NCBI GenBank assembly: GCA_963777605.1
Contig: CAVZRV010000008.1
Span: 416,001 to 480,000 of the forward strand
DNA from: an uncultured Acidobacteriota bacterium
GTDB lineage: Bacteria > Acidobacteriota > UBA6911 > RPQK01 > JAPXNP01
Length of the DNA stretch: 64,000 nucleotides
Reading direction: 5' to 3'
A model generated the notes under the pieces. It made no database searches. It was not told the DNA's origin and saw only the letters and a program-made list of their open reading frames with translations. This document shows positions 1 through 64,000 of this stretch, one piece after another. Position 1 is the first letter of the stretch, and the number at the start of each line of letters is the position of its first letter. A program made the position numbers and the translations under genes.

Positions 1-40
1 GCAGCAGCGTTACCAAAAGAGAGCAGAAAACCCTTTTCAT
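1..40 (-). CDS. 5' end of a secreted protein, third gene of the ECF operon (runs off the window)
   Basis: ATG at 40-38 overlaps the anti-sigma stop; reads MKRVFCSLLVTLL, signal-peptide-like. Confidence 0.55.
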   Translation of the reverse strand, partial: MKRVFCSLLVTLL

Positions 41-555
41 TGTGTTACTCCCCCAAGCTCGAAAGGATTCCCAGGCTCTTGTTGACTCAGACCGAAGAAT
101 GGATTCTGCTCACCTGATTGACGCAGAAAGGGATTCCCGGACACTTCCATCGTGTAGGAATCCAACTGCATCAGACTGTCCGGATCGATCGACTGCGGAG
201 AGCGAGTTTGGATTGCCACAACTCCCGTGACCAACAGCAGCAGACTCGCGCCGAGGGCATAACGGAGTTGGGGAATTCCGAACCAGGCCAACAGGCCGCT
301 CCGGGAGGACTGGGAGGATCGAATCTCCTCCTGCTCCTGGATCCGGGCCTGAATCCGTTGCCACATGAAGGGCGGCGGATCCAGTTCGACCTGCCGGGCC
401 GACTCGAAAACCTCACTCACCGGAGTCAGTTCAGCGTGAAGACGGGCGCAGTCTGGACAAGTCTCAATGTGGAGACGCATTTCCTCTACCTTCCCGGGCG
501 GCAGTGCGCCGTCCAACCAGGCCGAGATGTCGCGTTTCCAACTGGAGCAGTTCAT
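37..555 (-). CDS. Zinc-binding (ZAS/zf-HC2) transmembrane anti-sigma factor
   Basis: N-terminal C...HxxxCxxC (HIETCPDC), one TM helix, overlaps the sigma gene stop. Confidence 0.85.
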   Translation of the reverse strand: MNCSSWKRDISAWLDGALPPGKVEEMRLHIETCPDCARLHAELTPVSEVFESARQVELDPPPFMWQRIQARIQEQEEIRSSQSSRSGLLAWFGIPQLRYALGASLLLLVTGVVAIQTRSPQSIDPDSLMQLDSYTMEVSGNPFLRQSGEQNPFFGLSQQEPGNPFELGGVTQ

Positions 556-1157
556 CGTTTTCTTCGAGATTTTGCCAAGTAGTCTGTAATTGCATCTTTC
601 ACCACCAGGCGAGCCCGGTAGATGTCGGTTTTCACCGACAAGAGCGACCGGCCTACAACCTTGGTGATGTCGTCGTAACTCATCTTCTCGAATACCGCGA
701 GTACGAATACGTCTCTGTATTTCGGTTTGAGAGACTGCAGACTGGAACGAACGACCTGGTGCAACTCATCGGAAAGAACCCGACGTTCCGGATCCAGTTC
801 CTGATTGTCGTCAGCGAGAAAATCGTAGTAACCGATCTCCTCGTTGTCGATCGAAACTTCCGGTCGCTTTTTGGTTCGCCTGAGCCTCTGATAAACTTCA
901 TTTCGCGCAATCCTGTAGAGCCAGAATTTGAACTGGCCCGGGTCCCTCAGGTTGGAAAGCTCTCCATAAACCTTAAGGAACGTCTCCTGTGTCAGATCTT
1001 CAGCCTCGTCCGGCGATCCGATAAGTCGCCAGATGAAGTTATAGATCGGCTTTACAAAGTAGGAATAAAGCTGATGGAAATCTTCCAGTGAGCCATTGCG
1101 GGCCCGTTCCACGATTTCAGCAAGTTCCTGAGCACTGAACTCTGACGACATCGGCAA
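552..1157 (-). CDS. ECF (sigma-70 group 4) RNA polymerase sigma factor
   Basis: AEDLTQETFLKVY and WLYRIARN (region 2); region 4 SYDDI...SVKTDIYRAR. Confidence 0.93.
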   Translation of the reverse strand: MPMSSEFSAQELAEIVERARNGSLEDFHQLYSYFVKPIYNFIWRLIGSPDEAEDLTQETFLKVYGELSNLRDPGQFKFWLYRIARNEVYQRLRRTKKRPEVSIDNEEIGYYDFLADDNQELDPERRVLSDELHQVVRSSLQSLKPKYRDVFVLAVFEKMSYDDITKVVGRSLLSVKTDIYRARLVVKDAITDYLAKSRRKR

Positions 1158-1470
1158 ACGAGGAGTTTACCCATCAGAACTGCCAACTGCCAAATCGCGG
1201 TCAGACTCTGCATCAGCCGTCCCTACCCAAAAGCGTCACTAAAAGATGGCGCAGGGAACTGAAAGTTGCAAAAGAAGTGGAGGAACCGTCAATCAATCCT
1301 CGTGAGCAGAGTGGAACCACCAGACCACCTGATGAATCTGCCGGCGCCAGCTCCCCGCACTCCCGACGGCAGGCAAGACTAAAGTTTGCCAACTGATTGG
1401 GCGATCAATTATAGTGGATCGGAGTGTCTTGGGAAGAGGTGCATCTTCCCGGTCCCAAATGGTGCCTCTT

Positions 1471-3073
1471 ATGAAGCAGCGTCGCTGGCGAAATATAGTT
1501 TTAATTGGGACTGGAAGGCTGATCCGTTACAGCGTGGCGGCAGTGTTGCTGCTTTCGCTCCCCACATTCAGCTACCTTGTTCCAAAATTCGATCGCCCGG
1601 ATGCACCGGTATCGGGCAATGTGGATGCCGGTGACAGTTCCTCTGCTCGCGTTGCGCTCTCGAGCGATTCCGGTGGAGCCTACTCCTCCCGTGCCTCTCT
1701 CTCAGGCATGCAGTTTCCCTCGGGCCGTGCCAGGTTTGTGTCGGCTCCGCGAGCCTCTTCGCTGAATCCAGATCGCTCGGGGAAGAGTGATGAGCGGCCC
1801 GGATGGGGTGGAAGACGGGGTCCCGGCGAGCGGACTGGAAAGGGACGCCGAGCAGTTCTGGAGGGGGCGGCCGCTGGGGCGGATCCGTCGCGTGAATCCG
1901 CTTCCGCAGCGAGTCGATCAAAAACCGGGATCATGGATGAACTGGCCCGGATGGAAAATGACTACCAGGCGGCCGGCAGTTCCCTCTTCCCGGGAGGAAT
2001 GAACTACCGGGACAGCGGGAGCAACCCGTTTGTTGAGGCGCTGGGCTACCAGTCCGGTCTCTCCGGCGGGAGCCAGGGCGGCAACACCGATTCCGGAAAT
2101 ACTCGGTGGAGATACCAGCGGGGGCGGGGACAGTTCCGGCGGAGGTTCCTCCGGTGGTGATGGCGGCGGTGATTCCGGCAATTCGGGCGGGGGTGGGAGC
2201 AATCCTCCTCCTCCACCAAACCCTCCCCCGGTCGGCCCGGGCGAGAATGACTTTGAGAACCGGTTTCTGGTCGTCGGCCAATTGGACGAGTCCAACCCCG
2301 CCGACATCACTTTCCAGGCGGTTCGGGATATTGGCGGGAATTTCACCCTCGACAATGGGCAGCAGTTGAGCCTTCTGTCCGGCGTGGTGGGATTCTCCCG
2401 CCCCTATCTGCTTCTGAATTCCCGCGAGCAGTTGACGAGCGGGGACTATGGGCGCGACCGAAGGATGGACTATTTTATCGTTCGCCCGACCGATCTTGGT
2501 TCGGCGGTGGAAGGATATCGTTTCCCTGGTGGGGACCTTCGCCAGTGGGCGGCGGGATTCTTCCTCTACGATCTGGTTCGCTCGGTCGCCCTGTTCGATT
2601 ACAATGGAGACGGTATTGACGAGTTGGCAGTTGCCTTCGTCAAGAATCCGCACCTGGTCATTTATCAGATTTCCAATGGCGGGTTTTCCTATCTTCGGGA
2701 GCTGACGCTGCCGTTCGCCCCGGCGGTAATGGCAACTACTCATGATTCAGGCCCCTCGGGAGCAGAATACCTGCAGGTCTTCGACGAGCCCCTGGAGCTT
2801 TCGGTCACGTTCAATAGCCGTTATCCGGGTACCTATACCTTTTCGCGCCCCCCGACGTTTCGCGACAAGCGACTGGTGAAGGTCGATTCAATTTCCGGGA
2901 ACGCGACTCGAACGTATCGACTGGTCTGGTACCAGGATCGCATATTGCTGCTCCAGCCGGACCTGGGCAGTGCCCAAGTGCTGGTCAACCTTGATCTTTC
3001 CGTCGGATTCCCAACGGTAATCGTCGGCGATTACGAGTCGAACAACAGACAGCAGGTTCTTGTGCTGCCTTAG
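1471..3073 (+). CDS. Membrane-anchored/secreted protein with Gly/Ser/Pro linker and C-terminal FG-GAP/VCBS-like domain; frameshifted near 2100
   Basis: ORF 1414-2160 (N-terminal hydrophobic helix) and ORF 2030-3073 (GGDSSGGG...PPPPP, DYNGDGIDELAV) join across the Gly-rich linker. Confidence 0.6.
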
Positions 3074-3101
3074 TACCCTCATTTCAAGTCAAGAACGGGA
3101 C

Positions 3102-3252
3102 TCGCCGGGCAGGCTGCCCGGGCGACATACCAGGCAGGGCTGCCCGGATTACTCCCACCCAATCGCGCCGGTTCCTCCAGATGAACCAGGTTCTCCAATT
3201 CTTCCAATCCTTCCAGTTCTTCCAGCTCATCCCAATTGAAGTTTCGAGTCAG
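3102..3252 (-). repeat. Dispersed intergenic repeat: double hairpin plus 9-bp tandem units
   Basis: Reverse complement matches 20483-20534 and 20759-20820; 9-mers ttccaattc/ttccaatcc/ttccagttc/ttccagctc at ~3193-3230. Confidence 0.75.
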
Positions 3253-3404
3253 AGTTGAGACTTTTTGCCCCTTCAGGCATCTTCTTGCGCCGGACACGGA
3301 GCGTCCAGACGAGTCCCATGGGCGATCCGATCCTGGAAGCCGGGGCCGTGCAAGTCCTTACGGGACCTGCACAGGACCGTGGCCGGGTGGTTCAATAACG
3401 GCTG

Positions 3405-4049
3405 GTGGACTCTCAAACGGGAGGCCTTCATATCGTGAAAATTAGATGGGTGGCAATTTGCTTCAGTATTTTTTGGGGCACTTCGTTTGTAACCTTGGGT
3501 TTGGCCGGGGAACAAGGGACTGCTGCGCCGGTCTTCGTACAGGAAGCAGGGTCGTCGGCCTACCGGGCGGTGTTCGCACAGTACCTGGCGGTGATCCCTA
3601 ACGAGGCCGATCCGACGCTTCAGGTCGACTGTGCCATCTCAGTGAGCAACGTCTGTAAAGCGCCTTTGCCCCTTTCACTGTTTATTGGAGACAGTGCCGA
3701 AAACGCCCCCACGAGCGGGCGTATCTCTCTGTATTTGTACAACATGGATGGAACGGAGATCGTCTACCAAACCGGTCCTGATTCTCCGGGGGACGGATTG
3801 AATCCGGACGGGAGCCTCGGGTCCGGGCAAACCTGGACGGTGCGTCTCGCGGAGATCCTGGCGGCTGCCGAAGGCAAGGCCGAAGCGGACATCCGGTTTC
3901 GGGGATATGGCTGGGTTCTTTCCGATTTCGACTGCCTGGCGGGAACCTACAGCAACACTGTTTTCGGGGTCGGTTTTACCCAGTCATATGAAATGCTTCC
4001 CGCGATGGGGCAGGGTGGCAATTTCGGCGGAGTCATTATTCCGAAGTGA
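3405..4049 (+). CDS. Secreted hypothetical protein, beta-rich surface-protein-like domain
   Basis: Signal-like N-terminus; AISVSN...LYLYN.DG...LAEIL...FRGYGWVLSDF pattern. Confidence 0.65.
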   Translation: MDSQTGGLHIVKIRWVAICFSIFWGTSFVTLGLAGEQGTAAPVFVQEAGSSAYRAVFAQYLAVIPNEADPTLQVDCAISVSNVCKAPLPLSLFIGDSAENAPTSGRISLYLYNMDGTEIVYQTGPDSPGDGLNPDGSLGSGQTWTVRLAEILAAAEGKAEADIRFRGYGWVLSDFDCLAGTYSNTVFGVGFTQSYEMLPAMGQGGNFGGVIIPK

Positions 4050-4932
4050 CGCTGAATCCCGCCGTCGGCTCGAGGAGACCCTTGCGGAATCCAGCCGACC
4101 AGGCCGTGCACGCAGCCAGGATCAACGGTGATAACAGCAATGATCGAGCGCCGGCTGCGGGGCTGGATCGGGTGACGCGGGCGACGATCGCAGGCGTGCG
4201 ATAGAAGGGGAGCAGCCAGGACGCCAGAGGAAGCCTGGCCAGTCCCGAGCCGGTCATCGACGCCGTTTGCCGGACGTAGCCGGCCCAGAATCCCAGGCCG
4301 GAGAGATGTTCCAGGATCTCCTTCCAGCGAGTTCGGTGATAGTGAGCAATGCCAGCCCTGGACTCGAAATATATTCCCTCCCGGATGCGGTGAAAGAATA
4401 GCCGGTCTTCCGATGCGGGGAGGTTCTCCGGAAAACCTCCTGACGATTCGAAGAACTTCCGGGTGACAAGCAGGTTGGAACTGGACAAAAAGGGACGCGA
4501 TCCCCCGCGGTGTCCCGGCAGGAACTCCGAAAATTCGACCCAGTGGAGCACCCTGGAAGCGGCGGTGGTCGGGTTGGCGTTGTCGATGAATCCGCCGACC
4601 ACGCCGGCGTCTCCGATCCGGGTCAGCCGGGCGCTCATCCGGAGCAGCCAGTCCGGATGGGCAGCCGCGTCCGCGTCGATAAAGGCCAACCGGTCTCCTC
4701 GAGCCAGTTCAGCTCCGAGGTTGCGTGCCGCTCCCGGGTAAAGCCGGACCGCCGAGTGGTGGACCCGAACGGTTGGGAAGTGAACCTTGATCCAGTCGGT
4801 GACCGGATTCTCGGACGAATCGACCACAATCACTTCGAAATCGGGGGCCGGCCGCTGGGAGAAGATCGACTTGAGCGTGAACCCGAGAGTCCGCCGACTC
4901 CGGTAGCAGGGCACGATGAAGGAAACGGTCAT
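4036..4932 (-). CDS. Glycosyltransferase family 2
   Basis: VSFIVPCY, VIVVDS, GAARNLG, FIDAD (DxD), SEDRLF; start placed at MTVSF. Confidence 0.9.
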   Translation of the reverse strand: MTVSFIVPCYRSRRTLGFTLKSIFSQRPAPDFEVIVVDSSENPVTDWIKVHFPTVRVHHSAVRLYPGAARNLGAELARGDRLAFIDADAAAHPDWLLRMSARLTRIGDAGVVGGFIDNANPTTAASRVLHWVEFSEFLPGHRGGSRPFLSSSNLLVTRKFFESSGGFPENLPASEDRLFFHRIREGIYFESRAGIAHYHRTRWKEILEHLSGLGFWAGYVRQTASMTGSGLARLPLASWLLPFYRTPAIVARVTRSSPAAGARSLLLSPLILAACTAWSAGFRKGLLEPTAGFSVTSE

Positions 4933-5001
4933 TGATCTATCCCCTGCTTTGGACCCATCTCCACAAGAGTAATCCCGCAGTGCGGTGATGCGCAAAGGTG
5001 C

Positions 5002-5898
5002 TCATTCGGGCGGTTTTCTGCCACCTTCCCGAAAGCCATCCCTAACCCCGCGGGCGATGCTGAGAAGCCTCGTCCGCCTCAAGGTGACGAGGTTGAAGAC
5101 AAGGCTGGCGAGCAGGGTCGCTGCCCAGGTCATCCACCGGAGCGCACCCGATTGATGCTTACACAGGAACAGCACGGTGTTCTTGCGAATCCAGTAGGTC
5201 TTGAGCCCGCGGCGACCGCGGGTCGAGTGGCCCCCGACGTGAACGGCGCGGGCGGCGGGACAGAAGTAGGCGGGCAGGCCTGCCTGTTCCAACCGGTACA
5301 AAAGGTCGATCTCCTCGTGGTACATGAAAAAGCGCCGGTCGAACCCCCCGATCCTGCGAATGACATCCCGGTGAATCAGCAGAACGGAACCCAGCAGGAG
5401 TTGCACCCTCCGCACGCCTTCCCCGGCCACTTTCTCCGGCTGGTTCTCTCCGTGAAAACGGCAAAGCACGTGAGTGAACGTGATCTCGCCCCAGGCTGCC
5501 TCCAGCCGGTCGGGCAGGTCGGCGCGAATAATCTTCGGCCCGTACACTCCCGGCCCGTGGGCCAGGGCCGCGTCCACGAGCCTGCCGATGGCGTTCTTCT
5601 CAAGGGTCACGTCGTTGTTGAGGACCAGGAAGAAGAGGGGGCCCTCTGCGGGCGCGGCGTTGTAGTCGGCGATCGCCCGGTTGATGGCTTCACCGTAGCC
5701 CAGGTTTTCGCTGTTGAGCAACGTTCTGACTCCCCGTTGCCGGGCGATTTCGACGGACCCGTCTTCGGACGCATTGTCAGCTACCACGACTTCCAGGTCC
5801 GGGTAGTTGGTCTTCATGAGGGCATCGAGAGTCTCTGCCAGAACCTCGGCGCCGTTCCAGTTGACGCAGACCGCTAGCACTTTTGGAGCATTCGGCAT
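5002..5898 (-). CDS. Glycosyltransferase family 2 (WbbL/rhamnosyltransferase-like)
   Basis: VNWN, DNASEDGS, NLGYG..IN, LNND, FFMYHEEIDL. Confidence 0.9.
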   Translation of the reverse strand: MPNAPKVLAVCVNWNGAEVLAETLDALMKTNYPDLEVVVADNASEDGSVEIARQRGVRTLLNSENLGYGEAINRAIADYNAAPAEGPLFFLVLNNDVTLEKNAIGRLVDAALAHGPGVYGPKIIRADLPDRLEAAWGEITFTHVLCRFHGENQPEKVAGEGVRRVQLLLGSVLLIHRDVIRRIGGFDRRFFMYHEEIDLLYRLEQAGLPAYFCPAARAVHVGGHSTRGRRGLKTYWIRKNTVLFLCKHQSGALRWMTWAATLLASLVFNLVTLRRTRLLSIARGVRDGFREGGRKPPE

Positions 5899-6839
5899 AG
5901 GTCACCGGTTCTCAGGGTTTTTGTTCTGCTCAACTTCCTGCGCTTCTGCAGGGCTTTTCCACTGAGAGCCAGGCCGGCGGCGAGTCCGCGCACGAAATCG
6001 ACCGTGAATCCCGCCTTGAGCAGATGAAACAGAAAACTCTTGGCCCACCCGAAAGCGTAAAGTGGGAGGTAGCGAATGGGCCCGTAGGTCAGCATGAGTT
6101 GCCAGCGATTCCGGGTGATCCAGAAGACCCGGTCGGGTGAATAGAATGCCGAATCACCCAACGGATCACGGACCCGGTCTGGATCGGAAGCGGCCTCGAT
6201 GTGGTACACGACCGCCTCGGGCAGGTAGAGACAGCGAAAACCGTGAAGCTGGGCGCGGAGGCTGAGTTCGACGTCTTCCAGGTAGAGGTGGTAGCCCTCG
6301 TCGAAAAGGCCGGCCACGTCGAATAGTTCCCGCCGGTAGAAGGCTGCCCCGGCGCTGGCCCCAAGCACTTCTTCCCGCTGACGAAACGTGTCGGTTCCTT
6401 CGCCAAATCCCCGCTTGTAGGGAAGCCCGAACCGGCTGTAACAGTCTCCTGTGCTGTCGAGCCGGTCCCGCCGGTCATAGTTGACCATCCGCGATGCGAA
6501 GAATCCGTACGCGGGAAGGCTCGTCAGGGCCGCAAGTCCGGACGCGATCCATGCGGGATCGGCTTCCGTGTCGTTGTTGAGCAGTGCGAGGAAAGGAGAA
6601 TCGGTTTCCCTGATGCCCTGGTTGACGGCTCTGGCAAATCCCAGGTTGGTGGAGTTGCGGATCAGCCGGACCTGCGGGTAGCAGGCCTCAATCGTCTCGG
6701 CCGTGCCGTCGGTGGATCCATTGTCGATCACGACCAGGTTGGACTCAACCGTCTGGGCTGCCAGCGAGTCGAGGCAGCGAAGAAGCAACTCGCAGCGGTT
6801 CCAGGTTGGAATGATGACCGATATGGCAGCCTCAGGCAT
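5874..6839 (-). CDS. Glycosyltransferase family 2
   Basis: SVIIPTWN, DNGSTDGT, NLGFARAVNQG, LLNND, YLEDVELSLR; RBS before MPEAA. Confidence 0.9.
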   Translation of the reverse strand: MPEAAISVIIPTWNRCELLLRCLDSLAAQTVESNLVVIDNGSTDGTAETIEACYPQVRLIRNSTNLGFARAVNQGIRETDSPFLALLNNDTEADPAWIASGLAALTSLPAYGFFASRMVNYDRRDRLDSTGDCYSRFGLPYKRGFGEGTDTFRQREEVLGASAGAAFYRRELFDVAGLFDEGYHLYLEDVELSLRAQLHGFRCLYLPEAVVYHIEAASDPDRVRDPLGDSAFYSPDRVFWITRNRWQLMLTYGPIRYLPLYAFGWAKSFLFHLLKAGFTVDFVRGLAAGLALSGKALQKRRKLSRTKTLRTGDLCRMLQKC

Positions 6840-6902
6840 CCATCTTCCTCGGTTGAACGATTCGACCTGACGGGCAAGGCACAATCCTCTGGACGACGGG
6901 TT

Positions 6903-7859
6903 TCACAGTCGGCCTCCACTGCGGCCGCCTGTCGGAGTCTTCCTGCCGCCCTCTTCGCGCCCGCGCCCCAGTCCCCGAAGATAGTAGTAGGTCATGAGGT
7001 CAGGGTAGAACCTCGACAGGTTTGGCCAGCCGGAAGACTCGAAGAGCCTGCAGAGGCACGTCAGGGCCGACATGCGGAAGCGGTCGGCGATCCTGTACTC
7101 TGGAATCCGGTCTATGTTCAGGAACTCGGCCATCTCGGGGTGCTTCATGAAGAAGTTCCAGGCCGATCGACCAACCTTCTCCTGGCGTTGGGCAAAGGAT
7201 CGCAGGTCGGTCGGGTGGTGGTGGAACGCCTTGGCCTCCGGGGCGTAAACCAGCCGCATGTCCCGGTCCCCCAGTCGCAGACTGAGTTCCATGTCTTCCC
7301 AACCGTATTCCTGGAAATCCTCGTCGAATCCTCCCGACTCGAGAAAGAAGCGCCGCGACATCGATATGTTGCTGGTATAGAAAAAGTTGAATGGGATGTC
7401 GTCAGGATCGCTGATGAGCGAAAAGCCGAACTGCCATCCCTGTTCTCCGATGTAGTCCAGAAACCGGGTTCTCCGGATTGAGTCCGGCCACGTGGTGTAC
7501 CCGATGACGACGACCCGGGGACCGGCTCCGTGACGGGAGTGGCACTCTGCGTGTTCTTTGAGGAAACCGGGCGTCGGTACGATGTCGTCACCAAGAAAGA
7601 GAATCTGCTCTCCTCCAGCACTCCTGGTTCCCAGGTTGCGGGCCGCTCCCTGCTTACGATTGGGTTGGAAGAGGTAGTGGAGGGGAACCGGAAAGCCGTC
7701 CTGGAGACCGGCAACGAGAGCCGGTGTCTCGTCCTTCGACCCGTCGTCCACGACGATCACTTCAAACGGCGGAGCCTCCTCCTGTCGGGAAAGAGACCGC
7801 AGGGTCAGGGCGAGGATCTCCGCGCGGTTAAAGGTTGGGATGACGACACTAAAATGCAC
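6903..7859 (-). CDS. Glycosyltransferase family 2
   Basis: SVVIPTFNR, VDDGSKD, GAARNLG, FLGDD, YGWEDMEL; GTG start at 7859. Confidence 0.9.
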   Translation of the reverse strand: MHFSVVIPTFNRAEILALTLRSLSRQEEAPPFEVIVVDDGSKDETPALVAGLQDGFPVPLHYLFQPNRKQGAARNLGTRSAGGEQILFLGDDIVPTPGFLKEHAECHSRHGAGPRVVVIGYTTWPDSIRRTRFLDYIGEQGWQFGFSLISDPDDIPFNFFYTSNISMSRRFFLESGGFDEDFQEYGWEDMELSLRLGDRDMRLVYAPEAKAFHHHPTDLRSFAQRQEKVGRSAWNFFMKHPEMAEFLNIDRIPEYRIADRFRMSALTCLCRLFESSGWPNLSRFYPDLMTYYYLRGLGRGREEGGRKTPTGGRSGGRL

Positions 7860-9174
7860 GCCGAACTGCCTCCCGGGCCTTCTTGATTGCCCTCGCGGGA
7901 CCTTCTGTTTTCCAAATGTTGAAAAACGTTCGAATTCGACCGCTGCGAGGGACATCGGGGGGATGTTTGATGGCCTGGACGCCGGTCCACTGAAGCTGCT
8001 TGAGCTCATCCCTGACTCTGCGGAGCCGGTCCGGTTCGCGGTCGATGAGGTCGTCGGCGATGGCGCGATAGGCTTTCACGTCGAACAGGAGGTCGAGCCC
8101 GAGGCTCTCCAGGAGATCCGATTCGTCCCGGATGTAATCCGGGTCCTCGACGATCGCTCGAAGCGGATCGCCAAACAGTTTGAGGATCTCCCGGTCGGTG
8201 CGCTGCCTGAGCTGCTGGACCGATTTGCGCCGAGCCATCAGCGCGGGGAGGTGGCGGAGAACGTCATCGACAGCGACCAGGTGGTTGAACGCATCGTCCA
8301 AATCATACTCGAGCAGTGGATCTCCGGCCGCGGAACGCTGTTTCGTCGTGGACCAGAGATAATAGGACTCCCTTTCGACCCCGGAGAGGCGAAGGGTCCG
8401 CCTTATCGCCATTACGATTGCGGCGGGCAGGATCCGTCGCAGGTTCTCGTCCTCGTAATTCTTGATGATGGTCATCAACGCATTGCGATGCATCAGGTAG
8501 CGCATCTTCGAGGTGTGGTGGGCCCGAAACGTACCGTGGCCGCGATGATAGCAGACCGACTCCTTGCAGAACCGAACCTGGTGACCGGAGAGCCAAATTC
8601 TCCATCCCAGATCGACATCTTCGTAGATCGCGAAGAAGTCAGGATCGAAGCCGCCCAGGTCGAGGAAGACCCGTCGATCGATCAGCATCGATCCGCCACA
8701 GGGGAACAGGGTTGCATCCTCGGAGCGGACGGAGTCGACGATTGATCCGATGTCCTTTTGCGCGGCGTAGCCGAGGTATTGCAGAGACGACCCGTTGAAG
8801 TCAATCCGGCGGCCGTCCCAGTCGAGGATCCGCGAGGCGACGCATTCAGCTGACTCGAGGGCCAGCAGTCCCTGCGAAAGCCACTCGGGGTGACAGCGCA
8901 TGTCGTTGTTGATAAAGGCGAGAAACCGTCCTCGCGCAGCTTCGGCGGCAACGTTGTTCGGTTCGGCGAAGCCGCGGTTGACCTCGTTCTGAATTACCCG
9001 GACCTGGGGGAAGTTCAGACGTACCCATTCGATGGAGTCGTCTTCGCTTCCGTTGTCGACCAGGATGATTTCGCCTGGGCCGGTCGCAACTACCGAAGGA
9101 AGCAGGTGTTCCAGGTGGTGCCTTCCGTTCCAGTTGATCGTGATGACAGAAATGTCAGAGACGGATGGGGACAT
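7849..9174 (-). CDS. Glycosyltransferase family 2 with C-terminal helical extension
   Basis: INWNG, DNGSEDDS, NRGFAEPNN, FINND, YEDVDLGWR. Confidence 0.9.
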   Translation of the reverse strand: MSPSVSDISVITINWNGRHHLEHLLPSVVATGPGEIILVDNGSEDDSIEWVRLNFPQVRVIQNEVNRGFAEPNNVAAEAARGRFLAFINNDMRCHPEWLSQGLLALESAECVASRILDWDGRRIDFNGSSLQYLGYAAQKDIGSIVDSVRSEDATLFPCGGSMLIDRRVFLDLGGFDPDFFAIYEDVDLGWRIWLSGHQVRFCKESVCYHRGHGTFRAHHTSKMRYLMHRNALMTIIKNYEDENLRRILPAAIVMAIRRTLRLSGVERESYYLWSTTKQRSAAGDPLLEYDLDDAFNHLVAVDDVLRHLPALMARRKSVQQLRQRTDREILKLFGDPLRAIVEDPDYIRDESDLLESLGLDLLFDVKAYRAIADDLIDREPDRLRRVRDELKQLQWTGVQAIKHPPDVPRSGRIRTFFNIWKTEGPARAIKKAREAVRRAF

Positions 9175-10129
9175 CTTTTCTCCGCTCGATCAAGAAATCG
9201 AGATCCTTGTCGCTTCGTTTCCTGGCGCGCTGAATTCTCCGGCGATGACGCAAGGTATCCACTATCTTCAGCAGGTTCCAGGCCAGGTTCCGAACCTGCT
9301 TGAGTTTGCGCCGGGGGCGCTGAGGAAGCAAGAGTAGGGCCGGGATCACCGACGCCAGCCGGGTAAGACTGTAGTTCTTGAGGAGGGACCGGATGTTGTT
9401 GCGTTCCCCCAGTATTTCGCGCCACAGGAACCCGCGGGACTCCCGGGTTGTCCCGCCGAAGTGGTGGTAGACGACCGCTCTTGGAGCCGTGAGAACCTCG
9501 AATCCCTGGATCCAGAACCGCCAGCACAGGTCAACGTCTTCGTGATACATGAAGAAGGTTTCATCGCAGCCTCCCGCTTCGAGCCAGGACGATTTTCGAA
9601 AAAGGGCCGCGGCGGCGGGCGCAAAGAGTACCCGCGCCGGTTCGTCATACTGCCCGCGATCCTCCTCGAACATGCCGCGGTCCCAGGTGTAACCGAGCGA
9701 GTTCATCGAACCCCCGACGCCGTTCAGGACCCGAGGGCGGTCGTGGAGCCTCATTTTTGACGCCACCGCCGCGGCCCGGGGGTGCGCGTCGGCTACCTTG
9801 ATCAGTTCGGCAAGCCAGTCCGGTTCGGTGCGAATATCGGTGTTGAGCAGGACAACGTAAGGTGTTGAAGCGAGACGGACGCCCTGGTTGGCCGCGGCCG
9901 CAAATCCGGCGTTACGTCCCATCCGGTGGAGGCGAACCCAGGGGTATTGTTCGGCGACCAGATCCGGGCTGCCGTCCGAGGAGCCGTTGTCGAGGAACAC
10001 GAACTCGGCCGCTGCTCCCACCTGCAGGCGGAGACCCGAGAACAGTTCCTCAAGGAACGGAAGGCCGTTGTAGTTGATGATTACGACCGTGGCCCGGGGC
10101 TGCGACGGGGATGCCTGGTGGTTACTCAT
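9155..10129 (-). CDS. Glycosyltransferase family 2
   Basis: VIINYNG, DNGSSDGS, NAGFAAAANQG, LLNTD, FMYHEDVDLCWR. Confidence 0.9.
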   Translation of the reverse strand: MSNHQASPSQPRATVVIINYNGLPFLEELFSGLRLQVGAAAEFVFLDNGSSDGSPDLVAEQYPWVRLHRMGRNAGFAAAANQGVRLASTPYVVLLNTDIRTEPDWLAELIKVADAHPRAAAVASKMRLHDRPRVLNGVGGSMNSLGYTWDRGMFEEDRGQYDEPARVLFAPAAAALFRKSSWLEAGGCDETFFMYHEDVDLCWRFWIQGFEVLTAPRAVVYHHFGGTTRESRGFLWREILGERNNIRSLLKNYSLTRLASVIPALLLLPQRPRRKLKQVRNLAWNLLKIVDTLRHRRRIQRARKRSDKDLDFLIERRKDVPIRL

Positions 10130-12233
10130 CCTGCTTCTTCCGGGTGCGTCCCCGGCGTTGCTTCCAGCGGCGTTTTGCCAGCTCAGCCAGTGGGGTCTGT
10201 TCGAGTTGTTCAACGAGCGAGTCCCGCTCCTTGAGCAACAATCCGATATGTTCCGTCCTCGCGTTGGCCAGGAACTGGACGTCGTTGAGCGCCCGCGCGC
10301 GGACATCGCTCAGGGAAAGAAGATCCCGGACGACTTCCTGGAACACGGGATTCCCGGTCAGATCGGGGATGTCCCAGCGGCGGTTCCGGCGGGCATTGAG
10401 GATCATGTCGATCTGTCGGGCGATCTCACTCCCCCTCGGCGGCTCACCCCCACCGATATATATAAGGAATATGTACCGGTAGCACGGGGCAACGTGATCT
10501 GCCGGGAAGAGCCGTTCGCTGTAAAGGCGGTTGAACGCCCGGGCGATGTCGGCGGAGCGGCTCCCAAAGAAGAGCGCATTGAGGGTTTGCAGCAGGACCC
10601 AGTTGTCGACGTTGCCGTTGGGCACCTGCCAGCAGGGGAATCCGCGGGCCTGGCAGTGAAGCCGCACCGCCGCCGCGTCGGGCAACCCCAGTTCCCGATG
10701 CTCGTCGAGGAACCCGTGCCCGCGCATGACTCCCGCGGACAGAATCCGTTCCGCCCGTTCCGCTTCCGGTGAATGGAACGGTGCCGCAAGAACAACCCAG
10801 TTCCGCGCCACCCGCTCGAGTTCGTTCAGGAAGGGGTCCCGTTTTGCCGGTGGGATGTGTTCGAGGACATCCAGGGAGACTACGGCCTCGAAGGCCGAGT
10901 CCGGAAAGGGCAAGGCGGTCCCTTCGGATGCCAGGTGGTCGGGATGGTCGCATTGCCGGAAATCGGTCGAGCGAACGAGGCGGGTGCCGGCAGGATCCGA
11001 GAGGAAATCGGCGGAGACAGCCAGGTGCCCGTCCGCGTCGCCGATGTAGCCGCCGACGTCGAGCAGCGACTCTGGTTCCACAATTGAAATCAGCTCCGCA
11101 ACACCCTGGTAGCGTTGATACAGGTCGAAGGGAAGATCCCGGACCAGTTCCTCGCTTGAAATCTGTACCGCCCGGATCCGCACGTCCCGGACGTTGACGT
11201 CGACTCCGCCCGGCGCGAGGTCGAAAAATAGGTGATGTCCTCCGGCGGGAACCGGAACGTTTTCGAGGTGGACCGTATATTCGGTTTGTTCGGAGTTCAG
11301 GATCGCCTGGTGAACGAGCCAGCTGTCGAGGCGGATGCCGAGGGTAGAGAACCCTCCTCGAGTCGTTACGGTGAGGTCGATTTCGCAGGAGAGCGGGCCG
11401 GCGGACTCGTTCAATAGATAGATGGAAGCACCGCTTTCCCGGAGAGGGCGGGCCTTTTCGCTCAGGCCGCCCCAGCCCCAGCGGGGCAGTGTTCGAAGTC
11501 CTTCGCCGGTAGTGAATTCCGCCTCCTCCGAAAAATAGTCGTGTCGAAAACAGGCAACCCGGTCGACCAGGGAACTGTCTGCCCGGCAGGCCAGAAACTG
11601 GAAGTTATACGAGACGACCGAGAACCGGAAGGCGACGAAAAGACCCAGTTCGACGAGACGACTGACCCAGAAAGAAGGCGGACGTTCCGAGAAGTGGGTG
11701 GATTCACTGCGTCCGAAGAAGATCGGGTCGGGCGTGGCGCCGACCAGGAGCCCGTCGGGTGCCAGGACGCGAACGGATTCCTCCAGCCCCAGTAACGGGT
11801 CGGCCAGGTGCTCGAGTACGTCCAGGACCAGGACCACGTCCGCCGTCCCGCTGCGTAAGGGCAGCGAGTGAAGGTCGCATTGCGCAAGATGTCCCTGCAG
11901 TTCGGGTTCCTGGGCCAGCGCGTAACTGCTGATATCGAATCCGTACGCCTGGAATCCGACCGACCGGGCACTGCGGATCGACAACCCGTAGGCGCATCCA
12001 AGGTCGAGTAGTCTGCCTCCCGGATTGACCGCCTGGACCAACTCCAGCCAGGCCTTCCAATCGGGGTGACAATTCCGGTAACCTTCGATGGAGTAGCCAC
12101 TGGTCTCCCCGTGGAAGTAGCCACGATCGTAAAGCCGGTCCACTTCCCGGCAGGAGACCGGGGCAGACGACCGAACATTTGGTGGTTGTTTCATGATCGA
12201 GGCCAACTCCCTATCGTGGACTTTCCAGCCCAT
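10122..12233 (-). CDS. Protein with two class I SAM-dependent methyltransferase domains and C-terminal coiled coil
   Basis: LLDLGCAYG...DVLEHL; second LLDVGG...LPFPDSAFEAVVSLDVLEHI; helical C-terminus. Confidence 0.8.
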   Translation of the reverse strand: MGWKVHDRELASIMKQPPNVRSSAPVSCREVDRLYDRGYFHGETSGYSIEGYRNCHPDWKAWLELVQAVNPGGRLLDLGCAYGLSIRSARSVGFQAYGFDISSYALAQEPELQGHLAQCDLHSLPLRSGTADVVLVLDVLEHLADPLLGLEESVRVLAPDGLLVGATPDPIFFGRSESTHFSERPPSFWVSRLVELGLFVAFRFSVVSYNFQFLACRADSSLVDRVACFRHDYFSEEAEFTTGEGLRTLPRWGWGGLSEKARPLRESGASIYLLNESAGPLSCEIDLTVTTRGGFSTLGIRLDSWLVHQAILNSEQTEYTVHLENVPVPAGGHHLFFDLAPGGVDVNVRDVRIRAVQISSEELVRDLPFDLYQRYQGVAELISIVEPESLLDVGGYIGDADGHLAVSADFLSDPAGTRLVRSTDFRQCDHPDHLASEGTALPFPDSAFEAVVSLDVLEHIPPAKRDPFLNELERVARNWVVLAAPFHSPEAERAERILSAGVMRGHGFLDEHRELGLPDAAAVRLHCQARGFPCWQVPNGNVDNWVLLQTLNALFFGSRSADIARAFNRLYSERLFPADHVAPCYRYIFLIYIGGGEPPRGSEIARQIDMILNARRNRRWDIPDLTGNPVFQEVVRDLLSLSDVRARALNDVQFLANARTEHIGLLLKERDSLVEQLEQTPLAELAKRRWKQRRGRTRKKQDE

Positions 12234-12415
12234 TCTAATGCACCCCGCCGGGAGAAATCAGAGGGACAGAGTCGCTGACCGCACTCGATCAGTCAGAGAC
12301 CAGATTCTATCTGCTGAAAACCTCTCACAAAAAAATTGCGACTTTCTCAGGTGGTCCGCATCTTTTTTCGCCGTAAGTTGGAGTCCAGTGAAGCAGATAT
12401 CTCAGCTAATTGTTC

Positions 12416-12444
12416 TTGCGAGTGGAGTTGAACTTGTGTAAAAT
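12416..12444 (+). promoter_or_regulatory. Putative sigma70 promoter of the S-layer-like gene
   Basis: TTGCGA-17 bp-TAAAAT; RBS AAGGAGGAG at 12549-12557. Confidence 0.5.
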
Positions 12445-12565
12445 TGCCGCGTTGAAGACTACATAACGAGGCAGGGATACGTCTGCATTCATGATTTTTG
12501 GGACTGGTAGAAATGTTGGGTTTTAATTCGAAAGAGAAAACAAAGTTTAAGGAGGAGTTAGCTTC

Positions 12566-14479
12566 ATGAACAAATCCAAACTCTTAATCATTCTGACCGT
12601 GCTGGCGCTGCTGGTAGTGCCTGCGCTGGCCCAGCAGGATCCAAAAGCTGGCTACACAGAATGGCAAACTGCACTTCAGTCGCGGAACATCCCGGCTGGA
12701 ACGGTGAATGATCCTGGATCGCACCTCACCTACATCCTGGATACGGGTGTCAATGCTCGTGACCTGCTGGGTGATGTGTCCCTCGCTACTGCGGCGGCGA
12801 CCCCGTTGGTTGACCTGCAGCCCTGGTTGGACGTTGACCAGGACGGCCAGTTGGACTCCAGTGCCATCATTCAGAACTTTGTTGCCATCAGCAACACGCA
12901 TCCGACGATGGCGGTAACGGTCCACTTCCGTTACTTCAACGACAACTGCGATGACGTACTCGATTTCCTGGTGATCCTCACCTGTAACGACACGCTGCTC
13001 TTCGATCCGTTCAATTTCGTGATTCCGGGCAGCAACGGTGAGAACACCCGCGATCGTATCTTCGGCCCCGCCCGCCCGGGTAAGGTGCTGAGCCCGATCC
13101 CGACGTCGATTTACGGTTCCGGTCGGTTCATCCTGACTGCTGCCGCTTCCGGCGCTTCTTGGGATGCTGACGATCAGGACGCCGAAATCCTGTTCCCCTA
13201 CGAACTGGGACGTGCCCTCGACGGCGAGTGCAACATCAGTTACGACGAGACTTGGGTCGCGGCTAATTGGGCAAATTCGGATATCGACGATACTCTGTCC
13301 GGATGGGATCCGAACGTCGGCACCTCTCCTGGCCTGGAAGACGACAATTTGCACGTGTTCAACGCGACGCAGATTTCCTTCAACTTCCTGATCGGCCATC
13401 AGACCTATGCGGTTCCGTACAACCAGGTTTACCAGGCTGGCGGAATCAACGCTTGGGCGCGTCCGGCAATCTGGCGCGGTGAGCCGGGAACTGTAGACGC
13501 GAATCAGGGCAGCATTGGCGCAGCCTATGACGCGGGTGCGTTCGGCGGCGCAGTCAATGTGGCGCAGCAGGCGTATCAGGGCGACGGTGACGGCGACTTC
13601 GCCAACACCGGTTGGCTGGTCCTCGGTGGCGAACTTGGCTGGACCTCAGTCGAAACCCGGCAACGGACGGCTGTTGGTTCCATCGACGGAGCCCCGATCT
13701 TCCTGCGCAGCGAACTGCACGGCGGCGATATCCGTTCCATCAATGGCGCGGTGACGCAGTACGGCGGCGCCTCTTTGTACGGCGCCCAGGGGACTTCTCC
13801 CTTCTTCCCGGTTGCTCCGACCGACATCATCCAGCACTTTGTATCGGTGACGGATGACTACAACGGCAGCAACAACGCGGGTGTGACGGGCTTCCCCGAT
13901 CATTCGTCGAACATTTCGGCTGCTGCGACCACCTACGTGTTGCAGATCTACGACAACAACGAAGACATCCTCGAGATCATCGGCGAACCGCCGCTGAACG
14001 TGTCCCCGCCGGTACCCGGCAAGACCGTTGAGCTGAAGATGGTCTGTCTGTGTCTGCGTACCTTCCTGACCACCACGATCGCGCCTGGAACCAACGTTGA
14101 CGACGTGACCATCGCTGAGATGGCCGACATCTTCGGCAACGAGGTCCTGGACGGTCTGGGTGATTTCGACGGTCTGCTGGTTCCGGTTGCCCCGGATCTG
14201 TCCGGTGGCTGGATCCGCTACGTCCGTGACAACACGAACACGGTCACTCTGACGCCAACGGAAGCTGCGGATGTGGGCTTCACCATCTCTGGTAACGCTC
14301 ATGGTCCCGGCACCGCGACCTTCGACGTGACGAAGCTGGCTGATTCGGATGTTTATGGTCCTTCCTTTATGACCATCTCGAACATCTTCACGAAGCAGGC
14401 CGGGTTCGGCGTGTTGTGGTACAACTTTGCTGTTCCCTCCGATGCGGTAGTTTCGGAGACCGGCGATCCCGTACCGTAA
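12566..14479 (+). CDS. Abundant secreted surface protein, candidate S-layer protein
   Basis: Sec signal (VPALA/QQ), acidic, Gly/Ala/Asp/Thr-rich, strong AAC/TTC/ATC/TAC codon bias, strong RBS, own terminator, DVDQDGQLD Ca-binding-like motif. Confidence 0.65.
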   Translation: MNKSKLLIILTVLALLVVPALAQQDPKAGYTEWQTALQSRNIPAGTVNDPGSHLTYILDTGVNARDLLGDVSLATAAATPLVDLQPWLDVDQDGQLDSSAIIQNFVAISNTHPTMAVTVHFRYFNDNCDDVLDFLVILTCNDTLLFDPFNFVIPGSNGENTRDRIFGPARPGKVLSPIPTSIYGSGRFILTAAASGASWDADDQDAEILFPYELGRALDGECNISYDETWVAANWANSDIDDTLSGWDPNVGTSPGLEDDNLHVFNATQISFNFLIGHQTYAVPYNQVYQAGGINAWARPAIWRGEPGTVDANQGSIGAAYDAGAFGGAVNVAQQAYQGDGDGDFANTGWLVLGGELGWTSVETRQRTAVGSIDGAPIFLRSELHGGDIRSINGAVTQYGGASLYGAQGTSPFFPVAPTDIIQHFVSVTDDYNGSNNAGVTGFPDHSSNISAAATTYVLQIYDNNEDILEIIGEPPLNVSPPVPGKTVELKMVCLCLRTFLTTTIAPGTNVDDVTIAEMADIFGNEVLDGLGDFDGLLVPVAPDLSGGWIRYVRDNTNTVTLTPTEAADVGFTISGNAHGPGTATFDVTKLADSDVYGPSFMTISNIFTKQAGFGVLWYNFAVPSDAVVSETGDPVP

Positions 14480-14527
14480 ACCTGAATTCATCTCACGGCC
14501 CCTGGCCGCGGGGTGATGACTAGAATA

Positions 14528-14568
14528 GGGAAGGGGGAGACTCTTGAGTCTTCCTCTTCCCTTTTTTT
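14528..14568 (+). terminator. Rho-independent terminator
   Basis: gggaagggggagactc-tt-gagtcttcctcttccc followed by T7. Confidence 0.85.
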
Positions 14569-14577
14569 GTATGAACT

Positions 14578-16017
14578 GTGATGAATCTCAAGTGGTTATT
14601 CATTCTGGTTGGTGTACTCTCGGTTAGTGGCTGGTCCCATTCCTTCCCCGCGCCGGCGAATTCTGCCGGACAGTTGGTGGAAATGGGCTCGTGGAAAGCG
14701 AACCCGAGCGGTATCGACCTGCCGCTCTCCCCTGGTGATCTCAGTGGCCAGGTGGTGGAAGATCAGGCCGGACGGTTGATCGTGGCATTCTCAGGTGTAG
14801 AGAGTGGCGAGAAGATTGCGAGGATTTATGTCAGGTCCCAGGATAAAGAGTCCCGCGAGTGGCAGGACCTGGCGACTTTCGGAGACGGGAAACGGAGTGG
14901 TGTATTGCCAAGGTTAACGTTGGCGTCCGGCACTCTGGATGTGACCTGGAGGACTCTCGGTAACCGGAAGTCCGCTGGGAGCGTTGGACATGCCTTCAGC
15001 CGGGATGGAGGGGCGGCCTGGACTGCCAGGGAATTTCCGGGCGGGTGGTCGGTGTCTCGTCCCGAGGTCTGCTATGACTCGCAAGGAAATCGCTACCTCG
15101 CCTTTTCTGAGGCTCCGGCAAGGGGAACGGCCGAGCAGATCAGGCTGTTCACTTCGGGTGGATCTCGGGCTGAGGGCGACTGGAACGAGTCGCCGATTTC
15201 CTCGACTCCAGCGGGATTGCCGGGGCACAGCCCCCAGCTTTGGGCGGACGCCGCGCGTGGGGTTCGGCTGACCTACCTGGATGCATCGAAGGGGCGGACA
15301 GGTGTGATGTTCTCGCGGGTCGATGAAGAGACTGGAGACTGGGTAGAGCCCGTTCTGGTGAGTGACCCGAAGATGGGCCCGGCGACTGACCCGATCCTGG
15401 AAAGTGTCGGGAAATCCCTGTTCGTCCTTTGGACGGTCCGCTCTCTTCACGAGCGGACGGTTGGGCTGACGCATTCGGAGGACGGCGGCGAGACCTGGGC
15501 TCCGTCGGTGACGTTGATTCAGAACCGGGTTGAAGAATTTCAACCCTGCCTGGTCAAGGATGAAAGCAGCCTGTTTTTCTACTGGTTGCAGAGTTTTGGG
15601 CCCTCACATTTGCGGAAGTATACGATTTGGAGAAAACAGATATCGGCGGTCAATGCTAGAATTGGTCCCGATGAACTCCTGAAGGACACCCGGAGCGAGC
15701 TTCGCTCAATCTCCGTAGCGCACTTTGGGAGTCGTGTAGTTATGTCGACGGTTGAAAGTGATAGGACAGGTGCTAAACCTTTGCTATTGGTCGCGACAGA
15801 GGGGTCGGGGGAGTTCTCTGAAGCGTGGCGTGGTGCTGCCGACGTGCAGGGTGACTATCCGATGATGGGGCTGGTTCGGGGAATGCCGAATCTTGTCCTC
15901 GTATATCGGGAGTCCCCGCTGGCCGCAGTGCAGCCAGGCTTGGGCGCGCAGAAAGGCGACTTTCGAATCGTGGAGTTCAACTCTGCGAATTCGAGGGTCC
16001 GAAGGAGAATAAGATGA
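14578..16017 (+). CDS. Secreted BNR/Asp-box (sialidase-like beta-propeller) protein
   Basis: Signal peptide; Asp-boxes SRDGGAAW and SEDGGETW. Confidence 0.7.
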   Translation: MMNLKWLFILVGVLSVSGWSHSFPAPANSAGQLVEMGSWKANPSGIDLPLSPGDLSGQVVEDQAGRLIVAFSGVESGEKIARIYVRSQDKESREWQDLATFGDGKRSGVLPRLTLASGTLDVTWRTLGNRKSAGSVGHAFSRDGGAAWTAREFPGGWSVSRPEVCYDSQGNRYLAFSEAPARGTAEQIRLFTSGGSRAEGDWNESPISSTPAGLPGHSPQLWADAARGVRLTYLDASKGRTGVMFSRVDEETGDWVEPVLVSDPKMGPATDPILESVGKSLFVLWTVRSLHERTVGLTHSEDGGETWAPSVTLIQNRVEEFQPCLVKDESSLFFYWLQSFGPSHLRKYTIWRKQISAVNARIGPDELLKDTRSELRSISVAHFGSRVVMSTVESDRTGAKPLLLVATEGSGEFSEAWRGAADVQGDYPMMGLVRGMPNLVLVYRESPLAAVQPGLGAQKGDFRIVEFNSANSRVRRRIR

Positions 16018-19000
16018 GAACCTACCGTCTCCTATTAGGAGCAGCGGCGTTTTTCCTTGGTTTCGCGGGAGTTGCTCTTGGGCAAACCAGTGGTACGCCC
16101 CGGATCGACGATGTCCTGGTTCCGAGCTCGGGTCGCGTGATGGATGAACTCACGATGACCGTTGTCCCGAACTCGGCGGACGCTGCGCTCGGGTTGGACT
16201 ACCAGTGGAGCATCGTTGAGACTCCGTCGGTGCTTAACCCGCTCCTTGTGAGCGCCACTTCGCGAAAGTCCTTCCTGCAGCTTTATTGGGTCTCAGCGCA
16301 GACGGCGGGCCAGGCTGTCGGGGAGAGCGTTATTGTGAAGGTCGTGGTGACCTTCTCGGATCCCGCCAACGGAGAGACTCCCTTCGAGGAGCAGTTCACG
16401 ATCCCGATCACGGCAGTGAATCATCCTCCGACCGCGGTAGTCGCCGGGAACCTTGGTTCAACGACGTCCCGAATTCCGTCGGGCCAGTCGGTCCAGGCGA
16501 ACAGTTTCCAGTCGACTGACCCGGACGGCGATTCTTTCCGTTCCGACTGGGAATGGGGCACAACCCGGGGCGGAAGGTACATCAGAACTCCTGTTCTATT
16601 CGGAAGTGAAGGCGCGATCGTTTCATTCACGGTCACCGACATGACCGCGAATATCGACCAGGACATCACCCTTCACCTGACTGACGGTCTTCACCGCGTC
16701 AGCAAGACGGCGGTGGCGTACCTGACGCCCAACTCAGCTCCGCCGCCGACCGGCGGCAATACCGCTCCCAGCCTGACGCTGGCGAGCAGTTCGGTTTCGG
16801 TGACCCAGGGACAGAGTGTCAATGTGACGGCCACATCGGTCGACTCCAATGGCGATACACTGGGATTCACGTGGCTGTTCAACTCGACGACGGTGAGTTC
16901 CCAGTACATCAGTACGATCAAGACGGGTACGACGACTTACCAGTCAACATTGACCTATCCAACTTCCGGCCTCTCGCCCGGTTCGTACAGCTTCAGTGTT
17001 CAGACGTTTGAGACTTCCACCGCGGACAAATTTGGTTCCCCAAAGCGCTTCCTGACGGTGATCGTCAATTCCAGCGGCAGTGGCGGCGAACCCGGCTTCT
17101 TCGAGGAGACCAGAAACACTTGTCAGACTAATAGTGGGCCGCGCCTGATCAGCATTGCACCAGATCCGCGGCAGGGTGAGATTATTCTCTCAGGTGGACA
17201 GACTGCGAACGTTGAGTTGCTGTTTCAGGACACTTCCGAGCAAAGCAACCAATATGGGACTCAGACGGGAATCGCTTCTGGAAGTTGGAACCTTAGTCAA
17301 TTGGAGCAGAAAGGAATTACTCCGACTGCGAGCGACCCTCTTCTTATGGCCGATCGGACGCAGGCCCGCATGACCCTGTCGTTCCAGACTCCGTCGGGAC
17401 TTGCAGGTGATGCGAAGGCCTACCTGACTGTCACTGACGTTTTGGGGTGCTCGAGCACCGTCGGTTTCGGTTTGAACTTCGCCGGGACTTCATCCAATGC
17501 GGCTCCAACAGCCAAGATCCGCTACGATCACAACGGGGACTCGATTTTCTCCGGGCCCTTTCCTTCTGGGCACAGCGTCTCCACGAGCAACCGGTCCATT
17601 CCGCTCGATGCCAGCCAGAGCACTGATGACGGCGGACTCGAGCAGTTGAGCTTCAGCTGGACTGTCACGGGAATCACCGGCGCCAGTCTCTCATCGAACA
17701 GTGGAAGCACCACTACTTTGTTGATTCCTGACGAAGCTACCGGGACGGCAACGGTATCGTTGACTGCGACCGACAGCGGTTCGCTGTCGGGATCTTCAAC
17801 GCTCCAGTTTGAAGTGGTGGCTTCCGGTTCAAGCCCTACCGCGAAAATTCTTTACGATGAGGAGGGAAACGGCACCTACTCGGGACCCTTCTCGAGCGGG
17901 CACACTGTCACGACCTCCCGGCGCACCATCGCCCTTGATGCCGGTACGAGCGAAGACGATGGTGGAGTGGAGAACCTGACCTATGCCTGGTCGCTGAGCG
18001 GAATGAATGGCGTCTCGCTGAGTTCCACGTCGGCCGCGCAGACGACGTTGACCGTTCCGGGAGGGACCATCGGTACCGCAACGGTGTCCCTCACGGTCAC
18101 AAATGCCCAGAGTCTGACCGACACCACCACGATCCTGTTCAACTACACCAGCGCGGGTGACCCGCCAACGGCGGAAATCACCCAGGTCCCTGAATTTGTG
18201 ACCGTAGGAGAGGAATTCCAGGTCGAAGGAACCGGCGAAACCGGCGGAGGGAGCGGGACCTACACCTATTACTGGGAAGCCAGTTGCTGTGGAATGTCGG
18301 CAGTCCAACTTTTCCAGTCGGGCAACCAGGCGCGGATGACGCCGCCCAGCCTGCCGGCCGATACCGAAGAAGCAACGCTTCAATTGAAGCTCACTGTTTA
18401 CGAAGACGGGCTGCAGTCAGATCCCGTCACCCAGGAGATCCCGATTCGGCGTCCTGAGCTCTTCTTTGCTCAACTGGCCGTGGGCCCGATCAACGAGACC
18501 GAGCGCTTCGAGACTTCGATCGTCCTGATCAACAATAATGACACGGCGGCGCAGGGAAAGATCACCTTCCTCAACAACGACCAGGGTGCCGATTGGACCG
18601 TCACCATGGATGGTGAACAGGTGAGCGATTCAACCTTCGAGTTGCCGGCGGGAGGTGCCCAGGAGTTTCTTCTCACGGGAGAAGAGATCGGAATCGGATG
18701 GATGAAGCTCTCGTCGAATGTCCAGCTGACCGGTCACCTCTTTTACCGGGTCGTCCAGGACGGGACCCAGACCAGCGAGAAAACGGTGATCTCCGAAGTG
18801 CCGATTCTTCCGGTCGTTGGCAATAACTTCAGGACGGCTCTTGGTCCGGGCACCAACGACAGTGTTGCCCTGGCCATTGTCAACGTCGGAGACAGCCCGG
18901 CCGAGTTTACGATTACGGCGCGTCAGAACGTGGGCGCGGAGATCAGTACATCTCCGATCGAATTGGCGCCGGAGCAACATCTGGCACAGTTCCTCAACGA

Positions 19001-19160
19001 GCTTCTGGCCGACAACGATGCCCCTCCGCTTTGGTCTGGTTTCAAAGGGGGAACCCTGATCGTGAAATCGGTCGATCCCGCGGCCAAGTTCGTCGCCACG
19101 ATTATCAAAACCAGGGATGGACTGCCATTGTCGATCCTCCCGGTTGCGGTTACCAAATAG
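16014..19160 (+). CDS. Large secreted Ser/Thr-rich PKD/Ig-like repeat surface protein
   Basis: Signal peptide; NHPPTA...STDPDGD...W; two LDA..S.DDGG...L..W repeats; C-terminal domain ending GLPLSILPV. Confidence 0.8.
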   Translation: MRTYRLLLGAAAFFLGFAGVALGQTSGTPRIDDVLVPSSGRVMDELTMTVVPNSADAALGLDYQWSIVETPSVLNPLLVSATSRKSFLQLYWVSAQTAGQAVGESVIVKVVVTFSDPANGETPFEEQFTIPITAVNHPPTAVVAGNLGSTTSRIPSGQSVQANSFQSTDPDGDSFRSDWEWGTTRGGRYIRTPVLFGSEGAIVSFTVTDMTANIDQDITLHLTDGLHRVSKTAVAYLTPNSAPPPTGGNTAPSLTLASSSVSVTQGQSVNVTATSVDSNGDTLGFTWLFNSTTVSSQYISTIKTGTTTYQSTLTYPTSGLSPGSYSFSVQTFETSTADKFGSPKRFLTVIVNSSGSGGEPGFFEETRNTCQTNSGPRLISIAPDPRQGEIILSGGQTANVELLFQDTSEQSNQYGTQTGIASGSWNLSQLEQKGITPTASDPLLMADRTQARMTLSFQTPSGLAGDAKAYLTVTDVLGCSSTVGFGLNFAGTSSNAAPTAKIRYDHNGDSIFSGPFPSGHSVSTSNRSIPLDASQSTDDGGLEQLSFSWTVTGITGASLSSNSGSTTTLLIPDEATGTATVSLTATDSGSLSGSSTLQFEVVASGSSPTAKILYDEEGNGTYSGPFSSGHTVTTSRRTIALDAGTSEDDGGVENLTYAWSLSGMNGVSLSSTSAAQTTLTVPGGTIGTATVSLTVTNAQSLTDTTTILFNYTSAGDPPTAEITQVPEFVTVGEEFQVEGTGETGGGSGTYTYYWEASCCGMSAVQLFQSGNQARMTPPSLPADTEEATLQLKLTVYEDGLQSDPVTQEIPIRRPELFFAQLAVGPINETERFETSIVLINNNDTAAQGKITFLNNDQGADWTVTMDGEQVSDSTFELPAGGAQEFLLTGEEIGIGWMKLSSNVQLTGHLFYRVVQDGTQTSEKTVISEVPILPVVGNNFRTALGPGTNDSVALAIVNVGDSPAEFTITARQNVGAEISTSPIELAPEQHLAQFLNELLADNDAPPLWSGFKGGTLIVKSVDPAAKFVATIIKTRDGLPLSILPVAVTK

Positions 19161-19172
19161 AGGACATCACTG

Positions 19173-20429
19173 TTGAGACAGCTCTTTTGTTCCCCTTTGC
19201 GCCTCACTGCGCTGACTATTGTCTTGATGTTTGCGTCGATCGGCGGCCTGCAGGCCGCCGATGACAGCCCGTGCAAGGCCTGGGCCGGAGTCTGGCACGT
19301 CGTCCCCTCTGTTCCGGGGGAAGGCCAGGCGATCCACTTGTCTATTTCCACGGCGGAGAAGCCGCTGCGAGTCCTCCATTTTGGCTATGACTTCACGACC
19401 GTGCACGAGGGCGAGGCTGTGAAGTGTGACGCGACCAATCTGAGTTTCGACTCGCTCCCGATGGGCAAGGCTTTCCACCTCTCCCTGAAACGCGACGGAG
19501 ACAAGGTGACCGGGGAGATGTCGGTAGTGCACCCCCAGTTCAAGAAGTCATACGGGCGGATTGGGCACCGGGTCACAACCCAGGAAGACTGGGACCCCAT
19601 CAAGGGGGTCTCGAAGAGCGCCGACGATCTCGGGTTGATCAACCTCACCACGAAGTTAATCGACGAGGCCCCCCTGGATTCGCTGGATAAGTTTGAGTCG
19701 TATTGGGCCTCCAAGATCGAACCGGAATACTACTCGGTCGTCCAGGACGTCATTTACGGCCCGGACGGCGATCTCAAGGAGCGCCACCAGAAGCTCGCTG
19801 TGATGCTGGACAAACTGACGCAGAAAGACTTCCAGTCTCAGGTTCGGGAAATGGCGAAGCTCCAGAAGGAAGTCGTCGAGGAAGTCAAGAAGAAGGCGCC
19901 CGACCTCTATTTCCCGAATGTCTTCCTATCCATGCCATCGCTCGGTGACTTTGAAACTTCGGTCCTCTCGATCCCGGGAGCGATCCTGGTCCGAATCGGC
20001 TCAGACTCGGTTACACTCCGCGGAGCCGATCTGAAGGCATGGTTGGCCCAGCAGCACCTGACGATCCCTCTGTACAAGGCGTTTCCGCCGATCGATCAGA
20101 GCCTGGTCGCCCGGACTATCAGGCAAGGGCTGGCGATCCGCTTCGCGGTTGACAAGGGATTTGCCGAGTACCCCATGCAAGTCCTCGGCAAGCCGAAGCC
20201 GGAGAAGGGCTCGGACGGGATCTCAGTGCCGATCGAGCTGAAGAAGCTGTTTGTGGCCGGCATACGCAATCCCGTCTTCGCCCGCAAGATCACGGATGAA
20301 CAGGTAATCCAGGTCGGGTATGATTTCGCCCGGCAGATGACCACCGCGTATTCTGTTCCCGAGATCCTTGCCCTGGACCGGGGCAACATGTCGGAACGAC
20401 TCTGGAGCTACCTCACCGCCGTCCAGTAG
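19173..20429 (+). CDS. Secreted hypothetical protein
   Basis: 418-aa ORF with signal peptide, directly downstream in the same operon; no recognisable motif. Confidence 0.7.
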   Translation: MRQLFCSPLRLTALTIVLMFASIGGLQAADDSPCKAWAGVWHVVPSVPGEGQAIHLSISTAEKPLRVLHFGYDFTTVHEGEAVKCDATNLSFDSLPMGKAFHLSLKRDGDKVTGEMSVVHPQFKKSYGRIGHRVTTQEDWDPIKGVSKSADDLGLINLTTKLIDEAPLDSLDKFESYWASKIEPEYYSVVQDVIYGPDGDLKERHQKLAVMLDKLTQKDFQSQVREMAKLQKEVVEEVKKKAPDLYFPNVFLSMPSLGDFETSVLSIPGAILVRIGSDSVTLRGADLKAWLAQQHLTIPLYKAFPPIDQSLVARTIRQGLAIRFAVDKGFAEYPMQVLGKPKPEKGSDGISVPIELKKLFVAGIRNPVFARKITDEQVIQVGYDFARQMTTAYSVPEILALDRGNMSERLWSYLTAVQ

Positions 20430-20433
20430 CGAT

Positions 20434-21183
20434 TTCGGACTTCAAATTGGACGGTTTTCTCGTTTCTCGTTCCTGGAGGGAAAGTAATCCAGGCAGGCCC
20501 TGCCTGGGAAGGCGGCCGGGCAGCTTGCCCGGCGGAAGTGAACCTTCTCAATCCAGGATTCTTGAGTTCCGGTTTGTTCTGAAACAGTCCGCCACCGGGA
20601 CTGAATCGCACTTTCAGTGCTGCATTGCCGGCCCGGTTACCGATCCCCGGGGCGTTGCCGCCGGGCTGAAAATGACCCTGCGCCGTTGGCGTGCTCACCT
20701 GGCGATGCTTCACCAGTTTCACTCTCTGAATGATCCGCGGAGGGCGCGGGGGGCGGGGCTGACCTGAAACTTCAATTAGGATGAGTTGGAAATCCTGGAT
20801 GATTTGGACGCGTTTGGATGGGAATTAGGGCGATCGGTGGAGAGCCAGGGACGCGATTATCGGCTGGATCCTGGTTCCTGGTCCGGTGCCAGACGTGGAT
20901 GAGTGATGATCACAGGATCGGCGCCGGGCTGGCCCCTGAAGGGGGCCTGTTTCCAGCCCAGGCATTTGCCTGGGTTTACGGTCCACCCATCAAGAATCCA
21001 GCCCTGAAAGGGCGGCACAGCTCTCCGGACGTGAAGAATCGGCGCGACCTTACAGGCCGCGATCGCTTTGCCGGGACCACGGACCCAGGGCAAACCCTGG
21101 GCTGAAACCAAGGCGCCACGGGGCAGTTTCACGTCTGCGAATGGTCCGCGGAGGGCGCGGGGGCGGGAGCGGGCTGATCTGAA
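20434..21183. repeat. Cluster of REP/REPIN-like palindromes and dispersed repeats
   Basis: Hairpins ggcccctgaagggggcc, cccaggcatttgcctggg, gccctgaaagggc, cccagggcaaaccctggg; ~55-bp direct repeat at 20714-20768 and 21124-21183. Confidence 0.75.
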
Positions 21184-21383
21184 TCCGCCCCTTGATTTTC
21201 CCTGAAATCGAAACTCGAACTTTCCAACTGTGCACGAACCCAGGCTGGGCGGGCCTTTCCAAGAGTTGGAACACCACGTGCACGATCCCCTCTCTACGGC
21301 GGCTGTCGCACTGTGAGAGTCGTCACAAGGACTAAACGGACAAGAAACTAGACTTGGATGCGGAAGGACCTTCGGAGAGAATC

Positions 21384-24300
21384 ATGATGAAGAGCCTAAG
21401 AATAGCCCTGTTCCTGATCAGCTTGTGCCTGTCCACGGTATTTGGCGCGGAACCGACCATCCTGCGGATGTCGGTCTCGACCAGTGCCCGCCTGATGGAC
21501 GAAGTGTCGATGACCTGTGATGCGGCGTCGCCTCTGGATCCCCGTCCACTGGACTACGAGTGGGCGGTCACGAGTGACCCAACCGGCAAGGCGGTCATTC
21601 TGAGCTCGACGTCGAGAAAGGCTCGCCTGCAGCTTTGGTGGCCGTCTCCATCGACGGCTGAAAGCTTTGTCGGATCGAAGATCGAAATCCGCGTGCGGGT
21701 CTCTTTCGAAGGAGCGACCGAAGAGGATACCGTCGCGGAACGCACCGCGGTGCTGACCATCTCGGGCGTTAACCACCCGCCGGTGCCCGTCATTGGCGGG
21801 AACGTGGGAACCAGGGACGACCGCATACCCTCGGGCAATTCGGTGCAGGTCAACAGCTTCCAGTCAATTGACCCGGACGGAGATGCCTTCCGTTCTGACT
21901 GGGGCCTGGGCAACTGGCGCGGCGGGCGCTACATCCGGCCTCCGGTCCTTTACGGGAGTGAAGGCTCAATTGCATCCTTTACCGTTCCGGAGATGACCAC
22001 CAACGTCGATCAGACGATTTCACTCCACCTCAGCGACGGACTTCACCTGATCTCGAAGGAGACGGTCGCCTACCTCAAGCCTGCCGACGTGGTCACGCCA
22101 CCGTCGAGTGCCCCGGTTTTGACGGTTCCGCAGCCGACGGTCAGCGTCGTCCAGGGACAGATGGCCGAGTTGCAGGCCGTAGGCACCGACTCGGACGGAG
22201 ACGACTTGAGTTTCACGTGGGTCTTCCTCCAGGGGGGAACGACCCTGAGCACCGGATACGTCACCAGCCGGAGAACCTCGACGACAACCTGGGTCAGCGG
22301 CATGAGCTACCCGACGAGCGCGCTGGCGCCGGGGACCTACTCGTTCAGCGTACAGGCGACCGAAGCCGGGAAGCTCGCCGGGCAGAGTACGCAGAAGAAG
22401 TTCATCAGCCTGGTGGTAGGAACCTCCGGGGGAGGCAGCGGCCTCGATCAGAACCGGCCGGTGTGCGGCCAGAATCCCTCGCCCTCGCTGGTCAGCATAG
22501 CCCCAGATCCGCGACTGAGCCGGATCGTCCTCACCCAGGGTAAAGCATCCACAGTAGACGTTACCATGCAGGATTATTCCGAGGTGACCTCCCTGCTTGG
22601 CGGAAGCAAGAAAGGGCTATCGGAGATCAGCTGGAACGTAGACACCCTGTCGCAGTTGGGCATTACCGCGACCAGCAATTTCAGCGGCACGGTGGATCCG
22701 TTCCGGGCCCGGTCCATTTTGACTCTCACGGCGGGTCAGAGTGCCCCGTCCACCGCGCGGGTAACCGCGGTGGCCAAAGATGTTGAGGGTTGCAGCAGTA
22801 CGATTTCCTTTGACGTCGCCATCGAACAGGCCAAAACCAACGAAAAACCGGTCCCGCGTCTCCGCTACGATGCTGGTTCCGGGGTCAAGTCGGCGACCAA
22901 CGGTGCCAACGTCGAAGTCAACACCGGGCAGGTCGAGTTGGACGCCGGAGCCACTACCGATGACAGCGGGTCCGCCGGGCTGACCTACCGCTGGACAATT
23001 GCCGGTCAGGCGACCCTCTCAGCATCGAGTGGTGAGAAAGTCACCCTCTCGATTCCTGACTCGACAACCGGGCCAGTCACTGTCACCCTTTCGGTGACCG
23101 ACACCGGTGGCCTGTCGAGCAACATGACGGTAGCCTTTAAGCTGGTCACGGCAAATGAATCGCCGGTTGCCCTTATCAGGTACGATTCGGGGAGCTGGGA
23201 ACTGGGCTCAGCTCTCGGACGGCGCTACGACCGAAGTGGCCACGGCCCAGCTCGAGTTGGACGCCGGAGCGAGTTCCGATGACGGTGGCGTGGACGGGCT
23301 GCAGTTCTCCTGGGCCTTTGCCGGGAAGGGGAGTCTGACCTCTTCTTCCGGACAAACGACCACTCTCAACATTTCTGAAGGGAACCCGGATCTGGTCACC
23401 GTGACGCTTACCGTGCGTGATGGTGGAGGCCTTTCCAGCAGCACCACCGTGGCGTTCAAGCTGGTGGCCGCCAACGAGCCTCCGGTCGCCGCGGTCAAGT
23501 TCGATACCGGGGGACAGGGGAACTACTCGGGTCCCTTCACGGAGGACCAGAGCGTGGACGTTACCTCCGGAACCATCGAACTGGATGCCTCCGGAAGCAC
23601 CGATGACGGTGGGGCCGATCTGTTGTCGTACCAGTGGAGTGTCACAGGATTTGACGGTGCGGCGTTGAGCGCCGAAAGCGGCGTTTCCACGACACTGACC
23701 GTGCCGGCGGGTGCGACCGGGAGCGCTGTCGTCGTATTGACTGCAACTGACGGAGCCGGTGCCGCCAACCAGGTGCAGGCCACCTTCAGGTTCGCGGCTG
23801 CCGTCGAAAAGCCCGAAGCCCGGATTACGTCGGCTCCGACGACGGTTCAGGCTGGAGAGGAAATGGCGATCGAAGGAGCCGCTTCCGGTGGATCCGGAAC
23901 CGGTGACTACCGTTATGTCTGGACCGCAACCGCAACCGGCGACAAGGTCGTTGAGATTTACTCGACCGAAAGCCGTGCCCGCCTGTTTGCTCCCAATCTG
24001 GATTCTCTCGAACCGGAAACCCTCACCGTCACATTGACGGTTTTCAAGGATGGCGTCGCCTCCGATCCCGCCTCTGCTGACATCACCGTGACCGGTCCGA
24101 CTCTCTACTTCTCCCAGTTGGCGGTCGGGGCGATCAATGATCAGATGGAGTTCCAGACCAGTGTTGTGCTGGTCAACAACTCCGATGTTACAGCGCACGG
24201 CCGGATTACGCTGGTCAACAACGAGTACAGCGATTCCTGGGGCGTTCGGGTCAATGGCGAGTATCGCAGTGATTTTCCGGTCGATGTCGGGCCCGCCGGG

Positions 24301-24792
24301 TCGGTTAAGTTCGTCCTGAGCGGAGACCAGGTCGAGATTGGTTGGTTGTCGCTGGAATCCAATGTTCGGCTGACGGGACACCTCTTCTACCAGGTCGTCG
24401 AAAAGGGGACTGGACGAGCCCTTCGGGAAGTCCCGATCCTGCCGACCACCGCACGTGGTTTCAGGACTGCACTCGATCCGGGGCGGAACAATAACCTGGC
24501 ACTGGCCCTGGTCAACGTGGGTGATGACGAAATCCGGTTCCGGCTCGCCGTTCGGTCAAACCAGGGCGGTTCGATGGAATCCGGAGAAATCGCCCTCGGT
24601 CCCCGGCAACACCTGGCCCAGTTCCTGGGAGAGTTCTTTGACGGAGGCCAGAACGGGGCCATGATACCCGCTTCCTTTGCCGGCGGCACCCTGATGATCG
24701 AGATCACCAGCGGCTCGGGAGACCTTGCCGCCACGATCATGAAGACCGACGAAGGACTTCCTTTGTCGATCCTCCCGGTCGGAACCTGGTAG
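21384..24792 (+). CDS. Second PKD/Ig-like repeat surface protein, paralog of 16014-19160; +1 frameshift in a G run near 23190
   Basis: ORFs 21354-23282 and 23155-24792 join as YDSGAGNWAQ if one G is removed; collinear similarity to the first paralog; ends GLPLSILPVGTW. Confidence 0.8.
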
Positions 24793-24912
24793 CCGATCCA
24801 AATCGTCGGCGATCACCTGGACGGCGAGGGTGCCAGGCTTCTCACGGGATCCGAGAAGCTCAGTGCCCTCTCCGTCCCTCCGCCCGGCGGAAGACTTTCA
24901 CAGCGGTGAAAC

Positions 24913-24959
24913 CAGCCCCGCCCCTGCGCGCTGCGGAGACCATTCACAAAGTGAAACTT
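24913..24959 (-). repeat. Third, inverted copy of the ~55-bp repeat
   Basis: Reverse complement aagtttcactttgtgaatggtctccgcagcgcgcaggggcggggctg vs cagtttcacgtctgcgaatggtccgcggagggcgcgggggcggg at 21124. Confidence 0.7.
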
Positions 24960-24971
24960 GCCACGGGTGTT

Positions 24972-25058
24972 TTGAACCGCAAAGATCGCCAAGGCGCGAA
25001 GAGATCTCTTGTTTTCAACAATAAAGCCCTTTGCGATCTTTGCGCCTTGGCGTTTCAA
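24972..25058. repeat. Imperfect palindrome built of cgc(a/c)aag submotifs (MITE-like)
   Basis: ttgaaccgcaaagatcgccaaggcgcgaag ... ctttgcgatctttgcgccttggcgtttcaa. Confidence 0.7.
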
Positions 25059-25107
25059 CTCAACGTCTTGCAGATGAAGTTGCAGGCCAGACCTTCACAA
25101 CCGGGCC

Positions 25108-25899
25108 TCAGACCAGGTCCAGCAGATCCCGCCGGCTCCTGCGAAGTAGCCGCCCGCCGAACCAGACTGAAAGCCCACTCAGCGCGGCCCAGTACGCCAG
25201 CCCCCACCACTGTAAGGACGGCTCACCGAAAACGGCGAACCGGAACGCCTCGACCATGTGGGTGAGGGGGTTGAGATCGAGCAGGGGAAGATAGGTGGCC
25301 GGAACAATCGTCTTCGGATAGACAATCGGGGTCAACCAGAACAGGAACATGAACACTACCCCGATAATCTGGGCGATGTCTTTAAAAAAGACGTTGACGG
25401 TGGCGACGATCATCCCGAATCCATACATCAACATCGCCTGGACCAGCAGCAGCGGGACCAGCAGCGGCAGTGTCCCGTAATGAATGTTGCCCCTCGCGAT
25501 CAGCACAATGAAAAAGACCACTGTCGCGATGAGTTGGTGGATCAGTGCGGAACTGGTGATGCTGAAAGGGAGAGTCGCCAGGGGAAATCGCAGCTTCTTG
25601 ATCAGGTTCCCGTTATCCAGAAAGGCCCGGGCTGAGCGGGTGATGCTCTCCTGAAACGCGGACCAGGGAAGAAGGGCGCAGAACAGGTTCTCTGCAAACC
25701 TCCCGGGGTGGTCTCCGTTGCCGAATTTCACTCCCAGGAATACCGAGAATACGAGGGTGTAGAGCACCAACTGGAAGAGCGGGTTGAGAACCGACCAGAA
25801 GAGACCCAGCAGCGAGCCGGTGTAGCGCGTTCGGATGTCCCTGCTGATCAACTCATGGATCAGCTGTCGATGGCTGAACAATTCAGTGATTTTTTCCAT
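25108..25899 (-). CDS. wzm: ABC-2 polysaccharide export permease (Wzm/RfbA/TagG type)
   Basis: RDIRTRYTGSLLGLFWSVLNPL, NLIKKLRFP, FWLTPIVYP, LNPLTHMVEAFR. Confidence 0.9.
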   Translation of the reverse strand: MEKITELFSHRQLIHELISRDIRTRYTGSLLGLFWSVLNPLFQLVLYTLVFSVFLGVKFGNGDHPGRFAENLFCALLPWSAFQESITRSARAFLDNGNLIKKLRFPLATLPFSITSSALIHQLIATVVFFIVLIARGNIHYGTLPLLVPLLLVQAMLMYGFGMIVATVNVFFKDIAQIIGVVFMFLFWLTPIVYPKTIVPATYLPLLDLNPLTHMVEAFRFAVFGEPSLQWWGLAYWAALSGLSVWFGGRLLRRSRRDLLDLV

Positions 25900-26041
25900 T
25901 GCGCTTAGGAACCCGGCCCCTTCCTGATATATTGAGTCGCGGAGATGCGGGCCCGGCCGCGACGGGAACGTTGTTATTGCCTACCCGCCAAAGTATATCC
26001 AGTCTCCACTCCACTCGAACCAAAAGCGTAGCATCGACATC

Positions 26042-27874
26042 GTGAAATACAAAGCAGCCAGGAAGAAGGTCGGAACGCGGGATTATCGTTGGGTCGGGCA
26101 GGTGCTGATCGCCGTCTTTTTTGTCCTCCTGCCCTTCATCTTTTCCGCCTCCGGTTACGACAAGTTTCGCTTGCCGAAAACGACATTTGCAGTCCTCTCA
26201 ATCCTGATCATCGGGATCGTGGTAACGCTTCTTGGGCGGATCCGGCTCGTCTTCCCGCTGTTGAGTTGGGAAACGCTCCTGGTTGGGTCGATCGCCTACC
26301 TGGCGCTGCATACGCTGACCAGTTCGAATCCAGGGCTCAGCTGGCACAGCTTCCTCATGATCCTCCCGTTTGTAGTCCTCTTCTTTGTGCTGCGCTCAAG
26401 CCTGACTGCCGGCTTTCAGCGCGTTGTCTGGCTGCTTGTGGGGGCTGCCCTCGCGCTCAGTTCGGTTCTTACGATACTGCAGTACCATGGGCTGATCACC
26501 TCGATGACCTACCAGTCGGGCGAAACTTTGCTGGGTCGCATCAACCCGGCCGGGTTTATCGGGGAGGTGAACAGCGGGGGATTCCTGTTCGGTCTGGTCA
26601 GTGTGCTGCTAATCTACTTCGTGGTGGCGGAGCGGGACGTCCGGCTGAAAGCCCTCGGTGCCGGTCTGCTGACGATCAATCTGGTCGGTCTTGCCTACAC
26701 CCGAACCCTGACCGCTTTCGTCGCCCTGTCCGCCTGTTTCGTTCTCTGGCTGGGTTTTCATCATTGGTGGACCTTTCGCCGGCACAAACGGGTGACCCGG
26801 GCCCTGGTCTACTTCTGGGTCGTCCTGGCGGTGGGGCTGGCGGGAGGGACGGCGGTGGCCGTGATGTCGGGCATCGGCGGAAGGGTCGTGAGCGTAGCCG
26901 GCCAAATCGCCCGGGGGAACTTCTCTGCGGCCACCGCCGGACGTCAGCCCGTTTACTCGTTAACCTGGCAGATGATCAAGGACAAGCCTTGGATTGGACG
27001 GGGTCTGGAGACCTTCGGACACGACTTCTTCTACTTCCGTGCGGACACGGAAGTCGGCCAGAGCACCCAACTGATTCATCAGGAGGGGTCCTTTCGGCAG
27101 GTCCACAATGACTATCTCCAGGTCGGTGAGGAACTGGGCCTGGTTGGACTGACTTTGATGCTGGCCCTGTTGACTATCCCTGTGATTCGGACTGTTTCCC
27201 TGATCCGGACGCTGGAGGATGAGGCGGAAGTCTACTGGAACGGGATGTTGGGTATCGCCGTGGTCTTCGTGATGATCGGGGCGCTGGCTTTCTTTCCTCT
27301 GCGACTGACGGTAACCGGCAGTTACGTGGTGCTGCTGTTCGGGTGCCTGCGCTGGTATCAGGGGCCCGATCTGTCGGAGGCGACGTCCCGGAACCGGGAG
27401 GCATCCTGGCAACTGATCCCGGTCGTTCTGCTTTTATCGGCCCTTCTGCTCTTCGTCGGCCTGCCCCTTTATCAGACCTGGGATGCCAACGGCAAGCTGG
27501 GGACGGCGTCGTATCTCCTCGAGCAGATTTCTTCGGGCCAGGTTCCGGCACGGCAGAAACAGATGATTCTGGGACGGGTTTTGAACATCCTGAACAGTGC
27601 CGATGCGGCCGCAGTGGAGTTCCCGGAGATTTACAACCTGAAGGGTGGGGCATACCTTCTTCTTGGCGAGTATCCCCTGGCCGCCGAAAACTACTCGCTG
27701 GCCGCGGGGAGAATCCCCAGTGCGGAGGTCTTGACGAATCTGGCCGCGGCACAGATTGCGGCCAACAAGAAGGCCGAGGCGGAAGAACTTCTTCGGCGGG
27801 CGCTTCGGTATGACCCGCAATACAACAAGGCGCAACAGGCTCTTCAGTACCTGGAATCGCAACAGCAGCCATGA
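26042..27874 (+). CDS. O-antigen ligase / O-oligosaccharyltransferase-like membrane protein with C-terminal TPR
   Basis: About 12 TM segments, W.MIKDKPWIGRG.ETF, QVHNDYLQVGEELGLVG (Wzy_C signature), TPR-like tail. Confidence 0.8.
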   Translation: MKYKAARKKVGTRDYRWVGQVLIAVFFVLLPFIFSASGYDKFRLPKTTFAVLSILIIGIVVTLLGRIRLVFPLLSWETLLVGSIAYLALHTLTSSNPGLSWHSFLMILPFVVLFFVLRSSLTAGFQRVVWLLVGAALALSSVLTILQYHGLITSMTYQSGETLLGRINPAGFIGEVNSGGFLFGLVSVLLIYFVVAERDVRLKALGAGLLTINLVGLAYTRTLTAFVALSACFVLWLGFHHWWTFRRHKRVTRALVYFWVVLAVGLAGGTAVAVMSGIGGRVVSVAGQIARGNFSAATAGRQPVYSLTWQMIKDKPWIGRGLETFGHDFFYFRADTEVGQSTQLIHQEGSFRQVHNDYLQVGEELGLVGLTLMLALLTIPVIRTVSLIRTLEDEAEVYWNGMLGIAVVFVMIGALAFFPLRLTVTGSYVVLLFGCLRWYQGPDLSEATSRNREASWQLIPVVLLLSALLLFVGLPLYQTWDANGKLGTASYLLEQISSGQVPARQKQMILGRVLNILNSADAAAVEFPEIYNLKGGAYLLLGEYPLAAENYSLAAGRIPSAEVLTNLAAAQIAANKKAEAEELLRRALRYDPQYNKAQQALQYLESQQQP

Positions 27875-29031
27875 CAGTCGGTCTGGACTACCGGTCTGCC
27901 CTCAAGCCGAACTCGAGACGACGCGGTATCGGCCGCTACACTCATGAACTGACCCGTAACCTGCTTGCGGCCTGTCCGCACCTTGGGTTCTCGCTCTACA
28001 CGATCGCCGGCGTTGAAGGCCCCCGGCTGGCCGGCAACTACCGGGAGACGCCGCTCTTCTACCTGAAACGACCGTCCAGGCTGAACTGGGCGATCGAAGC
28101 GATCCTCTTTTCCCGGCTCGCCCGAACCGATTCCCCTGACCTGTTCCATGCCATGGATCCGGTTTCCGTTCCGGCGTGGCTCCCCTGTCCTCTGGTCGTC
28201 TCAGTTCACGACCTCATCCCTTTGATCTTCCACCGGGAAATGCGGCGGCAGATCCCGATCGATTACCGAATCGCTCTTCGATACGCTTGCCGGCGGTATC
28301 GCTCGGCGGACCGGATCCTGACGCTTTCGGAGCATTCCCGGCGGGACATCTGCCGCCTGCTGGAAGTCCCATCTGACCGTGTAGAGGTCGTCCCGCTCGG
28401 ATCGACCCTGGTGCCGACCGGTCTTTCCCGGGCCGCGGCCGGTGACGGGGTGAAAAGCCGTTTTGGGATCGACTCCCCCTACCTGCTTTACGTTGGGGGG
28501 ACTGATTTCCGGAAGAACCTCGGCCGCCTGCTGGAGGCCTTCGCGTTGATCCGCCGCCAGGGCTATGCCGGCCGGCTCGTCCTGGTGGGCGAGACCTTCG
28601 CGATGCAGATCCCGGAAGTGACTCGCCTCCGTGAGGCCGCGGTCCGGCTGGGAATTGACGATTCTGTCCTGTTTCTGGGCTACGTTGAAGACCAGGGACT
28701 GGCCCTCCTCTTCGAATCCTGTGATTTCTTCGTCTTTCCGTCACTTTATGAGGGCTTTGGGCTGCCGGTCCTGGAGGCGATGCGGTGTGGCGCCCCACTG
28801 TTGATCAGCCGGGCATCTTCGATTCCCGAAGTCGCGGGAGAGGCCGGCTTCTACTTCGACCCGGAGGAGGCCGAAGACCTGGCGGAGGCTTTTCGCGGTG
28901 CAGCCGCCGACCCGGAGGGAGTCGAGGCAAAGCGACAATTGGGATTGTCCCGCGCGCGCGCGTTCTCCTGGGAGAAGGCTGCGGAAAAGGTGGGGAGAGT
29001 GTACGATCAAGTCCTTCTTTCCCGTGGATGA
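27871..29031 (+). CDS. Glycosyltransferase family 4
   Basis: GIGRY, VHDLIP, RKNL, FPSLYEGFGLPVLEAM. Confidence 0.92.
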   Translation: MTVGLDYRSALKPNSRRRGIGRYTHELTRNLLAACPHLGFSLYTIAGVEGPRLAGNYRETPLFYLKRPSRLNWAIEAILFSRLARTDSPDLFHAMDPVSVPAWLPCPLVVSVHDLIPLIFHREMRRQIPIDYRIALRYACRRYRSADRILTLSEHSRRDICRLLEVPSDRVEVVPLGSTLVPTGLSRAAAGDGVKSRFGIDSPYLLYVGGTDFRKNLGRLLEAFALIRRQGYAGRLVLVGETFAMQIPEVTRLREAAVRLGIDDSVLFLGYVEDQGLALLFESCDFFVFPSLYEGFGLPVLEAMRCGAPLLISRASSIPEVAGEAGFYFDPEEAEDLAEAFRGAAADPEGVEAKRQLGLSRARAFSWEKAAEKVGRVYDQVLLSRG

Positions 29032-29088
29032 GCCTGGGCCCGGAGGGGGTCTTCGGTGGCGATACACCGAGGTGGAGTGGATAGAGAT

Positions 29089-30081
29089 ATGGCGGGGCGA
29101 CGCAAGGTTGGAATCGATACACGGGCCCTGGCGGGGGGCGCCGCAGGGATCGCGACCTACGTCGGGGAGTTGATGCGGAACCTGGATTGCCTGGAAGGGC
29201 TCGCTCCGCGACACCCCAGGAACAATTTTCTCTGGAACCAGCTCTGGGGGACCCTCGCTCCGATCGCGCGACGTTGGAGGGTTTTCCATGCTCCCGGCTA
29301 CACGTCCCCTTTGGTCAACTGGGCGAAACTGGTTCTTTCTGTCCACGATGTCTCCTACCTGATGGGTCCCGAATACTACCCCTACCAGTTGGATCGCTTT
29401 CGCCTCGCCTATTACCGGGCGTCGCTGCGGGCGGCCGATCGAATCATCGTCCCTTCGACCTTTTCCGAGACGGAGCTGCTGAGACTCGTACCGGAAGCGG
29501 CGGGACGGGTCCGAAAGATCCCTCTCGCGGTTGGTGACGATTTCTTCCCTGATCGGGATGCCGCCCGGGCGGTTCGGGAGAGATTGGCCCTGCCCGATAC
29601 CTTCGCCCTGCATGTCGGGGACATTCACCCGAGGCGAAACATTCCGCTGATCCTGCGTGCCGCTTCCCGTGCCGGTCTGCCGGTGGTGCTGGTCGGGAGA
29701 ATCCTTTCGGGGGATCCAGCGAGCCTGTCCGGAGTGGTGAGGTTCGAAAATGTTTCCCGCGAAACCCTGCGTGCTCTCTACAGCGTGGCCTCGGTATTCG
29801 TTTATGCGTCGGTCTACGAGGGATTCGGCCTGCCTCTCCTCGAAGCGATGGCCTGTGGACTTCCCGTGGTGGCTGCCGCCCGCGCTTCGGTTCCCGAGGT
29901 TTGCGGGGACGCGGCGGTGCTGGTCGAACCAATCGAAGACGAAATTGTCCGAGGGATTCGTGATGTGCTGGGTGAACGTGCGGTCTTTGCTGAGAAGGGG
30001 CGGGAGCAGGCGGCCCGGTTCAGCTGGAAAGAGACAGCCCGATCAACCCGCCGGGTGTATGAAGAACTGGGCCTCAGCTGA
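29089..30081 (+). CDS. Glycosyltransferase family 4
   Basis: GIATY, SVHD, PRRN, YEGFGLPLLEAMACG. Confidence 0.9.
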   Translation: MAGRRKVGIDTRALAGGAAGIATYVGELMRNLDCLEGLAPRHPRNNFLWNQLWGTLAPIARRWRVFHAPGYTSPLVNWAKLVLSVHDVSYLMGPEYYPYQLDRFRLAYYRASLRAADRIIVPSTFSETELLRLVPEAAGRVRKIPLAVGDDFFPDRDAARAVRERLALPDTFALHVGDIHPRRNIPLILRAASRAGLPVVLVGRILSGDPASLSGVVRFENVSRETLRALYSVASVFVYASVYEGFGLPLLEAMACGLPVVAAARASVPEVCGDAAVLVEPIEDEIVRGIRDVLGERAVFAEKGREQAARFSWKETARSTRRVYEELGLS

Positions 30082-30091
30082 GAAGGGGCGC

Positions 30092-30979
30092 TTACCCTCT
30101 GGACCCGACTTCTTCGACTCCGCGGATTCGTTGCGCAAACCGGCTCCCCAGGTACATCAGCCGAATTCCGCCCAGTACGAGGGATCGCTCAACGATTGAG
30201 GCGTCGGCGCCGAAGTGTTTTTCGTAGAAGATGCGCATCGCGTTGTAGAAGTGGAAGTTGCTTTCGTTCGGCCGCCTCGAAGAACTGCCCCGCTTGATGT
30301 GGGTGATGCGGGCAGCAGGGTAGTAGACGATCTCCCAGCCGGCTTCGGAGGCGCGAAGGCAGAAGTCGAGGTCCTCGCCGTAGAGGAAGAAGGTTTCGTC
30401 GAGATAACCACTGGTGTCCAGCACTTCGTGCCGAAAGAGGAGGAACGAGCCCGAGACGGCTTCGACCGGGTGAGTCTCCGTGTCCGGCTGGTACGAGTAG
30501 TTGTAGGCGGAGAACCGGGGGCTCCTTGGAAAGAGTGTGGACAGCCCCGAGAATCTATAGAACGCCACCGAAGGACGCGGAATACTCCTGCGGCACGCCC
30601 GCTGGAGGGTCCCATCGGGGTTCTCGACCCTGCAGCCCATGATGCCGATCGACGGATGAGCGTCGATGAACTCCAGCGAACGCTCGATGGCCCGGTCGCG
30701 AACCAGGGAGTCGGGGTTGAGCAAAAGGTAGTAGGCGGCCGGTTGCCTCCGGATCCCCTGGTTGCAGGCGGTGGAGAAACCCACGTTGATCGGGTTCGGA
30801 ATGAGTTCAACCTGCGCGAAGCGCTCTGTCAGGGCCCGCACCGAGTCCTGGTCGTCAGAAGCGTTGTCCACTACGACGACGGAACATGGTATCCGGCCGG
30901 TCTCGGCGTAGATGCTTTCCAGGCACCGCTCCAGGTGGTCGGTCGAGTTGTAGTTGACGATGACGATGGAAATCTTCAT
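30092..30979 (-). CDS. Glycosyltransferase family 2 (WbbL-like)
   Basis: SIVIVNYN, DNASDD, NVGFSTACNQG, LLLNPD, FLYGEDLDFC. Confidence 0.92.
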   Translation of the reverse strand: MKISIVIVNYNSTDHLERCLESIYAETGRIPCSVVVVDNASDDQDSVRALTERFAQVELIPNPINVGFSTACNQGIRRQPAAYYLLLNPDSLVRDRAIERSLEFIDAHPSIGIMGCRVENPDGTLQRACRRSIPRPSVAFYRFSGLSTLFPRSPRFSAYNYSYQPDTETHPVEAVSGSFLLFRHEVLDTSGYLDETFFLYGEDLDFCLRASEAGWEIVYYPAARITHIKRGSSSRRPNESNFHFYNAMRIFYEKHFGADASIVERSLVLGGIRLMYLGSRFAQRIRGVEEVGSRG

Positions 30980-31943
30980 TGAACCGCCGGTTTAATCCGA
31001 TGCCGCAGCCAGTTCCGATCCATCATCGCACGCAACTCCCTGGGAGACACCTTCCGGGAAGATTGGATAGCCCGCCGTTTTGCCCTGATTTCGCCGATGC
31101 GTCGGACAAAATCCCACTTGGCGCGGATGAAAGACCCGCCCCTTCCTTTGGCCGTAAAGTAGGCCAGGGAGAGGACATTGAAGAAGAGTCGCTCCGGCAG
31201 GTAGCGGAACAGCATTGATCCGGGCATGTTCTTCCAGAAGAGGAACTCCGAGTTGCGGTGCCCGTAATAGACATAAGTGTCACTGTACTGACCGATACTC
31301 TGGTTGACTCGGTGGTGAACGAGGGCGCCGGGAACGTAAAGGCAACGATGACCGAGAAGGCGGGCTCTCATGTTGAGGTCGGAGTCTTCGTAGACCAGGA
31401 AGAAATCGGAGTCGAATCCCCCGACTTCCTCGAGGAGGTCGCGGCGGTAAAGAGCCGCAGCGCCGCAGGGGCCGAAGACTTCTCTCCGCTCGAGGTATTG
31501 GCCGGCATCCCGGCCGTGTCCGATCTTGTATGCGGCTCCCACGACGGCCATCGCATCGCCGGCGCTGTCGATCATCGATGGTCTTCCCGCAAAGACGATC
31601 CTGGAGGCCCAGAACGACCACGGGGGGCAGTCGCCCCAAGAAGGCTGCTGAGCCAGGCCGGGTCGAGTACAAGGTCGTTGTTGAGGAACGCCACCAGGTC
31701 GCTGTCGGTCTCTCTTATTCCGAGATTGCAGGCACCGGCATAGCCCAGGTTTTCGACCGAAGCGATCAGACGAACCCCGGGATAATTCGCCTTGAGATGG
31801 TCGGGGCTTCCGTCGTGGGAAGCGTTGTCGATCACGAGAATGTCGTCAGGCGGTCGCTCCTGACCCAGGAGCGAATCCAGGCAACTGTCGATAAGTCCCT
31901 GGCCGTTGTAGTTGACAATGACCGCAGCGACCGTGGAAGGCAC
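30976..31943 (-). CDS. Glycosyltransferase family 2; -1 frameshift in G6 run at 31622-31627
   Basis: N-half (VIVNYNG, FLNND) and C-half (IDSAGD, YEDSDLNMR) join as APPWSFWASRI if one base is added. Confidence 0.85.
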
Positions 31944-31972
31944 AGCGCGGTATTATAATACGTCGGTTCACA

Positions 31973-33428
31973 ATGAACAGTGATGAGGTGCAGCAAAGCT
32001 CCCTGGTCGAACCAGTCGTCCAGCCCCGATCCTCCGGCTGGTCGAGCAGCCTGTTCTCGAACACCCTCTTCCTGCTGATCGTCGATCTCCTTCTGGGTGG
32101 GCTGGCCTACACCCTGGCCTGGCTGATTCGAATCTATGTTCCTTTTCCACTGACCCTGGATTTGCTACCCCAGGAGCGATGGGACGCCGTCAATCACTTG
32201 TGGGGACTCCTGCTCGTGAGTCAGGGCTTTTTCCTTTACATTTTCGGGATGTACGACGACCTCCGGGTGCTGCGCTACCGGGAGGTGCTCGGCCATATCG
32301 TGACCGCCTGTTTCGGCCAGGTGGTCGTCGTCACTTCGGTCTTCTACCTGACGAACGGGATCTTCCCCCGTTCGGTCATCCTGGTGTTCGGACTGGTCAA
32401 TGTAATTGTGCTGACGGTTTGGCGAGCGTACGTCAAGAGTTGTCTCCACGCCGACACGCTGAGAGTGCTCCTGGTTGCTGAGGACCTCGATTCGGCCGAC
32501 GAGATTGCCCGGGAAATCGATCGCAATCCCTGGATGGGCCTGAAGATCATCGGCCTTGTTACTGCGGCGGACATGGCCGGAGGGAGCCGGGCGGCGGGAT
32601 CGGTACCGGTCCTGGGCAGCCTGGAGGATACTGCCGAGGTCATCGAGGGGCACGGGATCGACGAAGTGATCTTTGCGTCCCGGCACTCCTGGAAAGACCG
32701 GGTCCTGAACTCGCTCAGCCAGTTGCAGCTTGCCCGCCCCCTGCGGATCGCCATCCGCCCGTCGGTTTTCGAAATTGCCATCGGGCGTTTGCGTCACATC
32801 AACATCTATGACACGCCGCTCATTGAAGTGCGTCGAAATCCCAACGAACCTTTGTCGCGTCTTGTCAAACGCTCCTTTGACCTGTTGATCTCGGCGATTC
32901 TTTCTGGTCCTTCTCTTTCCCGTGATTCTGTTGGTTTCCGCGGCTGTCGCCTTGGGTTCTCCCGGCCCGATCTTCTACCTCCAGGATCGTGTCGGGTTGG
33001 GCGGAAAGACGTTTCGGTTGATCAAGTTTCGCACCATGATCCCCGGGGCGGAGACAGCGTCGGAGGAGATCCTGTCAGAGAAGGATGATCCTCGGGTTAC
33101 CCGGATTGGGGCCGTCCTGAGGCGCTTTCGGTTGGACGAAATACCCCAGTTCGTCAACGTTCTGATGGGAGCTATGAGCTTCGTTGGACCGCGGCCCGAG
33201 CGGCCTGGTTTTGTTCGCCAGTTTACCGAGGAACTGCCCGGATACAGCGAGCGGCACAAGGTCAAGCCGGGTATGACCGGGCTTGCCCAGGTGCGTGGTT
33301 TCTACGACACGGCGGCCGAAAATAAGCTTCGTTACGATCTTGCCTACATCTACAACTACAGCTTTTCCCTGGACCTGCTGATCCTGCTCGAGACCATCAA
33401 GGTGATCCTCATCCGCCGGGGAAGCTAG
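31973..33428 (+). CDS. Priming undecaprenyl-phosphate glycosylphosphotransferase (WcaJ/WbaP-like); +1 frameshift near 32902
   Basis: N-terminal TMs, VKRSFDL, KFRTM, DDPRVT, LDEIPQFVNVL.G.MSFVGPRPERP, KPGMTGLAQV. Confidence 0.9.
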
Positions 33429-33465
33429 GAACATTTACGATTTTCTAGTTGCCAAATCACACCCC

Positions 33466-34431
33466 TCAAATCGTAGATCTAAAATATTCCACGACGCTTT
33501 GGATGATTTTGTCGAGGTTCATTTTGGGTTCGTAGCCGATCGTCTTGCGGATCTTGGAGAGGTCGGGAACCCGGCGGGGCATGTCTTCGAAGCCGGTCTC
33601 GTAGGCTTCTTCGTAGGGAACCATCTTGATCGGCGACGCCGAGCTGGTTGCCTGAATGACCCTTTCGGCCAGTCCCAGAATGCTGACCTCTTCGTCGTTG
33701 CCGATGTTGAAGACCTCCCCGGTCACTCCCTGAGTCGTGAGCAACTGGCCGATCGCCCGGACAACATCCGAGACGTGGCCGAAGCAGCGTGACTGGGAGC
33801 CGTCGCCGAACACGGTCAGCGGGTCACCCTTCAGGGCCTGAGACACGAAGTTGGGCAGAACCATCCCATAGCGCCCGGTCTGGCGCGGCCCCACGGTATT
33901 GAACAGCCGAATGACCACCACCGGGAGGCCTTTCTCCCGGCAGTATGCCAGGGCCAGGAACTCGTCGATGGCCTTGCTGCAGGCATAGCTCCAGCGCCCT
34001 TTGTGGGTCGGCCCCAGGACCAGGTCGTCATCTTCGGAAAATGGCACCTTGTCCGACTTGCCGTAGACCTCGGAGGTCGAGAAGACGAATACCTGCTTCT
34101 TCTTCTTGGCCGCCAGCTGCAGGATGATCTCGGTTCCCCGAATATTCGTTTCGATGGTCCGGACCGGGCTTTCCACGATCAGCCTTACTCCGACTGCCGC
34201 CGCCGCGTGAAGGACCACGTCGCACAGGTCGACCAGTTCGGCAGTCGCGGGGACATTCATGATCGAGTCGATGCTGTAATTGAAGCGAGGGTGTTCCTTC
34301 AGGTGCAGAATATTTTCGATGCGGCCGGTCGAAAGGTCATCAACGACATAAACGGTGTGGTCTTGCGCGAGCAGGTGTTCAGCCAGATGCGATCCGATGA
34401 AACCCGCCCCCCCGGTGATCAGAATTCTCAT
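33466..34431 (-). CDS. NAD-dependent nucleotide-sugar epimerase/dehydratase (extended SDR)
   Basis: ITGGAGFIGSHL, STSEVYG, YACSK, RLFNTVGPRQ. Confidence 0.92.
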   Translation of the reverse strand: MRILITGGAGFIGSHLAEHLLAQDHTVYVVDDLSTGRIENILHLKEHPRFNYSIDSIMNVPATAELVDLCDVVLHAAAAVGVRLIVESPVRTIETNIRGTEIILQLAAKKKKQVFVFSTSEVYGKSDKVPFSEDDDLVLGPTHKGRWSYACSKAIDEFLALAYCREKGLPVVVIRLFNTVGPRQTGRYGMVLPNFVSQALKGDPLTVFGDGSQSRCFGHVSDVVRAIGQLLTTQGVTGEVFNIGNDEEVSILGLAERVIQATSSASPIKMVPYEEAYETGFEDMPRRVPDLSKIRKTIGYEPKMNLDKIIQSVVEYFRSTI

Positions 34432-34646
34432 TGGTATCCCCTTTATCGATGCCGCCAGCAAGGATAGACGACATCCCGTTCGTCTGCAAAACGTTGCTCC
34501 GGGGGGCGGGGGACGGCAGATTCAATCGGGTTGTCGACGATGCCCGGAGATTTCGATATTTCGGGGCGGAACCCGAAGGTGGGGAAGGCGGTTTTCGAGC
34601 GCGGTGCTATAATTCGGATTTCATCGATATTAGTCGGGGCTCGTAA

Positions 34647-35636
34647 ATGCTAAGCATATCGGTCGTTATACCCCTCTACAACGAAGAAGAATCGCTTCAG
34701 GAACTCTACGACGAGACGGTTCGTGAATTGGAATTGCTCGACGCCCGATTCGAGATCATTTTTATCGACGATGGCAGCACGGATTCGTCCCACCAGATTC
34801 TGAAAGACCTCCAGGGGAACGACCCGCGGATCTCGATCATTCGCTTCCGGCGTAATTTCGGGAAATCTGCCGCGCTTTCCGCGGGTTTTTCCATTGCGGA
34901 AGGCGAAATCATCATCACCATGGATGCCGATCTTCAAGACCAGCCCAGTGAGATGAACAAGTTGATCGAGGTCCTGGAGTCGGGATACGACCTGGTGTCG
35001 GGTTGGAAGCGGGTCCGCCATGACCCGGTCACGAAGCGATGGCCCTCAAAGGTCTTCAATTTTTTCACCTCGGTCCTGACCGGGGTGCCCCTGCACGACA
35101 TGAACTGCGGGTTCAAGGCTTACCGGAGGGAAGTGGTGGAAGAGATCCGGGTCTATGGCGAGATGCACCGCTACATTCCGGTGCTCGCCAGCTACCGCGG
35201 GTTTCGGGTCGGCGAGGTCGTGGTCGAACACCGCAAGCGCGTCTTCGGACGGAGCAAGTACGGGATGGCCCGGTTTTTCGGCGGCTTTTTCGACCTCCTG
35301 ACGGTGATCATGCTGACCCGCTACAATCGAAAGCCGCTGCACGCGTTCGGGGTGTTCGGCGTGCTCATGCTGTCCCTTGGCTTCGCCGTGGAACTTTACC
35401 TGACGGCCGGCTGGTTCTTCGGACGCTGGATCGGCGATCGCCCGGCCCTGATGTTCGGGGTGTTGCTCGTTATTGTCGGTGCCCAGTTCATCTTTTTCGG
35501 TCTCCTGGCTGAAATGATTGCCTACAGCGCGAGGCGCGAGGAGGATTTCTCGATCAGAAAGGTTATTCGCGGCGAACAGCGGTTAGGGGTATCAGGTGCT
35601 TCGACAGGACAGCAGTCGGTTGGCCGCAATCGGTGA
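34647..35636 (+). CDS. Polyprenol-phosphate glycosyltransferase (ArnC/GtrB-like GT2)
   Basis: PLYNEEES, DDGSTD, RNFGKSAAL, MDADLQD, DMNCGFKAYR, two C-terminal TMs. Confidence 0.9.
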   Translation: MLSISVVIPLYNEEESLQELYDETVRELELLDARFEIIFIDDGSTDSSHQILKDLQGNDPRISIIRFRRNFGKSAALSAGFSIAEGEIIITMDADLQDQPSEMNKLIEVLESGYDLVSGWKRVRHDPVTKRWPSKVFNFFTSVLTGVPLHDMNCGFKAYRREVVEEIRVYGEMHRYIPVLASYRGFRVGEVVVEHRKRVFGRSKYGMARFFGGFFDLLTVIMLTRYNRKPLHAFGVFGVLMLSLGFAVELYLTAGWFFGRWIGDRPALMFGVLLVIVGAQFIFFGLLAEMIAYSARREEDFSIRKVIRGEQRLGVSGASTGQQSVGRNR

Positions 35637-35710
35637 CATCCCTGCTCGGAATCCCGGACGGGGAGGCTCGGGGTATCTCGTTCCGGCAACTCGTGTGGCA
35701 TGATGAGGCG

Positions 35711-36886
35711 ATGAGGATCGTTCTGGTCGGCCCGGCGCACCCCCATCGAGGGGGCATCGCCCACTACACGGCATCGCTGTTCAAGTCGCTGCAGTCGGCC
35801 GGGCACTCTGTGACGCTGATCTCATTCAGCCGGCAATACCCCGGCGTCTTCTTCCCGGGGCGGACCCAGAACGACGAGAGCGGTGTCCCGCTCCAGGTGG
35901 AGTGTGAACCGCTGCTCGACTCGATTTCGCCGCAGTCCTGGAAGCGGGTCACGGACCGGATTTGCGAGATCGAGCCGGACGCGGTCGTTTTTCAATGGTG
36001 GCAACCGTTCTTCTCCCTCGCCTACCGTTCGATCGTTCGACGGTTGAAACGGCGTCGGAAGACGCCGGCACTGTTTCTCTGTCACAACATCCTTTCCCAT
36101 CCCGAGGCGGTGATTCCCGGCCGGGAGAGTATCGAACTCCTCTTGACCCGCCTGGCATTTCGTAGTGCCGACGGGTTCCTGGTCCATGCGGACCAGATGA
36201 TTCCGGCGGTCAGGCGTTTGAATCCCGGCGGACTGATCCGAAAGATTTACCACCCGCTCTACGATTTCTACGGGAAGTGGGACACCTGCCCGAATGATCT
36301 CCTGGCGTCGCCTTCGGGCGAACCGACACTCCTCTTTTTCGGAACGATCCGCCGCTACAAGGGGTTGAAGACCCTCCTGGAGGGTTTGGCGGTTCTCCGG
36401 AAATCGATGCGATTCAAAGCCGTGATTGCCGGGGAATTTTATGTTGACCCTGCCCCCTATTATCGACTCGCGCAGCGCCTCGGCTTGGACGACTTCCTGG
36501 TCTGGAAGGACCACTACATTCCGAACGAGGAGGTCCCGGCGCTGTTCAGGGCTGCGGACCTGGTAGTCCTGCCCTATCGAGAGGCGACTCAGAGTGGGGT
36601 GGTGTCGGTCGCCTACCAGTTTGAGGTCCCGGTCGTTGCGACCCAGGTGGGAGGGCTTGCGGAAGTCGTTCGTCAGGGAGAAACCGGTTACCTGGTTCCC
36701 CCCGACGATCCGGATGCTCTTGCTGGAAAGATCCGGCAATACTTCTCCGAAAACAGAAAGGCGGAATTTCGCCGAAATATCGTCTCCTTTCGTGAACGCC
36801 TTACCTGGGGACAGGTCGTTTCTTCGATCGAGGATCTGGTTCTCGAGCTGAACAACCCGGAAGATAACCATGGCACGAACCGCTAG
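35711..36886 (+). CDS. Glycosyltransferase family 4
   Basis: GPAHPHRGGIAHY, FFGTIRRYKG, LPYREATQSGV. Confidence 0.9.
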   Translation: MRIVLVGPAHPHRGGIAHYTASLFKSLQSAGHSVTLISFSRQYPGVFFPGRTQNDESGVPLQVECEPLLDSISPQSWKRVTDRICEIEPDAVVFQWWQPFFSLAYRSIVRRLKRRRKTPALFLCHNILSHPEAVIPGRESIELLLTRLAFRSADGFLVHADQMIPAVRRLNPGGLIRKIYHPLYDFYGKWDTCPNDLLASPSGEPTLLFFGTIRRYKGLKTLLEGLAVLRKSMRFKAVIAGEFYVDPAPYYRLAQRLGLDDFLVWKDHYIPNEEVPALFRAADLVVLPYREATQSGVVSVAYQFEVPVVATQVGGLAEVVRQGETGYLVPPDDPDALAGKIRQYFSENRKAEFRRNIVSFRERLTWGQVVSSIEDLVLELNNPEDNHGTNR

Positions 36887-39037
36887 AACATCCAGGTCGG
36901 CGCGGAAGCAATCACCCGTCGTGTTGAGTCCGAATTACTGGGTGGCTGCCGGCCTGGCTTTCCTCTCGGTGTTGCTCTACGTCAACACCCTGGGCAACGA
37001 CTTTGTCTTTGACGACGTAACCCTGATTTTGCAGAACCCCCAAATCCGAGGTCTCGACTGGTGGGGGATCGTGTTTGACTCCGGGTACCGGCCGGTACGG
37101 ACGCTGACCTATGCACTCAACTTCCTGATGGGGGAGAGAACCCGTTCGGATACCACTTGTTCAGCATTCTGCTGCACGCCGCAAACGTCTTTGTGCTGTA
37201 CCGGTTGCTGTGGTGGCTTACGGCCGGTTCGGGGTTTGCAACCGGCCTTGCGACCCTCTTCTTCGCGATTCATCCGGTTCAGACGGCTGCAGTTGCCTAT
37301 ATCTCCGGGCGCAAGGACCTGCTTGCCGCCCTTTTCATGATGCTCGCGCTGCTCTGTTACCGATCCTACCGGGAACATGCGGGAAAGGCCTACCTGCCCG
37401 CGGTGGCAGCGGCCGGCTGCTTCTTTCTCGCCCTCTTTTCGAAGGAAGTTGCCATTGTCTTTCCCGTCCTGCTGCTCCTCGTGGACGCGCTCAGAGAGGG
37501 GGACCGGGAGGTGCGGGAATCCCGGGAGCGAGTTCCGCTCTGGAGGGCAGCGATACGCGCCGTGAAGTCTGCGCCGATTCTCTACGCGGTTTTCGCCCTG
37601 CTCGCGGCGGTGGGACTTGCCTACGCGCTGTTCGTTGCCAAGGCAAGCCGGATGGAGGGGTACTGGGGGGGAACCCTGGGTGCCGATCTGGGAACCGGTT
37701 TCAAGCTCTTCGTCCACTACGTGAAGATGGTGCTCTTCCCCTATCCGCTCCTTGCCGACTATCTCGGCGGTGTTTTCCCGGTTTCGACCGGATTGCTGGA
37801 GCCGGCCACGCTGGCATCCGGCCTCGGAATGATCGCCTTTGGAGTCGTTGCGGTATGGCTTTTTCGGAAGCTGCCCCTGGTGTCGGTCGGGATGCTCTGG
37901 TTTGGTGCGGCCATCGCGCCCGTGCTCCAGTTCATTCCGTTTCATGAGCTCGCTGCGGATCACTTCCTGTATGTCCCGATGATCGGAGCTTCCCTGGTGC
38001 TTTCGGGCTTTCTCCTTCACCTGAAACGGAACCAGGCAGCAAGAACGGCGGCAATGGTCGTCATCCTTGCGCTGTCGTGCGTGTTCGGTGTGATGGTCAT
38101 CGACCGCAACGGGGACTGGAAGGACAAGCAGACGCTCTGGGAAGCGACCTTGCGGAAGGCTCCCGCATCTTACCGGGCTAACGCTAATTTGGGACAGGTG
38201 TATTTCAATGCCGGTCGTTTCGAGGAGGGAATCCGGCTGACTCGCAAGAGCGCCGAACTCTCCCCTGATCGCGCACTTCCCTACAGCAACCTGGGGGCCA
38301 TGTACTACACGATGGCTCAACACGCCCGGCAGTCGGGAGACATGGCCCGGGCGGAGCAGCTCCAGTTCGAAGCCCAGGACTTCTTCAACAAGGCCCTGGA
38401 ACTGGAAGACAACAACCCGTTTACTTACAGCAACCTGGGCAACACCTACAAGGAACTCGCGTTGATCCTGGACGGCCGCGGCCGCAACGAGCAGGCGGCA
38501 GAATCCCGGCGCCAGGCCGCCGACCTGTACCGCAAGGCGCTGGCACTTCCCGATCGACGCCTTGACGTGCAGCGGATCTGGTACAACTTCGGCCTGCTTT
38601 ACGTGGATGCCGGCTCCTATGCGGAAGGCCTTGATTACCTGCGTCGTTACGTGTCCCAGTTTCCTGCGGAACCCGGGGGCAACTATTGGATGGGATACAC
38701 GCTGTCGAAACTCGGTCGTTACGATCGGGCAATACCTCTGTTCAAGAGAGCGCTGCAATCAAAGGCGACCGTCGAGAGCTGGCAGCAGTTGGCCCAGGCC
38801 TACCAGGAGTCGGGCCGGTATCCGGAGGCAGCCCAGGCCTACCGGCAATTGGTCAGCCTCTCGCCGACCGCGCAGAACTTTTATAATCTGGGGCAGTCGC
38901 TTCTTCGGGCCGGACAGAATTCCCCGGCCAGGGCCGCCTTTGAAAAGGTCCTCGAGTTGGACCCGTGGGGCGAATGGGGGACCAGGAGTCGCAGTGCCCT
39001 GAGCCGGACAGGAGTCACGGTGAAGCGGGTCAACTAA
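36870..39037 (+). CDS. TMTC-like GT-C membrane glycosyltransferase with C-terminal TPR array; -1 frameshift in G run at ~37130-37134
   Basis: FVFDD..LI..NP, YRPV..LTYALN, HL.SILLH, FAIHPVQTAAVAYISGRKDLL, ALFSKE, ADHFLYVP, RNGDW...LW, many TPRs; halves join as MGGENPFGYH. Confidence 0.8.
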
Positions 39038-39085
39038 ACGTTTTGATGGCGATCGTGGCAGTGATGGCGAAGTTGAGTGGTCTGA

Positions 39086-39799
39086 ATGTACAAGGGTAAC
39101 GAAATTACCGTTGTGATCCCCTGTCTGAATGAAGCACAGGGCATCGGGAAAGTACTCTCCCGGATTCCGGATTTCGTCGACGAAGTAATCGTCGTGGACA
39201 ACGACTCAACCGACGGGACAGCGGATATCGCCCGGCAGCTGGGTGCCCGGGTGATCCACGAGAATGTTCGCGGATACGGCCGGGCCTACAAGACCGGCCT
39301 GTTTCATGCAAAAGGGGACATCATTGTGACGCTCGACGGGGACCACTCCTATCCCGTCGATGCCCTGTCCTACCTCGTTGAAGCGCTACTCCATTCGCGA
39401 GTGGGGTTCGTTTCTGCCTCCCGATTTCCGATCACCGACCCCGAGTCCATGTCGCGGATCAACCTCTGGGGTAACCGCCTGCTCAGTCTCGCGACCTCGA
39501 TGCTCTTCCTGCGCTGGGTGAGGGATTCACAGTCAGGGATGTGGATATTCTTCAAGGATACGCTCTCGAAAATGGACCTGGTGAGCGACGGGATGGCCTT
39601 CTCGGAAGAAATCAAGCTCGAGGCCATGCTCAAACCCGACATCGGTTTCAGGGAAATCCCGATTCGTTACTCCAACCGTGCCGGGGAGAAGAAGTTGCGG
39701 CCCTGGCGAGACGGGTGGCGCAACTTGCTCTTTCTCTTCCGTAAACGGCTGCAGGGCAGCCGGCGGCGGGGCGTTCAAACCCAGACCCTGGAGAGGTGA
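39086..39799 (+). CDS. DPM1-like polyprenol-phosphate sugar synthase (GT2)
   Basis: PCLNEA, VDNDSTDGT, GYGRAY, LDGDHSY, ASRF, DSQSGM, Y..R.GEKK. Confidence 0.85.
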   Translation: MYKGNEITVVIPCLNEAQGIGKVLSRIPDFVDEVIVVDNDSTDGTADIARQLGARVIHENVRGYGRAYKTGLFHAKGDIIVTLDGDHSYPVDALSYLVEALLHSRVGFVSASRFPITDPESMSRINLWGNRLLSLATSMLFLRWVRDSQSGMWIFFKDTLSKMDLVSDGMAFSEEIKLEAMLKPDIGFREIPIRYSNRAGEKKLRPWRDGWRNLLFLFRKRLQGSRRRGVQTQTLER

Positions 39800-40758
39800 A
39801 TTCGATGATTTGTCCGGTCTGTGAGCATCCTGACTGCCGCCAGCTTTGGGCACTGGGAGATCGTTTCTTCGGAACCACCGAGGAGACCTTTCCTCTTTTC
39901 GAGTGCACCGGGTGCGGGCTGCTATTCCAGGACGCTTCAGCCGTCCTGTCGAGGCTGCCGAGCTTTTATCCCGAGGGCTATTGGTGGCGCCCGGGAACCG
40001 GAATAGGGGCCCAGTTCGAGCGCCGCTATCGGGAGTGGATGGTGAAGCACGATCACGTCCGGACCATCCGCCACTGGTTTCCCGCTTCGAACGCGTTTTC
40101 ACTGCTGGATATTGGATGCGGTACCGGCCTCTTCGTCTCTCTTGCCGGGAGGGAAGGATTCCAGGCCGCCGGATTGGAGAGTTCCCCGGAGGCTGTCCGG
40201 GTCGCCCACGACGGCGGAGTCGACTCGGTAACCTGTGGTGACGAAAACCTGCTGATCGAGCAGGGTCGTCAGTTCGACCTGATCACGCTGTTCCATGTCC
40301 TGGAACATGTCCCGGAGCCGTTCAAATATCTCCGTAGAATCCAGAAACTGCTCAGGAAGCCGGGACACCTGGTCGTCCAGGTACCGAACCGGTCGAGCTA
40401 TCAGGCACGGCTGTTCGGCCGGCGGTGGTACGGCCTGGATTGCCCCCGTCACCTGAACAATTTCACCGAGTACGCTCTGCTGGCGGTGCTGGGGCGGGCC
40501 GGCTTCAGAATCCGGCGGGTTCGGCGCTATTCGCTCCGGGACAACGCCGCGGCAATGGTCTCCAGCCTGGTTCCGGCCCTCGACCCGATGTCGTCGCGGA
40601 TTCTCGCTCGGGCGCGAAACGGCAGGGACCCGTCCCTTCAGCTTCTACGAGGGGGAGTCTACTTCGGACTCGTCCAGTTCGCACAACCCCTGGCCTGGCT
40701 CGAAGCTAAGCTCGGCCGGGGCGGGACAATCATGGTGCATGCCACCTGGGACGCTTAG
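39796..40758 (+). CDS. Class I SAM methyltransferase with N-terminal Cys (Zn-ribbon) motif
   Basis: CPVC...CTGCG, LLDIGCGTG, FHVLEH, PRHL. Confidence 0.88.
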   Translation: MNSMICPVCEHPDCRQLWALGDRFFGTTEETFPLFECTGCGLLFQDASAVLSRLPSFYPEGYWWRPGTGIGAQFERRYREWMVKHDHVRTIRHWFPASNAFSLLDIGCGTGLFVSLAGREGFQAAGLESSPEAVRVAHDGGVDSVTCGDENLLIEQGRQFDLITLFHVLEHVPEPFKYLRRIQKLLRKPGHLVVQVPNRSSYQARLFGRRWYGLDCPRHLNNFTEYALLAVLGRAGFRIRRVRRYSLRDNAAAMVSSLVPALDPMSSRILARARNGRDPSLQLLRGGVYFGLVQFAQPLAWLEAKLGRGGTIMVHATWDA

Positions 40759-40769
40759 GAAGTCGGCAC

Positions 40770-41798
40770 ATGAATGGTGAGGGGCTGGTCTCCGTCCTGA
40801 TCGTCAATCATGACCGGGCTGATCTCCTCCGGGAGTGTATAAACTCGGTGCTGCTCCAGGACTACCCTGCGATCGAGGTGGTCGTGGTGGACAACGGCTC
40901 GACCGACGGCAGCCGCGACGTCGTTCGGCGACTGAAGGATCCCCGGGTTCACCTGGTTGAGCTGCCCCGAAATTTCGGCTTTGCAGGTGGCTGCAACCGT
41001 GGATTTCGGGAGTGCAGCGGGGACTGGGTTGCGCTGATCAACAACGACGCGATTGCCGAACCGGACTGGATTTCGTCGATGCTTGCCACCCTGAAGAAAC
41101 ATCCCCGCGCGGGGATGTGTGCGAGCCGAATCCTCTTCTACCAGAGCGAGGTCATCGACAAGGCCGGCCACCTGATTTTCTGGGACGGGCAGAACCGGGG
41201 TCGGGGAACCGGGGAAACCGATTCGGAGGCGTTTGGGAGGGAGGAAGAAGCGCTCTTCCCGGACGGTTGCGCCGCCATCTACCGGCGGGAACTGATTTCC
41301 CAGGTGGAGGGGTTCGACGAAGACTTTTTCGCCTATGCCGACGATGCTGATCTCGGGCTGCGTGCCCGGCTCCTGGGCTGGGAGTGCGTCTATTGTCCCG
41401 GCGCCCTCGTCTATCACCGCCATTCGGCGACCTCGGGGAGGTTCTCTCCGGAGAAGATCTACCTGGTCGAGCGCAACCGCGCCTGGCTGGCGATCAAGAC
41501 CTTTCCCTGGGTGCTGCTTCTCGCCAACCCGTTCTTCACTGTCTATCGGTGGGCCTGGAACCTGGCCGCCTTTTCCTCCGGCCGGGGGGCCGCCGGCAAC
41601 TTTCGGAGGGAGCGTTCGGCCTGGGTGCTGGCGGGGGCGATCCTGCGAGCCTTCCGGGACGGTCTGCTGGGACTGCCGAAAATGCTGGCGAAGCGACGAA
41701 AGATCAGGCGCCGCCGGGTCCTCTCCGACCGCGACTTCATCCGCCTCCTCTGGCGCTACCGAATCACCGCCCGAACGCTGGCCTGGAAGGACTTCTGA
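40770..41798 (+). CDS. Glycosyltransferase family 2
   Basis: SVLIVN, DNGSTDGS, NFGFAGGCNRG, LINND, FAYADDADLG. Confidence 0.9.
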   Translation: MNGEGLVSVLIVNHDRADLLRECINSVLLQDYPAIEVVVVDNGSTDGSRDVVRRLKDPRVHLVELPRNFGFAGGCNRGFRECSGDWVALINNDAIAEPDWISSMLATLKKHPRAGMCASRILFYQSEVIDKAGHLIFWDGQNRGRGTGETDSEAFGREEEALFPDGCAAIYRRELISQVEGFDEDFFAYADDADLGLRARLLGWECVYCPGALVYHRHSATSGRFSPEKIYLVERNRAWLAIKTFPWVLLLANPFFTVYRWAWNLAAFSSGRGAAGNFRRERSAWVLAGAILRAFRDGLLGLPKMLAKRRKIRRRRVLSDRDFIRLLWRYRITARTLAWKDF

Positions 41799-41844
41799 CC
41801 AGTTGGCGGCAACAGGCCGAATCGCGTAAAATGAGGCATCGCGA

Positions 41845-41920
<76 letters not shown>

Positions 41921-42229
41921 GTGAAATCAGTGTGTTACGAGAATCGTGCTGCGCGGTATTGTCTGCTCCGGCTTCTTGGGTAACAGATGGGCAGCAAGTA
42001 ATCGCCTCGTGACTCTTCCGGCGAATCAGGTCGTTCACTTCAACCTCTGAGCGATCGCTGCACCCAGGTTTCTTTTCACTCCCAGTCCGAGTTTGCCACG
42101 TATTTCGTGCGGCTCAAGCAAATCCAAGAGAAGACCAATCGAAGGCTTCCCCACTGTGCCGGTTTAATGAGAACTGGATTTTTGCCGATAAATTCTTTGG
42201 ATTGTAAAGCTACCGAAAGGACCATTCAG

Positions 42230-42742
42230 TTGCAGCCCGACAGGAAGACGATACTGGTCGCCGAAGATCTTGTGACGTTCCAGGACGCTCTTGCTCAGTC
42301 CCTCAGGGAGACAGGGTACCGGGTGATGACCGCAAAGTCGGGTGAAGAGGTCCTGGCGCATTTTGCAGTTGAATCTCCTGACTTGCTCTTGCTCGACTTG
42401 TCGCTCGAAGGGACTGACGGGATCACCTGTCTGCGTGAAATCCGTGAACAGTACCCACAGAATATTTGTCCGATATTCGTGCTCACCGGCCATAAGGATC
42501 CTCTCGTGAGGCGTGCTGTTCGGCAACTGTCCGTGGCCGCCTACTATGTGAAGTCTGAGTTCTCACTCCCGGAGCTACTCAAAGATATCGAGGGAGCACT
42601 CTACGGGAGACGTCTTGGTGCAGGAGACGGTGAGAAGAATGGATCCAGCCGGCCGCAGCCAGAGAAGCGGGCAGCAAAGGTGAGTCAGTTCTCTTCAGCT
42701 GCCTTGGGTGTTTGCCAAACGCGTGTTGATGAATGGGGTTGA
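42230..42742 (+). CDS. Stand-alone response regulator receiver protein
   Basis: ILVAED, PDLLLLDLSL..DG, VLTG, YYVK; TTG start after GAAAGGA (ORF open from 42107). Confidence 0.8.
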   Translation: MQPDRKTILVAEDLVTFQDALAQSLRETGYRVMTAKSGEEVLAHFAVESPDLLLLDLSLEGTDGITCLREIREQYPQNICPIFVLTGHKDPLVRRAVRQLSVAAYYVKSEFSLPELLKDIEGALYGRRLGAGDGEKNGSSRPQPEKRAAKVSQFSSAALGVCQTRVDEWG

Positions 42743-42841
42743 TGCAGTCCGACGTTCGTCGAGCGTTCAACTCCCTTCTTTACGTGGGCCAGGTTCCATG
42801 TGAGTTCTGACTGGGCCGAAATCCCACCACCAGGGGGAGCC

Positions 42842-45286
42842 CTACGTGCTGTCCAATTCTGCACGGAGTGATTCGGCAAGAGTTGCCTGGTCGAACGGCT
42901 TCCGAAGAAGCTGTCGCCTTTGCCTCCGCGTCAGCATATTCGCGAGTGTCTCTTCGGCGTACCCCGTCATAAGGATGACCTTGCCCGAAGGAAATATCTC
43001 CACAAAGCGTTCGGCAAGTACGGGGCCAGTGAGCCCTGGCATCATCACATCCGACAGCATAAGGTCGATTGGGCCAGTGTGCGACTTCGCAATTTCGAGA
43101 GCCTCTTCGCCGCTCCCGGCCTCAAGGATTTTATACCCGAGCGAAGAGGCCAGGCGACTGACCGCCCGGCGAAGGAGCAAATCGTCCTCCACCAGCAAGA
43201 TTGTTTCCGTTCCTGCCGTCAACCCTTGATTGCACCTTTCCACTTGGCTCTTTTCTCCATTACACTCTGGAAGGCGAATGACGAAGGTCGTACCGTCGCC
43301 GACTCGACTGTCGACATGAATTTCACCGGCAGCAGACCGGACAATTCCGTAGACGGTTGCCAGACCCAGTCCGGTCCCTTTTCCTTCCTCTTTCGTGGTG
43401 AAGAATGGTTCGAAGATTTTTTCTTCAAATTCTTCTGGAATCCCGCATCCCGTGTCGGAGACGGTGAGTTCCACAAAGCCCTGGCCCCCGGCCAAAGAAC
43501 CCCCTTTGGCACACGGTTCCGGACGTAGTCGAGTGCTGACGTTCAACCTGCCACCAGCAGGCATGGCATCCTTGGCATTTACGCAAAGATTCATGAGCAC
43601 CTGCTCAAGCTGCGTGCGGTCAATTCTTACCGATCGAACCTCCGGACTCAGGTCAATCTCAAGGCGAATCGTTTCCTGAACAAGTGAACGAATGAGCGGC
43701 GCCAGTTCTTCAATGACTTGGTTCACCTCGCAACTGTCGGTGACGACCTGTTGTTTGCGGCCGAAAACCATCAGTCGGTCAATCAGTCGGGCTGCGCGGC
43801 CTGCCACCGCCGTGATTTCTTCGAGCGATCCGTGAATTGAATTCCCTTTTGAGGCGTTGAGGTCGGCCAGTTGAGCGTGAGCCATGATCGCCGCAAGCAG
43901 GTTGTTGAAGTCATGGGCAACGCTTCCCGCCAGTTGAGCAAGGCTTTCCATCTTCTGTGCCTGGAACAGCTCGGACTCGAGTTCCTTCTCCTGTGTGAGA
44001 TCTCTCGCGACGAGAAAGATCAATTCTTCCGGGACGAGCGAGAACGCAGTGAGGGCGATTACACGAATACTTCCATCCTTGCAACGGGCCCGGCATTCGA
44101 AGTGAGACAAGGGTGCGCCTGCCTTTAGACGATCGTACTCTCTCGAGATTGGTTGGTGATCACCGGGGTGGAAGACATGAATCCAGGGTTGGGAAAGCAG
44201 TTCCCTGTGGGTCCATCCCAGCACGCTCTCCCAGGCCGGATTCAACTCCCGGAAATAGCCATCCATTCCCACGATGCAAACCATATCGAGCGAACCTTCA
44301 AAAATTTGTCGATGAAGAGCCTCTTGATGTTTCAATTCACTGATATCTCGGCCAACCCCCACGATGAGTTTTTCGTCGATGAGCGGAAAGGAATTCCAGA
44401 CAATGGTCCGATAGCTTCCGTTCTTGTGCCGGTAACGATTCTCAAGCCGGACTACCGGCATGCCAAGGCGAAGATCCCTCATTGACTCACGAGTTCGAGA
44501 TAGATCCTCCGGGTGGACCAGTGAAAGCCACGACTTTTCTGCCAGGTCATCCCGCTCCCACCCGAGAACCTTTTCCCAGGCGGGGTTCGATTCGTGCAGT
44601 CGGTCCTCAAATCCAATCACCACCATCAGGTCCAAGGAGTGGTTGAAGAGCTGATCGCGCAATGTACGGCCACGCTTGCGTTCCGTGATATCTCGTCCGA
44701 TCCCAAGATTGGTGCCATCTTCCAACTCGAGATTCATGTACTCGACGATCAACCTTCGACCCGCTCTGTTACATGGGCGTACCTCCCGCCATTCACCCTG
44801 GGCTTCTTGGCTAAACTTTTGGATAACGAGACGATAGGCAGGATCAGGATACAGTTCCGACAGGAGATCAATTGAGTCTAACTCATTCCGCATCCATCCG
44901 AAGGTCCGTTCCCAGCATTGATTCACCCAGAGGAGTCTGCCGCGGGCATCCACCAACGAAATCATGGCGGGGACTCTGTCGAGAATGGTCTCCAGGAGTT
45001 GAGCGGTCTTCTTGTGCTGGTGTGCTTGTGACTCCGATTCGTTTTGAGTCTCAGTAAGAGCCAACTTTAGCCGGGTCTTTCGATTCAAGAGCCGGCTGTA
45101 CCAAAACGCCAGCACCAGGGCGGTCCCAGCGACGTAGAACCAGCCTTTGAGCGCCTGCACTAAGGAAATTTGGGCCTCTGATTCGAGAAATGTCGAGATC
45201 AGGAGGTTCGAAAAGAAGACCCATAAGCTTCCGACAATTGCGTAGCCGATGGAAACCTTGAGAACTCGCCTCGTGTCGTAGGTCAT
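42842..45286 (-). CDS. Hybrid sensor histidine kinase (TM, three PAS, HisKA, HATPase, REC)
   Basis: [40 protein letters not shown]-terminal ILLVEDD...DVMMPG. Confidence 0.93.
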
Positions 45287-45441
45287 CCCGACATCCTTCG
45301 GAGCGGTTGAGCCCGACGATTATGAGCGCTCCGGAAAAGAGAATCCTCGCTCGGACTCTGTTCCGGCGTGGGCTCCGTAGCGGGCTCTTGACGGAGTCGG
45401 AGTGAGGAGTGATTGGAGGAAGGCGTAACTCCAAGAACAAG

Positions 45442-47247
45442 CTACTGCAGGCTGATCAGCGAATCGATGACCGATTCCATGCAATAAGGCTTCTTCAGAA
45501 CAGTGACGAGCCTTGCGCCTTGTCGAGGTGAATCCACACCCTCGCCTGACAGTAACACAGTTGGCAGTGGATCAGGCGGATTTCTCTTTTCCTCGAATGC
45601 CTTCATCTGAGACCAGAGTTCCCTGGCCTCGAACTGGCTGTCGGCTCGGACAATCCACGAATTGACGGCTTCATCGGGATAGGGGATCAGGAGTTGCCGG
45701 AAGAAGTCACCCGCAAGCGACGAGGAATCTAACTGAAGGAACCGGGGGTGTATGTTGGACGCAAGACGGTTCCTGAGGATGCTGGCCCGATCGGGCCAGT
45801 CTTTCCATGACTTCATAACAACAACGGTCCGGAGGTCTCTCCACGACTCCTTGATCCGGAGCTCAATCTGGCTCAGGCAGTCAGCGGGGAGGGCCAGATC
45901 GTCGGCCAGAGGCAGGGCTTCTTCGATTGTATCCTCACCGCTTTCCCCGAGGATGAGACTTTGCGCCAGAGTATTAGCGAGAACAAGTACCATTACCGAA
46001 TACCGGTCCGGCCCCTGAAGAGCTCGAATCGAAGCCACCGGCAAGTGATGAAGCGTAATCGGCCGAATGATCTTTGCCGAAAATCGCCACTGAAAGAGAG
46101 GTTCTTCAGCGGCTTTGGCATGGTTGAGGAGCAGAAGTTTTGCCTCGGCCTGATGCAGCGGTATCGACAGATCCCGGGCTGCCTGAATGACCTGAGCGTA
46201 GAGGTCACCCAACTCCTCGATCAGCATCAGACGGCCGATATCGTGCATGAGCCCGGTCGTAAACGCGATATCGGGCTCCAGTTCTTTGGTCATTGGACTC
46301 GCATGTACAATTTCGGCGGCCGCCGCTGCGACACTGATGCTATGCTCCCAGAATCGTCCGTAATGGATCAGTTCGTCCGATCCCTCCCCAAATCGCTCCA
46401 GAATTCCGATCGAAACGGCCGCTTCACGTAGTTTCCCCGTTCCGATCCTCACGATGGCCTTACGGAGAGAAGTGACCGGCGCACCTCGGGAAAAGGCGGC
46501 CGAGTTGGCTAGCCAGAGGAAACGCGTTGCCAGCGCCTGATCCAAACCCGCTGCTTCAACGATTTGGTCCATGGCGGCGGAGGGGTCATCGATGGTGCGC
46601 AAAAGGTGAGCCACCGCAGGACTGAAGCCCTTCAGTTCGCGCAGATGTTTGATTCTTGCGGCGAGCTCGTCACGGCTGAGGAGCGGGCCGAGATCTGACA
46701 GGGAAACTTGTCGTCGATTCTGGGGCTTTGGCGATTGGAGGGGCCGAGGCTTGGTGGGCCTGATCTCTGGTTCCTGCCTTTGACTCTGCGGCGGTGAGGT
46801 AATCATTCCCGTGCTTGAATTCGGTTCCGAACGCTGCTCTGCCGGAGTGTTCGTCGGTGAGGGGATGTCGATTGCCGACGCAATCTTCTCGAGGAGAACA
46901 GGAAGGGAGAAAGAGGACTTCAGAAAGAAATCGTTCACTCCCAGTCCGACGACACTCTGCACCAAATTCCGTTCTGAGTGTGCCGTCAGCACGATCACGG
47001 GAAGCTCCTGGCAGCTATAGCATTGACGCAGTTCTCGAAGACAGGCGATTCCGTCTTTACCAGGCATTCCGAGGTCGAGGAGGATGAGGTCGGGTTTGCG
47101 CTCCTCTACCAATCGCAGAGTCTCATTCCCGTCTTCTGCGGTTCGCACTTGATAGCCCACTTGACTGAGGGCCGCCGCGAGCGGTTCACGGAGCACCGGC
47201 AGATCGTCAGCCACAATTATCTCAATCTGCGAAAGCTCCTTGGACAT
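45442..47247 (-). CDS. REC-HDOD domain signalling protein
   Basis: N-terminal receiver; D.ALA.RFL.LANSA, FWEHS..VA, GLMHDIG (HDOD). Confidence 0.88.
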   Translation of the reverse strand: MSKELSQIEIIVADDLPVLREPLAAALSQVGYQVRTAEDGNETLRLVEERKPDLILLDLGMPGKDGIACLRELRQCYSCQELPVIVLTAHSERNLVQSVVGLGVNDFFLKSSFSLPVLLEKIASAIDIPSPTNTPAEQRSEPNSSTGMITSPPQSQRQEPEIRPTKPRPLQSPKPQNRRQVSLSDLGPLLSRDELAARIKHLRELKGFSPAVAHLLRTIDDPSAAMDQIVEAAGLDQALATRFLWLANSAAFSRGAPVTSLRKAIVRIGTGKLREAAVSIGILERFGEGSDELIHYGRFWEHSISVAAAAAEIVHASPMTKELEPDIAFTTGLMHDIGRLMLIEELGDLYAQVIQAARDLSIPLHQAEAKLLLLNHAKAAEEPLFQWRFSAKIIRPITLHHLPVASIRALQGPDRYSVMVLVLANTLAQSLILGESGEDTIEEALPLADDLALPADCLSQIELRIKESWRDLRTVVVMKSWKDWPDRASILRNRLASNIHPRFLQLDSSSLAGDFFRQLLIPYPDEAVNSWIVRADSQFEARELWSQMKAFEEKRNPPDPLPTVLLSGEGVDSPRQGARLVTVLKKPYCMESVIDSLISLQ

Positions 47248-48794
47248 CAGTTGGCCTCCTTCACTGGAGCTTTCTGGTCAAGCGGCAAGTATATTCGGAT
47301 GGAAGTCCCAGACTGCGAATCGGAATGGATCTCCCAGAATCCACCATGGGCTCGAATAATCTTTTTGGATAGCGTAAGGCCCAGGCCGGATCCCTCGGCT
47401 TGAACTCCGCCCAAGAGCCCGGCCGAAAGAGAGAAGGGCTGATCGAGCTTTTGAAGGATCTTTGGATGGATGCCCGGTCCGCTGTCCTGAATCTCGATTC
47501 GTGCAGCGAGTTCCTCGCCTCGTTCAACGAGGTCAAGGGAGAAGCAGACAGACCCTTTACCGGTATACCGCAGCGCGTTTTCAAGCAGCAGGTTGAGCAT
47601 CCGAGCGAGCGACTCCGCGTCACCGCAAATGGTCACTGGATCTTGGGGCATTGAGTACTTGAAATGGATATGCTGCTCCTCGTCTATCGTGTCGCCAAAA
47701 GGCTTCGCGACTCCTTCACACAATTCTGACAGTCCGACCACTTGCCAGTTCCAGGGGAAGGATCCTTTTATGATTTGGGCAACCTGGAGCGCATTTAAGA
47801 CGGTTCGGCTCAGCTTCTGGCTCTCGTCACCAATCAGCCTGCACAAGTCCATGTGCTTTTGGGCTGAAGTTTTCGCCCGCTGCAGGACCTCGGCAGTCGT
47901 TCGAATGCCTGCGAGCGGAGTTTGAATTTCATGGTTCAAGAAGCTGATCACTTCTTCGACTGACCGAATGGATCGGGCCGCCTCCCGTTCATCCGTCCGA
48001 TCTGAACCGGCATCCTGCGGGTTGGAATCGACGACGCCGACCAAACCCATTATCTCGTTCGATTCACCTCGAACGGTGGACTTGTAGAAACGGAAGTACT
48101 GAGTTGTACCGTCGCTGGCGACAAACGGGACCTCATACATCTGGCTCCCGCCATAGGTAAGCAACAACTCATCCGATTCCATGTGCCGCTTGGCATGTTC
48201 AGGGTCAGCAAACTGCTGGACTGTACACCCGATGATCTTGTCCTTTGGCGTGCCGACCAGTTCCTCGAATTTGGCGTTGCAGAAAGTGTAGGCGCCGAAA
48301 GGATCCTTCGCGAAGACTGGTAGTGGAATTGTGTCGACCAGTTTCTCGAAGTAGAGTCGGGCGGATTCGTCCCGGGATTCAGCCTCTCGTCGGGCGCTGA
48401 CGTCTTGCTTGATCGCGACGAATTGCCCAATTCGCCCGTGGCCATCCAGCACTGGTGTGATACGCATCCGTTCGGGATAAACGGATCCATTACGGCGGCG
48501 GTTGATAACATCACCTTCCCAAGTTCCCCCGGACAAGATCACACTCCAGAGACGGGCGTAGAATTGGCGGCTGTGATGGCCTGACTGAAGAATTTTCGGG
48601 GACTGGCCGATTGCCTCTTCCCTCGGGAAGCCTGTCGTGGATACGAAGCTGTCGTTGACAAAGATTATCCGCCCGTTGCGATCGGTAATCATGATCATTT
48701 CACGGGTGGCATTTACTGCCTTTTCGAGGACGAGAAGGCGTTCAATCGATGACAGGCAGTCGGTGTTTCCTTTGGTGTCTTCTGGTGAATTCAT
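47247..48794 (-). CDS. Cytoplasmic PAS-PAS histidine kinase
   Basis: Two PAS domains, NHEIQTPL, ENALRY, DSGPGI, GSGLGL. Confidence 0.9.
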   Translation of the reverse strand: MNSPEDTKGNTDCLSSIERLLVLEKAVNATREMIMITDRNGRIIFVNDSFVSTTGFPREEAIGQSPKILQSGHHSRQFYARLWSVILSGGTWEGDVINRRRNGSVYPERMRITPVLDGHGRIGQFVAIKQDVSARREAESRDESARLYFEKLVDTIPLPVFAKDPFGAYTFCNAKFEELVGTPKDKIIGCTVQQFADPEHAKRHMESDELLLTYGGSQMYEVPFVASDGTTQYFRFYKSTVRGESNEIMGLVGVVDSNPQDAGSDRTDEREAARSIRSVEEVISFLNHEIQTPLAGIRTTAEVLQRAKTSAQKHMDLCRLIGDESQKLSRTVLNALQVAQIIKGSFPWNWQVVGLSELCEGVAKPFGDTIDEEQHIHFKYSMPQDPVTICGDAESLARMLNLLLENALRYTGKGSVCFSLDLVERGEELAARIEIQDSGPGIHPKILQKLDQPFSLSAGLLGGVQAEGSGLGLTLSKKIIRAHGGFWEIHSDSQSGTSIRIYLPLDQKAPVKEAN

Positions 48795-49377
48795 GGGCGT
48801 CGAGGTTGCGACGTGGCGAAACCGCATCGGGTTCCATCACGACGGGTTGGATCAGGCGTCAGTCGAAGAGCGTCGGCCATTTCAGGTTCACGGCTCCAAA
48901 ATCCAACATTGCCGACCGAGGTGATGAACTCCGCATGCAACGTCAGGCAATTACTGTATCGGCACCATTGCAACGTTGGATTAGCGAGGCAGTCGAGATG
49001 GCCCATCCCCACACGTTTTCTCAGTAAATCGATTCGGCCGAGTCGAAGCACACGGATGAGGCTACCCGGGGGACAGCCGGTGCTCGGGTGGTACGGTGTT
49101 CATCTCAAAGATCTGCCTTCCGCCATCCTCTCATCTCGCGCCGCCTACCGGTTCAGGTCGCTGAAACCCTGATGTTCGCGGACTCGGAGTGCCCTGACGG
49201 CCACTCAATTTCTTCGTTTGCAGGTTCAAGTCCCTTCGCAGCTCCACTCTCTCGGCGTTGATTTGCCACGGTGATCTTCTGTGGTAATATGTGGCCTCCC
49301 AATTTCGGGGAGAGACGGTTGCGGTGTGCATTCCAGATTGCAGCCTCTGTTCCTGATGAAGTGGTATCCCATACTGG

Positions 49378-49460
49378 GGAGGGGTGGCAGAGCGGTCAAA
49401 TGCGGCGGGCTGTAAACCCGTTGACGTCAGTCTACGTAGGTTCGAATCCTACCCCCTCCA
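49378..49460 (+). tRNA. tRNA-Tyr(GUA), CCA not encoded
   Basis: GGAGGGG/CCCCTCC acceptor stem, anticodon CT-GTA-AA, long variable arm. Confidence 0.93.
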
Positions 49461-49592
49461 AATTTCTTCCCGTGGATGCTCCGGTTATCTGGGGCGGCGC
49501 GCGTCGGAGGCGGGCTGTGATTGCGCTTCGTGGCTTGCTTTGAAGGAATGTTTTGGGGATAATTACGGTTTTCGAAGAAGAATGGTCAGGGT

Positions 49593-49668
49593 GCGGGAGT
49601 AACTCAGCTGGTAGAGTCATAGCCTTCCAAGCTATTGGTCGCGGGTTCGAGTCCCGTCTCCCGCTCCA
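49593..49668 (+). tRNA. tRNA-Gly(UCC)
   Basis: GCGGGAG...CTCCCGC-T-CCA; anticodon CT-TCC-AA. Confidence 0.95.
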
Positions 49669-49745
49669 ACTTGGGATGCCCGCTACGGTTCCTTGGGCCG
49701 AGTTCAACAGGTTATAGATTCAAGAGGTAGTTAAGCATAAAGCGA

Positions 49746-49820
<75 letters not shown>

Positions 49821-49855
49821 TTTGTTTTTGCTAAACACGCTGAAGAGGAGACGTT

Positions 49856-51043
<1,188 letters not shown>

Positions 51044-51055
51044 GCGGGTTGGTGT

Positions 51056-51131
51056 AGGCCAGTAGCTCAATTGGCAGAGCATCGGTCTCCAAAACCGGCG
51101 GTTGGGGGTTCAAGTCCCTCCTGGCCTGCCA
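51056..51131 (+). tRNA. tRNA-Trp(CCA)
   Basis: AGGCCAG...CTGGCCT-G-CCA; anticodon CT-CCA-AA. Confidence 0.95.
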
Positions 51132-51159
51132 CTTTTTTTCAGTTGGCTGGATTGTCCTG

Positions 51160-51375
51160 ATGTTGGAGAAATTGCAAGCGTTACCCGGAAGGATTGCCAC
51201 CTTTACAAGTGAGGTGCGGTCTGAGTTGAAGAAGGTCACCTGGCCGAGCAAGAAAGAGGTCTACGGCACGACGGTTGTTGTTATCGTCAGTGTTATCTTT
51301 TTCGGTCTCTATTTGTTTGTGGTGGATTCGATACTTCAGGTCACGATCAATAGAATTTTTAAGTTCTTTTTGTAG
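51160..51375 (+). CDS. secE: Preprotein translocase subunit SecE
   Basis: EVRSELKKVTWPSKKE plus TM; synteny. Confidence 0.95.
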   Translation: MLEKLQALPGRIATFTSEVRSELKKVTWPSKKEVYGTTVVVIVSVIFFGLYLFVVDSILQVTINRIFKFFL

Positions 51376-51431
51376 GGGCAGGGCGTTCTTTCCACGAGTT
51401 AGAATCGGGCTTTTGCTAAGGAGAGGTAATC

Positions 51432-51989
51432 ATTTCTGAGAAGGCTGCCGGCGGGTCGTCGCAGAAAAAATGGTACATCATCCACACCTACTCGGGCTAC
51501 GAGCGAAAAGTGGCCGAGGGGTTGATGAATCGAGTCCAGGTCTACGGGCTGCAGGACAAGATCGGTCAGATCCTGATACCGACCGAGGATGTGGTGGAAA
51601 TGAAGGGAGGCAAGAAGGTCGTCACCTCCAAGCTCTTCTTTCCCGGCTACATCCTGGTTGAAATGGAGCTGAACGACGATACCTGGCACCTGGTGCGGAA
51701 TACGCCGAAGGTCAGCGGATTCGTCAGTCAGGGGAATCAGCCGACCCCGCTGACGGAAGAGGAAGTGAACCAGGTCGTTCATCGTGTCTCGAGCGTCGGC
51801 GAGAAGCCGAAGCCCAAGTTCATGTTTGAGCGGGGCGAAACGGTGAAGATCATTGACGGGCCCTTCTCAAACTTTACGGGTGTGGTTGAGGATGTGAACC
51901 TGGAACGCAGCACCGTGAAGGTGATGGTTACGATTTTTGGCCGTGCCACACCGGTCGAACTCGAGTTTGTTCAGGTCGAGAAGGTCTAG
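51432..51989 (+). CDS. nusG: Transcription factor NusG; apparent ATT start
   Basis: [13 protein letters not shown] lies in frame upstream of the first GTG (51510); [13 protein letters not shown]; in-frame TAA at 51417. Confidence 0.95.
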
Positions 51990-52038
51990 CGGCCCTTTCG
52001 GGCGTTCCGGGAGCAATGGCTCTTGCGGGAGTGAATAA

Positions 52039-52464
52039 ATGGCAAAAAAGGTAATTGGCATGATTAAGCTGCAGATTCCTGCGGGGAAGGCGACACCGGC
52101 GCCTCCTGTGGGGCCTGCGCTTGGTCAGCATGGCGTGAACATCATGGATTTCTGCAAGGCCTTCAATGCGAAGACCCAGGGGCAGGAGGGCCTGATTATT
52201 CCGGTGGTGATCACGGTCTATCAGGACCGCAGTTACTCGTTCATCACCAAGACGCCTCCCGCGGCCGTTCTGCTGAAAAGGGCTGCCAGTATCGCCAAGG
52301 GGTCGGCGGAGCCGAACAAGACCAAGGTGGCGAAGGTGGACATGAAGCAGGTTGAGGAAATCGCCAAGCTGAAGATGCCGGATTTGAACGCGGCGAGCCT
52401 TGAGGCTGCGGTGAAGATCATTGCCGGGACTGCTCGAAGCATGGGAATCGAGCTCAAGGAATAA
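52039..52464 (+). CDS. rplK: 50S ribosomal protein L11
   Basis: [29 protein letters not shown]. Confidence 0.98.
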
Positions 52465-52470
52465 CGGATT

Positions 52471-53160
52471 ATGGCGGGCAAGAAATTTGTAGAAGCTGAG
52501 AATCGGGTAGAGCCGTCGGATTATGCGCTGGAAGATGCCATCGACCTGATGGTTTCCGTCAAGTTTGCCAAATTCGACGAGACTGCCGAAATCGCGATGA
52601 ATCTGGGCGTTGATCCGAAGCACGCCGACCAGATGGTGAGGGGAACCGTTGTGCTTCCCAATGGTCTGGGTAAATCGGTGCGCGTCTGCGTGGTCGCCTC
52701 GGGCGAGAAGATGAAAGAAGCCGAGGAGGCAGGAGCCGACTTCTCCGGCGGGGAAGACATCGTCGAAAAGATCCAGGAGGGTTGGACCGCCTTCGATGCC
52801 ATGGTGGCGACGCCCGACATGATGAAGCTGGTAGGAAAGCTGGGACGGATCCTGGGGCCGAGGGGTCTGATGCCGAACCCGAAGACGGGTACCGTGACCT
52901 TCAACGTCAAGGAGGCGATCGAAGACATCAAGGCCGGAAAAGTCGAATTTCGGGTAGATAAGAACGGCGTTATTCATGCCCCCTTCGGCAAGCTGTCTTT
53001 CCCCAAGGAAAAGTTGGTGCAGAATGCACGGAGTCTGATTGACGCGGTCCTTCGTGCGAAGCCTTCCGCTGCCAAGGGTCGTTACGTTCGAAGTGTTTCA
53101 ATCAGCTCGACGATGGGCCCCGGTATTCGTTTAGATGTTGCCCAGTTGGGTGCGAAGTAG
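52471..53160 (+). CDS. rplA: 50S ribosomal protein L1
   Basis: [28 protein letters not shown]. Confidence 0.98.
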
Positions 53161-53172
53161 GAGCTCCGGATT

Positions 53173-53691
53173 ATGAACAGGGCTGAAAAGACAGAGCTTA
53201 TCGAGAGCATGCACAAGAGCTTCTCCGAGAGCGGAAACGTTATTGTGCTCAGCTTTAACGGGGTCGACGTCCCGGATATCACCGACCTGCGACAAAAGAT
53301 TCGTGACAGCGAAGGCAGCTATGAGGTGGTCAAGAACACCCTGGCTATCCGGGCTGCCGAGGGGACTCCGGTAGGGGGACTCAAGGAGCAGTTTACCGGG
53401 CCCACTGCGGTTGCCTGCACGTCGAAAGATCCGGTGTCGCTGGCGAAGATTCTGAAGGATTTCGTAAAGACCCATCCCGGCATGTCGTTCAAGGCGGCAA
53501 TCCTCGAGGGGCGGCCGATTGACCAGGCGCAGGTGGAGTCGCTGGCGGAGATGCCGTCCCGGGAAGAATTGCTTTCCAGGCTGCTGTTCATGTTGAACGC
53601 GCCGCTTACCCGGTTGGCGTCGGCTCTCCAGTCTCCGGTCAGGAACTTGGCCATCGTGCTTAATGAGTTGGCCAAGAAGAATCAGCAGTGA
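53173..53691 (+). CDS. rplJ: 50S ribosomal protein L10
   Basis: VVKNTL, GPTA, MPSREELL; synteny. Confidence 0.95.
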   Translation: MNRAEKTELIESMHKSFSESGNVIVLSFNGVDVPDITDLRQKIRDSEGSYEVVKNTLAIRAAEGTPVGGLKEQFTGPTAVACTSKDPVSLAKILKDFVKTHPGMSFKAAILEGRPIDQAQVESLAEMPSREELLSRLLFMLNAPLTRLASALQSPVRNLAIVLNELAKKNQQ

Positions 53692-53733
53692 AAAGCCTTT
53701 TTATCTCTATATCGTTGCAAGGAGTAATGAACA

Positions 53734-54120
53734 ATGGCGATCAGTCGTGAAGATGTCCTGGGCTGGATCGAGCAGGCCTCGATCCTTGAGATTAATGATT
53801 TAGTGAAGGACCTGGAAGAGAAGTTTGGAATCAGTGCAGCCGCGGCTGCACCGGTTGCCGTCATGGCCGGTGGCGCCGGAGCCGGCGCTGCAGCTGCTGA
53901 AGAAGAGCAAACCGAGTTCGACGTGGTTCTTACCTCCTTCGGCGACAAGAAGATCAACGTGATCAAAGTGGTCCGCGAAGTCACCAGCCTCGGCCTCAAG
54001 GAAGCCAAGGATCTGGTTGAGGGCGTTCCCAAGGCCGTTAAGGAAGCTATCACGAAGGAAGAGGCTGCGGAAATTAAGAAGAAGTTCGAGGACGCTGGGG
54101 CAACCGTCGAAATTAAATAG
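53734..54120 (+). CDS. rplL: 50S ribosomal protein L7/L12
   Basis: [31 protein letters not shown]. Confidence 0.98.
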
Positions 54121-54203
54121 GGATTGCCTGAGCTTGTACAATCACTCCAGGTGTGCTACGCTCACTCAAGCGTGGTTTTTGATATTTCTTCTTTGATTTA
54201 GGG

Positions 54204-54236
54204 AAGGAAAAGGGGCAAGTGTCCCTTTTCCTTTTT
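54204..54236 (+). terminator. Terminator/attenuator hairpin between rplL and rpoB
   Basis: aaggaaaagggg...tcccttttcctt followed by T run. Confidence 0.55.
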
Positions 54237-54470
54237 CTATTTCAGATGCGCGTGTTTCTCCAGGTCCGTTGATGAAGTCGGTCATCCGTGTCCCAGGCCT
54301 TCCGATGCGCGAATTCATGCCGGGTCCAGATCGGTCTCGCCCAATTCAGAACAGTTGCCGGTCTTGGGCTGCCGGTTTTGGAGGGCCGGTCTCCGGAGCG
54401 GCCTCGGCGTTTTTGGTTGAGGAATTCCTGTCGCCTTGTCCGAGCGTGTCCAAGTGTGACGTGTCTTCAG

Positions 54471-54503
54471 GTGGCGAATAATGACCATTCCAGCTATCGG
54501 CGC
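54471..54503 (+). other. Probable first 11 codons of rpoB, cut at the genome junction
   Basis: GTG ANNDHSSYRR at the position where rpoB is expected after rplL; composition changes right after. Confidence 0.4.
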
Positions 54504-55427
54504 CTAAGCGGCGTTTTTTCGTGGCGTATGCCCCTGGTGGCGCAGTGGCCGCTCAGTTGGGTGCTGGGCGTAGTATTCAGCCGCTAGAATCGCGTTTATA
54601 AGCCCCGTTTTACGCATACCAAGCGTGCGCGCCATGCTCATGTCCGTTTCGCCGCTGCCAACACCCAAAAATTGCAGCGAACTGGGGTTAATGTGCGAGC
54701 TCATTGCGTTCGCACCGAGGCCGTTTAGGGTGGTAGCATGTTCACTCATGCCGGCCGTTTCATCAATAGTGGATGTATCAAGATAGTTAATTTGCGGTGG
54801 AATGCCCAGCGAACGGCACACTAACTCTTCCGAGCGGCCACCAAGGCTCATTTCGCCGTCTAATATCATCAGCATAGCTTGCACATTGTTGGGTTCGAGC
54901 CGGCCGCCCTTTTCCTGTGCGCGTTCAATCAGTAGCTTGCGGTATTCACTGGCGAGCTGCTTGTAGTGCCCCCAGCGCACGTCGTGATCAAGCGACGAAT
55001 CGGTAAAGCCAGGCAGGGCAAGGGTAGGGGTAATCTTCTCACTAATCACCGCCGCATCATCTTTTTCAACGCCCATCATCACGTGGAACCAAAACAATAG
55101 GTAATCGCTCTGCGACCAACCCTTCATTTTGCCCACTTCAGACGGCAAAATAATATCGGCTTCGGTAAACATTGGATGTTGGTACAGCAAAGCACGCTTA
55201 GCGATGTCGCCGTAGCTGCTATTTTTACCAATCACTTCGCCAATCCCAAGCTGCTTGTCACGGGCATAGCCACCACTAGTGATTGCCATACTCAGGTAAA
55301 TCGTGGGGTCTAAGCCTTCATCGACTAAATAGTCATCGTACAATTCGTAGGCTTCTTGGGGTTCTACACGGCGCTCGGCGGCGTAGGCTTCCATGGTTTC
55401 AAAAACGGGGCGATAGGGGCTGGGCAT
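54504..55427 (-). CDS. Hypothetical protein, possibly nucleoside-deoxyribosyltransferase/DUF4406-like fold
   Basis: AAGGAG RBS; IYLSMAITSGG and D...SLGGRSEELVCRSLGIP motifs. Confidence 0.55.
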   Translation of the reverse strand: MPSPYRPVFETMEAYAAERRVEPQEAYELYDDYLVDEGLDPTIYLSMAITSGGYARDKQLGIGEVIGKNSSYGDIAKRALLYQHPMFTEADIILPSEVGKMKGWSQSDYLLFWFHVMMGVEKDDAAVISEKITPTLALPGFTDSSLDHDVRWGHYKQLASEYRKLLIERAQEKGGRLEPNNVQAMLMILDGEMSLGGRSEELVCRSLGIPPQINYLDTSTIDETAGMSEHATTLNGLGANAMSSHINPSSLQFLGVGSGETDMSMARTLGMRKTGLINAILAAEYYAQHPTERPLRHQGHTPRKNAA

Positions 55428-55551
55428 TGCTACTCCTTTTGTGTCGTTAGCTGCACCCACCATGCGTTAACCCTTACTTTAGTGGCACCTGCCCAGGCTG
55501 TCAATTACACCACTTTAAGCCCTGGCCACAGTTTGCTACAATAGACATAAT

Positions 55552-56127
55552 ATGAAGCGACTACAGTTGGCGCGGCCGCACGCGATTATGATGGTAGGGT
55601 TGCCCGGAAGCGGGAAGAGTTTTTTTGCTGAAAAATTTGCCGAAACCTTCACTGCACCCTATATCGACAGCTTAAGCATCGAGCAAGAAGCAAAAGACGC
55701 CGAATCTGCCGGCCGGTTAATCACCATGATGGTTGCAGAAGTTGCTAAAACCAACCAGACCTTTATTTTTGAAGGCAATTCCGACAGCCGCGTCATGCGC
55801 ACCGAGTTCGCCCGCTGGGCCCGCAAAAACGATTACCACCCCCTATTTATTTGGGTGCAGACCGACGCAAACACCTGCTTAAAACGCACCCTCAAAAACG
55901 GCACATTAGACCAACATGGCTTTGAAGACGTATACCACACCTTTAGCCCACCCCACGAAAGCGAAAAGGCAATTGTGGTGAGCGGTAAGCACACCTTTGC
56001 TAGCCAGGTACGCACCGTACTTAACTTCCTTACTAAGCAAACGCGCCCAGGAACCGCAGTTTTGGCATCGCCACCACCACGGCCACAGGCATCGCACGGC
56101 AACCGCAGCGCCAAACTTATACGATAA
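55552..56127 (+). CDS. P-loop kinase/AAA_33-family protein
   Basis: MVGLPGSGKS Walker A near the N-terminus. Confidence 0.8.
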   Translation: MKRLQLARPHAIMMVGLPGSGKSFFAEKFAETFTAPYIDSLSIEQEAKDAESAGRLITMMVAEVAKTNQTFIFEGNSDSRVMRTEFARWARKNDYHPLFIWVQTDANTCLKRTLKNGTLDQHGFEDVYHTFSPPHESEKAIVVSGKHTFASQVRTVLNFLTKQTRPGTAVLASPPPRPQASHGNRSAKLIR

Positions 56128-56139
56128 TAACTACTCACT

Positions 56140-56844
56140 ATGGCAGACTCTACGTTTACTGACCGCGAATTCGGTGCTATTACGGTTCGACGCCTACGCC
56201 AAAGCCGTAGCGTAAAAGTACGCTTAGCACCAAATGGTGGATTGGTGGTAAGCGCACCGCGCTATACACCGATTGCCTATGTAAAACTGGTTATCGAAAC
56301 CTCCCGCACCGAACTACGCGCCCTTGCGGCCAAGCACATACCCGAACATTCCTACGCGCACGGCCAGGCAGTTGGCAAAGAACACTCCATTGCCGTGGTG
56401 CAAACCGGCACCGTAAAAGCGCCTTCTGTAAGCCTGGTGCGCAAGCATGTAGTAGTAAAGGTTCCGCCAAACCACGATATAACCGCCAAGCATACGCAAG
56501 GCCTTATTCGCGACGGCGTGGCACGTGCCTTACGCGCAGAAGCCAAGCGCATTCTACCTGGTAAATTAAAAGCCTATGCCAGCAAATATGGCTTTCATTA
56601 CGATCGAATCCGCTTCAGCCACGCCGGCAGTAGGTGGGGAAGCTGTAGTAGTACCGGCACGATTAGCCTTAATATCGCCCTTATGAAGCTACCCGACCAA
56701 CTGATTGATTATGTGATTGTACACGAACTCTGCCACACCCAGCATATGAACCATTCTGGCCAGTTTTGGAATGCAGTTGAGCGCATTGATCCACTGTTTA
56801 AATCGCACCGCACACAGCTAAAACGCTTCGACACGCGGCTTTAG
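56140..56844 (+). CDS. YgjP/DUF45-family metal-dependent hydrolase
   Basis: SRWGSCS, IDYVIVHELCH, NHS..FW. Confidence 0.9.
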   Translation: MADSTFTDREFGAITVRRLRQSRSVKVRLAPNGGLVVSAPRYTPIAYVKLVIETSRTELRALAAKHIPEHSYAHGQAVGKEHSIAVVQTGTVKAPSVSLVRKHVVVKVPPNHDITAKHTQGLIRDGVARALRAEAKRILPGKLKAYASKYGFHYDRIRFSHAGSRWGSCSSTGTISLNIALMKLPDQLIDYVIVHELCHTQHMNHSGQFWNAVERIDPLFKSHRTQLKRFDTRL

Positions 56845-56883
56845 CCTTTTCATTCAACACGCTTGCGGCTATAATAAAGTCAC

Positions 56884-58515
56884 ATGAAAAAGGGAGGGAT
56901 GCTCGTCAATCAACGAACCGCCTACATTATCCGGTTTGCCGGTTTTCTTATTCCTGTTGTCTTAACGCTGTACGGTATTATGATCCAGATCGGCGCCGTG
57001 TATGCCGAGCATTACAGTGGCGACGCCATATTCTACACCATCACAGCTGGCTGGCTGGCACTGGGGATTTATCAGTTCCTTTCGGTATCCCAATCACGAC
57101 TTAATTCTGCCCTGAGGCTCATTGGCTACCACATATTTACCGTAGCGTACATTTTGTTTGTGGCAGGCTATTCAATGCCATTTATTAGCGCCTGGGCAGT
57201 GCTGTTTCTGGCTTCCTACGCTTACTTTTCGCGCGATGGCCTACGCCTAAGTATTTTCGTATTCTTTGCAGCGGCTGTTGCTGACGTATTAATGCACCTT
57301 GAAGACACCAGCTATGTGCTTTCAAATATGCTAGCCATGGTTGCTACCTTTATTGTGGGGATTGTGGCTGTGGCGATTAGCCAAGCACAAGAAGTCGACC
57401 GCAGCGAGCTTACCCGGAGCCGAGCCGAAGAAGTACTGCAGCGCGAACGGATGCTCACCCTTATCAACAACCTGGCCGATGCAATCATGAGCACCGACCG
57501 CGACGGCAACATTCAGCTGTATAATGCCGCAACCCTCGGGCTCCTCGATACCAACGAAGATTTAATTGGGAAGCGTATCGACGATGTCATAAAGCTGATT
57601 GATAAAGAACAAAAACCGTTTCGCTTGGGCCGCAGCTTTAAACACACCCACAGCGTGCAGGCACGCGATGATTTAAGCGCCGTTATTTCTAGTGAAACCT
57701 TCCATTTAAGCGTGATTTATTCGCCAATCCGCGGCACCGATAGCACCCACACCGACGACGAGGATGGCTACATTGTCATTTTGCGTGACATCACCAAGCA
57801 AAAATCGCTTGAAGAAGAACGTGACGAATTTATCAGCGTGGTCAGCCACGAATTACGCACACCTATCACCGTTGCCGAAGGAACATTAAGTAACGCGCAG
57901 ATTATGATGAGCCGCGATGATATTCCAAAATCCACCCTTACCGAAAGTGTGACGATGGCGCATGACCAAGTTATCTTCCTGGCTAAAATGGTGAACGATC
58001 TTTCGACATTAAGCCGTGCGGAACGGGGCGTGGCCGATGAAGCAGAGGAAATTGATGTAGAAGCAATGGCCCACAGCCTATTCGCAGAATACGAACCAGA
58101 AGCTGCCAAGAAGGGGCTCACACTTGACCTAGACTTGTCACCAAAAGTGGGGAGTGTATTCGCAAGCAGCCTATACCTCCGCGAACTGCTGCAAAACTTT
58201 ATCACCAATTCAATCAAGTACACCAAAGAAGGCAGTGTCACAATCATTATCAGCAAGCCGCGCAGTGATATCATTAGCTTCAGCGTAAAAGACACCGGTA
58301 TCGGCATCAGTAAATCCGACCAATCGCGCATCTTTGATAAGTTCTATCGCGCCGAAGATTACCGGACCCGCGAAACCAGCGGCACCGGCCTTGGGCTCTA
58401 TGTGGCGGTCAAGCTCGCGAAAAAACTTGGTACACACATCACCATGAAATCGCGCTTAAACCACGGCTCAACCTTTGGTTTTGAGTTACCCGTTCATGTT
58501 GCAAAAGATAAATAA
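56884..58515 (+). CDS. Membrane PAS sensor histidine kinase
   Basis: Multiple N-terminal TMs, PAS, SHELRTP, NSIKYT, DTGIGI, GTGLGL. Confidence 0.92.
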   Translation: MKKGGMLVNQRTAYIIRFAGFLIPVVLTLYGIMIQIGAVYAEHYSGDAIFYTITAGWLALGIYQFLSVSQSRLNSALRLIGYHIFTVAYILFVAGYSMPFISAWAVLFLASYAYFSRDGLRLSIFVFFAAAVADVLMHLEDTSYVLSNMLAMVATFIVGIVAVAISQAQEVDRSELTRSRAEEVLQRERMLTLINNLADAIMSTDRDGNIQLYNAATLGLLDTNEDLIGKRIDDVIKLIDKEQKPFRLGRSFKHTHSVQARDDLSAVISSETFHLSVIYSPIRGTDSTHTDDEDGYIVILRDITKQKSLEEERDEFISVVSHELRTPITVAEGTLSNAQIMMSRDDIPKSTLTESVTMAHDQVIFLAKMVNDLSTLSRAERGVADEAEEIDVEAMAHSLFAEYEPEAAKKGLTLDLDLSPKVGSVFASSLYLRELLQNFITNSIKYTKEGSVTIIISKPRSDIISFSVKDTGIGISKSDQSRIFDKFYRAEDYRTRETSGTGLGLYVAVKLAKKLGTHITMKSRLNHGSTFGFELPVHVAKDK

Positions 58516-58533
58516 ATATTTTATAATTACTAT

Positions 58534-59079
58534 ATGAAACTTGAGCTCCGCGCACCCGAGCGCGAAGATATGCAGCAAATCCGCGAACTTATTGCCCATG
58601 ATTATGGGCGGCTTGCCGTTGAGCTATACAACGTTAATGGCTTAACGATGAAATTTATTGAGCCTGCCGAAGACGCTGATAATACCGTTGTGGCCGATTA
58701 TCACAGCGGTGAAGTATATGCCATTTGCTCGAGTGAGCCCTGGAAAGCCACCGATGCAGCACCCTATACTCGCGGCGGCATCGATGCAGCGGCGCAACTG
58801 GCAGCAACCGGCATCTACGACACTATGCAAGGCATCCACACGCTCGCAGCCTACTCGTACGCCCCTGATTCACCACTCGACACCACCTTTATAGATTTGT
58901 TAAGCCCCAGCTATTCATACCGTGCCGCCGTTGCTGGGCGTGACCTGGCTAAGCAAACCCTTATGCGCCGCCACGGCTTTCACTATAACGGCAATCACTC
59001 CCAACATTCGACGTTTGGCAATATGCGCCTGCTGACGCGCCGTGGACGCTACGACTTTTCGCGCAGTGATGACTATTGA
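58534..59079 (+). CDS. Hypothetical protein (weak GNAT-like appearance)
   Basis: 181-aa ORF; N-terminal LELR....D...I..L pattern only. Confidence 0.55.
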   Translation: MKLELRAPEREDMQQIRELIAHDYGRLAVELYNVNGLTMKFIEPAEDADNTVVADYHSGEVYAICSSEPWKATDAAPYTRGGIDAAAQLAATGIYDTMQGIHTLAAYSYAPDSPLDTTFIDLLSPSYSYRAAVAGRDLAKQTLMRRHGFHYNGNHSQHSTFGNMRLLTRRGRYDFSRSDDY

Positions 59080-59157
59080 CGAATCGCCCCCTAGTTGCTA
59101 CACTACACTTGACAGTCTGCAACAAGCAGACTTTTTCATTTGGGAGAAGCAACAACA

Positions 59158-59559
59158 ATGGCAAAGAAAACGAAAACCAAGTCAGCACCTGCTCGTAAGA
59201 CCACGTCTGACACGCATGTCACCCGCATTACTGCGTCTGATAGCAGTACACCAAAAGCCAAGAAGGCGAGCACAACCACAAAAGGTAAGGCTGCGCCTTC
59301 AGCGGCACGCAAGATTCGCGTCAGCGCACCAAAGGTTAAAAACCTTAATGTGACCGGCGGCCGTTTTAATCCGCTGCGCCCACTACTGCGCTACCTTAAA
59401 GGTTCGTGGTACGAACTCCGCCAAGTACGCTGGCCAGATCGCCGCGCAACTTGGGGTTTAACTGGTGCGTTAATCGTATTTGTCGTTTTCTTTGTCGTCA
59501 TTATTACGCTTCTCGATGCCGGATTTGAATATTTGTTTAACATCATGATAGGAAAATAA
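59158..59559 (+). CDS. secE: SecE with long Lys-rich N-terminal extension (second genome)
   Basis: YLKGSWYELRQVRWP.RRATW plus TM; directly upstream of nusG. Confidence 0.9.
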   Translation: MAKKTKTKSAPARKTTSDTHVTRITASDSSTPKAKKASTTTKGKAAPSAARKIRVSAPKVKNLNVTGGRFNPLRPLLRYLKGSWYELRQVRWPDRRATWGLTGALIVFVVFFVVIITLLDAGFEYLFNIMIGK

Positions 59560-59560
59560 T

Positions 59561-60106
59561 ATGTCTAAGAATCGTTATGACAGCTCGCGAAACTGGTATG
59601 CTATCCACACCTACAGCGGCTATGAAGAAAAGGTAGCAGAATCAATCAAACAGCGCATTCAGGCGGTCGACATGGCCGACAAAATCTTTGATGCGATTGT
59701 GCCAAAAGAAAAGCAAATTCAGATTAAGAACGGTAAGCGTAAAGTGGTAGAAGCTAAGATTTTCCAAGGCTACGTGCTGGTAGAAATGAAGCTGACCGAA
59801 GAAACCTGGTTTATCGTCCGCAACACGCCTGGTGTAACCGGTTTTGTGGGAAGCGGCAGCGAACCGACCCCAGTATCTGACAGTGAAATTTCAAAGATCA
59901 AGAAACGCATGGGCGTGGAAGATCCAAAGCACCAAATCGACTTTTCAGAAGGCGAAGTGGTAAGCATTGTCGATGGCCCATTCAAGGGATTCGATGGTGC
60001 GGTATCTGAAATCGACACCGCTAAAGGCAAGCTGCGCGTGATGGTCAGCATGTTTGGCCGCGACACTCCCGTCGAGCTCGACGCATTGCAAGTGAAGAAA
60101 GTTTAA
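59561..60106 (+). CDS. nusG: NusG (second genome)
   Basis: [40 protein letters not shown]. Confidence 0.97.
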   Translation: MSKNRYDSSRNWYAIHTYSGYEEKVAESIKQRIQAVDMADKIFDAIVPKEKQIQIKNGKRKVVEAKIFQGYVLVEMKLTEETWFIVRNTPGVTGFVGSGSEPTPVSDSEISKIKKRMGVEDPKHQIDFSEGEVVSIVDGPFKGFDGAVSEIDTAKGKLRVMVSMFGRDTPVELDALQVKKV

Positions 60107-60126
60107 TCGGAACTATAGCGCCAATT

Positions 60127-60154
60127 AAAATACCCCGGGTTTCCCCGGGGTTTT
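60127..60154. terminator. Bidirectional Rho-independent terminator
   Basis: A run, accccggg-tttc-cccggggt, T run, between convergent genes. Confidence 0.75.
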
Positions 60155-60162
60155 CTCGAATA

Positions 60163-61740
60163 TTACTTGCTCAGCGTTTCGGTACTCGTCTGGGTACCGT
60201 CCTGCGTCACAACCGTCTGCTTCACCTTGACACTGTTGCTGCCGACGGAAAGAATCTGCACCTTGACGAGAAGCTTCTCGCTCTGGAGCACCTTCGTTCC
60301 ATCGATATCCGAGTTCACATGGAAGCTCGCGGTGATGATGTCACCGACCGCAGCATTCTTTGTGATGTCGAAGTATTCCGTCTGGCCGTTGGCGAGATTC
60401 ATCGCCTTCGACAGCTTTCTGCCAGCAGCGTTGTCCACGTAGACATGGCCCACGTAGTACCGCTTGGCGTACTGCGGGTGCGCCGGCGTGGTGAACGAAA
60501 CACCCGCCGAACACGACTCACAGCCTGCTCCAACCTGGATAAGCGCCTTGGCCCACGCAGGGCACACGACCGTGTAGCTACCTGACAGCGTGACCCAGCT
60601 CGTCGCACAGGCCCCGCCCACAGTGTTCGTGTAGCAGTACTTGTCGATCAGCACGTCACCATCGTTCATGTAGAACGTCTTGGACACGCTGGCGCCGGGG
60701 GCGGCACTGATGTAGCCGACCACCGCACCGGTGAACTTGTTGACAATGGCGTGCTTGATGGGCTTCGCGTTCTCGCGGTGCACCACACTCACCTTGACAG
60801 GGATGTTGGTCCCGTCACAGTCGGTAGTACACGTCGTCGCGAACGATACCTTGTGCGCAAAGAGCTGGAACGTGTTGTAGCCATAATCACGGTTGTAGTA
60901 AGTCGACCCGATCAGGCGCTGCCGACTGCTCGACGACGGGAAGGTGATGCGCGTCTTGAAGGACGATGGCGCATACACGTAGGCGTTTGCGCGTGCCTCA
61001 CCCGTACCTGTTCGCTTGAACTTGAACGAGGTGTAGCCGAAGCCAGTCTTGCCCTTGTTGCCGGAAGTGCCGTTCACCGAAATGATCTGCAACCCACGAT
61101 TGGTGATCGTGAGCGGCATACCCTTCGGTGCCCACAGGCCGTTGTGCTTGTTCGTGATCTTGACCTTGCCGGTCGCAACGCCACCAACCTCAACCGAGGG
61201 CAGGGTAACCGTGACCTTCAGGCCACCGTACCCACGCTTGGCGCGGTTGATGATGTTGTTGATGCCACTGACGTCGTACTTCGTGAGGTAGCCACGGTTG
61301 ACCATGTCGTAGTAGTAGCTCCGGCCACCAGACGACAGCAGTCGCCAGATGGCAAAGCTCGTCCGGTAAGACGTCTTGTTACTGAAATCCTTGTTACGGA
61401 AATAGTCATTGGCGATGTACGTCGCCAAATCCTTGTAGTAGTTGGAAGCGGAACCGGGCAGGTTCGTGGCCACACCAACGATGTCGGTGTTAGCAACTCC
61501 CTTGTTCGGCTCACTACAGAAGCCCTTGAACTTGCCGGGAATGACCTTGAGGCCGACGTGACCGCCGACACTCCGACCCTTACCAGCAGGGAACGACTTG
61601 CCGTAGCTGTTTACGGCGCTCACGTACGTAGCTGCCTCTGCGGGCGCAGCCGTAGCAACGGCAGCACCCGTCAGCATGATCAGCGGGATAGGAGCGCCCA
61701 GAAGACGCCTGACGGCACTACTGCGAGGCGATGCACTCAT
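60163..61740 (-). CDS. Secreted surface protein with thioester-domain-like N-terminus and Cys-paired beta domains
   Basis: Signal peptide ...AAPAEA/A; GFCSEP (C75), TSFAIW (W132), SRQRLIG (Q274). Confidence 0.6.
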   Translation of the reverse strand: MSASPRSSAVRRLLGAPIPLIMLTGAAVATAAPAEAATYVSAVNSYGKSFPAGKGRSVGGHVGLKVIPGKFKGFCSEPNKGVANTDIVGVATNLPGSASNYYKDLATYIANDYFRNKDFSNKTSYRTSFAIWRLLSSGGRSYYYDMVNRGYLTKYDVSGINNIINRAKRGYGGLKVTVTLPSVEVGGVATGKVKITNKHNGLWAPKGMPLTITNRGLQIISVNGTSGNKGKTGFGYTSFKFKRTGTGEARANAYVYAPSSFKTRITFPSSSSRQRLIGSTYYNRDYGYNTFQLFAHKVSFATTCTTDCDGTNIPVKVSVVHRENAKPIKHAIVNKFTGAVVGYISAAPGASVSKTFYMNDGDVLIDKYCYTNTVGGACATSWVTLSGSYTVVCPAWAKALIQVGAGCESCSAGVSFTTPAHPQYAKRYYVGHVYVDNAAGRKLSKAMNLANGQTEYFDITKNAAVGDIITASFHVNSDIDGTKVLQSEKLLVKVQILSVGSNSVKVKQTVVTQDGTQTSTETLSK

Positions 61741-61851
61741 GCCGGTTCCTTTCTGCAGGGAAACGTATGTATTCGAGATGTTAAGTCGAATCGACCCACC
61801 TCGAATCGATACGTCTTTTGGTGGCCCCCTAGGGGGACCTTGGACTGCATA

Positions 61852-61880
61852 ATTATAGTAGTATAACTATATTTTGTCAA
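61852..61880 (-). promoter_or_regulatory. Perfect consensus sigma70 promoter for 60163-61740
   Basis: Minus strand TTGACA-17 bp-TATAAT. Confidence 0.85.
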
Positions 61881-61893
61881 TTTTTTGTATCTA

Positions 61894-61922
61894 TAGACAT
61901 TTCGTTCTTTATATTATATAAT
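61894..61922 (+). promoter_or_regulatory. Divergent sigma70 promoter
   Basis: TAGACA-17 bp-TATAAT; RBS TAAGGAGG before 61960. Confidence 0.75.
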
Positions 61923-61959
61923 TTCTACATTCGAGCACCTAAGCCATAAGGAGGCACCA

Positions 61960-62331
61960 ATGCTCGACGATATCAGAAAAGCTTGGCTCTACCGCCACAT
62001 GAATCCGATGGATGCCGATGTGCTTGGCGCACGCGCTGAGGAACGTGCCATGGCCGTTCAAGCTGCGACCGATCGCATGCACCACGGTGTTGGGCGACTG
62101 CACGCCAGTGGGCCGATGAATAACTCACTCGAGGCCCGTCGGAGCGCCGTCATGCGGGCAATGGCCATCGAAGAGGCTCACGTCCAGGATCTCACCGAAC
62201 TTTACCAAGCAGTGGCACACTACCGTGGCTGCAACAGCGAAGAGTGTGAGCGCATTCAGTCCGGCTGGGCATACAAGCTACTCAGTGCACTGGGTTTGGC
62301 GTCAAGGCCAGCATTCAAAGAGCACATCTGA
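61960..62331 (+). CDS. Hypothetical protein
   Basis: Promoter, strong RBS, downstream hairpin accggc...gccggttttt. Confidence 0.7.
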   Translation: MLDDIRKAWLYRHMNPMDADVLGARAEERAMAVQAATDRMHHGVGRLHASGPMNNSLEARRSAVMRAMAIEEAHVQDLTELYQAVAHYRGCNSEECERIQSGWAYKLLSALGLASRPAFKEHI

Positions 62332-62416
62332 CATCACCGCACCGGCTTACGCATCACGCGATAGGCCGGTTTTTCTTGCGTATCCATAGGCTGGGGTGTT
62401 ACAACTAATAGGAACT

Positions 62417-62677
62417 ATGACTACATCTTATGAAACCCCCTCACATCGCTTTACGCTCGAACAAATGCGCCTACACCAACCACCAAAACCCGATTCAACA
62501 CCCATAACGCACGAAGGCCCAAGCCTTGATGAAGTGCATGCTGAGCTCGCCGGCCTGTCGCCTGAAGCGCTACAGGCGTTAGCACTCGAAGAACAGCTCA
62601 CCCGACACAGGTTGAGTGTCGAAACGCGCACCTCGCTGACACGCAGCGCCGCACTGGCCGAGTTATTAGGGTTATAG
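62417..62677 (+). CDS. Small hypothetical protein
   Basis: ORF with plausible composition; no motif. Confidence 0.5.
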   Translation: MTTSYETPSHRFTLEQMRLHQPPKPDSTPITHEGPSLDEVHAELAGLSPEALQALALEEQLTRHRLSVETRTSLTRSAALAELLGL

Positions 62678-62743
62678 ATTGCCAAAATAGCAGTTCGATG
62701 GTATGATACATCGCATTACTTACAAAAGCGAGATGAGAAACTG

Positions 62744-63448
62744 ATGCCTTCAACTTTTGACTACCCACCAGGCGATGGTGACGACGAACAACCAAATATG
62801 GATGCGTTTGAACAAGAATTCAACGACATCACGGGTGAACTGAACGAAATAGGCAGGATACCCGACCTAATGAGCGATGTTGCAGGATTTCGCGAAGCGA
62901 TTATTGACCTGATGGACGCAAAAATGAAGGTGGCCGACCCGAGGGGCAATTTTGACCGCGGCATTGTTGAAACCAAACGGCAGCTTTACGACGCCGCAGC
63001 GGATTTGTTCAGAGCAATTATCGAAGACACGCCGTCGGTTGAAGAACTGAAGCCAACACTCACTCGGCTACTAAATGATGAATTCGACACGTGGGTGGAG
63101 GCGCTTGGCGAACTTTCTGAAGGCCGGTTCGATCATACCAAGTATGACGATGAGGGCGACTCAGCCGAAGCGGTAGAGGGCGAAATTGAAGAACACATCG
63201 TTGAAGACGATAACCGCGACGCACTCGCAAAGTGTGTTGCCAACCACTACCATGGCATCGTTGACGACATGCTAGAAGATTTCGAAGAATTTTACCCCGA
63301 AGAAGGTGAGTTGCAGCGCTCGTACCGCGATTATACAAAAGAAGAAATCATCAGTGGTGCAACGGTATTACTCGGCAAGGCGGCATTTCAAGCCGTAACG
63401 ATTGCGGCTGGGATATTGATTGCCGAGCGATTTAAGCGTAACCGGTAA
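62744..63448 (+). CDS. Acidic helical protein with C-terminal membrane anchor
   Basis: Asp/Glu-rich; terminal hydrophobic stretch then KRNR. Confidence 0.7.
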   Translation: MPSTFDYPPGDGDDEQPNMDAFEQEFNDITGELNEIGRIPDLMSDVAGFREAIIDLMDAKMKVADPRGNFDRGIVETKRQLYDAAADLFRAIIEDTPSVEELKPTLTRLLNDEFDTWVEALGELSEGRFDHTKYDDEGDSAEAVEGEIEEHIVEDDNRDALAKCVANHYHGIVDDMLEDFEEFYPEEGELQRSYRDYTKEEIISGATVLLGKAAFQAVTIAAGILIAERFKRNR

Positions 63449-63483
63449 TTGTATTTTATAAGTTTTTGTGATATAATATATTT

Positions 63484-64000
63484 ATGGAATATGCGCATCG
63501 ACCGAAAGATGCTACCGAGCAACTTCGGCAACACCCGAACGAACCGGTAATTGAATACTTCGTAAGTAACGAAGGCTCTACTTATGAACGCACATTTAAT
63601 ACTGCAGATGCGGATACCCTCGGAGGAAGCTCTGAGTATATTGTCGGACACGATGCAGTGATTCAACATGTCGAATCACTACTTGAGAAATACGAGGCCT
63701 CAACACCGAATGAGCGTAATCTTGGATGTCTTATTGACGCCGTCACAATTATACAGGAGCTTCCATCGCTCTTCGGCAATAAACTACCAGATGCCTTACA
63801 CGAAGAAATTTTTCAACAAGCCGTGGCGCGACTCGACCGCCGTGAAGACCGAATATACGATGAACCAGAGGACATGGCGGCAGATGCGGCACTTGTGATT
63901 CACTTGTCACAGATCCCTGAGGTGTACGAACGGTTACGCGCAATCGTGCAGGAACACCTTAAAGAACATAGGGCCTTTAGGCAACACCTAGAAGACCCAC
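63484..64000 (+). CDS. Hypothetical protein, partial (runs off window; absent from the ORF track)
   Basis: Open frame MEYAHRPKDATEQLRQHP... to the end; TATAAT 6 nt upstream of the ATG. Confidence 0.65.
   Translation, partial: MEYAHRPKDATEQLRQHPNEPVIEYFVSNEGSTYERTFNTADADTLGGSSEYIVGHDAVIQHVESLLEKYEASTPNERNLGCLIDAVTIIQELPSLFGNKLPDALHEEIFQQAVARLDRREDRIYDEPEDMAADAALVIHLSQIPEVYERLRAIVQEHLKEHRAFRQHLEDP

Follow-up and report, generated by a model that had tools for sequence, protein, structure and literature searches.

Does a locus in which glycosyltransferase genes flank a set of secreted proteins build a glycan for those proteins, or does its product belong elsewhere in the cell envelope? Here we address this question in a 64,000-nt stretch of DNA (the window) from an uncultured Acidobacteriota bacterium, for which a preliminary description had proposed a diderm protein-glycosylation system with two different transferring enzymes. 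From its gene content and its conservation in relatives, the region is best explained as a single envelope-glycan assembly locus with a surface-protein cassette at its middle, conserved in one Acidobacteriota order. The reading that we favor, at a probability of about 0.5, is that the locus glycan is attached to surface proteins, among which SLP637 would most likely be structural.

Gene content and borders of the locus

Scans of the window against Pfam and NCBIfam identified 11 GT2 and 3 GT4 glycosyltransferases in total. They bore out the gene inventory previously read from the letters, with a priming glycosyltransferase, Wzm, two methyltransferases, a Wzy_C+TPR protein and a TMTC-like protein at the coordinates listed in this report. 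As had also been remarked, Wzz, Wzc, Wza and lipid A/core families had no match in the window. The glycan-building, export and border features are as follows.

37-555 (-), zf-HC2 anti-sigma factor (Pfam zf-HC2)
552-1157 (-), ECF sigma factor (Pfam Sigma70_r2/r4_2)
3405..4049 (+), 214-aa protein whose residues 16-34 form an N-terminal hydrophobic segment
4036..10306 (-), six consecutive GT2 (Pfam Glycos_transf_2, E 1e-16 to 1e-29)
10122..12233 (-), 703-aa soluble double class-I methyltransferase (Methyltransf_11 at residues 76-164, second domain at 383-487)
25108..25899 (-), Wzm, ABC-2 permease (ABC2_membrane E 7e-21, sub-threshold Wzm/KpsM NCBIfam matches)
26042..27874 (+), 610-aa Wzy_C-family ligase with C-terminal TPR (Wzy_C E 3e-13)
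27871..30081 (+), two GT4 (Glycos_transf_1 and Glyco_transf_4)
30092..30979 (-), GT2 (Pfam)
30976..31943 (-), GT2, frameshift-split
31973..33428 (+), WbaP-type polyprenyl-phosphate hexose-1-phosphate transferase (CoA_binding_3 in the N part, Bac_transf E 6e-57 in the C part)
35633..36886 (+), GT4 (Pfam)
39796..40758 (+), 320-aa class-I methyltransferase (Methyltransf_23 E 2e-28)
40770..41798 (+), GT2, last gene of the locus (Pfam)
41845..41917 (+), tRNA gene, right-hand border (Rfam RF00005, 75.7 bits)

The six consecutive GT2 proteins, presumed from their sequences to build the polymer, have no predicted transmembrane segment and gave only sub-threshold generic GT2 matches in NCBIfam; their order is kept whole in 8 of 10 loci. 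The adjoining 703-aa protein is the presumed capping or terminating enzyme. Its second methyltransferase domain also matches MftM, its basic C-terminal tail looks coiled-coil-like when read by eye, and its orthologs at E<=1e-120 are found in 21 of the 38 class genomes. Since the two glycosyltransferase halves of the window are contiguous without the cassette in one relative (G015), they form one pathway. The sigma/anti-sigma pair is syntenic with the locus, adjoining the GT2 block in G100, G336, G033, G353, G159b, and G230, and the 214-aa protein, for which the Pfam and NCBIfam scans gave no family, is kept next to the first GT2 (GT2a) according to tblastn searches of G100, G336, G033, G353, G385, G318, and G159b.

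The window holds no Wzt, and no ATPase gene adjoins Wzm. A partner Wzt ortholog is encoded on another contig of the same genome (G000:C7:482521-483729), next to a lipid A acyltransferase-like gene (Lip_A_acyltrans), a GT9 heptosyltransferase gene, and DegT; Wzt orthologs carry Wzt_C. The proposed likeness to the Geobacillus slg cluster thus holds for the primer, the ABC transporter, the methyltransferase, and the Wzy_C+TPR enzyme, but not for a Wzt inside the window; with the distant Wzt and its Wzt_C counted in, the logic of the Geobacillus and Paenibacillus systems is matched. The available portion of PMC2943079 describes S-layer glycan clusters as typically pairing an ABC transporter with a primer of the WbaP type.

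A candidate major surface protein and its cassette

The secreted-protein cassette, with glycosyltransferase genes on both sides, encodes SLP637 along with a BNR-like propeller, the PKD/Ig proteins, and a protein of 418 aa.

12416..12444 (+), promoter-like site preceding the SLP637 gene (consensus scan)
12566..14479 (+), SLP637, 637-aa acidic secreted protein (signal peptide read from sequence)
14527..14572 (+), intrinsic-terminator-like hairpin with a 16-pair stem and T7 tail, directly 3' of the SLP637 gene
14578..16017 (+), 479-aa secreted BNR/sialidase-like beta-propeller candidate (BNR_2 E 8e-7, below the Pfam cut-off)
16014..19160 (+), 1048-aa secreted PKD/Ig-like protein (K319L-like_PKD E 1e-11)
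19173..20429 (+), 418-aa secreted protein, conserved in the cassette
21354..24792 (+), PKD/Ig-like paralog of the 1048-aa protein, frameshift-split

Judged from its sequence features and relatives, SLP637 most likely serves as a structural protein of the surface, present in abundance, and is a candidate S-layer subunit. It is rich in acidic residues (D+E 11.8% vs K+R 3.9%), and its AF2 model is all-beta with two domains (pLDDT 87, pTM 0.87). Pfam and NCBIfam scans matched it to no family, enzymatic or other, Foldseek gave no PDB match to its fold at E<=1e-3, and the highest VIA Z was 5.8; the first domain resembles small beta-sandwiches, including some carbohydrate-binding modules, only at Z 2-5.8. 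Homologs occur in 19 of 401 phylum genomes and in 189 clusters among 1.84 billion representatives. In distant relatives the module is fused to PD40, LRR, or Calx-beta, and 18 of the 19 that were scanned have no enzymatic domain, the exception carrying NB-ARC/NACHT NTPase domains. One genome (G159) encodes nine SLP637 paralogs, 80-95% identical, in two arrays.

The protein had been called highly expressed, a claim that its codon index of 0.669 (third of 29 non-reference genes, and unremarkable) does not bear out. In its favor are a strong AAGGAGG Shine-Dalgarno sequence at about 12549-12555, the terminator-like hairpin, and the promoter-like site, which is weak alone (1 found vs 1.2 expected from shuffles). 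Metatranscriptomic assemblies give a weak hint of abundance: of the 20 sequencing runs that contain some of the stretch, 15 come from RNA libraries, and in three RNA runs contigs span 12549-14500 and barely reach the BNR gene, the search stretch having included both genes.

With Ser+Thr at 14.1% vs a window-protein mean of 13.2%, SLP637 is not Ser/Thr-rich, and the low-confidence loops of its model are not obvious low-complexity acceptor regions. The PKD proteins are richer in these residues (24% in the 1048-aa protein, 23% and 19% in the pieces of its paralog, window mean ~13%). The 1048-aa protein is kept in the cassette of G336, G033, and G353; the 418-aa protein, which has no Pfam match, gave tblastn matches in the same three genomes and in G124, and BNR-like homologs come after SLP637 in G336, G318, and G230.

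Linkage of SLP637 to the glycan genes in relatives

The suggestion that surface genes are linked to the glycosyltransferase block in relatives was confirmed: in 13 of the 14 genomes with an SLP637 match at E<=1e-30, no more than ~6 kb separates the gene from the GT2 block or from the adjoining methyltransferase gene, a count that overstates independence, as do all co-occurrence counts here, because the compared genomes are kin. In 7 of 10 loci, SLP637 and the methyltransferase gene with its six GT2 genes are neighbours in divergent orientation, and in an eighth they are 5.4 kb apart with transposases between them; G076, G049, and G345 were added by coordinates, and in G369 and G230 SLP637 lies inside the cluster. 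The embedding is thus kept across 7 families. The exception is G015, where SLP637 is elsewhere, between transposases. Five genomes of another genus (g9) have the methyltransferase gene, the glycosyltransferase block, and Wzm/Wzt without the TPR ligase or a clear SLP637, so in this genus the glycan must have another acceptor.

Two candidate ligases of the Wzy_C family

The candidate ligase in the window is the 610-aa Wzy_C+TPR protein. Its AF2 model (pLDDT 88.8, pTM 0.90) has 13 long helices followed by TPR, that is, the WaaL fold with an extra 13th helix; the LPS ligase WaaL (7TPG, Foldseek E 1.5e-7) is the only solved relative found, and the PglL_A model PF15864 gave no match at E<=1. Judging by helix parity and the basic N-terminus, the TPR domain should be periplasmic. 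Among the matches listed, all but 3 of 79 ligase homologs combine Wzy_C with a TPR family. According to the available portion of PMC2943079, the O-transferases WsfB and PglL have TPR beside Wzy_C, and in PMC3643930, also available in part, no tool is said to separate WaaL from O-oligosaccharyltransferases.

The ligase is accessory, being present in 18 of the 38 class genomes, 14 of which also have an SLP637 match (G309 and G393 have the ligase and no SLP637 match). In 7 relatives it is separated from SLP637 by 2-13 kb; one of these is G369, the most distant of all, with the gene order ligase, Wzm, SLP637. A 416-aa Wzy_C paralog without TPR has orthologs in 35 of the 38 class genomes and is flanked in the same genome as the window by Wzm/Wzt, a Kdo/WaaP-family kinase, and a DegT aminotransferase. 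Because it is near-universal and sits beside Wzm/Wzt and a WaaP-like kinase, this paralog is the better candidate for the LPS ligase, and the TPR form is a candidate O-oligosaccharyltransferase. Two findings fit the earlier view of this enzyme: it is not the conserved housekeeping Wzy_C of the class, and it tracks SLP637; the structural comparison, with WaaL as sole solved match, speaks the other way.

A proposed second module for single-sugar transfer

33466..34461 (-), NAD-dependent sugar-nucleotide dehydratase/decarboxylase, nearest to UDP-xylose/UDP-4-keto-pentose synthase (UXS/ArnA-C-like, below cut-off)
34647..35636 (+), ArnC/GtrB-like GT2, polyprenyl-phosphate sugar synthase (NF007986 E 7e-62, 209 bits vs cut-off 529)
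36870..39037 (+), TMTC/PMT-like GT-C membrane glycosyltransferase with C-terminal TPR (TPR families)
39086..39799 (+), DPM1/AglJ-like GT2, polyprenyl-phosphate hexose synthase (TIGR04182 E 7e-39, NF041391 E 3e-32, below cut-offs)

These genes would add single sugars in the periplasm from polyprenyl-phosphate donors, either to proteins or as side-branches to the glycan. The ArnC-like synthase has two C-terminal transmembrane segments. The GT-C protein carries the motifs FVFDD and GYRP in its upstream frame and SKEV later, and its ESM Atlas neighbours carry PMT_2 or TMTC_DUF1736. DD, YRP, and KE motifs together with C-terminal TPR are the TMTC signature, ArnT and GtrC not being known to have TPR, and synthase and transferase are paired in protein O-mannosylation as Ppm1/Pmt and DPM1/PMT. 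This signature and the DPM1-like synthase directly downstream argue for a protein O-glycosyltransferase, the second such enzyme previously proposed. It is nonetheless quite possible, at somewhat less than even odds, that the GT-C protein instead puts single polyprenyl-phosphate-borne sugars on the exported glycan or on lipid A/core, as GtrC, WsfD, and ArnT do: its neighbours include the ArnC-like synthase and the UXS/ArnA-C-like enzyme, it stays by the Wzm/glycosyltransferase block in two g9 genomes (G088, G170), and its orthologs extend to 27 of the 38 class genomes, including genomes without SLP637. Being far more widespread than SLP637, the GT-C gene is not specific to it, and by sequence comparison the module is order-wide; the TMTC-like enzyme itself is present as described, and could equally branch the glycan. 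Motifs of the DD, YRP, and KE type are described in PMC7801869, and in P. alvei the S-layer glycan receives branches through WsfH/WsfD, a route that uses lipid-linked glucose (PMC2943079), each source being available in part.

Split reading frames

Frameshifts interrupt four genes. The PKD paralog consists of ORFs 21354-23282 and 23155-24792, its reading frame shifting at a G4 run near 23189-23192, and tblastn with the 1048-aa protein switches frame between 23186 and 23212. The GT2 has its N-terminal part at 31572-31943 and its C-terminal part at 30976-31575, with a frameshift probably at a C6 run near 31622-31627. In the priming transferase (ORFs 31973-33088 and 32922-33428) the frameshift is near 32898-32905, TIGR03025 profile positions 14-269 and 277-443 falling in two frames; in the GT-C gene the first ~92 codons (36870-37145) are in another frame, and a G5 run at 37130-37134 is the frameshift site. 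In G318 the GT2 and priming-transferase orthologs are each in one frame, as is the GT-C ortholog (735 aa; 720-780 aa elsewhere). Because three of the four breaks fall at homopolymer runs, they are probably assembly errors; if real, the locus would be decaying in its own genome, with four pathway genes broken.

Proposed mechanism and alternatives

Family membership suggests the following route. The WbaP-type transferase would prime undecaprenyl phosphate, GT4 and GT2 enzymes would add an adaptor, the six soluble GT2 enzymes would extend the polymer in the cytoplasm, and the double methyltransferase would cap it. Wzm and the Wzt_C-bearing Wzt, observed on another contig, would export the chain, and the periplasmic TPR ligase would move it en bloc to SLP637, itself exported by Sec, to the Ser/Thr-rich PKD proteins, or to both, while these are still on their way to the surface.

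Counting against protein glycosylation are the PF15864 non-match, the solved match to WaaL only, and the composition of SLP637; further points are the g9 glycan, G309 and G393, and the place of Wzt by lipid A/core genes. Most of these would fit a second LPS-linked O-polysaccharide, in which lipid A-core receives the ABC-exported, methyl-capped chain from the TPR ligase and an unglycosylated SLP637 layer binds the polymer, in the manner of RsaA and the O-antigen of Caulobacter. The genes would then be linked because a protein layer needs its anchor, with no need for protein glycosylation. The WaaL fold without a PglL_A motif, the Lip_A_acyltrans, GT9, and DegT neighbours of Wzt, the g9 genomes, and the lack of Ser/Thr-rich stretches in SLP637 all favor this alternative, as does LPS anchoring, the described rule for Gram-negative S-layers in the available part of PMC6978808. 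We consider it less likely, since the 416-aa paralog, with its WaaP-like kinase and own Wzm/Wzt, is a more natural LPS ligase, a lipid A-core ligase has no use for the extra helix or for TPR, a protein-binding module, in the periplasm, and the TPR ligase follows SLP637 more closely than the glycosyltransferase block does. A single WaaL usually suffices for several O-polysaccharides, which makes another ligase unnecessary.

Far less probable is a general envelope-polysaccharide island, whose product would be an exopolysaccharide or lipid-linked glycan unrelated to SLP637, itself a glycan-binding, nutrient-binding, or adhesive secreted protein carried by chance and not a lattice former. Glycan loci are plentiful in this genome (5 Wzy_C genes and 4 Wzm/Wzt-type systems), a tRNA gene marks the border, SLP637 is between transposases in G015, and its first domain has the distant resemblance to carbohydrate-binding modules. 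Chance carriage is, however, hard to argue with the embedding so widely kept. The window has no Wza/Wzc/Kps export genes, a ligase beside Wzm implies that the chain is handed to an acceptor and not released, and the nine tandem paralogs and RNA contigs point to an abundant structural product. For en-bloc glycosylation in a diderm, as originally envisaged, the linkage and the accessory ligase speak in favor, and the g9 glycan without TPR ligase or clear SLP637 against. Overall, the locus is a good candidate for encoding a glycosylated surface layer, which would be the first in Acidobacteriota.

Gene content of the locus

The candidate surface-protein glycosylation locus at 3405-41798 belongs to a genome of 6.7 Mb in 53 contigs (96.7% complete), and the named relatives of the window proteins are all metagenome-assembled Acidobacteriota. 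Pfam and NCBIfam scans bore out the gene inventory that a preliminary description had drawn up for this interval, with eleven GT2 and three GT4 glycosyltransferase genes and with five secreted-protein genes forming a cassette between two transferase blocks. They also agreed with its view that capsule and lipid A core genes are absent, as the Wzz, Wzc, Wza and lipid A/core families had no matches in the window. For GT2 and GT4 genes alike, NCBIfam gave only generic sub-threshold matches, and we therefore propose no sugar.

Genes of the locus and its border (Pfam and NCBIfam)
4036-10306, six GT2 genes in a row
10122-12233, double methyltransferase, 703 aa, two methyltransferase domains
12566-14479 (+), SLP637, secreted protein of 637 aa, no family; cassette
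14578-16017, secreted BNR-like protein; cassette
16014-19160, secreted PKD/Ig protein, 1048 aa, 24% Ser+Thr; cassette
19173-20429, secreted protein of 418 aa, no family; cassette
21354-24792, second secreted PKD protein, a paralog; cassette
25108-25899, Wzm
26042-27874 (+), TPR ligase, Wzy_C+TPR protein of 610 aa
27871-29031, GT4
29056-30081, GT4
30092-30979, GT2
30976-31943, GT2
31973-33428, WbaP-type priming transferase (CoA_binding_3 and Bac_transf; TIGR03025)
34647-35636, GT2
35633-36886, GT4
36870-39037 (+), GT-C, predicted GT-C-type glycosyltransferase, TMTC-like membrane+TPR protein
39086-39799, GT2
39796-40758, methyltransferase, 320 aa
40770-41798, GT2
41845-41917, tRNA gene, border of the locus

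Four of these genes are split by frameshifts, all within 14 kb.

Frameshifts in the window
PKD paralog, G4 run near 23189-23192
GT2 (30976-31943), close to a C6 run near 31622-31627
Priming transferase, near 32898-32905, with TIGR03025 profile positions 14-269 and 277-443 in different frames
GT-C, G5 run 37130-37134, with the first ~92 codons, including the catalytic motifs, in ORF 36870-37340

Since three of the four breaks fall at G or C homopolymers, the pattern of long-read consensus errors, we regard the genes as probably intact in the organism. In the related genome G318 the orthologs of the GT2 and of the priming transferase each occupy one frame and that of GT-C is a single open frame of 735 aa; GT-C orthologs elsewhere have 720-780 aa, against 626 aa in the window. 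Stops also occur inside the SLP637 gene of another relative, G336. Together with the breaks in the window they suggest long-read consensus errors across the assembly group rather than pseudogenes. No public sequencing run contained a near-identical stretch (best share 0.11), and we assign no habitat.

A gene-free gap of ~900 nt precedes the PKD paralog and contains a 37-nt GC-rich direct repeat of 84% identity (20723-20759 and 21134-21170). One DNA run shows raised contig depth at 20674-21340 and 24676-25342, together with a contig that links 20715 with 24959 on opposite strands; the interval 20300-25300, searched for repeats, had no inverted one that would explain this joint. Directly past the tRNA border, GC content falls from about 0.60 to 0.55, and 42107-48827 encodes a response regulator, two PAS histidine kinases (one of them hybrid) and an HDOD response regulator.

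Conservation of the gene neighbourhood

To compare neighbourhoods, the window proteins were aligned to 40-kb stretches surrounding ten SLP637 loci from nine genomes. The double methyltransferase and the six GT2 genes divergently adjoin SLP637 in G100, G336, G033, G353, G318, G124 and one of the two arrays of G159 (array b). In G385 this block stands 5.4 kb from a truncated SLP637, with transposase genes between, and the second G159 array and G015 carry SLP637 without the adjoining block. Match coordinates place G076, G049 (unpublished, and entering this count alone) and G345 among the linked genomes as well; in G369, from another family of the class, a ligase-like gene, Wzm, SLP637 and two ORFs are followed by GT2 genes, and G230 holds a decayed version of the SLP637-containing cluster. 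As the related-loci search of genome contigs yielded only two loci, the counts rest on a genome search, in which SLP637 (match E<=1e-30) lies at most ~6 kb from the methyltransferase/GT2 block in 13 of 14 genomes. The linkage between surface-protein and glycosyltransferase genes that had been anticipated from the window thus holds in its relatives.

The left flank, with a sigma/anti-sigma pair and a 214-aa protein (3405-4049), is syntenic too; beyond the sigma/anti-sigma pair, G100, G336, G033 and G353 have a second, diverged copy of the 214-aa protein with ~30% identity. A priming transferase, two GT2, a GT4, the TPR ligase, Wzm and a methyltransferase are contiguous in G015 without the cassette, which shows that both transferase halves of the window belong to a single pathway, with the protein cassette inserted between them.

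SLP637, a candidate major surface protein

S-layer proteins are secreted, very abundant, typically acidic and structural, and lack enzyme domains. SLP637 has a typical Sec signal peptide, is acidic (D+E 11.8% vs K+R 3.9%) and belongs to no enzyme family, with no matches in Pfam, NCBIfam or a sequence search of the PDB. AlphaFold2, given an alignment of 73 homologs, returned a confident all-beta two-domain model (pLDDT 87.3, pTM 0.87), for which Foldseek found nothing in the PDB at E<=1e-3. The top hit of a wide VIA search was the small beta-sandwich TM1070 (1nc7; 110 residues aligned, rmsd 2.9), at a Z of 5.8 that VIA itself rates as common, and the ESM Atlas returned unnamed clusters only. 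Searches of solved structures by sequence with SLP637, the TPR ligase and GT-C gave TPR or chance matches only. Neither a comparison of the SLP637 profile with the rest of the window proteins nor BLASTP within the cassette revealed a common anchoring domain.

The SLP637 family is small and confined. It comprises 120 proteins in 90% clusters and 189 representatives at E<=0.001 among 1.84 billion, and among 401 sampled genomes of the phylum it occurs in 19, all from the order to which the window belongs except one from the same class. Nineteen more distant, longer representatives of the SLP637 module were scanned for further families, giving PD40 (4), LRR (1), Calx-beta (1), weak fn3 (1), weak DUF5719 (1), NB-ARC (1) and no family (10), so that the NB-ARC/NACHT NTPase was the only enzyme domain among them. 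This protein (P0306, 793 aa) is a STAND NTPase with a C-terminal match to the first SLP637 domain (E 1.7e-13), an odd setting for an extracellular module. G159 encodes nine full-length SLP637 paralogs that share 80-95% identity and form one array of three and one of six (G159:C1:382245-399495 and 1774586-1780910). They resemble the multi-copy S-layer gene families of Campylobacter fetus, which serve antigenic variation.

The SLP637 gene had been described as highly expressed, for which there are hints. It has a strong Shine-Dalgarno sequence and, directly 3' of the stop codon, a 16-pair hairpin with a T7 tail; a promoter-like site was also present (1 found vs 1.2 expected by chance). Fifteen of the 20 public runs containing part of 12300-16100 are RNA libraries, and contigs from three RNA runs, each of a different study, span 12549-14500 at 80-97% likeness, with the BNR gene, likewise in the searched stretch, barely touched by one 191-base contig. 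These contigs are a weak hint at high SLP637 expression in relatives rather than a measurement, and parts of 8001-28000 without RNA contigs are not taken as silence. The codon index gave the claim no help: at 0.669, third of 29, it is not distinctive (reference EF-Tu, L1, L10, L7/L12 and NusG). Taken together, the features of SLP637 fit an abundant structural surface protein, and to treat it as a candidate S-layer protein is reasonable from its predicted properties. Among the papers listed by full-text literature searches there was none on an S-layer in Acidobacteriota.

An accessory Wzy_C ligase tied to SLP637

WaaL ligases have about 400 aa and 12 transmembrane helices and carry no extra domain. 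The TPR ligase departs from this layout: its 610-aa model (pLDDT 88.8, pTM 0.90) combines the WaaL helices with a 13th long helix (452-497) and TPR (503-608). Its N-terminus is basic and its Wzy_C match falls in a large loop (291-356), which by helix parity would lie on the same, periplasmic side as the TPR. Both a TPR family and Wzy_C were found in all but 3 of the 79 listed homologs. Foldseek retrieved WaaL (7TPG) as the sole solved relative (E 1.5e-7, TM 0.67 on target, 15% identity), and the TPR ligase thus shares with WaaL both the Wzy_C domain and the overall fold.

The preliminary description had looked to profile and structure searches to separate a WaaL-type from a protein O-transferase identity for this gene. 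Sequence and fold proved indecisive. According to the authors of the PglL models, BLAST-type analysis cannot separate WaaL from protein O-transferases, and PilO too lacks the PglL_A motif (PMC3643930). Their PglL_A model, PF15864, had no match at E<=1 on the TPR ligase. With PglL/PilO-type transferases the TPR ligase has in common the Wzy_C family and a gene near a candidate target, as Schulz et al. described for 21 of 31 PglL homologs (PMC3643930); it differs in its candidate target, which is no pilin, and in its presumed donor, a long ABC-exported polymer instead of a flipped short unit. A C-terminal TPR, as in the TPR ligase, is reported for WsfB and PglL, both O-transferases; next to WsaB, TPR occurs as a separate protein (PMC2943079).

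One point can be settled: the class has a housekeeping Wzy_C protein, and the TPR ligase is a different one. Its genome has five Wzy_C genes, one of which encodes a 416-aa protein with Wzy_C and no TPR, between a DegT aminotransferase and a GT4 with DUF1972 and near Wzt (Wzt_C E 5e-33), Wzm and a Kdo/WaaP-family core kinase (G000:C11:128901-133400). Orthologs of this paralog, one per genome and 415-530 aa long, occur in 35 of the 38 class genomes, the behaviour expected of an LPS ligase; as judged by its distribution and neighbours, the paralog is therefore likely to be the LPS O-antigen ligase. The TPR ligase, found in 18 of the 38, does not stand in the place of the conserved single ligase by LPS core genes, which the 416-aa paralog fills; the window holds no LPS core genes, and the TPR ligase gene lies 2-13 kb from SLP637 there and in seven relatives.

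Across the 38 genomes, 14 have both the TPR ligase and SLP637, four SLP637 only, four the ligase only and 16 neither; the compared genomes are kin, so that these counts overstate independence, though the pattern still spans seven families. The SLP637-only genomes are three weak partial matches in the genus g9 and the truncated copy of G385; the ligase-only matches are strong in G309 and G393 and weak in G270 and G377. The methyltransferase block is more widely spread (21 of 38 at E<=1e-120). All five complete g9 genomes have the methyltransferase gene and an adjacent Wzm-Wzt pair and no TPR ligase; ArnC-like and GT4 genes stand alongside in G088 and G170, with GT-C too in G088. Complex prediction for the ligase TPR (residues 478-610) with mature SLP637 (22-637) scored 0.00 in two runs, a "no answer" that is evidence neither way.

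Export genes

Only Wzm is encoded in the window; Wzt was not found there, although both would be expected in an slg-type cluster. In G159, a Wzt with ABC_tran and Wzt_C directly follows the Wzm ortholog, and the two genes are adjacent also in G230 and in the five g9 genomes. The closest Wzt in the genome of the window (G000:C7:482521-483729) has 52% identity to that of G159 over residues 18-402. It is an orphan with no Wzm beside it, among genes for a lipid A acyltransferase-like protein (Lip_A_acyltrans), PhyH, a DegT aminotransferase, a GT2 and a GT9 heptosyltransferase. Three other Wzm/Wzt pairs are found in this genome, on contigs C11, C23 and C35.

A second module with a TMTC-like protein

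In GT-C, FVFDD and GYRP (both within 36870-37145) follow the first hydrophobic segment, and SKEV comes later in the main frame. These correspond to the motifs of TMTC1-4, namely DD in the first extracytoplasmic loop, (SHKS)YRP and KET (PMC7801869), and GT-C further resembles TMTC1-4 and PMT/Pmt with DPM1/Ppm1 in its C-terminal TPR domain (16 TPR families, residues about 330-605) and an adjoining DPM1-like synthase. Unlike in these systems, ArnC-like and UXS-like genes stand alongside. The PMT_2 and TMTC_DUF1736 Pfam models had no match on the window protein and at best E 0.11, not significant, on the G318 ortholog. Among the ESM Atlas neighbours of the membrane domain of that ortholog are clusters in which 17-18% of the members carry PMT_2 or 25% carry TMTC_DUF1736.

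As GT-C is flanked by lipid-sugar synthases (one DPM1/AglJ-like, the other ArnC-like with a pair of membrane segments at its C-terminus) and by a UXS/ArnA-C-like enzyme, the second module is, on its predicted functions, a polyprenyl-phosphate-sugar route ending in GT-C. This agrees with the polyprenol-phosphate-monosaccharide route of the preliminary description, but the module is not specific to SLP637, since GT-C orthologs occur in 27 of the 38 class genomes, including ones without SLP637. By analogy, GT-C could act in general envelope-protein glycosylation, as Pmt and TMTC do, or in side-branching of the glycan, as WsfH/WsfD do in Paenibacillus alvei (PMC2943079), and we rate the two about equally.

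Comparison with known surface glycosylation systems

The closest counterparts are the slg clusters of Geobacillus stearothermophilus NRS 2004/3a and P. alvei CCM 2051T (WsaP/WsfP, WsaE, Wzm/Wzt, WsaB/WsfB, WsfH/WsfD). As described there (PMC2943079), these share with the present locus a WbaP-type primer and an ABC transporter, a methyltransferase beside the transferases that build the polymer, a Wzt whose C-domain binds glycan, a TPR-associated Wzy_C enzyme, a side route through a lipid-linked monosaccharide and linkage to a surface-protein gene; the initiating phosphoglycosyl transferase of the slg type is present here in a gene frameshifted in the assembly. Unlike the slg clusters, this locus belongs to a diderm phylum and is known from its genes, its two-domain methyltransferase stands by itself instead of being fused to transferase domains, its Wzt is encoded elsewhere in the genome, the family of its candidate target protein is undescribed, and its lipid-sugar route runs via a TMTC-like GT-C with TPR.

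Two diderm systems are instructive. RsaA of Caulobacter crescentus leaves the cell by type I secretion, has no signal peptide and is not known to be glycosylated, in contrast to the Sec signal peptide of SLP637 and the accessory TPR ligase of its locus. It is alike as a major surface protein of a diderm that depends on a dedicated O-polysaccharide (PMC6978808). The S-layer proteins of Kuenenia stuttgartiensis (Kustd1514) and Tannerella forsythia carry methylated O-glycans, but these are short oligosaccharides without repeats on proteins unrelated to SLP637, and the available text of the Kuenenia account describes no biosynthetic cluster of this kind (PMC5088730).

Proposed pathway and alternatives

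We propose that the priming transferase, GT4/GT2 adaptor enzymes and the six soluble GT2 would assemble a polymer in the cytoplasm, carried on undecaprenyl pyrophosphate, and that the double methyltransferase, in which two methyltransferase domains were found, would cap it. Wzm and the distant Wzt would export the polymer. In E. coli O9a the cap is read by Wzt_C; by analogy with that system and with the Geobacillus model (PMC2943079), Wzt_C would do the same here. SLP637 and the PKD proteins have Sec signal peptides and so pass through the periplasm, where, in lineages with SLP637, the TPR ligase would move the chain to SLP637 and/or to the Ser/Thr-rich PKD proteins. In ligase-less lineages, the same polymer would presumably go to lipid A-core via the universal ligase.

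We put the probability of this pathway at about one half. In the main competing explanation, which we hold to be less probable though a serious possibility, a second polysaccharide would be joined to LPS by the TPR ligase and would serve as the binding partner of SLP637. It agrees with the description of Gram-negative S-layers as LPS-anchored (PMC6978808), with the place of Wzt among lipid A/core genes and with the lack of Ser/Thr-rich stretches in SLP637; against these stand the departures of the TPR ligase from WaaL, namely its extra helix and TPR, its patchier distribution (18 vs 35 of 38 genomes) and the position of the core kinase beside the C11 paralog instead of beside it. Extending the transfer reading, SLP637 might be the founding S-layer family of Acidobacteriota, with a dedicated WaaL-fold ligase that recruits it through the extra helix and TPR and glycosylates it in the periplasm, the long ABC-exported methyl-capped polymer as donor and a bacterial TMTC-type protein O-glycosyltransferase alongside. 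The locus would then be a diderm form of the S-layer glycan pathway of Gram-positive bacteria; this fuller picture we offer tentatively.

Of the interpretation originally drawn from the window, the pathway logic, the genetic linkage and the non-housekeeping nature of the ligase stand; protein glycosylation, a lattice and the acceptors of the two enzymes are hypothetical. The locus is a candidate S-layer-glycan-type pathway in a diderm phylum, built on an undescribed protein family.

Significance for Acidobacteriota

Acidobacteriota are among the most abundant bacteria of soils and sediments, and to our knowledge their cell surface is almost undescribed. The analysis provides three targets: a lineage-wide secreted protein family without a fold relative, a glycan locus locked around it, and an accessory ligase that can be recognised against its housekeeping counterpart. 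The two Wzy_C paralogs, a plain universal one and an accessory one that bears TPR and is tied to a protein, are a natural system for telling LPS ligases from protein O-transferases.
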